A stretch of 63,351 nucleotides of DNA, counting the filler, from Perkinsus chesapeaki ATCC PRA-425 (taxonomy: Eukaryota > Protista > Perkinsozoa), in the NCBI GenBank assembly GCA_013115145.1. It is 5 parts of 5 records of this genome, joined end to end, with 100 filler letters (N's around TTAATTAATTAA, not from the genome) between each part and the next. Parts side by side here need not be neighbours in the genome. Positions count along the whole stretch, not along the records: positions 1 to 20,556 come from JAAPAO010000618.1; positions 20,657 to 32,410 come from JAAPAO010000839.1; positions 32,511 to 56,848 come from JAAPAO010000545.1; 2 more parts are not named here. One strand, written 5' to 3'. Below are positions 1 through 63,351 of this stretch, one piece after another (the first letter of the stretch is position 1; every line of letters starts with the position of its first letter). The notes beneath the pieces are model-generated. The model had not been told where the DNA came from. It worked only from the letters and a program-made list of their open reading frames with translations, and did not search any database. A program made the position numbers and the translations under genes.

Positions 1-70
1 AGGAGGAGATATAATAGAAAGGAGTTTGATAGGAAATATGTTACTAGTGATACGGAGGAGGAGATATAAT
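1..70 (-). repeat. Intronic ~52-bp minisatellite unit (same family as 35538-35706)
   Basis: Reverse complement of ctcctccgtatcactagtaacatatttcctatcaaactcctttctattatat, which is tandemly repeated in a DnaJ intron. Confidence 0.85.
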
Positions 71-117
71 AGATAGCTTCCTATTTCTCGTAGTGTATGT
101 GTAGCTTTATTCTTCAG

Positions 118-5118
<5,001 letters not shown>

Positions 5119-7216
5119 CCAAGCTAATATGGATTGGGCCAAGGACTTTTGATACAATTTATACGTATGTCGCCTGGCGGCATCGTCCCCGAGGTGCAGC
5201 GTGTTCAAGAATCCCAATATTGGCCCGACAACGTTTTTTCGTGATGCTTCCGATCTGTTGAGTTCGTTAAAATTTGAAGAGTGTGATCATCGGCACGCTC
5301 AAGACCTTTCAGCGAACTATAAGAACTCGTTAACGCACAACAGATGAACAGAGAGACTAACATTATTTTAGACTCGGCTTTTGAGCAGGCTTGAACGATA
5401 AAGTAGAAATAGGAAAACCGCAAATAGTACAGATTCCAATCTGAGGCATCCTAATAATGACGCGAATCATACCCGCTTCTACGCAGTAGATAAGACCATC
5501 ATCGACGAGGTAACATTGCGGTGAAGTTCCGCCTTTGATACGGCCCACGTAACGCTGTCTACCAATGCTGGACTAGCAGAGCCTTAGAGGGAGACCATTA
5601 GAAGCTCTATGTGAAGCCTCTATTATAGAAAATTGTATATGAAAATAGCATTGTGAAGTAAATTTGGAGTCGGAGAGCCGGCTCCCTGCCGTGACCCTCC
5701 GTTTTGTATTCGCACCACTCTAGTTCAGTTGAGGCTTGCCAGTGACTGAATACTCGGATTACGCTCTCTGGCTGAGGCATCAGCGCTATTTTCTCGTAAT
5801 ATCCCAATGTATCAAAAGCGGTGTTAAGTTACGAATTCCAAAGGAGGTATAACCTAATGTAGACTGCTAGCTCGAGAGCATTAGACTAATTCAAGATGGC
5901 TACAAGAGTCATCAGATAAGAGCTCGCTTTTCCAGCCTGGTTCCAACCATAATCCCATAGAACAGCAGACGAACGGCAACGATCCTCAAGCCCGGACACG
6001 CTGATCGAATGGATTTAGAAGCAAAGCAAATAGGCCTCAGGGGCGAAACAATGTAATCACTGCTCTCTTGCAAAGAGAGGTTACTAGGAACTTCCTTGAC
6101 CAAAGACAGGCGAAGCACATCGGACAGACTTCAGAGGCTCGGAATCAGAGCGAGTTTAGAGGCTCAGAATCAGACCCATGTGGATCGGACCCAATCTGAA
6201 TGATCACCATACAAAGTCAGTCGCTAGATATGGCAATATCGCAATGATCGCAAAGATAGCTCGTAAAGATAGAGGATCGTAGCTCAATCTCGCAACGAGA
6301 GATTTGTCACGCACGCATGTATAATGGAGCATTTAGAGGGCAAAGGATATCAGGCGGACTGAAGTGTAGAATCTCAAATAACAAGGAGCTCACGGAATCA
6401 CGTGAATTACGGTACGGTGCGGAGGGATTCCTTTATTTCTGCATTCTGAGCTACCATGGCTACATTCCTACTCATGAAAATAGTTCACGTTGACGTGTGC
6501 ATGCTGCCATGAAAACTGTTTACTGTGTCACACTCACATGCTAGTACTACTGATAAATCGAAGGAAGTGGCGATAGGACATTGAAAGGAATTCACTGTCA
6601 CTTCAACTCGCCAACTGTCTTGATCTTGTGAACACGGTTGCGTTAGAGGAACCTGATTTGTGGACAGCCAGCAAGCTCAACTTGGCAGTATGTCGTGCCC
6701 TCAGAATCCAGAATCGCGAGCATCGTAATGGAAACGTATTACTCTATTTTGAGTAGGTGCTGATTAGCAAATTTGCTAGGATCGGTCAGGTCATTTTGTG
6801 GGAAATGCACGATGATACCAACTGTTAAGTGAGTCACTTAAAATGACTCCAACGAAGTCTAGGTACAATAGAGAGTTGAGGACTGAATTTTTTACACTTT
6901 ATATAGCTGCGCGATATAGGCATGTCACATACCATGTGTAATTTAGTGCAAAGCGGCACCTTTAGGGTGGAAGTTCTTACCTTCTACCTGAGCAAGCGTC
7001 TTAAAGAAAGTAGCTCCTCTTATAGGTCTACTACTCGTTTCCTCAAGTGGCAGGAAAATGGGCCATGGCCCATGGACTTGCATTCTACAGTATACGTCGT
7101 ACTTCGAGTGGAAACCTCGAGGCTCAGCCAGGTGTGACCGTGACACATCGCTCAAAGCGAATCGCTTTGGTCCAAGCAGTGATTATAGTGATCTGGTTCT
7201 CCTTCTACGTGGAGAA

Positions 7217-8476
7217 ATGATAAACTTCTATATATTCTTCACTGCGGCCATTTCCATGTTAAGTCGTGTAACGGCCCAGCCTAATGGCGCCTATGGTTCG
7301 GATACCACTATCGTACTCTTCTTTGAGATATTTGTGGATCCTACCAGCCCCACTAAGGGTACTGTGGACCTGTCTGGTATCCCTGAGCCCGAGTATGGCG
7401 ATTCACTCGACGTGAGAGGTATCGCATTCGACTACGATGGCACTGGACTCGTTCTAAATGGCGATGATACAGATTTGAGGGAAATGTTACGGCACTATAA
7501 TCTCCCCCCAGCCCAATGGTCGGCTCTCCAATATGACCCTTCCTCGGATGAAATCGATGTTAATTGGAATGGTACCATCTTTAAGTGCACCAAGCAACAT
7601 CTTGAGGAGGATAACTTCCAGCCACGTTATTCTGAGGAGACCCCTGTTGATAGTCATAATGGTAGGAGACTTGGTGTGAGGAATGGTGTTGAACGGAAAA
7701 TGACCATCGAGCTCCCTGACGGAACGAGAAATTACTGGATTTATTATCCAGCATCAGGCTCGGTCAGGTTTGTCCTGGTCAACCTACACTGTTTGTGGTG
7801 TCATTGCGATGAATGGAAAGATCGAAGCCGTTTGATGGATTATGCTGAGGAGTACAGATTTGCCTTGTTCACTCCATGCGGCTTGTGGAATGCTTTCCTC
7901 TTGCCATCCTGGAATGCGGGAGATTGCTGTCATGCTACAGACACTACCAACGACACGGAGTTCATCAAGGCGATGATAAGAGACCCTGAGTGGAAACTCC
8001 CTGAGTGGACCCCAGTTTATGCTGTTGGATACAGCAATGGTGGAATGATGGCTGAAACTTTGATGTGCCGTAATGTGGTGTCGAGAGCCGTTTCCATCGC
8101 TGGCGCCCTAGTCATAGGCAGAGGGACTGTACACGTCGACACATGTGATGCGGTTTATAACTCTACTGATTACAAAAGAGTACTTCACATTCATGGAACT
8201 GAAGACGGTTATGTTTCGTGGAAAGGAAACACCCGCCTTGGTTTCCCTCCAGTTAGAGCTGATATGGAAGGATGGGCAAAGAGGATGGGGTGTTCCAAGT
8301 CATTTGATCGAACAGAGCTCTTCGAGAGTCGCTTCAAGTACCTCGACTGGCATTGCCCTTGGTCAAGAAATGTTTCCTTGGTCCGCGTTGAAGGTGGAGC
8401 TCATAGATATTACAAAAAGAGGAATCTTGATGTTGCCGAGTATTCACTTCGCTTCCTCACAGCGCCAAACCCGTAA
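7217..8476 (+). CDS. Secreted LpqC/PHB-depolymerase-like esterase (alpha/beta hydrolase), copy 1, intronless
   Basis: Signal-peptide-like MINFYIFFTAAISMLSRVTAQ; WNAGDCC, GYSNGG nucleophile elbow, HIHGTED and GGAH motifs. Confidence 0.8.
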   Translation: MINFYIFFTAAISMLSRVTAQPNGAYGSDTTIVLFFEIFVDPTSPTKGTVDLSGIPEPEYGDSLDVRGIAFDYDGTGLVLNGDDTDLREMLRHYNLPPAQWSALQYDPSSDEIDVNWNGTIFKCTKQHLEEDNFQPRYSEETPVDSHNGRRLGVRNGVERKMTIELPDGTRNYWIYYPASGSVRFVLVNLHCLWCHCDEWKDRSRLMDYAEEYRFALFTPCGLWNAFLLPSWNAGDCCHATDTTNDTEFIKAMIRDPEWKLPEWTPVYAVGYSNGGMMAETLMCRNVVSRAVSIAGALVIGRGTVHVDTCDAVYNSTDYKRVLHIHGTEDGYVSWKGNTRLGFPPVRADMEGWAKRMGCSKSFDRTELFESRFKYLDWHCPWSRNVSLVRVEGGAHRYYKKRNLDVAEYSLRFLTAPNP

Positions 8477-9846
8477 AGCCGTAGTTCATTATGAGCTGTT
8501 CATGAGGCCCTTTGTTGTTGGTGGTATGCTGTGCGTCGGCATCGATCAATCTTTCATCTATCTATGAGACATCAAAAATTTTTAGGCAGCAACGGCCTAC
8601 AGCCTTCCAGGTTCCGGACACATCGCAGTTTTCGAATTCTGGTAATCGGCAAATCGTTGTTGATCTTTTGCTTACCATCTTGATAGTTGTGTTGATGAAT
8701 TCCAGCCTGGAATTTCCAGGCAGTTCACAGTTCATACTTGCAAAATAAGACTTAGTCAAAAAGTCTTTGTGATAAGGATGCTGCTTGTTCGCTCACACAA
8801 TGGTTTGATTAACTGCTTCGACGAGCTGACTGACTAGTTGTCATCTAGTAGTTGAGCCTCTGTTACCAAGCAACCCTATCTCGTTTGTTACCAATGGAAG
8901 GTTCTGAGTAGATACTCTTCATTAAGGGGTGTCAAGTCGTGGTGAGAAGTACAAAGTTGCCAAAAACAGAGCTTAAGATCTTGCGTGAAATACACCTATG
9001 GTCACTCAGGAGTAAGTTTTAATCTCAGACCGAATTGCCACAAAGAGAGTTTTCGCAGTGGGGGGCTTCGTAAATAAGATTTACTAAAGATAAACGAATC
9101 ATTGAATCAATGACCTTCTCTAAATAATATACCCATTTCTCTCGAGACTTCGGTTGTTCGCGTGTTAATATGTGCAATAAGACCCATTGGACCATCGTCA
9201 GCTACTCAGGACACCGTTAGCCACCTATTAGCTGTATCGTGCGCATCTGATTCCTGGCCTCAGCTTGGCATCATGTGCTGCGTCATAGCTCGCGAGTTGT
9301 AAGCTTGGAGTGTTGGTATTCGATCTCGGCGAGATCATCTCGCACAATTTGGTAACAAGTTAGAAATCTTGGTCCCGCTGTAGCCTCCGAGTCTCGGAGT
9401 CCGAGAAGAAGTCGCCACAATGCATTAATACAAGTGGGGAAGGAAACGAATGCGAAAGAATCTGAAATAACTATGGGCTCACGGAGCACTAGTCGCGGTG
9501 TTGTGCGAGGGGATCCCTTCATTTCTGCTGCTCGATCACACTTGTGTGTGCGTGGAGATCAAATTGTCTCCAAGAGACAATTTGCTGTGCCGTGCTCACA
9601 TGCTAGTACTACTGAGGAATTGAAAAAGTTGAAGTTGCGATAAGATATTATAAGAGGTTCACTACTACGTCGACTTGGTGACTGATGACTTATCGTGTGA
9701 TTACGGTTTCGTTCAACGCAATGCCTTACACATCGTAGTTCGAGCGGCAACGTTAAGACTCTGCCGGGTGTGACCGTGACACCGTGACACCTCGCTGTTG
9801 TTCATGCCATCATCAGCGTGATCTGTTTCTGCTTCATTGCCGAGAA

Positions 9847-11106
9847 ATGATACACCTCTACATACACTTCGCTGCGGCTATGTCCATGCTAAGTCATGTA
9901 CGAGCCCAGCCTAATGGCACCTATGGCTCGGATACCACTATCGTACTCTTCTTTGAGATATTTGTTGATCCTACCAGCCCCACAAAGGGTACTGTGGACC
10001 TGTCTGGTATCCCTGAGCCCGAGTATGGCAATTCACTCGACGTGAGAGGTATCGCATTCGACTACAACGGCACTGGGCTCGTTCTAAATGACAATGATAC
10101 AGATTTGGGGAGAATGTTACGCCAGTATAATCTTCCCCCAGCTCAATGGTCGGTTATCCAATATGACTCTTCCTTGGATGAAATCGATGTTAATTGGAAT
10201 GGTACCATCTTCAAGTGCACCAAGCAACATCTCGAGGACGATAACTTCCAGCCACGTCATTCTGAGGAGACTCCTGCTGATAGTCATAGTGGTAGGAGAC
10301 TTGGTGTGAGGAATGGTGTTGAACGACAAATGACCATCGAACGCCCCGAGGGGAATAGAACTTATTGGATTTATTATCCAACAACAACCTCACTCAAATT
10401 TGTCCTCGTCAACCTACATTGTACGGATTGTCACTGCGATGAATGGAAAGATTATAGTCGTTTGATGGATTATGCTGAGGAATACAAGTTTGTCTTGTTC
10501 ACTCCATGCGCGGTGCAGAATGTTGTATTCCTTGAAGCCTGGAACGCGGGAGGATGCTGTCATGCTACATCCTCTGTCAACGACACGGAGTTCATCAAGG
10601 CAATGATAAGAGACCCCGAATGGAGTATTCCAGAATGGGTTCCAGTTTATGCTGTTGGATACAGCAATGGTGGGATGATGGCTGAAACTTTGATGTGTCG
10701 TAATGTGGTGTCGAGGGCCGTTTCTATCGCTGGTATCATCTTCATGGCCAGAGGAACTGCAGCCTTCGACGCGTGTGATGCGGTTTATAACTCTACTGAT
10801 GACAAAAGGATGCTCCACATTCATGGAAGTGAAGACGGTTATGTTTGGTGGAAAGGGAATTGGTTCCTCGGTCACCCCTCAGTTAGAGCTGACATGGCAA
10901 GGTGGGCGAAGAGGATGGGATGTTCGAAGTCATTCAATCGAACAAAGCTCTTCGAGGGTCGCTTCAAGTACCTCGACTGGCATTGCCCTTGGTCAAGAAA
11001 TGTTTCCTTGGTCCGCGTTGAAGGTGGAGCACATAACTATTACAAAAGGAGGAATCTTGACGTTGCTCAATATTCGGTTCGCTTCCTCACAGCGCCAAAC
11101 CCTTAA
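9847..11106 (+). CDS. Secreted LpqC/PHB-depolymerase-like esterase, copy 2 (tandem paralog)
   Basis: Colinear and highly similar to 7217-8476, with the same motifs. Upstream flank is also partly duplicated (about 6530 versus 9590). Confidence 0.8.
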   Translation: MIHLYIHFAAAMSMLSHVRAQPNGTYGSDTTIVLFFEIFVDPTSPTKGTVDLSGIPEPEYGNSLDVRGIAFDYNGTGLVLNDNDTDLGRMLRQYNLPPAQWSVIQYDSSLDEIDVNWNGTIFKCTKQHLEDDNFQPRHSEETPADSHSGRRLGVRNGVERQMTIERPEGNRTYWIYYPTTTSLKFVLVNLHCTDCHCDEWKDYSRLMDYAEEYKFVLFTPCAVQNVVFLEAWNAGGCCHATSSVNDTEFIKAMIRDPEWSIPEWVPVYAVGYSNGGMMAETLMCRNVVSRAVSIAGIIFMARGTAAFDACDAVYNSTDDKRMLHIHGSEDGYVWWKGNWFLGHPSVRADMARWAKRMGCSKSFNRTKLFEGRFKYLDWHCPWSRNVSLVRVEGGAHNYYKRRNLDVAQYSVRFLTAPNP

Positions 11107-12559
11107 CGCCGACTCGGCGTTAAGCAGAAGCTCGGAGCTTCTAAGACTAGCCTGGCCTAATAGTCGGAACCGCTTATGAATAAAAATGACAAAATGAAGA
11201 TATTTATTGTACATTTCGTTCACGTAGAACCTCTTCACGCGGAGTATTGTCGACTATTCCAAAAGCCTCTGCTGTTCATTCATGCTTAGGAAATCTAGTA
11301 CAACTCGTCGCTGATTTAGTCACCAAATTTCAGTTATCAGATCTGCTGTGGTAAAGCCTTTAAATCCCAGCCTCACGCTGTAGATTCTCTTGTCTTGTAG
11401 ATGGCGTCCTCAGCAGTCGGTTCTAACTTTAAGTTATTCAGTTGATCTATTCGCTCTTGCGTTCATAAACACTACAAGAAGCCTAGGCTTAGAGGCCTAT
11501 CCGCACGTTCCATCAAGCTTGATTGCGATCTATTATCAGCTCCGGATTTCACTGTTGCTTACTGATCCGAATTCTACACCTTAGTTACTTGATTGTAGTT
11601 CGATCCGGGTCTCTGGCTCATGACTCACCGTGGACAACATCACATAATAAGGTGCTGATTAACACATTTCATACCAAAAATCGTTAGCATCGGTGTGGTG
11701 ATCCTGCAAGGCATCGGTGTGATTCCTGACTACCCGGCAGGCTCGACTACTTTCTCTGCTTGCCGACCGGCTATTTCGATGAGTCGGCTATGCCCTCCTG
11801 ATGGCGAATTGGCACTACTTAGAAACACAAATCGCCAAGAAAATCAGAAACAATCAATCCGTGTCGCATTTAAACTTGGCTTGGATTACCAGCACCTTTC
11901 GATTCATCGCGCATTATTTCGTCCAATGGAAGCGTCATCGCTACTAATTGCATAATGCCCATATCAGCATTCACACGTATAGGGCATGGCACGTATGCAA
12001 GGACACCCGGAGCCTCCTTATGCCGGAATCGCCGATTTCTCCTATAGTAAGAATATTCCGAGATGGCCTGCCCATTTACTCACTTGTCTTGAATCAACCT
12101 GTTTTGCTCTAAATCAGACTCTAATCGTAGCGCGGCCCTCAGGAAACGATCCATCGGGTATGCCCCCGCCACGTGAGTGTGTACCTGCAGTCTATAACTC
12201 GCCTCACGGTGCCGCGTTTGGTGATTGCACCAGCGGACATTCATGGTTCACCGTCTCTGGAATGTTCATTTAATATGCTTAACCGCGTTTAAGCCAGGGC
12301 GAATCGTAAGGCATGTGGGAATATTTTTCAAGGTTAGCCAAGTACTATAAAATTTTAAAAGTATGGTTCCGTGGTTATGTATACATTCTTGTGGATGCCC
12401 CTGTTTGGCATTCCCCTCTGTTTGTGGCTTGTTCACATGCGTGGGGCAGCTGGCTATGCCTGTGGGTCGTTCCGCCGCCTTTTCGCCGTATCTAGCTCTT
12501 GAACTAGCGAAGCTCGATCAAAATATTGATGTTTGCTCATTCCAGTGTCAGAACGTCCA

Positions 12560-13406
12560 AACGTACAATCAGTCTTACTTGAAGAGACTCTTCAACTCTG
12601 TACCGCAAAACCTCTGCAAATTTATCGAACCTGGTTTTCCCCGACACAAATAGGATATCATCATCTGGGGCAACCCACAGGGCCTGCCACGGGAAAGTAG
12701 GCATCTACTTAATTTCTTTTACTCACCTGCCTCACGCTAGGATCTTCCATACAATACAATTTTGAAACATCATGCAGTTCAAATTGATAAGTACGTTTGC
12801 GCAATTCGACCGGATTGGCGCCCGTGGGAATATCGCTGTCATCTTCATTTGCCTGCAATATGCTGTATAATATTAATCAATAGGATCACCTTGTCAACAG
12901 CGATAGGCGTGAATGCCAGTGCCGTCTTAGGGAAAGCGGATTCGCCGTGCTTGTCTTGGAAACGCTCCAGTAGAAACCGATTGCACAAACCAATTGCCTG
13001 AGTGAAGACGTAGTACGTATAACGTTGGGGGAAAGATAATAGTTTAATGCCTATTTAGTTATGATTGGACAAGTCATTTGCGTATCATTATCATCAATAA
13101 AAGACTCGATCAAGACTAGTATCACAAAAGTGCACCTTAAAATTGAGTGGTCCTATAGTGTAGTGGTTAGCACTCTGGACTTTGAATCCAGCGACTCGGG
13201 TTCAAATCCCGATAGGACCTTTTACTTACTTTACAGGCGTTCCAATGAGCCGCCGTGCCCACCGCCTCTATCCGTCTCTTCGACACGTTTTGCGCTTTAT
13301 AGCAATTAAACAGCGCCCCGGCTAGACTTTTAACTCGAGCTATATCCGAACTGCACCGCAACACAGTCTCATGGTTCAGAGATACCGGCAACCGAGAGGA
13401 CACCAT
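12560..13406 (-). CDS. SpoVS/Alba-fold-like protein, multi-exon, 3' end unresolved
   Basis: Spliced reading VLRCSSDIARVKSLAGALF...IEAVGTAAHWNACK|AIGLCNRFL...ALAFTPIAVDK resembles the SpoVS consensus. Phase-0 intron 13229-12998 has a GTAAGT donor and CAG acceptor. Confidence 0.5.
13149..13220 (+). tRNA. tRNA-Gln(TTG), intact, followed by a T-run terminator
   Basis: GGTCCTA/TAGGACC acceptor stem, D-loop AGTGG, anticodon loop CTTTGAA, T-loop TTCAAAT; 72 nt. Confidence 0.97.
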
Positions 13407-13530
13407 AAATACTATAACAGTTCGAGAGGATCAATTAAGAACAACACAACCATCTCATGGATCCTACTACTCTCATTAGTATGAAAAATGATACATAAAA
13501 AAGTGGAGGCGTCAATCGAGGGCGCAAGGA

Positions 13531-16500
13531 TCACGACTTGGGGAGCGTTGGTCGCTCCGTCACCACCGAGTTCGTCCTCAAACCATGGCTTCTGTCACTA
13601 GCCTCCACGTTGTCCAAGAAATACACACAAATGACTGTCACATTATCGCTGCTGATTCGTCGCTTCTCTTGTTCCATCAGGACCGATCTTACCAGAGCCT
13701 TCGCCGGACTCTCGCCTGAACCACCGACAAATTAACATCGTTATTATCCTGTCGCACCGAAGCGATAAATTTTTCAAGTTGTAACCGTATCCTCCGGAGT
13801 CCTTTGCGGAAGTTCCAGCGTCATATTACCTCTAGCGCCGAAGCCCTGTTATTTTCACAACAAGTCTACGCTCCACCACAGGGGCGAATAAAACACCCAA
13901 GTCATCACGATATCAACTATAATCCATCTTCAACATAAGCATCCTTAGCAATACTATTTTATCACTATTACTTTTCCATATCATTTCTTATTTCATCACA
14001 TTTTTACTTTCCCCTATTACTCGCAATTTTATCGAATTTATTATTTTTCCATGTCACTCATTACTTCATCAAACTTATCTTAATTCCATATTGTTTATCA
14101 TCCCACCACACTGGTCGATGACCACCTTACCTGCGGCTCGGCCTGCTTGAGCTATCACCGCTGCCTCCTGCGCCGAGTACACATCCCACAGACCATCAGA
14201 TGCCTGGAAACTCACAAACCTCGCCGTCTCCCTATCTATTACTGTTACCAAAATTATCGCCCGGAAATTGTCCTCATACGGCAGAACGGTGACATCGGGT
14301 ACGTTGGAGAGGCCGTACATCTTCAAATCCTTACCCTAAAATATCCACAAAAATGCAGCCGCTAAATGGGCAATTTTCCTCATCAACGGTGACGAAATAT
14401 CGTCCAAACATATGAAATCTTGGGGGAAAATAATTTTTTCCGGAAATTTCATGGCGTTCCAGTCGAGCATTATGCTTCAGGATTGAGAGGAGTGCTGTTC
14501 CTGTGACAAGTCGATAGACAGGAAATCGTATCGAGTTCGACGGGGAGATACCAGCAGGTCTCTTAAGACTGTGGCCGAATAGATGCGTTGTTCGCATGTC
14601 CGCGAATCTACCTAGTTCCACTCAGTGAATCGAATCACTGTGCAAAAGTCGGTCAGAAGTCAAACTTCCCGGAGCCAATTACCAGTTGCTATATTCGAAA
14701 GAATGCCCTATTTCCCACCACTCCCCTCCCCCCAATAGCCTTTCCGCTACTACCCCGAATGCCCGGCTGTACTGCAACTGCATCGGTTGCTCCTGCATAG
14801 CCTTTCGCACAGCGAAGTCTCCTCCACGTATAAATGGCTTATTATTATGGTTGTGCAAATACCTACGAATATGAGAGGAACCATTCCACACCAGTAAGGT
14901 AGCTATTACTCCACGGACCCACCACAGCGCTCGATGCGCCTTCGTTCGGAAACTGAAAAGGAAGACAATCGAGCATGCCCCACGAATCTGCACGATCGGG
15001 CCGGCGTCCCGCCACCTAGGGACTCCCCTATCTACCGGGCTTTTACGAAATGAAATGCCCTAGTTTTTAATGAAGCAGAGTTTTTATTGTGCTTATTCTT
15101 TCGACTCATTTCATTCCAGTAGTGCACATTTCTAACCGAAATGGTACATCGCTAATACAGGCAGCCTCCCTCTAACAGCAGCCCACCAAAGACATTACCG
15201 AGGAAGTCTACTAGATTCCCGACCACACAAGAGGTTTCTGTGCGCTACATTCGAGCCGCTATTGCCTTGCGGGTAACGTATCTTCAACCTAGTTTACGAT
15301 ACGAAAAGCATCATCACCTCCGGCGTATCCAAGCTCGAAGCGTACTCCTGGCGAATACTGCCCACTCTGCCCTCTAGTACCTTGGTCCGGTTTATGATCC
15401 ATAGTTAGAAACTCCCCTGATATGTTATGAGTGGACATCCTGCTTTGGTCGACACTGCCGCGATCTTGGGTCAACAAACATATACGACTGTCGCCCTGAG
15501 ACAGTAGGACTGCTTCCTTTTCAATACAAAATATAAAAATTACAATGAACGGTATATGGTCAAAGCTTGTCAACCTTCGAACTTTAGAACAAAACTCTCA
15601 AAACTGGCCGAGAAATAAAATTTTTCGCGATTTGCCTAAGGAAAATGCACGGTCCTTATATAAATTGAGCTTAGAATATATTATTGGTTTATTATCTTTA
15701 TTACTATTATTATACTATTATTATATTAAACGTCTCTACACATTATACTACTCTATATAATTCCACTTCTACACTATTTTCCATACTCGCCCGTCTACGA
15801 GTGACTTAACCCGCAGCTGTACTCCAATACTGACTGCGTGGTTAAAGGACAAGTTGTACTCGAGAAAGAAATATAATGCAGAATAATACTATACAGAAAA
15901 AGCATCAGATCCATTCCTTGCTGGTATTTCCTCCATCATCACTAACGACTCCGTTTTGGAGCGTTTTGAAGTCTAAGACTAAAGTCACCTGTGAATATCG
16001 AGGCAGACTCTGGCTGGCAGAGCGGAAACATCTGTCCACCTTCCGAACCACCTCCTAATCGAGGCTCTTCACTAACTTCAATGTTAAAACTCGATTGCAA
16101 TTTTGCCACTATTTCCTTCGATGTGAGCAGCGTATTTTATAATGCGCAAGAGGGGATTCGAACCCACGACCTTTTGATTGCCAGCTGCCTATTATTACCA
16201 AATGACCCACGGCCAAGTGCTCCGGAGTGAGGACGGCACATACACCAGTGCTGGCCGCGTAATGTATCCCTTCAGCGCCGCACAAATGCATCAATTCTAC
16301 ATCTGATCGGACGAACCTAATACACAAATTATAAAAGATAGAATAGAGTCGCCGGGGTTCGAACCCACGACCTTCCGCAGTACATATCCCCGATTGCAGA
16401 TTCCAAGCAACTTCTTTCCTTGATCCATTTCGACCGGGTCTGAGGCTCGTCAGACTTTTGCAGAGCCTCGAATTCTCTCCACCCGGGTGTACGTATCAGG

Positions 16501-16800
16501 TGAGCGAACACCAGGCGCTTCACATTCTCCGCTGCAAAGTCACCTGTTTCCACAGTCCAACACGTATAGCACCCCGCTACCAACCGAATGGTCCCGGGTT
16601 CAATCCTTGCTACCTGCTGTTCCGTCAAAAAGGGCAAAACCTGACGCCGGCTCATTCACGCTCAAATCCGGGCATATTGTGAACCGATCCTCCTGCGTCC
16701 TTCGGCCTCCAATGTGAGTAAACGCCGACACTTCAAGCGTCGTCCCTGGGATTCGAACCGGGGCGGTTATATCATGCTGGATTTGCGGACAGCTCATCAA
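13531..16800 (-). CDS. PP2C/PPM-family protein phosphatase, multi-exon
   Basis: GGRRTQEDRF, FDG, ASTGVCAV, HL|GDSR, TMDHKP, QYSRAFG, ASDGLWDV and DNVTVICVYF motifs in order. Confidence 0.9.
15496..16198 (-). other. PP2C intron beginning with a sense tRNA 3'-half remnant (16143-16184)
   Basis: ct-ggc-aa tcaaa aggtc gtggg TTCGAAT cccct cttgcgc a tt lies just after the GTAATA donor. Confidence 0.75.
16317..16383 (-). pseudogene. 67-nt PP2C intron containing a sense tRNA 3'-half remnant
   Basis: GTACTGcgga aggtc gtggg TTCGAAC cccgg cgactct a ttct. Confidence 0.75.
16544..16613 (+). pseudogene. 70-nt PP2C intron containing an antisense tRNA 3'-half remnant
   Basis: Plus strand reads ct-acc-aa ccgaa tggtc ccggg TTCAATC cttgc, ending at the donor. 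Confidence 0.7.
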
Positions 16801-17049
16801 CCCAGCACGAAAACTACTTCAAAAACATCTCCTTACTCTTCATGTAAAAAGCGCGCGCCCGATACAACTGTAGCTTCGCTCCGCCCAATTAATTGGTATT
16901 TTTACAACTCAAATCGTTTAATGTTAATTAGCATAATAAGCCATAGAAGTCCATTAACATGTTACTGCCTTCTACCTGAAAGAGGCCCCGGTAAAAAAAA
17001 TCAACGGGAAAATTTTCCTGCCCTCGTCCATCTGCGTAAGCGAAACTAA

Positions 17050-20000
17050 TCAATGTCATCTATCGCTCCAAAGCAGCATCAGCAGCAGGCTTGCACAGTT
17101 TTTCGAGCCAATGATGATGTCTCCAACATTCGTATTTTCATCGTCCTTCTTCAGGATATCTTATCTCCAGAACTGCATTTATTCATAATATTACGGAATG
17201 ACACTTTTCCGCAATTTTTCATGTGCATTCCACTAAATACACTTCAATGTAAATGAACACCATCGAAGAGGCGTAATAATACCAATACCGGATTTTTAAT
17301 TTGATACTGATTGCATAGCAGATGAACCAAAAGCTCACCAGTGCCTCCAGCTGCCTCCTGCCGACGTAGTTCGCGATGCCTATATATCTCTCTTTGAATA
17401 TTCTTTTGCCGTTCCTTCTCTACAGCGATGGCTTCGGCCAGCTCTGCGTCACGGCGTCTCTTCTCTTCCAGTTCTCTCTCAATTTCCCGTTGGTCCGCTT
17501 CCTAAACCTCTCAAATCCTTTCGAAGAAGCTGCAGTAAATCCGACCGCAGGAATCCAGAGTCGATCTCCGGCGGGACGTCGAAGCCAGATACGTGAGAAG
17601 TGTCAGAAACATATATGTGAAGATAATTTAGACGATTTATGAACGTCATTAAAAGAATGATCGATGCGAAAGGTGTCTTCTGATAAAAATAAGTGGATGT
17701 ATTTTGTATTTGGATACCCAGACTACTCAGCAGTCATACCGCTCCTTCCTCTAATCACCAGTTCACAACCCTCTCCCCCCCTCGCTTACTTCTCTCTCCC
17801 GAGCCTCCTTGATTTGCCTTGCTAAGGTTTGAGCATGCTCCTTTCTTGCACGCTGAAACACAAGACACCAGGTAGTCCAAAGAATGGCGTTCCCAGTCCC
17901 GTAAATGCTACAGTTTCATGGAGAGCTACAATGGGTTCAGAGGCAAGGTAAATGAAACCAGTTGGGGAACAAACAAGCAGTGTTCACCGCGCAAGTCCTT
18001 GCATGGCTTATCTGTCTCAGTTACAAACCCGCAAGAAGCGAAACTTCCAGTGCCATATAGTGATTTCGCTCTCACCGTCACATTTGCGTGACACAAAAAC
18101 TGTCTCCCTCCATATCTCTCAAGCCTCTCCACCCGCTCACCTCTTCAAAGTCCTTCCTTTCTTCAGCGAGTTTATAAAACTCCTCCACATCTGCATCGAT
18201 TTGCTGACGCTCATATTCAGCCTGCTACGAGCGACGGGAAATACGGTATGCACGCATGCGCTTCACCTCCTCCCTTCTCCTTTGTCTAACCCTATCGTGG
18301 AGCTCTACTTGTTTTTCCCTATCCTCATAGACCTCCCTCAACAACGCTAACCGAGCCTCCCGCTCAGATTCCCATTGTGCGAACCTATCCGAAAACCCCA
18401 TCTACTAACACATCAGTATCGATGTGTCATCAAGTGCTTTCGAACTTTAATAAAAATACAGCCTTTCAAGATGAAAAAATGAGATATTTTTTCGGCAGTG
18501 GAATTCATTATAGGCCGCCGCCCTCTAGGAGCGCCTGTACCTTTTCTGCCACTGTCTTTCGGCCTCCTCCTCCTCCAGCCTCGCCAGCTCCTCACCACTC
18601 TTCGCTCGAAGTGCCATTTCCACTTTCAACGCTTCGTTAAACTGACATCAAGCGAAGAAGGAGATTACACTCTCCCGACAATCCACAAGTGGAGAGTATA
18701 ACGAACATCAGCAGTACCAGAACATCGACCAAAGGACGAAGACGCCCGAAGAACCATCCAGACGAAAAATATAACATCTCAAAGGATTCCCACCAAGTCA
18801 TGGGCGATCTTCGCCACACACTAGGCGCCAGGATGTCACATACCGTGCAGACTAGACCGTCCCTTGCTTAGACGTGCCAGGAAAGAACAAGGTCTTCCAA
18901 GGGTAGGCGCTCTCACCTCGTATTGCTGCCGCATCTGCAATGCCTTCTCCATGGCTTCTTTTTCAGCCAATTTCTTTTCATTTGCAAGCACGTTCAAAAT
19001 CTGCCGTCGAGATCCACACAGTCGCGGCGCGCAAGAAAATCTTACGAGCTGCTTGTCCTGAGTCTTTTCTCTTTCCTTTTCGGCATCTCGAGCCTTCTTA
19101 GTTTGAAGCGCGTACTCATCCATTCGTCTAGAAGGGGCACAGGTTCGAACCCCGATGACCGCATTTTTGCTACCGTCGAGCCTCAACGTTCTTTATTGCC
19201 GCTTCTTGCGCTGTTCGCCTTTTATCCTCTTCGACTTCCTTCCACACGCTTCGCATGTACTCCCTCTCCCCCTCTAACGCTCGTTGCTTCTCCTACAGTT
19301 ATTAAATAATAATATTATTACTAACAATCCTCTCTAACTCCAAAAAATCAACAAAAAAGTCACAGAAGTTCAGATCAATAGGCAAACGACCAGCGCCCGC
19401 CGAACTCCACCTGTTCTTCAATTTTTTTCAATTTCATCTGCTCATTCAATGTTTCCTTAGCCAAGGCCGTTCGAGCAGCTTTGATCTGCTCCTGGGCCAG
19501 CTCTCTCACAACCTTATCTTTATACCTATTACAATTCGGGCATTAGACAGGAGCATCGGAATGCCCCCTTTTGCCAAGAATATATTCCCTTTTGCAGCCC
19601 TAAAAACACATTTTTTCCTCAAAAGGCAAATATATCTCCGCAAAAGGAGCAGCCTCCGAAAGATGCTAGGCGCTGCCCTAAAGAGAATGCGGTGAAGTGG
19701 CGGAGATGAAGTGCAGTAGAGGCACGACTATGCTTTCGAAGACGCGCAATATTCTACTACCCCTCCAAGATACATATTGAATATTTAAAGTGGAAAAGAT
19801 GATATAAAAAGTATACCGCAAAAGAGCAGGTGTATCTCATAAAACGTCCGAGGGCAACGCGCCAGATTAGCCTGTTCGACTAAGCCGAGCCGAAGAGGCT
19901 CGATTGTATTCATGACAATCATTCAGGTTCATGTCAGGTCTACGATCTGACGCAGACCTTACCCTTCTTGCCGCAGTCTATCATAAATAGCTTCTTCCTC

Positions 20001-20330
20001 CTTCTCCATCTTTTTAATGTCCTCTTTCTCACTGAGCTGCTGATCCCGAGTTGCTACCACCTAGACGTAAAATGGTTCACTAACTACTAGCCAATTGAAA
20101 CTGGCTCACCTCAAGTGCGAAAAGGTCATGATCTGCTTCACGAAGTTCATCCAAGCTCGCCCTCCAACGCTGATACCTAAACCGCGCGCCGCAAAATACA
20201 TTCGCTCATCAAAAACTCGCTCCAGAAAGTAATCATCGTCAGTAGCTTAGTTACTTTCATTGTAAGATTATTCCGCTTTCAACCCACCAAAACCAACACG
20301 TGATATGAGAAGCTTGAAGTTCATAATGAT
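17050..20330 (-). CDS. Coiled-coil flagellar protein, CFAP53/TPH-domain-like; boundaries approximate
   Basis: E/R/K/Q-rich exons such as YQRWRASLDELREADHDLFALE|VVATRDQQLSEKEDIKKMEKEEEAIYDRL resemble CFAP53 from memory. Confidence 0.5.
19128..19173 (+). pseudogene. 46-nt intron made almost entirely of an antisense tRNA 3' end plus terminator
   Basis: Plus strand reads gggc acagg TTCGAAC cccga tgaccgc a TTTTT gctac. Confidence 0.75.
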
Positions 20331-20459
20331 GAAATATGAAGCGAAAAGATACGATCATTGAGTAGTCTTATAATGAGCCTTATGATCCTCATTATGTTAT
20401 CCAATTATAATGCATATAGAGAAGGGAAGTCTCTCAAGATGGCCGCCCGCTAACTATCC

Positions 20460-20556
20460 AATAAGACTGAATATATCTATTTAATAAGACTGAATATATC
20501 TATTTAATAATACTGAATATATCTATTTAATAAGACTGAATATATCTATTTAATAA
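20460..20556. repeat. 23-bp AT-rich tandem repeat, about 4 copies, at a contig end
   Basis: aataagactgaatatatctattt repeated. Confidence 0.95.
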
Positions 20557-20656
20557 NNNNNNNNNNNNNNNNNNNNNNNNNNNNNNNNNNNNNNNNNNNN
20601 TTAATTAATTAANNNNNNNNNNNNNNNNNNNNNNNNNNNNNNNNNNNNNNNNNNNN
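20557..20656. other. Assembly spacer (N-TTAATTAATTAA-N)
   Basis: Six-frame stop linker embedded in Ns. Confidence 0.98.
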
Positions 20657-20694
20657 GTTCTAATCTGAGAGTAATCCTAAGCTTTTCAACATAT

Positions 20695-20760
20695 GAAACT
20701 GCCTAGCGGAGCGAAGCGATCGCTACAGAAACTGCCTAGCGGAGCGAAGCGATCGCTACA
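20695..20760. repeat. Perfect 33-bp direct repeat, 2 copies
   Basis: gaaactgcctagcggagcgaagcgatcgctaca occurs twice in tandem. Confidence 0.95.
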
Positions 20761-20775
20761 CGAATTTTTCCAAAG

Positions 20776-21240
20776 GTGCTTCTCTACATTGTCTGCCATC
20801 CATCTCGGAAGCCGGGGACCCAGTCGAATCTAATATGCTGGTGCAAGGTAAGACTGTTTACGAAGTGTCTTTTTTCTAGAGCTACCAGCTCCTCTTTGTT
20901 AGGACATTCTCTGCCATCCATCCCGGAAGCCGGAGAGCCAGTCGAGTCTGACATGCTGGTGCAAGGTAAGACTGTTTACGAAGTGTCTTTTTCTAGAGCT
21001 ACCAGTGCCTCTTTGTTAGGCCATTTCCTGCCATCCATCTCGGGCGCAGAGCTTACTGATAGCTCCCTTACATTTAGCACAAGTGGGTTTCAATTACTCG
21101 CTTTCCGAGGCCGGATGCGCACTTTCATAGGTCCATCAAAACTACTCAACTCCTCTTCTCTGGAAACTCCGAGTAGGCGAAGTAAGAGAGTACGTAAAAG
21201 GCCAGAGTGGTGGTCGAGGGATAATATTTATGCATGCTAA
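20776..21240 (+). mobile_element. Possible LTR-retrotransposon pol 3' tail with an internal ~117-bp tandem duplication
   Basis: About 2.3 copies of a ~39-codon unit, the first frameshifted. The ORF ends RRSKRVRKRPEW, a motif common after Gypsy integrases. Confidence 0.4.
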
Positions 21241-21483
21241 TCCAAACGACAGAATGTGCACTATTGTTATCACTCTATAATTGACTGTGCAGTCTATGCT
21301 GTTGTCTATGCCTGTTTCTGCCACACGGGAAAGCCATTATTACTGGTCCCGGACCAGTGGTAATGTCCGTGTTTCAATAATTATCTGTCGTAACAACCAT
21401 CCTTTTCACATCGGCGTGTCGAGTTAATGAGTCACTGGATGTTTGATTACGCTTAAGACATTCTCCCTGGCTCTGTGTCAGTC

Positions 21484-21600
21484 TCCTTAGGTTTTTGCCG
21501 TTTTCCTTAGGTTTTTGCCATTTTCCTTAGGTTTTTGTCACTCGTGTGGCGCGCGCTTTTCTTCCTTAGTTTTTTGCACTTTTCCTTAGTTTTTTGCTCT
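21484..21600. repeat. Degenerate ~20-bp T-rich tandem repeat
   Basis: ttttccttaggtttttgcca-like units. Confidence 0.85.
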
Positions 21601-21799
21601 TTGCCCACTTACCAAGAATCAGACAGCACACTTCATGAACAGGTTCATATACATCAGCAGCTGAATTGGTTGGTTATTTAGTATGGCCTCCCTTTGACCC
21701 CGGTTCAAGGAAGTGCGATAATATTTACTTGTTTTTGAGTGTTCTTTGTTAACCATTGCCTCACTTCTCACTTCATGCATCCTACTTAGTTCCTGATCT

Positions 21800-22992
21800 A
21801 TGTTGTCTCGGCATCTTCTACGACTTGCTGCTCCCCGCACGCTATCGTTTCTCCCCATGGTTGCTCCCCTCGTCCGATCCCCACTAGGTCTACGGTGTAA
21901 TAGAGCGTTTATGAGCACTGAAGCGACGCCAAGGGTTGAGGAGGGAGGTGAGGGGTTATTCGATAAATCAGTGATTTCGGCTCGTTGCGGGGTTGTTTTC
22001 CATGCATAAAAGCGTCCTTGGAGTGTGCTTTGGGAAAGTGCCTTTCTGAATATTAATGCAGATTTTCAAGGCTTCCGAAATTGGCTTTGAAAACGTATAA
22101 TATTGTGGTTCCGAGTCGGAACTTCCGATTCAGAAGTGGTGGCGGATGCAGTTTTCTAAATCCTAAAGGCTATTGTGGAAAAACAGACCCTCTCGAAAGG
22201 CCTTTGCTGAATACCCGCACTCGTAGAAGGTACTAGGATTTTCAAGTTTGCTGGAAAAGACGCATTTTTCCGGATAGCCCTTGTAGACTCGATTGTGACT
22301 TCTAGGGGGCCGGCCTCATTTATTAATGTATCAATCTATCAGGTAAAAAGAAGGTTGAGTTGCCTATAGATGTATATGATAATAATAAAGAATGGTGGGA
22401 GCAGATCACATCTCCTCATGACTTCATGCCGAAGTTTGGATCAGCTAGTTTCACTATCGGATGTAAGCTTATCGTGGCATACTGTTATCCCTCTCTTTCG
22501 GCGGGTGAAGATACTTTTCACACACCAGTTGAACAGCCATCTTTTACAACCATCGCCCTTCGAATTAGAACGCGAAGAAAGTACATTGTACTTGGTAAAA
22601 TCGTTATAGTGACGTCATTCGCTGTGCCTGTATATAATACTGTACATGAAACTAACATTACACTTCGTGTACAGCAGCAGTATCTAACCGTATGAAGTGC
22701 GATATATTTCCTGCAGTAATGGTATTTTGTCCTCATAGTAATATGTAGAGCTACATATTCTCCCTGTATTACTGGTGTATCACAGTATTGCTTGCCAATC
22801 CTCGTCATGGTCGTCTTCTTCCTCTCAGGTGTGATCTTAGTAGGTCTCATTATGTACAATGAGAAGGAGGAATCCAAGGAAGAAGTTGAGAATGCCAAAT
22901 TACGTCAAGCTCGATTAGCCGCGAAAGGCGAGCCGCAGCAGCAGCATTCACCGCCGCCTCCGTCGGCGGCCTGTGCTGCTGGCGCAGAGTAG
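21800..22992 (+). CDS. Hypothetical protein with a mitochondrial-presequence-like N-terminus and C-terminal TM helix; may be more than one gene
   Basis: MLSRHLLRLAAPRTLSFL... is R/S/L-rich. The last exon carries LPILVMVVFFLSGVILVGLIMY. The internal exon chain is not resolved. Confidence 0.4.
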
Positions 22993-24027
22993 TATTGTTC
23001 AGTTACAGTTGTCCTTTACTCCTGTTTTATATTTTGGAATATCTCTTTAGTTCTAGTGAATGAATATTACCTTGTAGTTTTGATTCTCTCTCCTCGATGA
23101 CAATGGTATCAAGTGTTTGCTGTCAGAAGGAGGGCTCTGATGGTAGTAAGGGACGACCAAGTGAAAGGATAAAAAACATAGTTTAAACAGAGTACAATTG
23201 ATGACATAGGGGGAAGAACCAGCTCGTGAGACGATCAATAATATCAAGTTCGTTCCAAGCTGTCCGTCTCCCTTGATATGAGCTTACCTCCCCTTTTCTC
23301 AATAGCTAGCGGAGGAACAGTCAGGATATTGTTATAATGGCTACTTTTCTCGTCCTTTAAACCATGTATAGGGTATCTTGATGAGTCTAGTTATCAAGGT
23401 GTTGTCGTGCGGTACTGTGGTCCTCCCATTCGGCGATGAACTCCTTCAAGAATATACTACCATTGCTCTCACCTTGTCGATCATCAACAACGTGCGGATT
23501 AGTCCACCATTCATCGATATCGTTGTTTCGCTAGTCGTCCTTGTTAACAATCCTCAATAGGTGTGAAGGACGATTATCAACCGGTAGAGCTTACTACTAG
23601 CTTACACTCATTGCTCTCATCAGCTTGAATGATATGGCTCCTCTCAGGCAAGTCAGCGTCCATCTCGAGGACCCCAGCGAGTGCAAGTATCGATGCCACA
23701 GTGGAGCAGGAGGAGGAGCAGGTTGAATTGTGGCTTACATCTCTCAAGAATAAGCTGTCAGTCTTCAGGCATCGTCACACGGCAGTGTGGATGATGATAT
23801 CAACATCAACCACACCACTCCGAATTCGAAGGCCTTGCGATCGTCCGACAGCTTACCAGACTCTTCGTTCACTTCGTCCACGAGGTCTAGCTCATCGGTA
23901 AGAAGCTCGTCACGTGTAGCCAACCCTTATACAGTAATGAAGGAACCCGACGCACAGCAGCTGTTGTTGTTGCTGTTGCTTGAGCTACACTAGAAGACTG
24001 CGTTCGGTAGATGTTATTGCCTTTCAG

Positions 24028-24788
24028 TTGGGGACGGTCGAATCAGCTGCGAAGAGTATCCTAGAATCCATAGACGGAGAAGATGCAGATCGGCAAGGTC
24101 TAAAAAAGACGCCAATGCGCTACGCTAAAGCGCTGGAGTTCCTCACTAAGGGGTTCGTTATACCGCAGCACTCTACGGTAGATTACAATGGTGATAGGTA
24201 CTCGGAGACTTTGGAGGAAATAGTCAACGATGCTGTTTTCGATGTTGAGCCGTTGGGCAATGATGAGATGGTTATGGTACGCGACATTGACATGTTCTCC
24301 CTGTGCGAACACCATATGCTGCCTTTCTACGGTAGACGGCGCAGGTTCGATTCCCACGGGCGGCATTTCTTGGTTCAGGAACTGTGGACATAGGATACAT
24401 TCCGCGCGGCAAAGTGCTTGGCTTGAGCAAACTGGCGAGGATTACGGAAATGTTTTCAAGACGGTTGCAGGTGGGCCACGAGTCTGCAGCGGTCTGCAGT
24501 CGGGTGAGACCAGTCTTTCAGGTGCAAGAAAGGATGACGCAGCAGATAGCTAGAGCCGTGGAGGAGGCCGTCGAGCCGCTGGGGGTGGCTGTGGTTGTTA
24601 GGGCTACTCATATGTGCATGAGTATGAGAGGTGTCCAGAAGTCTATGGCTTCAACAACGACCAGCTGCGTATTGGGGGCCTTCAGGTCGGCAGCACTTCG
24701 GCGATGTAGAGTGACACTTGATGCTGATGGCAGGTCAAACCCGAAGACGCGCGCCGAGTTTTTCAGCCTCATCAACCACAAGGCGTAA
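24028..24788 (+). CDS. GCH1: GTP cyclohydrolase I, multi-exon, N-terminus unresolved
   Basis: [54 protein letters not shown]|[17 protein letters not shown]. Confidence 0.95.
24332..24378 (+). pseudogene. 47-nt GCH1 intron containing a sense tRNA 3'-end remnant
   Basis: GTAGACggc gcagg TTCGATT cccac gggcggc a tttct...cag. Confidence 0.75.
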
Positions 24789-25395
24789 AAGCCCTCACAG
24801 CATCAGCAGCTTGTTGCTATCGTCCAGCTTTCCTCCCTCATGCAGCCCCTCTTCTGCTCTTTCTGCTCGCTTCTTATATTCTTCCTCGCTCTCTCCCGCC
24901 ATACATTAAGGCTAGCACTTGCTCCTCCTCCTGCTGCTTAAGCTTCGCTGTTGCTTTGCACTGGTGTACTACTACTATGGGTTTTGTCGATTGTATATTG
25001 CATATAAGAATAATAATTACGTTAAGAAGAGCGTTGTTGTGAGTGACCACTGGCCGGTATGCTGGGGACTAATAACATATTTTTTCGTTGCCATTCTAAT
25101 CTGTTGCGTGACAGACTCATTTAGCCCGGCGGTCCGCCCGATCGACAAGCAAAACCTCGAGGAAGATTCGAACCTGCGGATGATTGATTTACGGTCGAGC
25201 CCATCACCGACCGGCCATATCCTCTCGATTTTGTGTGATGTAACCGTTGATCGATTTGTTGATCCTCCCCCAATAGTGTTGCACAACCCTGTGCCCCTGA
25301 TATCCCACTCGGCCCTCAACTAGGACCCCTCCTCTACTATCTTAAATCATTTCTACCATTGCCGCCGTTTCCTCACGTGCAGGGTTCCTTTTATA

Positions 25396-27609
25396 ATGAA
25401 AGCCTCTGTGGGGTCAGCAAAAGGTCTCCCGGAACATCACAGATGTCGGCGAAGCAGCAGCGGCCTGATGGGCATTCTCATGCTCATTGGACTCTTCATG
25501 TTGACGGCCAACAGTGTAGCTTTTGTGGTTGGAGGCGGCAAGAGCGAGACTGCAGCCCAAACCTCGGCACTGCGGGGAGCATCGCCAGCCGTGGCTGCAG
25601 TGGCCAGGTGGGATGCACCTTGCCAGAATGTTGTTTCTACTTTTCCACTTTCAGATACTCGGATGCTCAACTCCCGACCAGCGCCTCGAGTTCATCAACT
25701 CTTGCGTACCTTGCCAAGTTCGGTCTCTTCTCCCTTGCTACCATCGCTGCTCTCGCTGCCGTCTCTCGTCGTAGTGGGCCATCAACCAAACGGCAAAGTG
25801 TCATGAGCGGTTCCGCTAATGGAACTGCTTGTCTTGTGCCTGTTGGACAGCCGGGTGAAGAGGGCCGCAACGAAAGTGAGCTCCTGCGAATCTTTCGCTG
25901 GATATCCCATCGCAATTTAGCTGGCGTCAAACGCGTAGCAGTTCTCGGCTCCACCGGCTCTATCGGCACGCAGGCCCTGGAAATGTGCGGCCACTTCAAC
26001 GACCGGTTTGAGGTTCGAACAGTTGCTTTCTTCTGCCTCCACAGCCCACTGCTCCTACCTCAGGTTGTAGCCCTTAGCGCCGGCGGGTCCAAAATAGATT
26101 TGCTTGCCGACCAGATCATACAGTTCAGCCCAGCCATGGTGGCAGTTGGTGACAAGAAGGCCCTGCAGTCCCTCAAGATTGACCTCAGATCGAAGGGGTT
26201 CACAAGGTAGCGATGAACTACCTTACGACGCAGGAATCCTTGCCTCTCAGACCGCATCCTAAATATTTCGTCGGCGCGTCGGGTTTGGAGCAGATGGCTC
26301 GGGAGTGTCCCGCTGACGTTGTCGTTACCGGTATCGTCGGCTGCGCTGGCCTCCTTCCAACCGTTGCGGCCATCGAGAGCGGAAAGGACATTGCCTTGGC
26401 CAACAAGGAAACTCTGATCGCCGGTAGGAGACGGAGGCTTTCGCTCCTTTACCGTGGCTGTCTTAAGGTGGCCCTGTTATCGGTCCCCTTCTGAAGAAGT
26501 ACGGAGTGAAGCTTCTGCCAGCCGACTCGGAGCACAGTGCCTTATGGCAGTGCATGCAGGTAAGGCTACTCTATGGTAGACCGGCGATCCTAAGCTTATT
26601 AGGGATGCCCTCCAGACAGCATCAGAAGCTTAATAATAACAGCCAGTGGGGGCGCCTTTCGAGACTGGACCAAGGAACAGATGGAGTAGGCTCCCCCTCC
26701 CTCCCCCGCAGTAGCGCTATTTCTTGTACTTCAGGAACGCCACAGTAGAGGACGCCTTGAAGCACCCGAACTGGTCCATGGGGGCCAAGATCACCGTGGA
26801 TTCGGCCACGCTGATGAACAAAGGCCTCGAAGTGATCGAGGCCCACAATCTCTTCGGCATACCCTACGACGACATTCGAGTACCTCAGTTCAATGCAGCT
26901 ATCGGCGTCGCATTGCTGCTGCTGCTGCTTGTCAGGCTGTTATCCACCCACAGTCCATCGTACACAGTGCCATAGAGCTTGAAGATACCTCTGTTATAGC
27001 TCAGATGGGCGTGCCAGACATGAAGCTCCCTCTACTGTGAATTTACGGTGTTATATTGTTGGGTACATCGTCAACTTCAGGTACACGCTGGCCTATCCGC
27101 AACGATTGCACCATGACGGTTCGAGTCTGGAACGGTTAACTTTGAAGCAGCTCACCGGAGGTTTAACTTTCAAAGAGATTGATACCGATAAATATCCCTG
27201 CATCAGCCTTGCGTACAGAGCTGGCAGACGTGGAGGTGATGGAGGAGGCTAGGGCTCGCCCTTAGCAGCCAGGAGCTGGCAAAGTCAGGTACGGCACCAG
27301 CAATACTGAGCGCGGCGAATGAAAAGGCCGTCGAGTTATTCTTGAACAGGAAGATCAAGTTTATGGATATTCCCAAAGTGAACGGTTGTCATGGTTTTGT
27401 TGAGAAGCCAAATTGGCTGTTGTCAGATTCTGGACTCGGTCTTGAACAGAGCTGAAGCAGAGAGTATCATTATCGATAAGCCAACTGAGATTAGGGACAT
27501 CGTGGAGGCCGACGCATGGGGAAGGATGGCTGCTGAAGAGGTGGCCACCGCCGCCGCCGCGGCAGGAGCAGCTGGCCAGTGCCAATCTCCCGATAACTGT
27601 CGTTGCTAA
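25396..27609 (+). CDS. dxr: 1-deoxy-D-xylulose-5-phosphate reductoisomerase with a bipartite plastid-targeting-like leader
   Basis: [84 protein letters not shown] long hydrophobic then S/A-rich N-terminal extension precedes the enzyme. Confidence 0.95.
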
Positions 27610-27987
27610 GTAATCTGATTTGTTCCTAACCATTAGTTTGTGGTGACACGATCTAGCGTGCATCACCACCACAGCTCCCAACTGCGCGCATATGTTCTCT
27701 TCTGGCATTTCAACGGCTCTTGAGTTCCATTCAATTAAATCGTAACAGTCGCAGAGAAAAGTGTTGCTCGATACTGCCGTGGTCACTCGTAACGCGGATA
27801 CCCCTGAGTAGCAAGTCCTGGCACGACCTCTGTAAGAGAGAGCTAAATAATATGAGATGTAAACCGTCTCCTACAGGGAAACTTGGGTATGTGTAAAAGG
27901 CCCCAGATAGACGATGACATATTGCTCCCCTACTCCACTGTGAGTGCTGGTACTTTAGTCAGTCTTGTTAGTTTACTCCCCATTAAC

Positions 27988-30172
27988 ATGCTTCTCTCCC
28001 GCCTCACTTGCTCCCTCCTCCTCTATTTCTCGGTCCTATGCTCCACTCTAGCCTCTGGATACTGCGGTGATGGTATATGTGAGACACCGGAGCTCGCTGA
28101 TTCCTGTCCGACTGACTGCGGAGAGGTTGTTAGGAACCCTCGTCTGTTTGGGCAAGCCCCGACCCCTCCATACTTTTGGGCCCTCGATCCCCCGGACGCC
28201 TCTGTAACGTACCTGAATCACACCGGACCGGAGACTGAGCAGAAGTCCCTTGCCGTCCAACTTCCTGGCAGTGCAGCCGTAACTCAAACACTGGCGCTCA
28301 TTCCCGGTCATCACTACTCGCTCCGAATGGTCACAGATCCACCGGCAAGCGAATGCTGGAGGGGTTTCGTCTACACCTCAGCGGAGGTGCTAGCTGATAC
28401 GGTTGGCCATAACGAATTCATCGCTCCTGAAAGCGGCGCCACAGGAGGCGTATTCGTCGGAGCAAGAGCAACACCCACTTGTCAAGTAAGTCGAACTCAC
28501 CAGCGAATACTCCTCCACACGTCGCTCAGAGTGCTGCTGGTCTGTCCAGCATCTCTGTCATATCCTTGCCTAACAATGCTAACTTCGGTTTCCACTACCC
28601 CGCGGTCTATGAGACCTTCCTCGGAGATCCTCACAGAGGAGTGTCTCCCAAAGAGTGCAGGCAGATGTGTCTGAATGAACCTAGCTGTTGCGCTTGGCAG
28701 GTCAGTTCCTCCTCAAAATAGGCTGCTTATAGCTGGCCAGGTCTGCCCCGGTACGGAGGAGGAAGGATGTGGTGGATGCTACTTGCTTGGACGCCGCCCT
28801 TCTGATGGTGCTGTAGAGAGGAAAGAGGGATGGTAAGGTAACATGTCATGTTGATAGTATTATTTATCGGTCATGTTCATTTATGGACTGCTATAGCTAG
28901 CACGGCACTAGTCAGGTACGCCGGTGTGGAGCGGCTCGTCCCTGCTGTACGAGGAGGAGATGGCGACGGAATGGATGCCGAGGCCTGCAGAGCATGGCTA
29001 CTGGAACAGAGTGCGCATGACGAGGACTTTTATAATGAAAAGAGTGGAAAGCTTTACAAGTACCACGACTGTGGTATGCTACTACGAACAGATAGGATTC
29101 AAGTGCCGGCGTACAGGTTGGCACCGAGACATCTCAGCCCTTCAGGTACCGAAACAGGTCTTCGTCGGAGGTGCTCATTACCCCACAATAGTTGTGGCAA
29201 ATCATAGGACGCCCGAGCCTAAGATGCCAAGTGAAAAACACGATCCAACAGCCATCTTGCCGCACTTCTTTGCTCTCCCATTCTACGATACCAACATCGG
29301 GAATATGATTAAAAACACGGGCTGCATGAACGTGCTCCAGTCATATGAGATGCAATCCATCCTCAAACCGGGTGATGTGTTCATAGACGCCGGCGCTAAC
29401 CTGGGAAGCTATACGATACCGATTGCCGAGCATCTCGGTGAGCTCTTCGGAGATGCGGTAGATCCTTTGAAGTGATCATCAGGCCCTGCCGGAATGGTAC
29501 TGGCTTTCGAGCCTTTCCGGTGGACCTATCAATTGCTCAACGCAAATGTAGCGTTGAATGGACTGATGAACGTGTGGACATACCAAGTATACCATAACCC
29601 CATAGTCAATGCTTCGATGCTCCGTTCTGTCAGGCAGCGCTATCGGACACCGCCGGGCAATCCCTTCTTTTGCAGCCCCAGCTTCGCTTCTTCTCCTCCC
29701 CGGGTGGTGTCAGAGCGAATCCTACTAATCAAACGGGCGGGCTGAGTAGCTAAACGACCCGTCCGTGGGTTTGCTGATAGAAGTTATCTTCTTAGGCGAA
29801 GAAGACAGCAAACAGCTGTACGATACAGAATGGGGCGCAGAAGCTGTCGAAGCTGTTCGCCTTGATGACATCATCTTTGATAGCAACCTGTTCGCCGGCC
29901 GGAATCGAGAGCCGACCGTGAGCCTGATTAAGATTGATGTAGAGGGCATGGAGGTTAACGTGATGCGAGGAGCGCTGAGGACTCTGGAGACTTTCCATCC
30001 GATAGTTTGGAGCGAAAATGTTGACTATTTCGAGAAGGAGGATCTTTCCTTTATAGCTTTGATGGATTCGTTGGATTACACATGTGCAAAGGCAAGTGCG
30101 GCACCGACGGACCTAGTATGCCAGGATAAGTACGGTAGAGGCCCAACGCCTATCGCATTGACAGAAGCATGA
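27988..30172 (+). CDS. Secreted multidomain FkbM-family methyltransferase
   Basis: Signal peptide, CGDGIC..CPTDC motif, CBM-like and PAN/apple-like Cys segments, then FIDAGANLG, LAFEP and LIKIDVEGME. Confidence 0.8.
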
Positions 30173-31028
30173 CTATGTGATGTATTCGAAGAGGACATTC
30201 TCTAGCCCTCTTGTGTTGGAACAGTAACATGAACATCACTAGTTAGGTCTTTCACGCATCAACAGTGACATATCTCAATGGGCCATAATGTGAAGGAAAG
30301 CGATCAATCCCGTACAGGAATTGCGATATGAGAATCTGGCTGCTGAACCGTAGCTGAAACAATAACCGTTTATGGCATAACCGGGTTGTCCTCGACACTT
30401 AAGTGGTGACTTACCCAAGATGAAGTGTATAAACCCTAATAGCACTCGGTGGCTCATTTAGAGAACGCTGGAAAGCTCAAATTTCACCGACCAAGCTCAA
30501 GGTATTTACTCCCTATTTCGGTTAATGGGAAAAAGCCTCTAGCCTGATATACGAGGTTACCTCGTCGAGGTATGCCAAGGGAAAGCCCAGGAAAGGCGAC
30601 AAGGGTGTGAACTTCGTACAAGGAAGCGCTTGGCTTCGCCCATGAAAGAACAGGCTTCCGAGGACCTCTGGGTGGACTCAGCCGCAATGATCTTCGAGTA
30701 CCGACGATATGCTAGTAACGGTCTCGGATTATTAGCCCCTTCGGCAGCACGACTCGGCGCCACACCGCCATGAGGATGTTCTCATCATCGCTTGATGGGG
30801 GTCGTCGGCGCTTGGACTACCTCAATCTTGAGTTGGTATAAAGATTGACTAACACAATAGGTAGCACTCAGTAAACTTCTAGAGGAGTTCTCGAGAACTT
30901 CACGCTAGTATCAAGACAACTAGCGATAACCCTGTGTATAAGGGGTTTTTTATGACGAGAGGGCTGTTAAAGAGCGGCCCATTGTGACATCACAAATGGA
31001 CTCTGTCCGTAGGTGTAGGAGGCTAGCT

Positions 31029-31418
31029 TTAGGCTTTGAGCTTGTAGCCTGCGTTGTAGCCATTTTTGAAGGTCATACTCAGAATGTTCTGATTTTTGTC
31101 GAAATCCATCCTATGTAGAGTCTTGCTGTTGATAAAGTCAGGATACCTTTTTGCGACCTCTTCAATATCACTCGCGTTAAAGTTGCGAACAACATAAGAG
31201 CGGTCGCTTACGATAGCATAGGACCCTGTTACACTGTATCCTCCAAGGTAAACGTCAGTGAGTACTCCCCAAGAGACATTCATGAACTGTAGAGGGCATG
31301 GTGTCCCCGGGGGGTCAGGAGTGTATAGGGCATAGACTCCTATAGGCAACGGGTCTGCTCCGAGGGGTTGGGACATACCACAACCGGCGACGATGGCGAG
31401 GACCAAGTTACGGAGCAT
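31029..31418 (-). CDS. Small secreted hypothetical protein (129 aa)
   Basis: Intronless ORF with a signal-peptide-like start MLRNLVLAIVAGCGMSQP. Confidence 0.6.
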   Translation of the reverse strand: MLRNLVLAIVAGCGMSQPLGADPLPIGVYALYTPDPPGTPCPLQFMNVSWGVLTDVYLGGYSVTGSYAIVSDRSYVVRNFNASDIEEVAKRYPDFINSKTLHRMDFDKNQNILSMTFKNGYNAGYKLKA

Positions 31419-31687
31419 AAGAGAAACGCAGAGGGATCGTTATTACACTGCTTGTACAAGAGTTGAATGCCCGAACACAACAACCAAAGGGCTGTGGATA
31501 ATAGCTTAAGAGAACGGCTACAAAAGGAGACTGCGGAAGTGGCGTCACCGAGGCGGCATGTCACCGCGTGCGGCAAGCCGGCTGTCACTGGCACGCGCTA
31601 CCTGTGTGGGCCTGCCACTACAAGATTGTGCGTATGATAACATGACCGCCGTAAGTAGGTCAGAAACCGACTGATGGCCTTCTAGAT

Positions 31688-32074
31688 GTGTCAGAGATCG
31701 CGCTGAGACACACCACTTTACATGGTGCCCAGACCCAGGACACTACTGATGATGGTGTGCCCGTGTTCTGTACGTATGAGGGTTACTGCTTGGTGGCTGG
31801 AGGAAGCACCGGGGCCGATGAGGAGGCCAGCCGCATTGCGGAAGCAGAGCGTGAGGCGGCTGAGCGCGTGGCGCGTGAGGAAGAGGAACGCCGTGAGCGC
31901 GAGAAGCTCGAAAGCCGCAGGCGTGAGCGGGAAGCACAGGCGGAGAGAGAGCGTAAGGAGCGTGCTGACGCTGAGCCCCGTAGATCAAGTAAATCGGGAC
32001 CCGCCACGCCTAGTTCTTCGAGATGTTCCGGTTGTTGGACATCAAGCCGGAGCAACAGTTGGCTTACCAGGTAA
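31688..32074 (+). CDS. E/R-rich coiled-coil ORF or fragment, function unknown
   Basis: AEREAAERVAREEEERREREK charged helix with biased codon use. Confidence 0.35.
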   Translation: MSEIALRHTTLHGAQTQDTTDDGVPVFCTYEGYCLVAGGSTGADEEASRIAEAEREAAERVAREEEERREREKLESRRREREAQAERERKERADAEPRRSSKSGPATPSSSRCSGCWTSSRSNSWLTR

Positions 32075-32410
32075 GCCTTACCTCAAAATCAACCTCACCT
32101 TGAAATTCCCATACACGTCCCTGCGGTACTTAGGCTAAGTACCGCAGTAAGTTGCTAATCATTATTATCACCATCATTTAATCACTCATTGTAAATGCTA
32201 ATTGTGGTCTACTTAGTAGCTTCTTCTATCATGCAGCTAATAGTATTACCCTGATACCACCTGAACGGCTTAGGCTAAACCTTCGCTAAAGACTATGCGG
32301 GCTAGAAACTTCGCCATTGGACAATTTCCACCAAATCTGATACATACCACTAACTTAGTGACACTAAATATTGCTCCAGACGAATAGAGAGTTGATTTTT
32401 TGAGGGGACT

Positions 32411-32510
32411 NNNNNNNNNNNNNNNNNNNNNNNNNNNNNNNNNNNNNNNNNNNNTTAATTAATTAANNNNNNNNNNNNNNNNNNNNNNNNNNNNNNNNNN
32501 NNNNNNNNNN
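32411..32510. other. Assembly spacer (N-TTAATTAATTAA-N)
   Basis: Linker embedded in Ns. Confidence 0.98.
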
Positions 32511-32750
32511 TCAGCACGTAGTTGTCCAAGCAGAGAGTCCAGAGCTTCTCGAGCTTGAGGGCGCAAAGGATAGTAAGGGGCTTCGATGATGGGATGTTTC
32601 GTTGCCAGCTGCATCTTGGCAGTCGGGATGTCCCGTGGGAACTCGGTAGCGAGCTTATCGATCTCATTGTCAGACAGTGCTCTGTCGATCCTGCTCCAAG
32701 GAAGACCAAGTTCTTGGAGCTGTCACAGCTCAGCTGTGATAGATAGTCAA
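32511..32750 (-). CDS. Leucine-rich-repeat-like gene fragment running into the gap
   Basis: KNLVFLGAG...LCALKLEKLWTLCLDN shows LxxLxxLxL spacing. Confidence 0.3.
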
Positions 32751-33195
32751 CGTCACTCCTGTACACTGCCTGTATACTTCCAACAGTCGCTGTACAATGT
32801 ACAGCAATATAATACCACGACATCTCAGTCACTTTCGCCGTTAGTCCTCTACACTCTGGTAGGCGCCATCTCTACTGCCCTAAGGGCACTGCCCTTCTAC
32901 AGTAGAAGTTCTACTCACCTAAGGCGAGTCACCTTCGGAAGGTGACCTTCCTACGATGTAACAGCGCTCTGTTGATGCAATGGATCCACCCCATGGGCCA
33001 ACACATTCCGTCATCATGTCGGAATGTGTTGGCCCATGTGGTGGATTCGTCGCGGCGTCATGACGGCGTCATGAGCCAAGGCTTGACTGCCAAGCAATCT
33101 TCCAACCCGCCAAGCAAGGAATCTTGCTCACTTGGCTACTCTTGCATATCCTACATTTTTGTTTTCTTTCATGCGGTCAACAATCGTGTACACAC

Positions 33196-34219
33196 ATGTC
33201 AAGCTCACACCTTACTGATTCGGAGCTCGACGATGATCGACCACATCGCTGTAGTCAATGCGGCAGCCGGTGAGTATCTGTAACTATCCGACTTAGTAAG
33301 AACAAAGTACTTGTTTCTGAAAACTTCTTTCTTTTTTTTCTCAAACTTTCTACAGTGCATTTGAATTAACACACCTCACGTTCGCCTCACTTTAGTATTA
33401 TATATGTACAGTAATTCCGCTCTCTACGATCCAGTTAGGTTCCTCAAAAAAGCCCATCTCGATCGGCATGTCGCCTCCGTCCACAGTGACCAACGTCCTT
33501 ACCAATGTGCGGTGTGTTTGAAGACATTCAAGCGCTCCAGCCATCTCAAGCGGCACGAGGAGAATGCTCACTCCATTGAGAAAAACGAAATCTGTGAGAA
33601 GTGCGGTAAAGCCTTTGGCGGGTCGGAGCAGCTTCGGAGGCATCTCAAACGGCATCGTAAAGCCGAGCTCGGCAGCGCTGTGAAAGACAATATTTCTGTT
33701 GCCAGTATAATGTCTAAGAGAGGCGAGCTTTTGCCGGCTCCCCAGGAGTCTGCAGTGCGGTCTGAGAATAAGGAAAGGAAGCTTCATCGGTGCGAGGAAT
33801 GCGGGAAGAGCTTCACGCGTCTCAGGGGGCTCCGATTGCACTTGAGATCGAGGCATCATAAAACTCAGTGGGGAGAGGAAGCGACCGTTTTGCCGACATT
33901 TCCTTGCCATCTGTGCGGATTGGAATTTTCTAGTGGGAGCAATCGGAACACTCATATGCGTGTAAAGCATTCTGGCGGAACTCGGGCGCAATTTAAGTGT
34001 TCCCAGTGCGCTTTTGAATCTCCTTATCGCCACGTGGTGGTTCGGCATGAGAAGAATATTCACGGTGATGGCGATGCAACGAAGCGGAAGGATGATGGTA
34101 TTGCGGAGGAGACAGCTGCCAAGGCGTGCAGATTCGATACTTTCGGAAGGACGTCGGGGCCGAGCTCGCTGTTTATGGCGCGAATTCCTATTGGGGTTGG
34201 CAGCGACAGTGACGTATAG
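33196..34219 (+). CDS. C2H2 zinc-finger protein with six fingers, two exons
   Basis: Exon 1 ends RPHRCSQCGSR, an intron follows, then FLKKAHLDRHVASVH and five more C-x2-C...H-x3-4-H fingers. Confidence 0.9.
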
Positions 34220-34405
34220 TATTATTGGTATGTGGGAAAGTTGGTATCATTGGAAACAGTTTCTTTTATCAATGTTATACATTTGTGTTGGTGGGAATGG
34301 GGATTGTTTTGAAATCCGGTAGTTTTCTTCGGGAAGAGGATTAGTAGGCCTAACTAGTTGGGGGGTATCGGTTAATTTCAACTACTAATAGATACGCATG
34401 TATTT

Positions 34406-34588
34406 TAGGTTGAAGCATGCATGTATATCTTAGGTTGAAGCATGCGTGTATATCTTAGGTTGAAGCATGCACGTATATCTTAGGTTGAAGCATGCATGCA
34501 TATCTTATGTTGAAGCATGCATGCGCATTTTTGGTTGAAGCATGCATGCGTATCTTTGGTTGAAGCATGCATGCATATCTTAGGTTGG
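34406..34588. repeat. ~25-bp tandem repeat, about 7 copies, just upstream of DnaJ
   Basis: taggttgaagcatgcatgtatatct variants. Confidence 0.92.
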
Positions 34589-34656
34589 AGCCTGATTTTG
34601 ATTCCTCTTAGCCTTCTTTCTCTCTTTTTTGGGGTTACTCCCTTCCTCCTCGGTCC

Positions 34657-37600
34657 ATGGGTAAGGACTATTACAACATCCTCGGCGTGGATAGAAGTGC
34701 CGGACCGCAGGAGATTAAAAAAGCGTACAATTTTGGGGCGCGCGGGAAATATCTCAACGGGGAATTTCCGTCCATAAATTCGATTGAATTTTCAACTCGG
34801 ATTGATTAAATTGAAGTAACGAATCACTTCATCGAGTTGGTCGATTTATTCCAGCCATTCTGGGGCGCGCGGGAATTCATTATCTTCCAACTCTTCATTT
34901 CAGGTACCGTAAACAAGCCTTACGGTGGCATCCCGATAAAAACCCAAATAACAGGGAAACGGCGGAGCATAAATTCAGGGACGTACGCTGATTAGTCGAA
35001 GCTTTCCATTAGTCCATTTCGTCATTGTTAACGTCATTCGTCGTTAGTCTCCTCTATGCGTACTTTACTGTTCTTACGTAATTTACGTTCCTCCTTATTT
35101 TTTAAACAAACACCGTTCATTTTTCGGGGCAATTTTCTATTACATGCTTTTCTGCCCTTTTCGCCTTTTGCGTTTCCCGTCATTTTCTATCTGTTCTATT
35201 TTTATCATTTTTCCTTGGTCCACATTCGCCGCTCTATTCCCTTTCCTTCGCTCTTCCTTTTCAAATAATAACCTTCTCATCTATCGTTTTCCGATTATCT
35301 CATTCCGTTTGTTGTTCAGATAGGAGAAGCATTTGACGTTCTTAGTGATTCTCAAAAGAAAAATATGTACTAGGGTTACGGCGGAGCGGAGCTTTTTTGT
35401 CGTTGGAGGTGGTTTGGAATTAATGGTATTAGTAGATACGATCAGTTTGGTGAAGAGGGGCTTAAGAACGACGGAGCAGGATGTGGCTTTGGGCCAGGAA
35501 TGTAATAAAGAGAGCAGACACAGGAACATGTATTATCCTCCTCCGTATCACTAGTAACATATTTCCTATCAAACTCCTTCCTATTATATCTCCTCCTCCT
35601 CCGTATCACTAGTAACATATTACCTATCAAACTCCTTTCTATTATATCTCCTCCGTATCACTAGTAACATATTTCCTATCAAACTCCTTTCTATTATATC
35701 TCCTCCTTTAATCAGGTTCGGTGGTCGCGGCGGTGGAAATGGATACCATTACAGTTTCTCTCGGGATCCGAATGATATATTCGCCCAGATGTTCGGTGAC
35801 GGTGGCATGTTCATGAACAGCGGCGGGATGGATGATTATGGCGATCCGTTCTTTGGGGGAGGTAGTAATCGGAAGGTCGCGGGTTCGAATCCTGGTCTTA
35901 CATTATAATGTGTAATAACAAACGTAATTTAATTTACATGGCTCAACTACAAGCATGAACGTCTGATGGTTGGGAGTCTAATTGGAATTTATATCACGGA
36001 ACTCGGCAGGTGAAAAGCTAGTCAATTCTGGTGAGGTACAACACTAGCTGCCAGAATCTTGTGACAAGATACGGGGACAGCAAATTGTGTGCTCACACAA
36101 TCGCACATTTTCACCCATGCGTATTTTTAATTTTTGTAGGAATGCATCGGCGGAACGGATTTGGACGGTGTTCGTCGAGGCGAGCATCGAGTCCTGAAGC
36201 TAAAAAGAGCCGTAAGTAGAGTAAAACGTCACGCGCCACAAAATTGGGGATCTATTATAGGAATTGCGGAATTCGATTTAAAGTGCTCGTTAGAGGAGCT
36301 CTACCAAGGAAAGGCGAAAAGAGTAAAGGTGAGGATTCTTCCATGCGAAAGGGCGTGGGTTCGATCCCAGTGGGTGTCGCTTTAGATTAAGAGATCGAGC
36401 TGTACTGTGCAAAGGCCGTCCGAGACCACACTGGAAATTGAAGTTAAACCTGGCTGGAAAGCCGGTAAGCATCGAACTTTCTGACACCTCTAGCTACGGA
36501 AAATCGCGACGGAAATGTGTGGTTTATTGTAGAGTATATTTGCTTCTTGTTTTTCCCGTTGTTGATACAAGCTGTGGTAGGAAAGAACGCCCCTCTTCAT
36601 CATCCGTTATACTTATCATTATACACTCATTACACTGCAGTGATATGGATTTATTATAATAATAAACCAGTAACAGAAGTAGTATATCCCACGTAGTCTT
36701 ACGTAGGTAAATTGATATAATAGTAAATGAGTAGCATTCAAGCTATTGCTGCAACACGTACCGTGTTAAAGCTTCAAGAGTTGAACCTCGGTTTCTAAAA
36801 ATGTGTGTAAATACGAATTCTACGTATCAAATTTAATCACTTTGTAAATTTCTTGTGGTAGGCACTAAGATTACGTTTGCCGGGGAAGGTGATGAGTTGG
36901 GCTGCTCCGGCAAATGCCAGGATGTAGCCTTTGTTATCAGAGAGAAGGATCATCCTTTGTTCGAGCGATCAGGGTGAGCTTGGAAATATCTTTTGGGAGC
37001 TGGAATGAAATTTTTGGGAGTTCAAATGAGCATTTTTAAATAATGTCATAACTCTACCAAGAAGCATCTTCGTATATTTGAACTATATAATTATTATGGA
37101 AATTCTGGATCAATAATATTTATTATTTATACTGTATTGAGGGAGCTGCATGGGAGAAAAGATTATGGAGCAGTAGTTGGTAAACAGTTATGACGGAAAA
37201 CCGCTCTGGGAGGCGAGAGCAATCTCGCCAGTCAAATCTTCCTTGCCGCTGTTCGGCAGTTTGGCCGTGTCGCACCTTGTCCCATTGTTAAGCTCTGCGC
37301 GAATCACTAGGAGTTAGAATTCCGATCTACTTCTTCGGACCCCCCCGGATCAAGTGTTAGGAGTTTTCGAATTTGTTAATTTTACCCAACCAGAACAAGC
37401 AAGGAAGGCGTCCGTTTTCCGTTATGAAATTTCACCACATCCTTCCCGATTCACCGTATCGTGGTTTTCACCGGTAACTGTCATCCGATGCGGCTCTAGT
37501 ATAACCAGTTAACATATGTTCAAGTGGGTAGTTATCATTTTAGCATGTTTTCTGTTGAAGTGTAAAAGTGAACGCTTCGTGGTGTCATGTGAATTGGCAT

Positions 37601-38141
37601 AACTCAACTTTTTCAGGTCCGATTTAATTTACAAGGCGAGGATAAGTCTGAAGGAAGCCCTGACTGGCTTTGAGAAAGATATCCCGACATTAGCTGGACA
37701 CAGCCGAAGGTAGCAGCAACCTGACCTCCAGGGTATCTTGTTAGTTTTAACCTCGAAATATCTTTTGAGAGTTTTTCCGGTTTATGACTTTTTCGCCGAT
37801 TCCTACTCTAGCGGGGGGCGACTGTTTCAACTTCCCGGGTATAATATTATTCTTCAAAATCGATTGATAATATTATTAGCGTAAGGCAAGTACTTAACCT
37901 CTTGGGAATCTTGCTGTTTCCAACCTCAAAATATCTTTTATTTTAGCTGCTCAATTTTCTGTCTTTCAGGATACGAATTAATCATCTGGTGAAACCTGGC
38001 GGACAGGAAGTAATTGAAGGTGCTGGAATGCCCATCTCGAAGCAGCCGGGGAAATTCGGAAATCTAATCGTTGTTTTCGACGTAGATTTCCCGGACAATT
38101 TAACTGGAGCTCAGATGGAGGCGCTGAAGAATCTACTCTGA
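34657..38141 (+). CDS. Class II J-domain protein (Hsp40, DNAJB/Sis1-like), multi-exon
   Basis: [19 protein letters not shown]-rich region, [37 protein letters not shown]; no zinc fingers. Confidence 0.95.
35538..35706 (+). repeat. ~52-bp intronic minisatellite, 3 copies
   Basis: ctcctccgtatcactagtaacatatttcctatcaaactcctttctattatat units. Confidence 0.92.
35862..35905 (+). pseudogene. tRNA 3'-half remnant at the start of a DnaJ intron
   Basis: GT-agt-aa tcgga aggtc gcggg TTCGAAT cctgg. Confidence 0.75.
36329..36385 (+). pseudogene. 57-nt DnaJ intron containing a Leu/Ser-type tRNA 3' remnant
   Basis: gcgaaagggc gtggg TTCGATC ccagt gggtgtc g cttt; variable-arm-like gaaagggc. Confidence 0.75.
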
Positions 38142-38687
38142 GAAGGTTGAGATATAATAGCTGCGCATGCGTGCAGGATTTATTTTCATACCAACTTTCC
38201 GGTAAATTACGCCTCAGTCGTTGTTGTTGCCGTGCCACTCACTAGCTTCACTCACTTGTATAAATTTATTCACGCGCCACGAAATTACCCATATACACTA
38301 GTAGATCACCACCACTGTAGCATCACCATAAACTTACGTACCCATCGAACTAGTTTGATATCTACTACGATTGACTGTTTCATAAATACCTGAAATAAAA
38401 GAGTTTGGTTGTAGTAGTTAAATTAGGGGAGGAAACATAATCGATCGGGTGATCGATTTGGTTGATAGTTGGGGGTTATGAGTGATTGAGGTGATTGAGT
38501 TGGTTAAGCGAGTGGAGCGTAGGTTCGCGCTTTAATAGTAGTTTGCGCATGCGTGCGAAAAAATTATCCAGCTCGATTTGAAGAAGTTAACTACATGGCT
38601 TATATCATTCGCTCCTACAGTGGGAAAATACAATAGATTCGGATTATATCTTACTGCTGGTTTGCGGTTAAAAAATTCTTACCACTG

Positions 38688-38728
38688 AAAAACGGCAGGC
38701 CTAGGGATCGAACTTGAGTGATGGCGTA
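38688..38728 (-). pseudogene. Degenerate tRNA 3' end with terminator; host context unresolved
   Basis: Minus strand reads tcaag TTCGATC cctag gcctgcc g TTTTT. Confidence 0.5.
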
Positions 38729-39017
38729 CAGTAATCATCATCATCAGCTACCAAGTAGATACAGGATTCATTCAATGTTGATTGATGAACCCACTGCCTT
38801 GAACAATTCGCCTAAGTCGATCCTATTCATCATCATTATCTCCGGTGTGCTGCTGTGTATTATATAAATACAGCCATTCTATTTTCCAGAGAATTTCTGG
38901 ATGCATTTCTCCATTAGCGTTGTGTAAGTTACATAGTCTAGTAAAGAGGACGGGTCGCAATATGAAATTTCAGCGATTTGAAATCGCTCACGTTAAAAAG
39001 TTCAGTTCACCTCTTTG

Positions 39018-42000
39018 ATGTCTTCTGATGAAGGTCCTCCAGAGGACTGCTGTGTCTCAGAGACTTTGACGCAAGAAATCTTGGACGCAACGGCAGCGCA
39101 GAGCAGCGGCAATAGCGCACTGCGAAGGTTTTCTGATGTCAGCAGAGTAATAAATGGGCGCAAGGGTGAAATGGAAATTTCGGGAATCTTCAGATACTCC
39201 GGGTTGGTTATGGGAAACTACCAGCAGAACGGACGGCGCTAAAAAGTGGATATTAATTTCAGCGATTCCCGGGCTGATTGTATTTCTCCGCGGAAGCTCT
39301 CAGAATTTCGGAAAAATAACGGAAAAAGCGGGAAATAACGGAAAAAGCGGGAAGTCGGGGAAAAAGCGGGAAATGACGGAAAAAGCGGAAAATAACGGAA
39401 AAAAGCGGGAAAAAGCGGAAAAAGCGTAAAATAACGGAAAAGCGGAAAATCGGGGAAAAATCGAAGAATTTGTAGTGAAGTATAGATTAAAGTGAAATAC
39501 AGACATTAGATATGACAGAAATATGTCATTGTAAGGTGTTACAGTATCGAGGAGGGTATGTCGAAATGGTAATGATCGGAGCGATAGCGGGTAATAAGGA
39601 GGCGGACGGGGGGACTCTGGGATTGGGAAAAGGGAGGATTTAACGGAACTCCAGTGTTTGAGATTGGAGACGCATTCCTCGCGGATTTGATAGTTGGAAT
39701 GATCGAAGATTAGTCCCACCTCGAAGAAATACGTAACATTTGGAGGACCACTTTCCTGTAGTAAATTTGTATAGGTATTAATATATGGGAGACACGGGCA
39801 ATTGTATTGGTTAATAATCAAGACAATTCAATCAATCAATGATCAATGATTACTAGAGCCACATTTACGTTGGTTCATCGAACAGCTCGGAGTTAACCTT
39901 TTGATATTACAATTCTCATAGCTCCTGCTGCCGCAATTTCCGTGGATCTATTTAGAGAAGGATCTTATGCCAAATATGTCGCGAAATTGATCATGCTTCC
40001 ATCATTAACTAAATATACGCGAGTGACTACCGAAAGGTATATGGGCAACTTCGTGGCGAGTTGTAGTTGTTTCTGACTTCTCAGGGATGGCCTCGAGATA
40101 TCAAAGCGCAGTTCTTTGAATACGCAGATTATTGGAGAGGACCGGAGGCGAGGTGAAATGACCTCGGTGTTCGAAACTGTCAGGCGTCGCGCCGGTTCGG
40201 TGGCATCGTATGGAGTAGGCAGTAATAACTGGTTGTTCACCAAGACAGCGTGACCACCTTACCGGCCACCATGGATCACTGCCGTGGTGGCCAAGATTTT
40301 GGAAATGTCCGATGTACGATATAATTTTGTGGAAGCACGATTTTTGGCAGTTTCATAAAATATGACTAGCGAAAATTTTCACCACAGTCATCGTGACCGT
40401 GGTGGTTCGTAAACCCCGTAGGATCAACTGGCAACAAATGGACACGAGAACTCGTTGTCTTGGAAGAACTAGCGCTGAGACACTGTATGTGGTATAGCTT
40501 TGTGGAGAAGTTCGGCCGAAGCTGGTTACCTTCCACCGTTATTCAGTTATTCAGTTTGGGATTCCAACATAATTGATGCATTTGTAGGGGAAATTTCTTA
40601 CAAGGGTAACTCAAGGAGATATCGATCAACCGTTTCATGAAAAAATTGGACACCTGGTATTAGTATGTTCAGTGCATTTAATATCTCCGATGGTCGCATG
40701 TCAAGGAATCTGAGTGGGGGACTGCAGAATCTTGCGGATGTTTTTAGGCGACAAACAGATATGTGAGGAGTGTGTCGTGGAGCCTATGGTTGAAGTGAAG
40801 GATCCACCTACGCCTGAAATTCCCCTAGCTAGGAAAGGTAGTTTCGTGGTCGGGTCATATCTCCCGCAGTTAGTTAACCATCACTCCCTATATTCCCTTC
40901 TCGAGAACCCTACTATCTCCTCGCTCCTTGAGTTCGTTAATATCCGAACCTTCGATTACCATTAGGGGTAGTGCTCAAGGCTGGCGACTCGCAAGCTCAG
41001 CTCCCTCGTTCAGTCATATCGATTACGTGATCGATTTCATTCCCATCAGGTAGCGACGCATCGCCTACCCTGCATTCACGGAGGGATGTTCAATCGGGAA
41101 GAGTGGCAGTGGAGCCACCGGAAGTGCACTCGCTGGTAACCGTTCGTTTTGGTCTCTAATATGATCTCTCTGGATCTCTTATTTCAGGGTTTGATTGAAG
41201 CCTTGATCGAGAATCCCTCGACATTTATGCCAGGATTGGCAGGTCAATATGGTCACCGTTGGAACCGGAGGTTGGCAGGAACCTGGGCGGAGGAGTGTTG
41301 GATTGGGAGAAATCGTGTCACATGAACACGATCTATCGTGATACCGTCTGACATCAGCCGCTGAATTGGCGTCAATAATGAGCGATTTGAACTTGGTCTC
41401 TGGCGGCTCTTTCGAATGTCATCACCCTAGGTACTGCCCTGGTGGTAGTGTGCATGAGAGACGGCAAATAGGAAATGCAGTGAATCTAAAAGGTCGGAGG
41501 AGCATGACATGGAACTCGCGTTTGTATCCTAATATTTCCGAACCTTGATTACAGCTGGGGCTGCGTCGAATTTAGTGGATAATATCGCCGTCCTTGGAGA
41601 TAAGGTGCGGAAACCGTTCTCGAATCCTTCACTCTCTGGCTTCTATGTTACGACTTGGTTTAAAGTCGAGGTGGTCAAGTCCCAGGGGGAAAATGTTGAT
41701 GAAGTTCCGGGTGTTAGGCGATTGATTGGGGCGCGCGATCGTAGCATAGTTGCGCGGTTGCTTGACCCACTCGGGAGAGCCGATCTATATCCGTAACGGT
41801 ATTACCATCCCACATGCAAGAAGGCTCACGCCTGTACGGTATGCTCGAACAATTATCAAGGAAACGGGTGAAAAACTTCGCCCGACCAATGACATCTCAA
41901 ACCTTTGAGGCTTGAAGAGAAACTACAGTGCGTTCGCGTTTGGTGGGCAAGTTGATTAAAATTGAATATTTCGCGTGAGAGTGATGAAAATTGGCTAAAA

Positions 42001-42710
42001 CCTTCAAGACAAGGGGAATCGATTGGTATAATTTTCATGACAAAACCTCTCAGCCGTTTCATCGTGAGGGCGAGCGAGAAGAAAAATGAGCGTACTCAGC
42101 GTTCGTGTCTGTTTTGTTGGTTCACGAAATCTCTTGTTGCAAGAGACTGGCATTTCTGTGGATAAACCCTAAATAAGCTTCATTTTCGGAATCTGGAGAT
42201 GGCTCTATATCATCATCCAACCATATTTACTGTGTGGTGCCGTGTTTTCATTCCACGAGTTCCAAACATCGCGCGTTTTGCACGTAATAGGCGGGGAAAT
42301 TTGCCGAAAATCTGATCTGAAATCCCTGACATGCTGAGTTCAACATGAGAGGGATTGAAGTCCATTGTGTACCGCATCGTAACACTACCTAACCCACCAG
42401 CCCCCCCTTCGATCATCATCAATCATAAGATTGGAGTAGGTATCTGAGCGTCTGAGTAGTTCGAAAATACTAACCAGCAGTTTGATAAAAGTGTGGAATC
42501 GATTAACTCTTACGTGGCAGTATGCAGTCATCACCAACCTGACGGATTTCAGTTCATTTTTATAATGTCCTTCAAGAGTGAGGTGTCAGAGCAGAGCGCC
42601 TTCACTGATGATGTAAGAATTGTTATGCGCCGTAAAGGTGCGTTGGATGATCCAATCGGTATTTTTCATTTTATTGGAGCTGATGATAATCACGCTGCAA
42701 TGGTCCGCTA
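39018..42710 (+). CDS. Hypothetical multi-exon gene, product not recognised
   Basis: A series of AG/GT-bounded open exons (for example GWPRDIKAQFFEYADYWRGPEA and GKFLTRVTQGDIDQPFHEKIGHL). The chain is not fully resolved. Confidence 0.4.
39309..39460. repeat. Degenerate purine-rich ~9/19-bp intronic repeat
   Basis: ggaaaaagcg and ggaaataac units. Confidence 0.85.
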
Positions 42711-43064
42711 GAGTAAACCATTCTTAAAGCTAATAGATGATGATATTGTATTCTTTTTTGCGGTTTATTTAGACAACTCGATAACTGGTATTAACATATG
42801 CTGGTCTCTTTCGTGGATCTGGAGGTCTCTACGAATCGTGGAGCGTTGCAATGGTTAGGTTGAATTTACTTGGTTATATCCAATGGAATAAGAAATATAA
42901 GTGTTAGGCGCAGTCGTCACTAATTCAGGGGATTCTTCGGTGTGTGATCGACAGGTCTGATATGAGTCTGGAAGTAGTTTATCGAAATACCGCCATGTTG
43001 GATTAGATTCCGTAATGAATAACACATTTCGTAAATATTCTACTTCTACAAGTGTATAATAAAA

Positions 43065-46000
43065 ATGAAGCACTCACCTGTGGAAATGATAGACCGCCAA
43101 TGCTTTCTACTTTTCTGTGATTCACCTAGTATTGCTATATTATAAATATCGATAATAGTCAAGGAGATCTTCCTTCAAGTAGGTTCCCAAGATCTTGGTG
43201 TGCGGGTTGCCAAGATCGGGAAAGTCTTCAATCGTTCGCGTTGTGTTCGGTAAGACTTCACCACATGAGACCGCCTACTTGGAGCCCACGACAATCCCTG
43301 AAGTGAGGCGTAAGAATATATCCCTTATATTGAATTCTGTCTGAGCCGTTCTTTCTCTAGATGTTGCAAATCATTTGGTTCACGTTAAGATCGTCGATGT
43401 GCCCTCCTCCTACCAACTAGACAGAGAGTCTGAGGAGGAGCCGACCGAACAGGACAAGATCTGGTTCGGTCGGACTGTAGCAATCGTCTTTGTTATTGGT
43501 AAGCTGCGGGAACCAAGGAAAGCTTTCTGTAACGGAAGTTCACGTGAAGTGGTATTTGTATAGTAGCCGGGCAATGTGTGCTGACTGTTGTTTGAATTCC
43601 TCTATAACCGTGATGAATCTGGACCGATATGTTCAGCTCGAAATATCTTTCCATGTAGCGACCCGTTGTTTGCTATTGGTAGCGTTGGTATAATTTCTTA
43701 TTAGAGATATCGGAATTTCCTCTAGCACTTGAAATAGGATATTATACTCCAAGCCGAGTCGATGAATATTGGTCGTCTAATTTCATCAACATATAAAGGC
43801 GTATAAGTGATAATTATGTTCAGATGTAGAACTTAAGAGGGTCTTTCCTGGGCAGCTTGAAGCGTGCATTGTTGAGATTTTTAGATTCCTTAGAGGACAA
43901 CTGGCATCAATCCCTCCTATATGCCCGTAGAGTAGTTCGCCGAGCTATTAGGGTGAACCCCAACATAGTCTTCCAAGTAAGAGCATATACCAGATAATTT
44001 CCGCCTTTGTTTTGATCGCTCTGACAAAAGCTCAGCGAGTTCGCTTGGCTGGGAAATCCCCAAGACACGACGTGTTTCAGCCACGTGTTTGACCGACATT
44101 CGCTCACTTGATAAATTTTCCCAATGAATCGACGACGTTCATGCTATTCACACAACCGATATTATCTGGCGCGCGAGAAATTATGAAAAATTGAAATATG
44201 AAATTATGAATTATGAAAGAAGTGAAAACTGAGCAATGAAAAAGTGACTTGTTTTGCTTCAGGTTTTCTATCACAAGATTGACAGCAATTATAGATTTGA
44301 TGGCTCATATGGCGGTAAGAACTCTGAACTCCGACAAATTTGCATCTTCGAACGACAACGATTCCCTAATGAAGGAAGGAAATGAAGTCACTAATGACTG
44401 GCGGCGCAGTCGGGTGCTTTGATCGAATCATCTTGCTCGAGAATTAGCCTTATTTAGTATTCTTCAGTTTTGCGAAATGCGTGCGCGCAGCAAGGGAACT
44501 AGTTTGTCATAGTTCTTGTCTGTAAGTATTATTATAGAGACTCTTTGACGAGTCGGAATTTGACTCCGATAGACGACGACGATTCTGTGATGATTTCCGC
44601 GCGACGGAATATATTCCTTGAATCTCAGGTGATGGAATGAACGCACTTCATGGCGAGGAGATATCAGATGCGTATGTGAAGGAGTTGCAGGCGTCACTCG
44701 GTGCGTCACTGCGCCACGAAATTGCCACCAGCCCCTTTCAGATGAAGAGCTGTATCGAAATGGATGCCGTGTCGCTATTACTTGGCATTGCACTAGCATC
44801 TACGATCACTCAGTAAGATACTCCTGGGCGTTGCGCACCCGAAAGAATTGTGAATATCTATATGGTTGAAATGGGTCAGAAATCAAAGTGTTCATGCATT
44901 CCCTCGAATTTAATCTGAGAGAGTACACGACCACTTCGGGTCGTGGCTCGTGAGACTGTTCTATAATACTCGCCATTCTGATTTGTTGTCAATAAACTAA
45001 CGACTTTCTGACTCGTTTGTAAATACCTTTTCCAGGAAGCATTTCTGAAACTTTTTTGTCGTCGGGAAGATACTGCGCACAGCGGAGATTTTTTTCGTTC
45101 CTCAGGTATTCGACTGCTTCTCGAGACTTCTTCAGCAGCTATCTGTGGTGCACCCTCACGGGCAATGTGTGGAACAACTTTTGGACTCATTGGTGTCGAA
45201 CTGCAGGATGGAAAGAGCGTATCTTTTCGATATCGTATCTAAGGTGAGCTCTGTATTTAATATCTATTTTTCTTAGTAATTATTCTTAATTGTTTATCTT
45301 TAATTTTCTATATGTTTGAAATTTAATCATCTAGAAATACCGTGACATAATAACTATCCAATATAATAGGACTAGTTGACAATTCCGAGTTCTCCCAGAA
45401 GTTTCGATTCCCCCCTGGTGGTTCATGGTGCACGCATGTGCCCCGTGGTGGAAGGTATTGAAGACTGAGAGCATATAGAACTCTCTCGAGTTAAAGCATG
45501 CCCTCCCACTAACACCCGCACGGGGAAACGCACACACTGAGAATACTCCGGTTAATCGTCACACCTGTGCGGTGGGTCAGTTTCCCGTTTCCCGTTGAGG
45601 CGTCTCTCTCATAGGTTTATTTGGCGAGTGACTCTGGATTTGGTGGTGGTGATTCGGTCTTGTCGTACGAGCTTATGTCGGACATGTTGGACGTTATTAT
45701 TGACACTAGCTGCATATATGGAATTGGTGGGCCGAGCGGAAAAAGTAAGGGAAAATACTCAAGTTTTCCGGAAATCTCTGCAAACTTTCTGGAAATTTTC
45801 GCGAAATTTTCCCTAATATATGTCATTTCTCAGATGACCACAAGACAGCGAATCCACGGGATGCGGCTGCGGTTCAACAAGGTGGGAGGAGGTGGCGGGT
45901 TCGAAATATTCGATCTTTTCGGGAGCAGGTGCCGGGCCTGCGTCACTCGCCATAAATTCGGCGAGCTCGTGCACTATATCACTGAGCAACGGCCTCGTGC

Positions 46001-46263
46001 TGTATATGCGGGAGGTAAGAAGCGCATAGGAATTCTGATACCGACTTTTTCGCTGATCATGGAAGGTTGATACGTTCCTGGCTCTAGTGTGCCAAATAAA
46101 AGAGGAATATTTCGACAGGACCTTCCTGGTCGATCATAACATCAACAAGTTCAGGGAAAGCCTTGCTCAGGTATGTGCTTTTATAAAAAGCGCGCGCTAT
46201 ATTGATCGATTGTGCCAGGTGCTCGGCACTGCTCCAGCTACGAGAAAGATAAAGGAGAAGTAA
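43065..46263 (+). CDS. RRAGC: Rag GTPase of the RagC/D (Gtr2) family; start uncertain
   Basis: KILVCGLPRSGKSSIVRVVFGKTSPHET, VFYHKID, AYLFDIVSK|VYLASD, SYELMSDMLDVIIDTSCIYG, LVDHNINKFRESL. Confidence 0.88.
45882..45928 (+). pseudogene. 47-nt RagC intron with a degenerate T-arm/B-box
   Basis: gaggtg gcggg TTCGAAA; the 3' stem is lost. Confidence 0.45.
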
Positions 46264-46756
46264 TAATATGAGAAAGTGATTATTATTAGCGACGGTTTCA
46301 AAAATTAAGTTGTCGCGTTGGCAAAAGTGGCTCCATTGGCGGTTCTCGGGTTGTTCTAAGAATCGCGATCACGACTGTTCGATCTTCGCATTTTGTTCGG
46401 GCTTTAGGTAAGTTGACATGTGATATCATCGCTCGGACACCATCTCTTGTGAGTCTCTGCCAGAGGTATCGGAAGCTCTTCAGACATGTATAATCCTGAG
46501 GTTGCCTTCTTCAGAGAGGGCTTCGGGGAAGCTGTTTACCAACCGAGATTGAAACTGCTTCTTTATTGGCAGCAAGCGTCAACAAATCCGCTGGTTGTCC
46601 CGTCATTTTTCGATCGGCCGTCGTACCGCTCGATTAATATTTTGAACGAGTTATTCGGTCACGGCCGATGTGCTTTAGTCGGTAAAGGCGTTTCCTGCAG
46701 CTCGTCTCAACACTGTTACTGTGTAGTAATTGTCCCAATTAGCATTGTTTGCTGTG

Positions 46757-49700
46757 ATGTCATTCCTGGTGGACAGTGAGCGTCCTCATAAGCTAGACGA
46801 TCTCACATTTCATCCCAGCCTTACCAAAACGCTGAAGAAACTGGTGAGGGTTCGACGCCAAATGTTACATTTCGAGTTGGATTGTTCAGTCTTTGTAGTT
46901 TCTGCAGGGCGACGGAGAGGTTTTGAGATTCGCCCGATTTTCCCAGCAGTTCCGACTATCCCGAAATTGCAGTTTTTACACCCCTCCCTGTGAAGACGAT
47001 TTCCCATCTTTAATTCGGAAGCACGGCTCTGTTCCTCGTCGTAATTATTGCATTATGCGTTGACAGAATGCAAGAGACCAAGATACCACATCTCGAAGCA
47101 TGTTGATGTTTCTCAGGCAAGGTCAAATGACTGCCCTCATCTCCTTTTCTACGGTCCCAGTGGGGCTGGTAAAATGACTCGGTAAGTACCCCCCAAATTC
47201 TTCATAGCGCGCAAAGATACTTCTTCAGGATACAATGCTTGCTGGAAGAGATGTTCGGCCCTGGCGTGGAGAAGGTGTGACTTGATTCTCCGCCATCGTG
47301 AGTATCTTTATTCCAGACCACTACGAGCTTTCGACAGTTCAAGCCGACACCCAGCACCACCGTGGATCTGCAGGTGAGGGAACTTCACTGATGCTTTTGG
47401 AAACAGCGCTAAAACGCTAATGTTATAATCAGTTCCTGAAAACTTTTCCATATTTTCTCGGTGGTTTTCAATCTACTTTTCACTTTTTAGTGTTTCAAGC
47501 AACGTTCGTTTTTTCAAGCATTTTTCGTTTATTCATAATCTAGATTCATGAGTTGGAGAAACGGGGGTGCCGCGGCTGGAGATAACTCCTTAGAGGACGA
47601 CGGAGCCGAGGCTGCGGCTGATTTTCCCGGAGAGACGAGAGAGTCTCTCCAGTCTCTACCAGGGACGGACCGTCTCTGGTAACCAGACACTACCTTACTG
47701 TGTCCTGAGGTCATACGCATTATCACCTCTATCAACTCAACATATCTTAATGACGATGCTATAAGTTAATATCAACAGTGTAATACAATTATGCCGATGC
47801 TCTAATAAGGAGCGTCTGTCCAGACGTGAAGCTCGGATCGTCACATCCAATCGGTCATGGAGATCTGAAGGCGTGCCAACGCTCACTCACATATGAGTAG
47901 TGACTCACGAGGGATTAGAGATGATCCTAAGAAGAGTGATACCTGTAGCACCGGACCGATGCTAAAGGTACCATTTTGACCGGGTCAAAAGGTTTTGTTT
48001 AAACCTTATAACTCATCTGGATATAAGAGTCGAGCTGGTCATAAGTTTGAAGGAACCTATGTTGTTGGAGAACAAGTTAATCCTGTAGTGTATCGTATAC
48101 GAGGAGGACGGAACAGTGGTCTCTATGCTATGTAACTGGTACCTTCACAATGGATCGAGGATCAAAGCCGGGTGCTACAACCTTTCGGGCCGCGGACTTC
48201 TTTCTCTGCCTCGCAAGGTGGGGATTCTCCGCCTGCATTCTAAAGAAGATGACGCCCGTGGACGCGTTGATCTACTTGGCTAGAGTCTCCGAACTGGGCC
48301 ACTATACTGGTGTATAGAAAGTCAGCCAATGAGGATATATTCACCGCCAAGCTATACTGGTGTATCCTAGATGCAATCGGCCGATGCTGAGTTTCGCGCT
48401 GAGACGTCTGTCGGCAGTCTTAACGATGCCTAGAGGAAAGCAGTTGGTATTCTTCAACGAAAATTTCCCAAAGACGAGTTATCTCCATCGTCTGTGTCAT
48501 CAGAAATGATGTATATTGCGTGATCAGCATGCAGCGCTGAGCCATCACAGAAATCACGCTCCTTGGTCAGCTTGGCCGACTCGGCCACCATGGACTGTAT
48601 AGGGGCGCAGCGCTCCCGTAATTCGTTGATAAGCGACGGGACGACGAAGGCGGGATCCTCACAGCGAATCCCTTTCGTCCCCGTTATGTGACCTAGAAAA
48701 AGAGCCCTACTGCATTATTCGTTACCTGTATTTTCCTAATTCGAGCGAAAACCCTCCAGAAGCAATGTTTCACTTTTTATCGAACGAGCAGGCTGCTGTC
48801 GCGGTCGTCCCTCGGAGGAAATTCAGAGTGGTATCGAGGGTTCATCTAGCCTAATGGAGATGTGCTCTTAGAGAGTTTCAAAGTGTTCCGTAGAACCTCT
48901 GGAACGCTTTTGCACTCCGGCGGAGATTTCATCGAAAATATGGTGTTTATGGAAATATCGGAAACATAGTGTACACTTCTACATTGAAAATCCTTCTCTT
49001 GTGAAATATATCATGCCACGTGAGCTCTAATTGTAGGTAGTCGTGAGTGCCTTCCATGTTGAAGTAACACCGAGTGATGTCGGTATCAGAGACGCTGCGG
49101 TTATACAGCAGGTGAAAAATGACCAATGCCGGGATCGAACCAGGGACCTTTCGATTGTCAGTTGATAAAGCAGATGGCGGAGAACCCGCCGGTTGGCGAA
49201 GTGCCGTTTCATGTTGTTGTTATCAATGATGCACATTGTCTCACACGGCAAGCTCAAGCAGCGCTGAGACGAACTATGGAAAAGTGAGATTATGAACTTT
49301 TGTGTAGTTGAAAGTACAAGTTGCTCGGACGCGGACAGCAATCTCGGGTTGTACTGTACAACCCGAGATTGCTGTCCGTGGAATTGTAATCCTTCTCAAT
49401 GAGATTGTGGTTCCCATCCGCGAAAGTCATTTCTCTGCTCGCCAAATTGGAAAAAGAATCTTGAGAAGTATAGAGTGCGATCGCGTGTTTGAGGGAGGCG
49501 CTCATGATTGAATGTTTGACGTCCGCCTGTGAAATTTGGGGAAATGGCAAGTCTACATCGCCGCTCACATGGTGTACGCTCCTCCATACCACTCTCAAGA
49601 GTCGCATTTTCTGGGCGAATCATTTTCTGCTCTGATGTGGCAGCTGGAACCTAGCGAAGTTTTCGGAATCACATCATCCCTCCGTCGCCAACCAGTGCGT

Positions 49701-51847
49701 CTATCTGAATGCGCGTCAGATACGTCTCAAAAATCCGCTTCATATTCCACGCTGAGGCTCTTTCGCCGTTGATACCTCCACTGAGGAGTCGATGTCTTGG
49801 AGTGAGAGTGCCGAGGCCAACTCCGGAAGAAGTAGGAGAATTCATTTTTAGCGGAGCGGCGCGAGCTGACTTTATTAGTTACAAAGAGACCTGATGAGAA
49901 TATCGCGGCGGAAGTGTTTGGGTCTAAATGAAAGACTGTGTGCAAGAATAGGTAAGAATCTTGAGGAATGTATCTTGCCTTATTTTGCCCGGAAAACTTC
50001 GTGCGAGGCTCACACTGGTTTGGGTTGAATGGCTCGTATTTTATTGCATTGTATCTTCACTAGTGGATTGCAGTAGAAGTCGGAGATTTTGATTTTTACT
50101 CTTTCGATAGTTACGCATTTTTCATCAAACTCCTTTCTATTATATCCCCTTGCATTATATCCCGTATGTCGGATGGGATCTCAGCCGCTAGATTCCCGAT
50201 CTGCATCGGATGAACTGGCGTATCCATCTCAGTCGAGGAAAGTTGTTGCGATTCGCGCCTGGCATTGATCCAACTGGACGTCATTCAGCGGAAGCAGATC
50301 GACCTGGGCAACCCTAACGCAGCGCTGAGTCGCCAGAGCTGGAAGGTGAGAAAAAATCGAATATCGAAAAGTCACTGCGCCACGAAACTAACTAGTGGAA
50401 TCGAGTCGATAATGGCCGAAAAAAACTCGATTCGACGATACCGTCGTGATAGGCATCTTTGCCGACAGAATCTCTGCGAAACAAACTCTTTGGAAGGGGT
50501 TTATTTGCACTAGTAGCTGACATTAAAAACAGCTTCTAGGATGGTCCCGCATTAGGAACTCCTTCTATCATGGTCCTGCATTAGGAACTCCTTCTATCAT
50601 GGTCCCGCATTAGGAACTCCTTCTATCATGGTCCCGCATTAGGAACTCCTTCTATCATGGTCCTGCATTAGGAACTCCTTCTATCATGGTCCCGCATTAG
50701 GAACTCCTTCTATCATGGTCCCGCATTAGGAACTCCTTCTGGCCTACGATTTCGTTTCTCTCAGGCGTTCATCGGGGACATTGCGAAGGATATCTTGACC
50801 GAACAGAGCCCCAAGAGAATGCTGGTGAGGAAGGTTCCCACCATTCGAGAGTGCCTTGAATTTTTAGGCGGTCCGTGCGAAGTTGTATACTCTCCTGACG
50901 CAATGGATCGATCCAAGAGATATCTTCTACGAGCTAGTCATGTGTCTTGGACATCGTTTGGGTGCAAAGGAGGATACGATGGGAAGATTGACTCAGCTTG
51001 CGGCTAGGTAAGTGACACTCAGGTGTAGTCGCTTTGAATTGGCACTAGTGCACTGTCTGACCGGTGCCTAGCCCAGGCATGGTACTAGTCCATAGAAAAA
51101 AATTGTTAGTGGTAGCCTTTCGCTTGGTTCAGTACTCGACAAGGATAGAAATCCCCGGATGAAACCGAAAGCCGAGAAAAACGGCATATTAACAAAATTG
51201 GAGTCGCTGTTTTCTAGTGGTTCGTCGTCCTCAATGTGGGATGGATGTCACGGAGCTACCTAGTCCCACGGGAGGATTCTCAACGCGAAGGAGAAGATAT
51301 TATGTAAATTTTTATGGGAAATATTTTCACTCGAGCAAAAGGAAACATGAAGCACATCCATCCTTGTGGGTGACCTGGCATCAGATTGTGTAACTGTATG
51401 ACCTTTTATATCATCTTGTATCGGGGGAGCTTCGGGCTTGTAGAGGAAGGTCATTTTGAGAATGCTTTTTAAGAGTGGGACAGGCGGGACAAGCCTCTCG
51501 AGAGCGCTAGTCTGGGCTAGATTGTCGGCCCACTGCTTGGTCTTCATCCGAGCAGTTGTTGAGTGAACTTGAGTTTTGTAAGGCAGTGGCTCAGAGGATC
51601 CAGTTGGAGCAACCGTCCAGTTGGTCCTTGGCTTCGTCCCAGTTGGGAGGGCGTCATCGGGTTGGAATGCATTAGAGTTTCTTTCTGTTTCCATGGTACC
51701 AGGAATATCACTATGGAAAAGTAACTCACTTACAGTTATACTCTGTTTGTCAGGTATGAAGGGCGGCGTGCCAAGAGTGGTAAGGCGATAATGCAGTTGG
51801 AGTCCTTCGTTGCCAACACGATGATACTCATTGCTAATTCCAGATGA
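46757..51847 (+). CDS. RFC3: Replication factor C subunit (human RFC3 / yeast Rfc5 type), multi-exon
   Basis: RPHKLDDL, HLLFYGPSGAGK, HVEVTPSDVG, QAQAALRRTMEK, PLRSRCLGVRVPRP, EQSPKRML, QLESFVA. Confidence 0.92.
47968..48135 (+). mobile_element. Ty3/Gypsy integrase C-terminal (GPY/F module) remnant inside an RFC3 intron
   Basis: PF*PGQKVLFKPY...HKFEGTYVVGEQVNPVVYRI, with an in-frame stop. Confidence 0.65.
49112..49161 (-). pseudogene. 50-nt RFC3 intron equal to the reverse complement of tRNA positions 32-73 plus terminator
   Basis: Antisense reads CTGACAA tcgaa aggtc cctgg TTCGATC ccggc attggtc a TTTTT cac. Confidence 0.85.
50541..50740. repeat. 29-bp tandem repeat, about 7 copies, in an RFC3 intron
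   Basis: atggtcccgcattaggaactccttctatc units. Confidence 0.97.
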
Positions 51848-52001
51848 TGGCATCTTTTTTGCACGACATTGAGTGTTTCTGTTGAGTTACGGGCATTTCT
51901 ATACACTTCCTGTATAAGAGAGGATTATATAGTCGCTATATTATAGTGTATATATATTCTTAATGAAGTAAGCTGTAGGCTTGAGGGAACAAATCAAGAT
52001 T

Positions 52002-52031
52002 GGGGGCTCGAATCCCACGGATGTCGTTTTT
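52002..52031 (+). pseudogene. Leu/Ser-type tRNA 3'-end remnant with terminator, between RFC3 and the PCIF1-like gene
   Basis: ggggg cTCGAAT cccac ggatgtc g TTTTT. Confidence 0.65.
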
Positions 52032-52233
52032 CGGCAAACTTGTTTTTTCCTCTAAATTTCAAGACCTGGTCGACGAGAGCTGTTTTTACTTCAGGGAAGC
52101 CAAAGTGGCTGGCTCGCACCTGATGACCTAAGGCGGTCGTACGATTATTTTTTGGAAGTTCCACTCGAAACGACAATCAATTTTTACTACTGTTCGCATC
52201 CCTTTTCAATCAGTATTTTCTATCTACATTGCT

Positions 52234-54512
52234 ATGAGTGACTGTGATTCGATTGAGGACCTTGCTGCCAGTTTAGATGATTACATTTGTCAAGTAAGAA
52301 TATCATACAGGTTAGAACTGCGGAAGCCGGGCCGATCAACCTGTCACGAAGCTCGGGACCTTCGTGGAGATCAAGGCTCGTCTTCCGACCGCCTTCAGCC
52401 TCTTATGATCGTCTCTTATTCTCCAACGCTTCTCCAACACAGTAATATTTTTCTGTGTTGGAGAACTGTTCGCTTCAGAGCCGCAAAAAACGGTCTTAGG
52501 ATCGTCTGCATTTATGGGGTAGTGAGTCTCAATTTTTCTAAAGTATCTGCAAGCCACCCTCGGCTCTTCTTGGACTAACTACAGAGGACATGCAAGGGAA
52601 CTAGTGATGTACATGATTGGGTACCAAAAACCCGAGCGGTTCGAAGATTAAAGGAGTCCATGCATGACGCTCAGGGGGGGGCGATATAAAAAAAGCAATT
52701 GTAGCGTAACAGTATGAGCAGGGGCCATAGGCCAGAGTAAGACCGTTTCACCGGCCAGGGCGGGCGCGTCCTTCGGTGTCTCGCAAATATACTTACCGAA
52801 CCGTAATGAAGATGAACACCACGATGACATAGGTACATGTACGTCACAATGTTGACGGGGACGCATTGCTATGAATTTTGTTCGTCCTGGTGATGTTTGC
52901 TCCAGCTCTCCATCTTCAGTACGCGGCGATAACGTCCACGCTGCTTCGCGTGCGGAAGACCATCCTCGGCTCTGTACGGTTATCTCGGAAATGCCCGAGT
53001 CATGTGAGAAGGCGAAAGTTTTACCAGAAGTACGAATTCCATAATTGCTATGGCCGCTTTTATATTGCCGTGATTAATGGGAGAATACCGTTTAAAAAGG
53101 TAGGTGGGAGGGATCGAACCAGGGACCTTTCGATTGCGCGCTCCGGTTAGGTGCTGGACAAGCTGCGGGCTGAGGTTCGAGAAAAGCACCTCGAATGTGG
53201 GATACTTGACAGTTTTGAGGGAGCAGAGGACGTCGAAGAATTTGCTGAAAAGTGAGAGTAGACGTGGCGGGGGATTGAACCAGCGACCTTCAGGTGTGGA
53301 GTCGAGCCGCTTACCAAAGATACTGTGGACGTTGACGCTGCAGTTGATGACATTATCGAGCAGCCAACGAAGGACTTGGCAAATATCAAATTCGTTCACA
53401 AAGTAAGCTACCAAACTCTAGCGGATTTGGCGAACTTTTCGTCCCAGTCCGACCCAGAGTATCTGTCGCTGGAGATGACCAAAGAGCGGTATGAGGAGAT
53501 GATTTCCTTCGCACGAACATTCGCGATTGAGCGACTGGATAAGGACGAAGCAGAATCTGCGTCACTCGCCACGAAATTATTCAAGCTCTGCATTGCTTGT
53601 TACATAACAGCATCATCTCCCCTTTATTGGGGCTTCGGCCCGAAGGTGAGGGTATGTAGGAGCCTAGCTTCGCTCCGCCTCTTTTTGTGACATGTTTACC
53701 ATTTTTGAGACCATCACCACACTAGAGTATTGGCGTGCTCGGCACTCCGGAAATTTCCTTTTAATTTTCTCGAAATTTTTTGTCTGGATTTTTCCAGAAA
53801 TTTTTGTATGGGATTTCAACAAGTTTTGAGGAGACCTTTTTCAGGTCTACCAGTTCGTAGCGGAGAATCTCAACGCTCGGCTCGAAGGCTACGCAAGCCC
53901 GTTTAACCACACATTAGTGACATACTGCAGTCCATTCTGTCTGGACATGGTCAGCTCGCAGATCGGTATCCATCACCGAAAATCATTGTGTAGGTTTTCG
54001 GCTCTCTGGGAAGTGTTTATGGCCCCGCGGTCACCCGTGAAGTCCGAAGATTGGTCGAAGAGCTCCGGCCAGATGAGCGAGTGATGCTCGTGTTGAATCC
54101 GCCCTATCTGGAGTCGGAACTGGTTAATTGTGCGGACCGTGTCTCCGAGTTGGTCTCGATCGATGAGCGCATCCGAGTGATGAGCATTGTGCCACAGTGG
54201 GACGACGCTCCTGGCATACAAACGTTACGGGGCGAAGATGGTCGGCTTAAGGGATTCCTGGCGGAGGACCGATTATTAGGGAAATATGATCATTATTATT
54301 GGGACTATCAGGTAGCTTTTTGGTGCTTTAAAAGTGGGAGTTATATTCTACTACTTGTACTCCTTAAAAATAGTTCCCAGTACGCGCCCTCGTTCCTTGT
54401 CAGATTTGGCTCGTCGCGTCGTTTTACTTCACTGATTGTTAAATATTAAATATTTCTCATTATTTTTCGATAGTCCGTCCAGCTGGAGTGGACGCTAACT
54501 GCGTTACGTTAA
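52234..54512 (+). CDS. PCIF1/CAPAM-like adenosine N6-methyltransferase, multi-exon
   Basis: LEGYASPFNH...YCSPF..D|VFGSLGS...LVLNPPY...SIVPQW matches the PCIF1 pattern FASPLN-YCSAF-FGSRG-NPPF-FIPEW. Confidence 0.75.
53100..53150 (-). pseudogene. 51-nt intron with an antisense tRNA 3'-half remnant
   Basis: Antisense reads caa tcgaa aggtc cctgg TTCGATC cct; the 27-nt core is identical to 49131-49157. Confidence 0.8.
53252..53293 (-). pseudogene. 42-nt intron composed of an antisense tRNA 3' remnant
   Basis: Antisense reads ctga aggtc gctgg TTCAATC ccccg ccacgtc t. Confidence 0.75.
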
Positions 54513-54539
54513 AAAAACTGAGACTTGTAAATTTGCGTA

Positions 54540-56666
54540 ATGGACTTCGACCAGCGGTAGGTATCTTGGCAGCACTGCCACAAAACTAATATCTCTACCG
54601 TTCATTTTATAAATCCCTTCTCGTGAGTAACTAATGAGATTCTAAGGCTTAACAGGCGGCGGTATGGCCTTGTTGGCCGTGCCGCCGCCTAAGGAGAAGG
54701 GGATTTGAGCGTTTCATTATCCAGGCCGAGTTGATATTTGGCGATCGCAAAGTCGCCGAAACACTTTGGTGATTTTTCCTTTTCGATCTCGGGGACGGCG
54801 AGACGATGCTTCTCGGTCAATTTAGTGTTTGTCGCCCTCAGAAATGGAGACCGATAAACGCCAAGTTCGGGTCAAGACTTTTGGTGTACAGCAAAAGTGG
54901 CAACGTGACGACGGACGAACGAGGGAAGGTTGACGAGTTACTAGGAATCATGAAGAAGCAACCTGACGAGGAGGTATCTTTGTGAGCTATGAAAAGCAAG
55001 GTTCAAGCTAAGATACCGGTCGGCTTGCCGTTCAGGAGCAAGGTGTTTCGGAAAGGCCACGTAAGAGGCTGACGTTGACTCCCAGATCGCCGTGACCGCG
55101 AACGTTTCGAAAAATCAGATTTATGTCGGGTTTTGATAATCCTAAGATGCAGTGAGAGCAAATCGATCACGTGATCGATTATTTTTAGAATGTCAGAGTC
55201 ACCGATTTTGAGGGTCCCAAGTGACGATCCCGGTCCGAGAGAGGACAATCTTGGATGGGCGGAGTACTTCATGGCACTGGCGCACGTCACTGCCATGAGA
55301 AGCAAGGATCCATCCACGCAGGTTCGATTCTCGGCGACGGTATTTCAATAAATTAAATACATGCTGCCATCCAAAGCCTTTGTGCGCTGCTGAACTCAAC
55401 AATTAATATCTTTTTAAGCTATTCAATAAATTGTTGTATCGTAATAAAATAAAGAACGTCCAATGCTGCCAGCTTAATTCGGCTCAGTTCCCCTGACCAT
55501 AGAGTGTGTTTCTAGTTCATGTAGAGGCTCTATGATAGAGTGTGTTTCTGGTTCATGTAGAGGCTCTATGATAGAGTGTGTTTCTAGTNNNNNNNNNNNN
55601 NNNNNNNNNNNNNNNNNNNNNNNNNNNNNNNNNNNNNNNNNNNNNNNNNNNNNNNNNNNNNNNNNNNNNNNNNNNNNNNNNNNNNNNAGGCTCTATGATA
55701 GAGTGTGTTTCTAGTTCATGTAGAGGCTCTATGATAGAGTGTGTTTCTGGTTCATGTAGACGACGAACCCGAGGCGATAAAGGAGTCAATAAAGGCTTGT
55801 TCTCAGTCTTACTCTTGAAAGGCGAATTAGCTATGCACGCATGTGCATAGCTAACGGAGCGCGCAATGGATAGCAGCTGTAGAGGTTGTACGACTTTGTG
55901 GTGCTTTGTGTGATCAGGTTGGTGCGGTAATAGTGAATCATGAGAACAAGGTGGTTGGCATAGGGTAAGCTATCACTTTTAATAAGTGGTCGGTTGAAGT
56001 ATAGTTCACGATGCTCAATTGCAAATGCGGCAAATATTTTTGGAAATTAACCGAAGTTGCTGGCATCCATAAATGATGTCACCCTCTGTCACGAGTCCGT
56101 TCATTGCATTCCTTGCATCTCAAACACATTCCACCTGACGTCAAGTTCATCAATTGGAGATCTCCGGTTCGCCGGCGATGCCGACGACGAAGTTGAACAC
56201 GATTAAGTTGTCACGAGACCTGCAAAAATGCTATCTTTTCGGATGTATCAGTCGCGGAATATTTTCAATGATTCGCTCAGCGAAATTGTCAGTAGTGAGA
56301 CTAATAGTCTCGTTGGAGAGTTAGAAATGTGTATCAGGCTGGGTTCGGATCGTCGTTAAACCTTCATCGACTTCTGCTCTGTCGAGAGCTCATAATTGTA
56401 TATCCGTGTTGGATCAGAGGAGCTCATAAGAACGCATAGCGATGCACGCGGAACTCCTAGCCGCTTTCCCGGCTTGTCATTTTTTGTAAAGTGTTGTGCA
56501 AAATATCCGATCCTCCATGTGTTGAAGAGGGCATTGCTCAGCCAGCTGGGGTTGGATTCTCATGGAGAGTTTCGTTCAGATATAACGGCTTCCCATCGAT
56601 GGGCGAGATTGATAATGATGCTCTGTTGAACTGGGGAAAGAAAGGAGATAAACCCATTGAATCAAA
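54540..56666 (+). CDS. DCTD: dCMP deaminase, multi-exon, 3' end lost at the contig end
   Basis: WAEYFMALAHVTAMRSKDPSTQ|VGAVIVNHENKVVGIG|YNGFP. Confidence 0.9.
55500..55760. repeat. 36-bp tandem repeat spanning an N gap (55589-55687) in a dCMP deaminase intron
   Basis: atagagtgtgtttctagttcatgtagaggctctatg units. Confidence 0.95.
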
Positions 56667-56848
56667 GTAGATTATGTTATGAAGCTCCTTGGCGTTAACG
56701 TACCCCCTAGCCCTAAACAACTGCAGGCGTCCGAGGCAGAGCACCTTGTGGTTCGGCATTTTATAGTTACTACTATTTCATGATAAGCGGATTGAGCTTG
56801 CGAATGTAGCGGCTGTGAAATCTCCAGAGATTAAGGGAGTACCGCACG

Positions 56849-56948
56849 NNNNNNNNNNNNNNNNNNNNNNNNNNNNNNNNNNNNNNNNNNNNTTAATTAA
56901 TTAANNNNNNNNNNNNNNNNNNNNNNNNNNNNNNNNNNNNNNNNNNNN
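56849..56948. other. Assembly spacer (N-TTAATTAATTAA-N)
   Basis: Linker embedded in Ns. Confidence 0.98.
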
Positions 56949-57153
56949 CACCGACGCTCCTACTGAGACCACCGACGCTCCTACTGAGACCACCGACGCT
57001 CCTACTGAGACCACCGACGCTCCTACTGAGACCACCGACGCTATTATTGAGACCAACGAGGCTCCAGCTGAGACCACCGAGGCTCCAGCAGAGACCACCG
57101 ACGCTCCTACTGAGACCACCGACGCTCCAGCAGAGACCACCGACGCTCCTTAG
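56949..57153 (+). CDS. C-terminal mucin-like TTDAPTE repeat of a surface protein (5' part in the gap)
   Basis: 21-bp tandem repeat open in frame to TAG at 57151-57153. Confidence 0.7.
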
Positions 57154-58236
57154 AACTCGCGTATTATCTCAATGGTATGGGTTATGATAGGCTAGAGCCA
57201 TCTCTCGAACATTTTTTATACCGGTCGACTGGAGAGCATCTTCTCTCAGTGGAAGAGTCTACCATTTCGTCGTCGTGCATATTCTTAGTATTGTTCACTC
57301 GTCAACGAGTTCAAACAAAGGCTACTTTATTATCCAGTAAAGCGTGATAAGTGTGCCCCGATTATTGTAATTGTTTATCATGTTGTTTGGTTCTCAGTCC
57401 GTTGATGGGTAGTTGAGCATAACCGACTTCCTTGGGTCTCTCAAGAGGACGGAGTCCTTGGTTACTAGTCTGTGGTGCATCCACGGCTCCTATTATTTAG
57501 AAGAGCGTGCCTTGAGTACCAATCGGGAGCCGGCATGGAACGTAACGTCAGAAAGCTCTCAGTGAATCTCCCAATTTGCTAAGAAAGCGTAGCTACAGGG
57601 AAGAAATCAATCATCGGTGAATGCGAGTAGGAATAGATGATGCTAGCTGCATTGAGAGAGTACAATGTGATGAGTAGCACAGGATGACGGAAGCCCGCGT
57701 TGAGGGACTTCATCTCAAGCTGTGGCTCCGGATATTGTCTACAAGTCTTTCGAACTCTAGCTCGGTGTGTTCGTGTAGCTGCGAGTGGTGCTTGTCTTTG
57801 TATAGGATAGCATCATTACTTTAAGATGGCCGATCATACTGAAGTCGTATGTATTAGGGGAGAGTAGCCACTCTCCTGTGTTAATACTGTAAAGTTGGTG
57901 GAGAAGGTACTCCAAATATGGTGAGCGAGTTTACTGAAACTTTACTGAGATATACGGCAGCCATTTCACGACTTGTCGACCACCAAAATGGGAAGCACAG
58001 TGTCCTCGTGTCTGGTCGCCGTTACACAATTGCGCACTGTAAAGATTTTCGCCAAGATTCCTCGGCACGCATGTTCATCCGAATCTGAAACGGTTGTGTG
58101 AGAGAGGAATCTGATGCCGCTAATCGAAATAGCAATAGCATCCGGTGGGTCTTATCAAGTAATCTAAAATCAAGTTCTGATGTCCTTAGCTCTGCACAAT
58201 TTCTACTCAGTTGTGTTTTAATCCGTGCATTCTATT

Positions 58237-58825
58237 ATGATCACCTTCGCTACCGTTTTGATGACTTTTTTCGCCATTGGCCATTCGACAGGAGGATCAT
58301 CGAAACCTGGCATAGGCGCCTATCGTTCCGAAGATACCCCTTTCGTGGGGGATTTTTGTGAAGAGTCTTGCAGTCAAACTGTTGGCTGTGATCAATCCTA
58401 CTGTAAGGAGAATGGTCTCTGCTTCGGTTTATATCACAAAGGCGACTCGAAGTGTTACCAACCTGGCTCTGTTGACAACGATTGTGATGATGCCATGCTG
58501 GAACCTGTGCGATGCGCCGAGTATCCTGAGACCACTTGCCAGGAAGTCTGCGACTCCTTCGATAGTTGCACAAACTCTGATTGGGGTACTTACTGCAAGG
58601 TGTGGCTCGATGTGCCTGTGTGCTTCGGTATTGTCAAGAAATCCGATGGCAGCTTATGCTTCGACTCGGTTGATGAAGAATGTGAGGGTGAAGCCTACCC
58701 GTGTGACGTGAAGGCTCCTTACGAGACCACCGAGGCTCCTTACGAGACCACTGAGGCTCCTTACGAGACCACTGAGGCTCCTTACGAGACCACTGAGGCT
58801 CCTTACGAGACCACTGAGGCTCCTT
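58237..58825 (+). CDS. Secreted Cys-rich protein with two related Cys domains and an ETTEAPY mucin repeat; runs into the gap
   Basis: Signal peptide MITFATVLMTFFAIGHSTGG; two C-x3-C...SYCK/TYCK...CFG...C modules; 21-bp repeats. Confidence 0.8.
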
Positions 58826-58925
58826 NNNNNNNNNNNNNNNNNNNNNNNNNNNNNNNNNNNNNNNNNNNNTTAATTAATTAANNNNNNNNNNNNNNNNNNN
58901 NNNNNNNNNNNNNNNNNNNNNNNNN
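58826..58925. other. Assembly spacer (N-TTAATTAATTAA-N)
   Basis: Linker embedded in Ns. Confidence 0.98.
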
Positions 58926-60571
58926 AGATCTCCGAGCCGTTTCGTGCTGTCCTGGGCGATCGAGATTTCCAGATCCTTTATAGTGCGGGATCTGGACACA
59001 GTAACCGACGGTAACCTCACCACTTTAAGACCTTTGATATCAGCCATGTTGATCGCACGCCACAAAGGAGAAATAAACGGTGTCAACTGAGAGATGACCT
59101 GGGCTACCCAGCACAATCGGCCGCACGACGCCCGCAATGCGGTCACCTCAATGAACTTGACTGCACGGCACTCCCGAATACGAAACAGCACCTCTTCCAG
59201 TTTCCTCACTGGAACACTAACCCGCACATACTCGCCCATCAACTCGATCTTCCTCCCAATCCACTGGACGCAATTACCAACCTGTCCTTTCCGGCAAGAA
59301 AAGGGTAGGTTAAACGCACTCCACAACAACAGTGGGAGACATATTAACCTCATCCTTTCGCGTATCTCTTCAGCAACAACTGATATCAAGGGATCGTCCA
59401 CATAAGTCGAGATTCGGCCTTCTTTCCCCGAGGGACTCAATACCAGTTGGCCTTGTCTCGAAAATAAAGCCGCACCCCGGCACCACAATAAGGGTGACGA
59501 CCGAAAGCCAAATTGTAGTACATCGTACAATATATAGTTTAACGAAGACCCCGTCCTGCAGCAACATACATTGAACGGAAGTTCCTCCTTGGCCACAGGA
59601 AAGAGCTTGAACGCATCCCGAAAGTCCAGAACACAGAACAACCCCGCATCAGTGGCAAACCGGCTCACCCTCGACATCTCCCTCCAGTCGTCAATGACAT
59701 CCTTCATCCTCGGCAGTTGCACCCGCTCATCTACCGTAATCAAACGGTTAACGTTGCTCTGCTTACCATCGACGAGCAGCCTATATCTTTTATTCCCATC
59801 ACCGTCCACCCCATCTTTCTCCGCCAGAGCCACCTTCGAGACCACACACTCTTGATTTCCCAACTCTTTCTTTAATGCGGCCTGGTCAGGGAATATTCGA
59901 CAAAAACCTTTCTCGCGTTCACCCTCGAACAACCGTTGAGTTATCTCCCAATTGGAATCAGCTGAAACATAATTCCTAGGTCTGTCATCACACTCTAGGA
60001 AATGCACAATTTCGGCCCAGTTTCCTAATTCCAACGGAACCTCGCCCTCCGTCGTCGGAGGGAAAACATCACAGCGATTTATAACCTTATTTATACCAAT
60101 CGGGCAACCCTGACCCGTTAACCAATTACACACCTCCATATCCCAATCACCCATAGCCGTAGCCACCAACTTCACTAGTTTACCAAAGATAGGGGAAGAC
60201 GGTGTCCTCCACGTAGCATCAGACGGAACTCCATCACATACCTCCACCAAAGTCTCACGTGCCCGCAGCACAACAGAAGTCTCAAATATACAATCTCTCT
60301 CTTTCCCCAGATTCCCGAGGGCAGAATTCACAGTAGAATCATCTAAAATTTTAAGAAATTGCTTCCTAATTCGCTCACCCAGCACACGACCCTCTGGCAA
60401 GAACCTAGAAGACTCGTACGCCCGCCTAAGACCTCCCAGGAAAGGCCCGTCAACTCCCTTACCACCGCCAGCCATCTTCAATCCGTGAAACAAAGACACC
60501 GTCCCTCCCTCACAAACTTCATTCGCTGGCCTCGTTAACGGACACTTCTGCAGGTCAGTCGCCGCACTCAT
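58926..60571 (-). CDS. Reverse transcriptase ORF (partial)
   Basis: Long uninterrupted intronless ORF with the YVDD catalytic motif. Confidence 0.9.
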
Positions 60572-61922
60572 TCAGGAGTCGTTAACCGGCTTACCGCCTT
60601 GCACCTCACGTTTACCCTCCTTCCTTTCTTTCCTAGGTTGCCCTTTCTCCCTCTTACAATCTCTATTACCCCTCGGCAAATCATGATCACTCCTGCATTT
60701 CAGGCATACATGTCGGCGGCCATCAGGACAGCTAGACCCAGAATGTGCCCCCCATTGGTAAGCATAACAAATCTCCTTAGATTTATCTTTACCAACTGCC
60801 GGACCACCACCATACTGCTTCGGCGGATTGGGTTTTCCGGCCCCCTTGTCCTCAATCCTGAGCTTCGTTACCACCCTATCAACATGTACCGTCCAATATC
60901 GAATGTCATCCGCCGCTGCCACAAATGCATGGCCCCATGTGGGCTGGTCACTCGCCGGTAAATAACCAGCCAGCAAGGATGACCGAAGATTGTCGTCTGC
61001 ATCTAATACCACAGACCAGTAATCACGGTAAGTGGCCGCCAACCCACAGACCACCGACTCATACCGGTCTAGCTCCGCTAGGGTTGCCACTCCAATCATC
61101 GCACACGCAAACTTAAACAACTTGAACGCCTCCTTCCACTCCGCAAAGGACACCATGTCAGCCTTCATCTGCCGCTCTGGTATCCCCTCATCCGATAAAA
61201 CCCAACGAGCCTGGCGAAGCTGCTTCAGCCTGTCACGCTGTCTCGGTTTGAACACAGCTAGATCAGCATAAGGGGGGGCGACCCTGAGCCGTTTGGAATT
61301 TCAGCGCGCTCACCTGCTCTATCGTGGGCAACGATAACTGGTCCATCGCCCCGTAAACAGCCTCAAAAACCATCACACACTGTCGATATTCAGACTCGGA
61401 AATCAACTCGTACGAACTCTCATCAACAAAATCACAATACATTGACATCTTCACCTTCTTCCTTGGCGGCTCGTTGGCACCCGCCTCAGACGATGACACA
61501 GCCCCGCCAGATCTTGATGCCTGAGTACTACTATCGCTTACTGCGGCCTTAAACACAGGGCCCAAACCGCATTCCGCACGGCACATCTCGTACAGCATCG
61601 AAATCCTCGCCTTATCAATAGCAGCCTCGCACTTCGACAACATTTGCGAAACATCTTGTGGTGCAAGGAACGCGAACTCGCATACTTTGGTCGTCTCCTC
61701 AGCGTCAGCAGCAACCGCCAACTCTTCCAAAACCTCTTGCCACAAAGTATCCCTTACCCCCGCCAACTTGCGAAATTCGGTAATGTCAGCCTGACCTCGA
61801 CGCACACAGTCGAGCATCTGATTCTGCCGTTGATCAGTCATCAAAGGGCAAGGAAAAAAAATACACGTGTTAACGTGATACACTGCAACTGTAATCCTCA
61901 TTGTGATATCATAGAGCTTCAC
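60572..61922 (-). CDS. Gag-like ORF split into two frames at a C7 run (about 61272-61278)
   Basis: ORFs 61263-61922 and 60572-61255 join into RPPYADLAVFKP if one C is removed. Confidence 0.7.
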
Positions 61923-63351
61923 TACTCCCCTCTTTCTTTCTCTAATTTGCTACTGCAACTCATCATTCTCGCTCGCCCACAACACAATTCTCGTCTTCCG
62001 CTCTATTTGTACTCTCTAACACTATGTGTTCTACCATCCAGCCATACTGGGCAAATCTAGGTTCGACTCGAACCGTTCGAGCCGTACCACATCGGCTTAG
62101 CGCTGCCTGGCTCGCCTTTGTAAGCTATGGTGTAGAAAAGAAGAGCAAGAAATCCAGTTATCAAGTTACTCAGTAACTGTTACTGGGCTGAGTCGGCCCA
62201 GCTGAGCCTCACAGACAGATGGAAGCCACCCGCACAGTACCTGTGGCTGTTAGCTCAAATGACCCGGTCTCTGGAAAATGGTCTTTTCGAGGGAAAAAGT
62301 GGCCGGAAAGATCTAAGATTCGATAAAATTGAGGCTTATTAATGGTAACCTGATCTTTTTAATGCCTATTTTTGCACCTAGTGAGGATAATTAATAAAAA
62401 TACTTGAGAAAGGATACGTTTATTTAAATATGAGACCGTAATATGATTCAACGGAAAATACATTTTGGAGGAGAACCATAGCCTCGAACTAACATTGCAT
62501 TACCAAGCTGAGGTTCTGCTCAAGTTAGTGACTAAGAATTTAATGGTCAGTATTATTTCCGAATAATCTGATTTCTAGATCTACACAGTATTCAGTCAAT
62601 GTGAAAACAACTGTATTGGAATATATGGGATCTATTATCCATCCAAGTCCACCAACCACCATTGTGGCATTGCAGAGCCAATCTCGAGTGGTAGCAGTGG
62701 TATTAAAAGAAGTGTATAATCTCTTCGCAGTGGTAGCCGCTTATTCGAACGCTCGATGGTCGCTCCACGGTTCAGTGAGTTCTCCATGCTAGGAGGACTA
62801 GGTTCATCAAGCTCATGTAGAAGATTTATTATATATACTAATAACACCTACTTTGAATTCATAGTTTACATACAGCGGTTAACAATATTACGGCAGCATT
62901 TGAACAATATAAATCAAAAGTACAGCAAATAATATATATAACAGAGAACACTGCGTTATAGCGATAACAAATATGTTAATGTGTCTATCACGGTACTACC
63001 GTTACTCCCTAAATTTAGGTGTGTAGTTAAAATCGATTTGGCAACCTTTACCTAACCAGTAATGTCGAATGGTGGTCCTAAGGAGGTATATTCAAGGCTA
63101 TATAAGAACAAGATACTCTGGGTTTAGGGACTCTGGCCGAGAATGGTCTCAAAAGCATGATTGAATCGATATGACTGTAGATGAATAACGCTACAGTATT
63201 ACACCAATATACGTTTCAAACGATGACCAGGGTACTATTAATTAGGGGGTTCTCTAATAGGAGCAGAAAAGCTCAAACTAATAGAGTTTTTTCACACTAG
63301 TAAATAAGTCGTGGCCACATCCACCATCGAGTTGGTGTATGTTGAGGAATA

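What the first reader, a model, noticed from the sequence alone, without database searches (positions are those of the whole stretch)
13149..55350. tRNA 3'-half remnants recurrently occupy the 5' ends of spliceosomal introns in unrelated genes
Seen: by eye I find about 16 fragments with the layout (aggtc or gggc)-5 nt-TTCRANN-12 nt-discriminator, often followed by a T-run and never by CCA. Intronic cases are PP2C (16143, 16346, 16590), CFAP53-like (19130), GCH1 (24340), DnaJ (35862, 36345), RagC (45890), RFC3 (46844, 49120), PCIF1-like (53105, 53260) and dCMP deaminase (55322). Cases with unresolved context are 25151, 38690 and 52002. Most lie within about 30 nt of the GT donor, in either orientation, and several 42-70 nt introns are little else. 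Established: this layout is the tRNA T-arm (Pol III B-box) plus 3' acceptor strand plus Pol III terminator. Inference: these introns were built from, or once housed, tRNA gene or pre-tRNA sequence, giving a tRNA-derived route to intron gain or turnover. Alternatively the B-boxes are retained as TFIIIC sites. I do not know of this being described for perkinsids.
Basis: partly seen in the sequence, partly recalled or inferred. Interest (0 to 1): 0.9.

Follow-up and report, generated by a model that had tools for sequence, protein, structure and literature searches.

The report
tRNA tail ends inside parasite introns
In this shellfish parasite (Perkinsus), about one predicted intron in eight carries, close to its start and in either direction, the last 40 bases of a tRNA gene that has lost its RNA pairing but kept its promoter box, which likely makes these pieces DNA landing sites for the tRNA transcription factor TFIIIC, though no binding has been tested.

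Summary
Observation confirmed. In a Perkinsus chesapeaki-like window, 10 of 81 modelled introns hold a perfect B box within 60 nt of the donor (shuffles 0.05); 46.8 kb of other non-coding DNA holds none apart from one real tRNA gene. Copies span tRNA positions ~37-77 (variable loop, T arm, acceptor strand, T-run, no CCA), 8 sense and 5 antisense. 5' halves are not enriched. Outer T-stem pairing is at chance (6/30; real tRNAs 114/132) while B box and variable loop are kept, and the span matches the 40 bp built in the yeast TFIIIC tauB structure. Thirteen other contigs carry 80-93% sisters of one copy. Intron creation is not supported for RFC3 intron 5, whose position predates a paralogue split; no target-site duplications. 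Best reading (0.45): tRNA-gene ends copied into introns and kept as intronic TFIIIC sites. Rivals: an intron-making insertion family; neutral relics refreshed by gene conversion. No RNA, binding or cross-species DNA data were available. The scan noted the same fragments before in six other Perkinsus stretches; ten paper searches found no description.

The parts
13149..13220 (+). Intact tRNA-Gln(TTG) gene followed by TTTT; not the source type of the fragments (different variable loop)
16139..16179 (-). tRNA 37-77 fragment, sense, in PP2C intron 3 (16198-15496, 703 nt); perfect B box
16340..16380 (-). Fragment, sense, in PP2C intron 2 (16383-16317, 67 nt); perfect B box
16582..16622 (+). Fragment, antisense, in PP2C intron 1 (16613-16544, 70 nt); one B-box mismatch; 3' end overlaps the exon
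19127..19167 (+). Fragment, antisense, fills CFAP53-like intron 2 (19173-19128, 46 nt); perfect B box
24332..24369 (+). Fragment, sense, fills GCH1 intron 2 (24332-24378, 47 nt); perfect B box; T-run lies just before the acceptor
25149..25189 (-). Weak intergenic T-arm-like copy between GCH1 and DXR; one mismatch; flanks not distinct from background
35867..35907 (+). Fragment, sense, in DnaJ intron 5 (35862-36139, 278 nt); perfect B box
36343..36383 (+). Fragment, sense, in DnaJ intron 7 (36329-36385, 57 nt); perfect B box
38689..38729 (-). Moderate copy (one mismatch, T-run in register) inside a candidate 67-nt GT-AG stretch 38751-38685 of no identified gene
45883..45923 (+). Weak copy, sense, in RagC intron (45882-45928, 47 nt); two B-box mismatches
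46844..46874 (+). Perfect B box 5 nt after the donor of RFC3 intron 1 (46844-47116), an intron position shared with distant eukaryotes; flanks unlike the family
49112..49161 (-). Most tRNA-like copy, antisense, is the whole of RFC3 intron 5 (50 nt, tRNA positions 32-81); 13 sisters in other contigs
51990..52030 (+). Copy with one mismatch and T-run in register, in a candidate 5'-UTR intron 51968-52094 of PCIF1
53100..53135 (-). Fragment, antisense, in PCIF1 intron 2 (53100-53150, 51 nt); 26 nt identical to the RFC3 intron-5 copy, then unrelated
53256..53293 (-). Fragment, antisense, fills PCIF1 intron 3 (53252-53293, 42 nt); perfect B box
55322..55346 (+). 3' part only: the donor GT of dCMP deaminase intron 1 (55322-55917) is G53-T54 of the B box

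Best explanation
These are copies of the last ~40 bases of tRNA genes that sit near the start of predicted spliceosomal introns and are likely kept by selection as DNA binding sites for the B-box-binding half of TFIIIC (tauB), a predicted and untested role. Steps: (1) shown: each piece has the variable loop, T arm, acceptor strand and T-run of a tRNA gene, without CCA and without the 5' half or A box; (2) inferred: pieces were copied from tRNA-gene DNA or unprocessed pre-tRNA into introns, at least some of which already existed, and the intron was later trimmed back to about 45 nt; (3) shown: RNA pairing is lost while positions 43-48 and 52-62 and the T-run are kept; (4) inferred: what is kept is a protein footprint on DNA, which works in either orientation; without an A box TFIIIC would bind but not start Pol III transcription, as at ETC sites; (5) speculative: the sites organise chromatin or slow Pol II just after the 5' splice site.
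For: Position: 10 perfect B boxes in 4,310 nt of intron starts, 0 in 11,878 nt of deeper intron and 0 in 34,948 nt of other DNA apart from the tRNA gene; 4 of 4 long host introns have it near the donor. Pairing: outer three T-stem pairs Watson-Crick in 6 of 30 (chance 25%) against 114 of 132 in 44 real tRNAs; with wobble 12 of 30 against 131 of 135. Uniform decay strong enough for that (p about 0.4) predicts 5.7 one-mismatch copies per perfect one; seen 10 perfect and at most 5 with one mismatch. Search anchored on the variable loop alone: 8 of 21 hits have 0 B-box mismatches, none has 1-4, 13 have 5-8. G46 10/10, A43 9/10, C48 9/10, T at 74-76 23/30 (10/12 in antisense copies, where it is no polypyrimidine tract). 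Profile trained on outside tRNAs: 3' part in 12 of 81 introns, 5' part in 1 of 81, 0.8 expected for each. Yeast tauB structure builds +37 to +76 of the gene, with a base contact at G47 and effects of +44 to +47 (PMC11724288 section 26). Old host positions.
Against: No binding, ChIP, RNA or orthologous intron DNA was available. TFIIIC subunits in Perkinsus were not checked (no genome; no paper). Known ETC sites are intergenic (PMC3395662 passages), and a plain chromatin role does not explain the absence between genes. Sisters of the RFC3 intron-5 copy are 80-93% alike over 36-54 nt, including the acceptor strand, more than an independent-site model gives: with such young copies a ratio of 10 perfect to 2-5 imperfect needs no selection on each copy (P = 0.18 for 2 of 12). 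The match to the tauB span may be forced by minimum intron size (39-51 nt). The one host intron shown to be ancient (RFC3 i1) carries only a B box, with about a 5% chance expectation. Intron models are mine; 2 doubtful PP2C introns were dropped before counting.
Confidence: 0.45

Rival explanations
1. A tRNA-derived insertion family makes new introns (introner-like): 5'-truncated copies of a pre-tRNA or of degenerate SINE-like masters land in exons and survive because either strand supplies a pyrimidine run and AG. The B box looks perfect because only masters were selected and copies are young.
For: Several introns are almost only the fragment (RFC3 i5 = positions 32-81; PCIF1 i3 = 40-81; CFAP i2 = 38-83). 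RFC3 i5 and PCIF1 i3 have the donor in the same register. Subfamily with 13 sisters. Confinement to introns. RFC3 i5 position absent from 80 of 80 distant loci (sample biased to intron-poor genes).
Against: RFC3 i5 position is shared with a paralogue about 52% identical (gene-model break points), far older than 80-93% sisters; RFC3 i1 position is shared with 15 of 80 distant loci; no excess of border repeats (2.9 vs 2.4 nt, p = 0.35); intron ends fall in many registers; no sister at 95% or more; no inverted termini seen.
Confidence: 0.25
2. Neutral relics: Perkinsus has hundreds of tRNA genes, some in introns; they decay and shrink, and gene conversion or template switching seeded on the shared B box keeps refreshing the core and makes chimeras, so the stem breaks with no selection on the copy.
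For: More than 500 tRNA genes in five families and tRNA-targeting Dada transposons in P. marinus (PMC3706591). RFC3 i5 and PCIF1 i2 are identical for 26 nt and part right after the B box; dCMP i1 and PP2C i2 share only the 3' side; some sisters stop at positions 62-67.
Against: No excess of 5' halves (1 of 81, though that profile is weaker); relics should land in proportion to neutral DNA, yet P = 2e-11 for all 10 at intron starts; Dada cuts at the A box (positions 8-13), not at 32-44; no multi-copy-depth contig among the 13 sisters.
Confidence: 0.2
3. The motif acts on the pre-mRNA, as a splicing enhancer or a target of T-loop-modifying enzymes near the 5' splice site.
For: Strict position near donors; the B-box core is nearly palindromic, so both strands read TCGAAY; in dCMP i1 it is the donor.
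Against: T-loop enzymes need the stem (recalled), which is lost; the asymmetric parts (variable loop, T-run) are kept in antisense copies, where the RNA reads their complement; distance to the acceptor runs from 17 to 663 nt, which excludes a branch point.
Confidence: 0.07

Closest known systems
ETC / COC sites (extra TFIIIC sites of S. cerevisiae, S. pombe, mammals; PMC3395662 passages, PMC11724288 sections 26-27)
   Same: Lone B box without A box, with extra conserved bases outside the box; DNA-level, no RNA fold needed.
   Different: Here the sites are visibly copied from tRNA genes, lie inside short introns of Pol II genes and not in divergent intergenes, extend upstream into the variable loop, and would number about 7,000 if this window is typical (10 per 63 kb scaled to 43.5 Mb of contigs; rough). 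Occupancy not shown.
tRNA-like A/B-box promoters of trypanosomatid snRNA genes (PMC10781861 passage) and TFIIIC-bound Alu B boxes (PMC7014570, listing only)
   Same: tRNA- or Pol III-derived sequence reused as a TFIIIC site.
   Different: Those keep A and B boxes or whole SINE bodies; here only the 3' 40 nt, in introns of about 45 nt.
Introners and introner-like elements (PMC11282704 passages)
   Same: Related sequence filling short introns of unrelated genes; element may supply a splice site.
   Different: No target-site duplication excess, no shared ends, no near-identical copies, both orientations, and host positions that are old.
tRNA pseudogenes, tRNA-derived SINEs, and Dada transposon targets in P. 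marinus (PMC3706591, parts 1-3 of 4)
   Same: tRNA-gene origin in a genus rich in tRNA genes.
   Different: Only 3' parts, only at intron starts; no A box, body or tail of a SINE; Dada splits genes at the A box.

Membership tests
tRNA gene (Rfam RF00005) | Full cloverleaf with D arm and A box | tested here: not met
   ARAGORN and cmscan find only 13149-13220; 5' profile 1 of 81
tRNA gene (Rfam RF00005) | Paired 5-bp T stem | tested here: not met
   Outer pairs 6 of 30 against 114 of 132
tRNA-derived fragment | Sequence match to real tRNA genes beyond the B box | tested here: met
   21-mer exact in tRNA-Asn and tRNA-Met genes; 42 nt at 83% to tRNA-Ile and other annotated phage tRNAs (weak E-values, 0.007-4). 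Perkinsus tRNA set not available.
ETC/COC site | B box without A box | tested here: met
ETC/COC site | TFIIIC bound, TFIIIB and Pol III absent | not testable with these tools
   needs ChIP or CUT&Tag
ETC/COC site | Site conserved across related species | not testable with these tools
   No Perkinsus DNA other than the source run was reachable
ETC/COC site | Intergenic, often between divergent genes | tested here: not met
   0 perfect sites in 34.9 kb outside modelled genes apart from the tRNA
Introner | Target-site duplication or inverted termini at intron borders | tested here: not met
   Border repeats no longer than in 69 other introns; inverted termini judged by eye only
Introner | End-to-end near-identical introns in many genes | tested here: not met
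   Ends fall in many registers; 0 of 13 sisters at 95% or more (one copy tested)
Introner | Intron position new (absent from relatives) | tested here: inconclusive
   RFC3 i1 old, RFC3 i5 older than a paralogue split but absent from 80 distant loci, PCIF1 i3 shared with P. olseni; 10 other hosts untested
tRNA-derived SINE | A and B boxes, tRNA-unrelated body, A-rich or repeat tail | tested here: not met
   Copies end at the T-run; sisters run into unrelated flanks; a master elsewhere cannot be excluded

The most novel reading that the evidence does not exclude
Perkinsus has turned tRNA-gene ends into a genome-wide set of thousands of intron-embedded TFIIIC tauB footprints: the 40-bp piece overwrites the interior of old minimal introns, doubles as splice signal in either orientation, and places TFIIIC just behind 5' splice sites of Pol II genes to organise chromatin or pace splicing.
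Probability: 0.3. Interest if true: 0.85.

Novelty: new variant of a known kind. Interest (0 to 1): 0.62.

Why it matters
If the best reading holds, TFIIIC sites would sit inside about an eighth of introns in a lineage next to dinoflagellates, far denser than the eight ETC sites of yeast, and the open question of what TFIIIC does away from Pol III genes would get thousands of natural test sites. If the rival holds, tRNA ends would be a new source of introns. Either way the data show intron interiors being replaced by tRNA sequence at old positions, which bears on how minimal introns turn over. If neutral, it is a genus-specific curiosity.

Tried and rejected
No whole genome held. Sequencing-run search: no RNA holder listed, one DNA run that may be the source, so it is no independent support. 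Rfam at E up to 10 finds no fragment as tRNA; the tmRNA hit at 16341-16435 (E 6.3) is chance-level. A 25-nt exact pattern found nothing in viral contigs. PP2C protein search found no relative, so PP2C introns rest on frame and motifs. Look-alike searches of earlier findings by place or sequence were empty. Rejected: chance; branch-point role (distance); LTR primer-binding site (no CCA); Dada split genes (wrong break point); target-site duplications; convergent binding sites with no common descent. Gene-level clustering (0 of 26 introns in PKG, DXR and the methyltransferase; 12 of 55 in the rest) is borderline, p = 0.07. The first script pass on gene models used wrong frames and was redone. DXR i3 and GCH1 i1 begin GTTCG but lack the rest and were not counted.
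Full report
Organism and data. A PCIF1 exon is 100% identical over 104 aa to a Perkinsus chesapeaki protein and 69% to P. olseni; RFC3 matches P. olseni and P. marinus. No whole genome was held. One DNA run holds the stretch and may be its source; no RNA holder was listed. Splicing is therefore inferred throughout.

Intron catalogue. I modelled 83 introns in 11 genes (PKG, PP2C, CFAP53-like, GCH1, DXR, a methyltransferase, DnaJ, RagC, RFC3, PCIF1, dCMP deaminase; names from recalled family motifs except RFC3, PCIF1 and dCMP, which come) by open frame and GT-AG ends, dropped 2 doubtful PP2C introns, and counted on 81. RFC3 and PCIF1/dCMP exons agree with Perkinsus proteins. Genes in 30.4-32.1 kb and 38.9-44.6 kb were not modelled and count as 'other' DNA.

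Is it real? With the recalled B-box consensus GGTTCRANNCC and no mismatch there are 12 places in 63 kb: 10 in introns, 1 in predicted PP2C coding sequence (16757), 1 in the real tRNA-Gln gene. All 10 lie in the first 60 nt of their intron; 300 shuffles give 0.05 on average. First-60-nt DNA is 4,310 nt, the rest of introns 11,878 nt, other DNA 34,948 nt; the chance that all 10 fall in the first class is 2e-11, or 2e-6 within introns. The 80 RFC-family loci used as control hold 12 perfect boxes in 388 kb. The core is the top unbiased 7-mer and 8-mer in these introns. A T-arm profile trained on 45 outside tRNAs and the window's own scores 12 of 81 introns above the 99% shuffle level, 0.8 expected; the matching 5'-half profile scores 1 of 81, although intact tRNAs (median 12.7) clear its threshold of 10.8. 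That profile carries less information, so worn 5' halves would vanish sooner.

Anatomy. In tRNA numbering the shared span is about 37-77. Among the 10 perfect copies: A43 9, G46 10, C48 9, AGGTC at 44-48 in 6; C72 7, A73 5; T at 74-76 in 23 of 30 cells, 10 of 12 in antisense copies. None of 16 has CCA. A 21-mer shared by two copies occurs exactly in a tRNA-Asn and a tRNA-Met gene, and three copies hit annotated tRNA genes in phage records (weak E-values). So the template was tRNA-gene DNA or pre-tRNA with its terminator. Of 13 intronic copies 8 are sense and 5 antisense; B-box centre to donor is 4-39 nt, to acceptor 17-663 nt. Leave-one-out scoring on flanks alone supports 10 copies and, on the + strand, the 52002 copy, which lies in a candidate 5'-UTR intron; RFC3 i1, RagC i3 and 25151 are not supported by flanks.

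A dispersed family. Laying the source contigs on RFC3 intron 5 gave 14 records: itself and 13 others, 5 at 90-95% and 8 under 90%, none at 95-99%; the 7 listed cover 36-54 nt of long contigs at single-copy depth; cover runs from the T-run to positions 27-45 and flanks are unrelated. An independent-site model scaled to 7,000 copies gives at most 0.5 such matches of 40 nt at 87%, so copies descend from common templates. Scaling 10 per 63 kb to 43.5 Mb gives about 7,000 sites (one window, rough).

What is kept. The outer three T-stem pairs are Watson-Crick in 6 of 30 cells, chance 25%, against 114 of 132 in real tRNAs; with wobble 12 of 30 against 131 of 135. Uniform decay needs about 40% change per site to do this, and then predicts 5.7 one-mismatch B boxes per perfect one and AGGTC in 6 of 10 at P = 4e-5. 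Seen: 10 perfect, at most 5 with one mismatch, 1 with two. Searching on the variable loop only gives 21 hits: 8 with no B-box mismatch, 13 with 5-8, none between. The primary sequence is kept and the fold is not. Against over-reading: if copies are young daughters of already degenerate templates, or chimeras joined in the B box, the same pattern arises with no selection on each copy; the 26-nt identity of RFC3 i5 and PCIF1 i2 that ends right after the box, and the 3'-only likeness of dCMP i1 to PP2C i2, fit that.

Age of host introns. A spliced alignment of 80 metagenome RFC-family loci (the best 80 of 588, biased to few introns; 43 had a predicted intron) finds the RFC3 intron-1 position (after residue 29, phase 0) in 15 and the intron-5 position (110, phase 0) in 0. 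But a P. olseni model splices from exactly the intron-5 donor (P0009), and two models of a P. olseni paralogue resume or begin exactly at its acceptor (P0031, P0077; the P. marinus paralogue is 52% identical). So that position predates a split far older than 80-93% sisters: the interior was overwritten, or has been held by selection. A P. olseni PCIF1 model has two extra residues at intron 3 (P0169). Border repeats are no longer than in other introns. The other 10 hosts are untested; that the dCMP intron matches a human one is recalled only.

Mechanism. The yeast tauB-DNA structure builds +37 to +76 of a tRNA gene, with base contacts in the B box, at G47 upstream, and downstream of the box; changes at +44 to +47 alter binding or transcription, and the A box adds little to retention (PMC11724288, passages and sections 26-27). 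That is the span and the columns kept here, it works in both orientations, and it explains the missing 5' halves. I commit to: tRNA-gene ends copied into introns, trimmed to minimal intron size, likely kept as TFIIIC sites without Pol III (0.45). Unexplained by it: the absence between genes and the tie to donors. Rivals: intron-making insertions (0.25), neutral relics with B-box-seeded conversion (0.2), an RNA-level signal (0.07).

Comparison with what is known. It works like an ETC/COC site (PMC3395662 passages), but occupancy and conservation are untested and the intergenic setting is not met, so I do not file it as a member. It fails the introner tests I could run (PMC11282704 passages). 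P. marinus has over 500 tRNA genes in five families and Dada transposons that cut at the A box (PMC3706591, parts 1-3 of 4; figures and supplements not seen). Perkinsus introns of 39-1622 nt, most under 100, are described without mention of this in the passages seen (PMC3101222). Trypanosomatids use tRNA-like boxes for TFIIIC (PMC10781861 passages). Ten searches listed no paper on tRNA 3' fragments or B boxes in Perkinsus introns; subscription papers, including Perkinsus genome reports and their supplements, and Repbase were not searched. This scan noted the same fragments in six other Perkinsus stretches, several P. olseni; these are unchecked AI notes, and they leaned to debris or intron gain. 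New here are the tests of stem loss against box retention, 5' against 3' halves, position, and intron age.

Verdict. Real, far above chance, tRNA-derived and likely genus-wide; function open, TFIIIC site most likely. New variant of a known kind; interest 0.62.

Noticed in passing
window 36229, 38270, 44706, 45943, 50372, 53562 (+): A second recurring motif, TCAC-N1-2-CGCCAYRAA, six times (3 introns, 2 exons, 1 other; 0.02 in shuffles, pattern chosen by eye). Intronic ones lie 5-26 nt from donors; other contigs match 44704-44724. Its reverse strand resembles a tRNA A box but scores low on the 5' profile.
   Followed up: partly
window 16884, 20706, 20739, 35381, 53678: Recurring GCGGAGCGRAGC, five times; the two intronic ones are near donors.
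   Followed up: partly
window 34737, 34864, 44168; 38440, 41018, 55162: GGCGCGCGNGAA three times (E2F-like, recalled) and an imperfect palindrome ATCGAT-N4-6-TGATCGATT at three loci. The introns here may hold a wider set of DNA motifs near donors.
   Followed up: partly
window 16746-16775 (-): A perfect B box with tRNA-like 3' side inside the predicted N-terminal coding region of PP2C; either chance, an exonised copy or a missed intron.
   Followed up: partly
window 55848-55864 (-) and 53134-53150 (-): A 17-18 nt near match between dCMP deaminase intron 1 and the acceptor-side part of PCIF1 intron 2, possibly a shortened D-arm piece.
   Followed up: no
Perkinsus has a second RFC3 paralogue sharing intron positions.
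   Followed up: partly
window 32981-33049: A near-perfect 69-nt inverted repeat that hits miRNA models below their cut-offs.
   Followed up: no
window 25396-27609: DXR gene with a long N-terminal extension, likely plastid targeting (recalled); 11 short introns, none with the fragment.
   Followed up: no
window 7200-8480 and 9840-11110: Tandem duplicate intronless genes with an esterase-like GYSNGG motif (read by eye).
   Followed up: no
window 35560-35710 and 1-70: A short repeat at very high depth in the source contigs (over 30,000 against 77), inside DnaJ intron 4.
   Followed up: no
window 58930-61000: Retroelement-like coding sequence on the minus strand, read by eye.
   Followed up: no

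Follow-up and report, generated by a model that had tools for sequence, protein, structure and literature searches.

In Caenorhabditis elegans, 44–47% of the tRNA genes are intronic and approximately 44% of those are antisense, and the pairing of specific tRNA genes with specific host genes is conserved across species (PMC4999229). Human nimtRNAs and intronic tRNA look-alikes can enhance splicing, and their position relative to the splice sites matters (PMC7722341). In Perkinsus marinus, more than 500 tRNA gene copies in five types have been reported, together with disrupted tRNA genes and tRNA-targeting Dada transposons, whose insertion sites lie in the A-box of tRNA-Ile, -Leu, -Gly, and -Tyr genes; tRNA-Gln does not figure among the targets named there (PMC3706591). 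The high copy numbers and the disruption by Dada make tRNA fragments and debris plausible. Introner elements, for example those of Amoebophrya, form families whose members have inverted or direct repeats in common over their entire length (PMC7789003). A search of open-access text found no paper on Perkinsus that describes tRNA genes within introns or introns derived from tRNA.

The window analyzed here is a stretch of 63,351 nucleotides from Perkinsus chesapeaki ATCC PRA-425, and all features described below lie in its first piece (positions 1–20,556; JAAPAO010000618.1). Very probably, this piece carries a functional tRNA-Gln gene antisense in intron 1 of a gene for a SpoVS/Alba-like protein, in a nesting that would predate the split from P. 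marinus and whose tight packing would have been brought about by deletion.

Some other features of the piece are described here. A multi-exon gene on the plus strand (1152–4685) gives a weak cyclic-nucleotide-binding match (E 7e-4) and a match to a protein kinase C-terminal lobe (E 1e-16), and its predicted product resembles a cGMP/cAMP-dependent kinase. Two intron-less ORFs of 419 aa (also given as 419 and 472 aa), paralogous and arranged in tandem, lie at 7217–8473 and 9847–11103 on the plus strand. They share a 300-nt stretch with 87% identity, each has a signal-peptide-like start and a GYSNGG motif, and neither matches a Pfam family at an E value of 0.01. The GC skew is positive at 1–11000, where the examined ORFs and exons are on the plus strand, and negative at 11000–20000, where the three examined genes are on the minus strand. 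Since the sign matches the gene strand on both sides, the skew tracks the transcribed strand. A 23-nt tandem repeat of about four TATCTATTTAATAAGACTGAATA-like copies (20451–20542) is located at the edge of the piece.

The tRNA-Gln gene and its host gene

The only tRNA that ARAGORN detects in the whole piece is a 72-nt tRNA-Gln(UUG), anticodon TTG, at 13149–13220 on the plus strand, which folds into a canonical cloverleaf. The same interval matches the Rfam tRNA model RF00005 with 72.8 bits (gathering score 29, E 1.7e-14) over model positions 1–71 of 71. The internal B-box, GGTTCAAATCC, is located at 13199–13209, and tRNA-Gln is nearly universal in sequence across 13158–13195. Cloverleaf, above-threshold score, B-box, T-run, and conservation together mark the sequence as a nuclear tRNA gene of Pol III type 2. 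The original prediction of an intact tRNA-Gln on the strand opposite to an intron is thus borne out by ARAGORN, Rfam, and the orthologue in P. marinus.

The 3′ end of the gene should be noted. The fourth A of the A-run on the minus strand is the complement of the discriminator base, and therefore the T-run of the gene is at 13220–13223 on the plus strand, consisting of the discriminator T and TTT. This T4 run is short for a terminator and is presumed to act as the Pol III terminator; the copy in P. marinus is likewise followed by exactly TTTT after its 3′ end. On the other side, the 13-nt block GTGCACCTTAAAA (13130–13142, plus strand) is positioned 6 nt upstream of the tRNA. Its counterpart in P. 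marinus is GTGCACCTCAAAA, positioned 4 nt upstream of the tRNA there. The block occurs once in the piece and is the only sequence in the intron flanks that is conserved with P. marinus, making it a candidate Pol III upstream element.

The host gene is on the minus strand. Exon 1 (13230–13406) has 59 codons from the ATG and would encode the N-terminal part of the SpoVS/Alba-like domain, and exon 2 (12890–12997; 36 codons) would encode the remainder. Intron 1 (12998–13229; 232 nt, GTAAGT...CAG, phase 0) lies between them and contains the antisense tRNA, which is separated from the donor by 9 nt and from the acceptor by 151 nt. Read on the minus strand from 13229, the intron gives GTAAGT, AAAA, and then the reverse-complemented 3′ end of the tRNA, in the predicted order. 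Intron 2 (12853–12889) has 37 nt (43 nt in P. marinus) and is followed by exon 3 (12727–12852; 42 codons), which is conserved at positions 790–893 of the P. marinus contig L001. A putative 43-nt intron (12684–12726) is assigned from its GT-AG signals only, and a putative exon 4 (12579–12683; 35 codons) from its open frame and GT-AG signals only. Exon 4 has no homologue and no family match in Pfam, and it provisionally ends the gene.

The joining of exons 1 and 2 is judged from the orthologue. Used as the query of a word search, exon 1 returned P0002, a partial "hypothetical protein" of 93 aa from P. marinus ATCC 50983 with 80% identity, which is itself a gene prediction on the 893-bp contig L001. 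The match of P0002 to exon 1 covers residues 2–57 and extends through the final codon of the exon (80% amino acid identity), and the match to 12997–12890 covers residues 58–93 and begins at the first codon (86%). There is no gap between the two matches, so nothing separates K from A at the junction (K|A) in the orthologue. Against the Pfam family SpoVS (PF04232), P0002 scores 29 bits, with a cutoff of 24 (E 8.9e-7), and the match over residues 13–69 crosses the junction 57|58. With the exons searched singly, exon 1 of the window scores 13.2 bits against the same cutoff of 24, and exon 2 gives no match. The best PDB match of P0002 is Thermus SpoVS (2eh1/2ek0), unbroken over residues 14–82 with an E value of 0.92 and thus illustrative only; in this alignment, the junction falls inside a conserved A-x-K-A-I stretch.

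Differences between the window and P. marinus are concentrated at third codon positions. The numbers at codon positions 1, 2, and 3 are 11, 2, and 30 in exon 1; 7, 1, and 21 in exon 2; and 6, 6, and 20 in exon 3. This excess argues for coding sequence in exactly these frames, joining in phase 0. Together with the colinearity of both flanks with one P. marinus protein and the SpoVS domain spanning the junction, it indicates that 13229–12998 is an intron of one host gene, and the predicted junction between 13230 and 12997 agrees with this homology. Splicing at this junction would be expected from the same observations.

The opposite reading is that the tRNA is intergenic: the flanking frames would not be parts of a single gene, and the GT...AG at their edges would be a coincidence. 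Open frames of about 80 codons are frequent by chance in the piece, so open frames alone prove nothing, and a large HMMER search with exon 1 gave only a spurious bacterial repeat protein; both points would fit an intergenic tRNA. Such a tRNA would not account for two conserved segments with a third-position bias whose frames join in phase 0, which are colinear with a single SpoVS domain, and which have the same boundaries in P. marinus. The intergenic reading is almost certainly wrong.

Searches for relatives of the host gene gave little else. Searched exon by exon, the gene gave no usable match in Atlas, no match in PDB or NCBIfam, and in Pfam a weak match to SpoVS for exon 1 only. The HMMER search of 1.84 billion representatives with exon 1 did not return P0002, and its single match, a bacterial SpaA-repeat surface protein, was rejected since the score was boosted by repeats. 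Used as a query for further host-gene orthologues, P0002 retrieved only itself, and a metagenome scan was blank. An AlphaFold model of P0002 predicted without an alignment had a pLDDT of 51 and was set aside. The SpoVS family has been described as bacterial (PMC11621453). Here, a putative SpoVS/Alba-like domain is found in an alveolate gene with spliceosomal introns, and the sole orthologue found is the P. marinus gene (L001 221–893). Protein identity of 80–86% over this lineage-restricted gene points to a source of the window other than P. marinus ATCC 50983.

The orthologous intron in P. marinus

The P. marinus contig has the same arrangement. In L001, exon 1 (221–391) is followed by a 247-nt intron (392–638; GTGAGA...CAG) and exon 2 (639–746), and ARAGORN detects a tRNA-Gln(ttg) at 435–506 on the strand opposite to the gene. 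The intron is placed at the same codon as intron 1 of the window, and the tRNA is antisense in both. The same codon, the same tRNA, and the same orientation suggest that the nesting is older than the species split. The comparison thus indicates that the nesting of tRNA-Gln in the host intron is ancestral to both species, and that the pairing of host and tRNA is conserved between two Perkinsus-like genomes.

Conservation within the intron is uneven. In this comparison with one other species, the tRNA-Gln is identical at 72 of 72 positions, across a divergence that leaves 73–75% identity in the exon DNA, changes 51 of 92 third codon positions, and makes the intron flanks essentially impossible to align. 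This observation indicates strong purifying selection on the tRNA, with the rest of intron 1 free to change. The two introns are similar in length (232 and 247 nt, both 1 mod 3), and the side upstream of the tRNA has 151 nt in the window and 132 nt in P. marinus. The spacing between the donor and the tRNA is 9 nt in the window vs 43 nt in P. marinus, so the tight layout is not an inherited module.

The length of intron 1 is about five times that of its neighbors, as it must hold the tRNA gene and its flanks. Other introns that can be defined in the piece are short: those of the host gene measure 37 and 43 nt, a PP2C-like gene has introns of 70 and 55 nt, and those of a coiled-coil gene are 46 and 45 nt long. 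A single long intron, of 703 nt, departs from this pattern. No unusual folding is seen in the remainder of the intron 1 RNA (z 0.49 and 0.44). The tRNA-Gln would be a self-contained RNA polymerase III gene, with promoter boxes inside it, a short conserved block upstream, and T4 as its terminator; it is nested head-on in intron 1 of a small gene of the RNA polymerase II type. The host pre-mRNA would carry the complement of the tRNA, which would be removed with the intron. The GTAAGT-AAAA-tRNA packing is specific to the lineage of the window, where deletion would have removed dispensable intron sequence and so brought the splice donor up against the Pol III terminator.

B-box motifs without a tRNA and the origin of the introns

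The exact B-box consensus GGTTCRAAYCC occurs at five loci, including the tRNA, vs 0.02 matches expected, in a count covering one 20-kb stretch. The four orphan sites are 16154–16164, 16355–16365, 16749–16759, and 19142–19152, and they have only the 12-nt core GGTTCGAAYCCC in common. A scan of the piece showed no excess of B-boxes with one or two mismatches, and no orphan with one mismatch was found. A relaxed Rfam scan of 13230–20556 found no partial tRNA, the only match being one of 10 bits to the tmRNA clan (E 0.73). Within the 20-kb stretch, the orphans do not form a tRNA-derived repeat family of a SINE-like or introner-like kind, as the four share nothing beyond the core, only two of them share 21 nt, and no target-site duplications are found.

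The site at 19142–19152 is included in a 46-nt GT-AG intron of the coiled-coil gene (19128–19173, minus strand), which had been described as a remnant. The minus strand from 19173 reads GTAGC-AAAAA-TGCGGTCATCGGGGTTCGAACC, exactly as quoted in that description, and 22 nt of the intron match a reverse-complemented tRNA 3′ end (T-loop, 3′ strand of the T-stem, 7-nt acceptor strand, and discriminator). On the plus strand, the order is T-loop, 5-nt T-stem strand, 7-nt acceptor strand, discriminator A, and TTTTT. The motif thus has the exact geometry of a tRNA 3′ end, is antisense to the gene, and abuts the donor. Frame arithmetic fits the intron assignment: removal of 19173–19128 joins two coiled-coil open frames, and without it the upstream frame stops at once. 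A word search with the 116-aa ORF of this gene, limited by the length of the query, found no orthologue.

Two further sites are in the PP2C-like gene. The 21-mer AAGGTCGTGGGTTCGAAYCCC, corresponding to a tRNA variable loop and T-arm, occurs twice on the minus strand (16153–16173 and 16354–16374). The copies are 201 nt apart in successive introns, and none is expected by chance. A 55-nt intron (16371–16317) starts at the 16355 copy, its donor GT being the GT of the tRNA-like AG|GTC. The 16154 copy is 26 nt inside the 703-nt intron (15496–16198, minus strand), which is about ten times the usual length and contains a long AT-rich low-complexity stretch. The remaining orphan, GGTTCGAATCC (16749–16759, minus strand), is either coding, in the N-terminal part of the PP2C-like gene (frame ...APVRIPG...), or intronic, at the 3′ end of an alternative 85-nt 5′ intron ending CCCAG|GG. 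The PP2C exon pieces, each searched alone, have no Pfam match. The original view that the tRNA-Gln intron has the same layout as the remnants therefore fits, among the four orphans, the site at 19142 alone and not those at 16154 and 16355, which are in sense orientation; nor does the 9-nt spacing, with 43 nt in P. marinus, agree with it.

Three readings of the orphans are considered. Intronic tRNA genes may decay while their introns shrink to about 45 nt, leaving the donor-proximal 3′ end of the tRNA, with the tRNA-Gln intron as the intact first stage. The excess of four exact orphan B-boxes over 0.02 expected matches would follow from such decay, and the 46-nt intron 19173–19128, with a T-loop, 5 + 7 + 1 nt, and T5 in antisense orientation at the donor, looks like its product. 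The donor-side spacers of 9 and 43 nt show that indels do remodel the tRNA-Gln intron, and the hundreds of copies of some P. marinus tRNA genes make copy turnover plausible (PMC3706591). However, the sole orthologous comparison shows stasis, with an identical tRNA and similar intron lengths. For the orphans at 16154 and 16355, the sense orientation gives the better reading, and the latter orphan supplies the donor itself (AAG|GTCGTGGGTTCGAA), so that a full tRNA could not fit inside that intron. Neutral decay should also leave intermediates, but neither an excess of B-boxes with one or two mismatches nor a partly decayed tRNA in the relaxed Rfam scan is seen, and the orphans have no more than the 12-nt core in common. 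We therefore regard a decay series as unlikely.

Alternatively, tRNA genes or their 3′-half fragments may have landed at coding AG|GT sites and been spliced as new introns in an introner-like manner, which would cover the orphan T-arms and possibly the tRNA-bearing intron too. The start of intron 16371–16317 exactly at the variable-loop AG|GTC, with the exon resuming as G|GT after TAG, suggests such an event, and the host introns may postdate the acquisition of the gene if SpoVS is bacterial, as described. Insertion is nevertheless very unlikely, since AG|GT is a generic splice-site context, there are four cases only, no target-site duplication is present, and nothing is shared beyond a core of 12–21 nt. 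Yeasts have "extra TFIIIC" (ETC) sites, and the orphan B-boxes may similarly be kept as TFIIIC-binding sites without a tRNA rather than being decaying remnants. The perfect 11–12-nt core in all four orphans, the differing surroundings, and the lack of one-mismatch orphans are what such retention would give. The orphans were found by a motif search, so ascertainment explains part of this pattern, and a contrast of four vs zero is weak statistics; TFIIIC binding is accordingly a highly improbable account of the orphans. Taken broadly, it is distinctly doubtful that spliceosomal introns in Perkinsus are repeatedly built from tRNA genes and their 3′ halves, as stubs or AG|GT insertions, with B-boxes that might bind TFIIIC and the tRNA-Gln intron as a living first stage. 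The preferred reading of the tRNA-Gln intron remains that of an old nesting packed tightly by deletion.

Significance and comparison with known systems

The antisense nesting of the tRNA-Gln is real and old, but it is an ordinary arrangement and a known kind of gene nesting. A tRNA in an intron is a textbook situation, which by itself changes nothing. The locus provides a clean example, validated by comparison between species, in an alveolate with introns otherwise of about 40–70 nt. It shows how little space is needed between a Pol III terminator, as presumed here, and a Pol II splice donor, the two abutting each other. It also gives a dated reference point, as the nesting predates the divergence from P. 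marinus. Of greater interest is the strong enrichment of perfect orphan B-box/T-arm motifs; three of the four are located in short introns, and one of these forms the donor. If tRNA pieces regularly make or create introns, or if TFIIIC binds the boxes, this would bear on intron turnover in compact protist genomes.

The Dada elements and multicopy tRNA genes of P. marinus (PMC3706591) are known from the same genus; neither a Dada sequence nor a tRNA split at the A-box is seen here. Introners (PMC7789003) resemble the present case in being short introns with recurring sequence beside the splice sites; unlike them, the orphans share only the 12-nt B-box core. The human nimtRNAs (PMC7722341) are likewise tRNA-shaped sequences within introns, but they are derived from mitochondrial tRNAs and act in the pre-mRNA via the cloverleaf, whereas here the pre-mRNA would carry the complement of a genuine nuclear tRNA. 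In C. elegans (PMC4999229), as at this locus, independent Pol III tRNA genes are found in the introns of protein genes and the pairing is conserved. The locus differs in belonging to an alveolate with ordinary introns of about 40–70 nt, in which the tRNA dominates its intron and is placed 9 nt from the donor.
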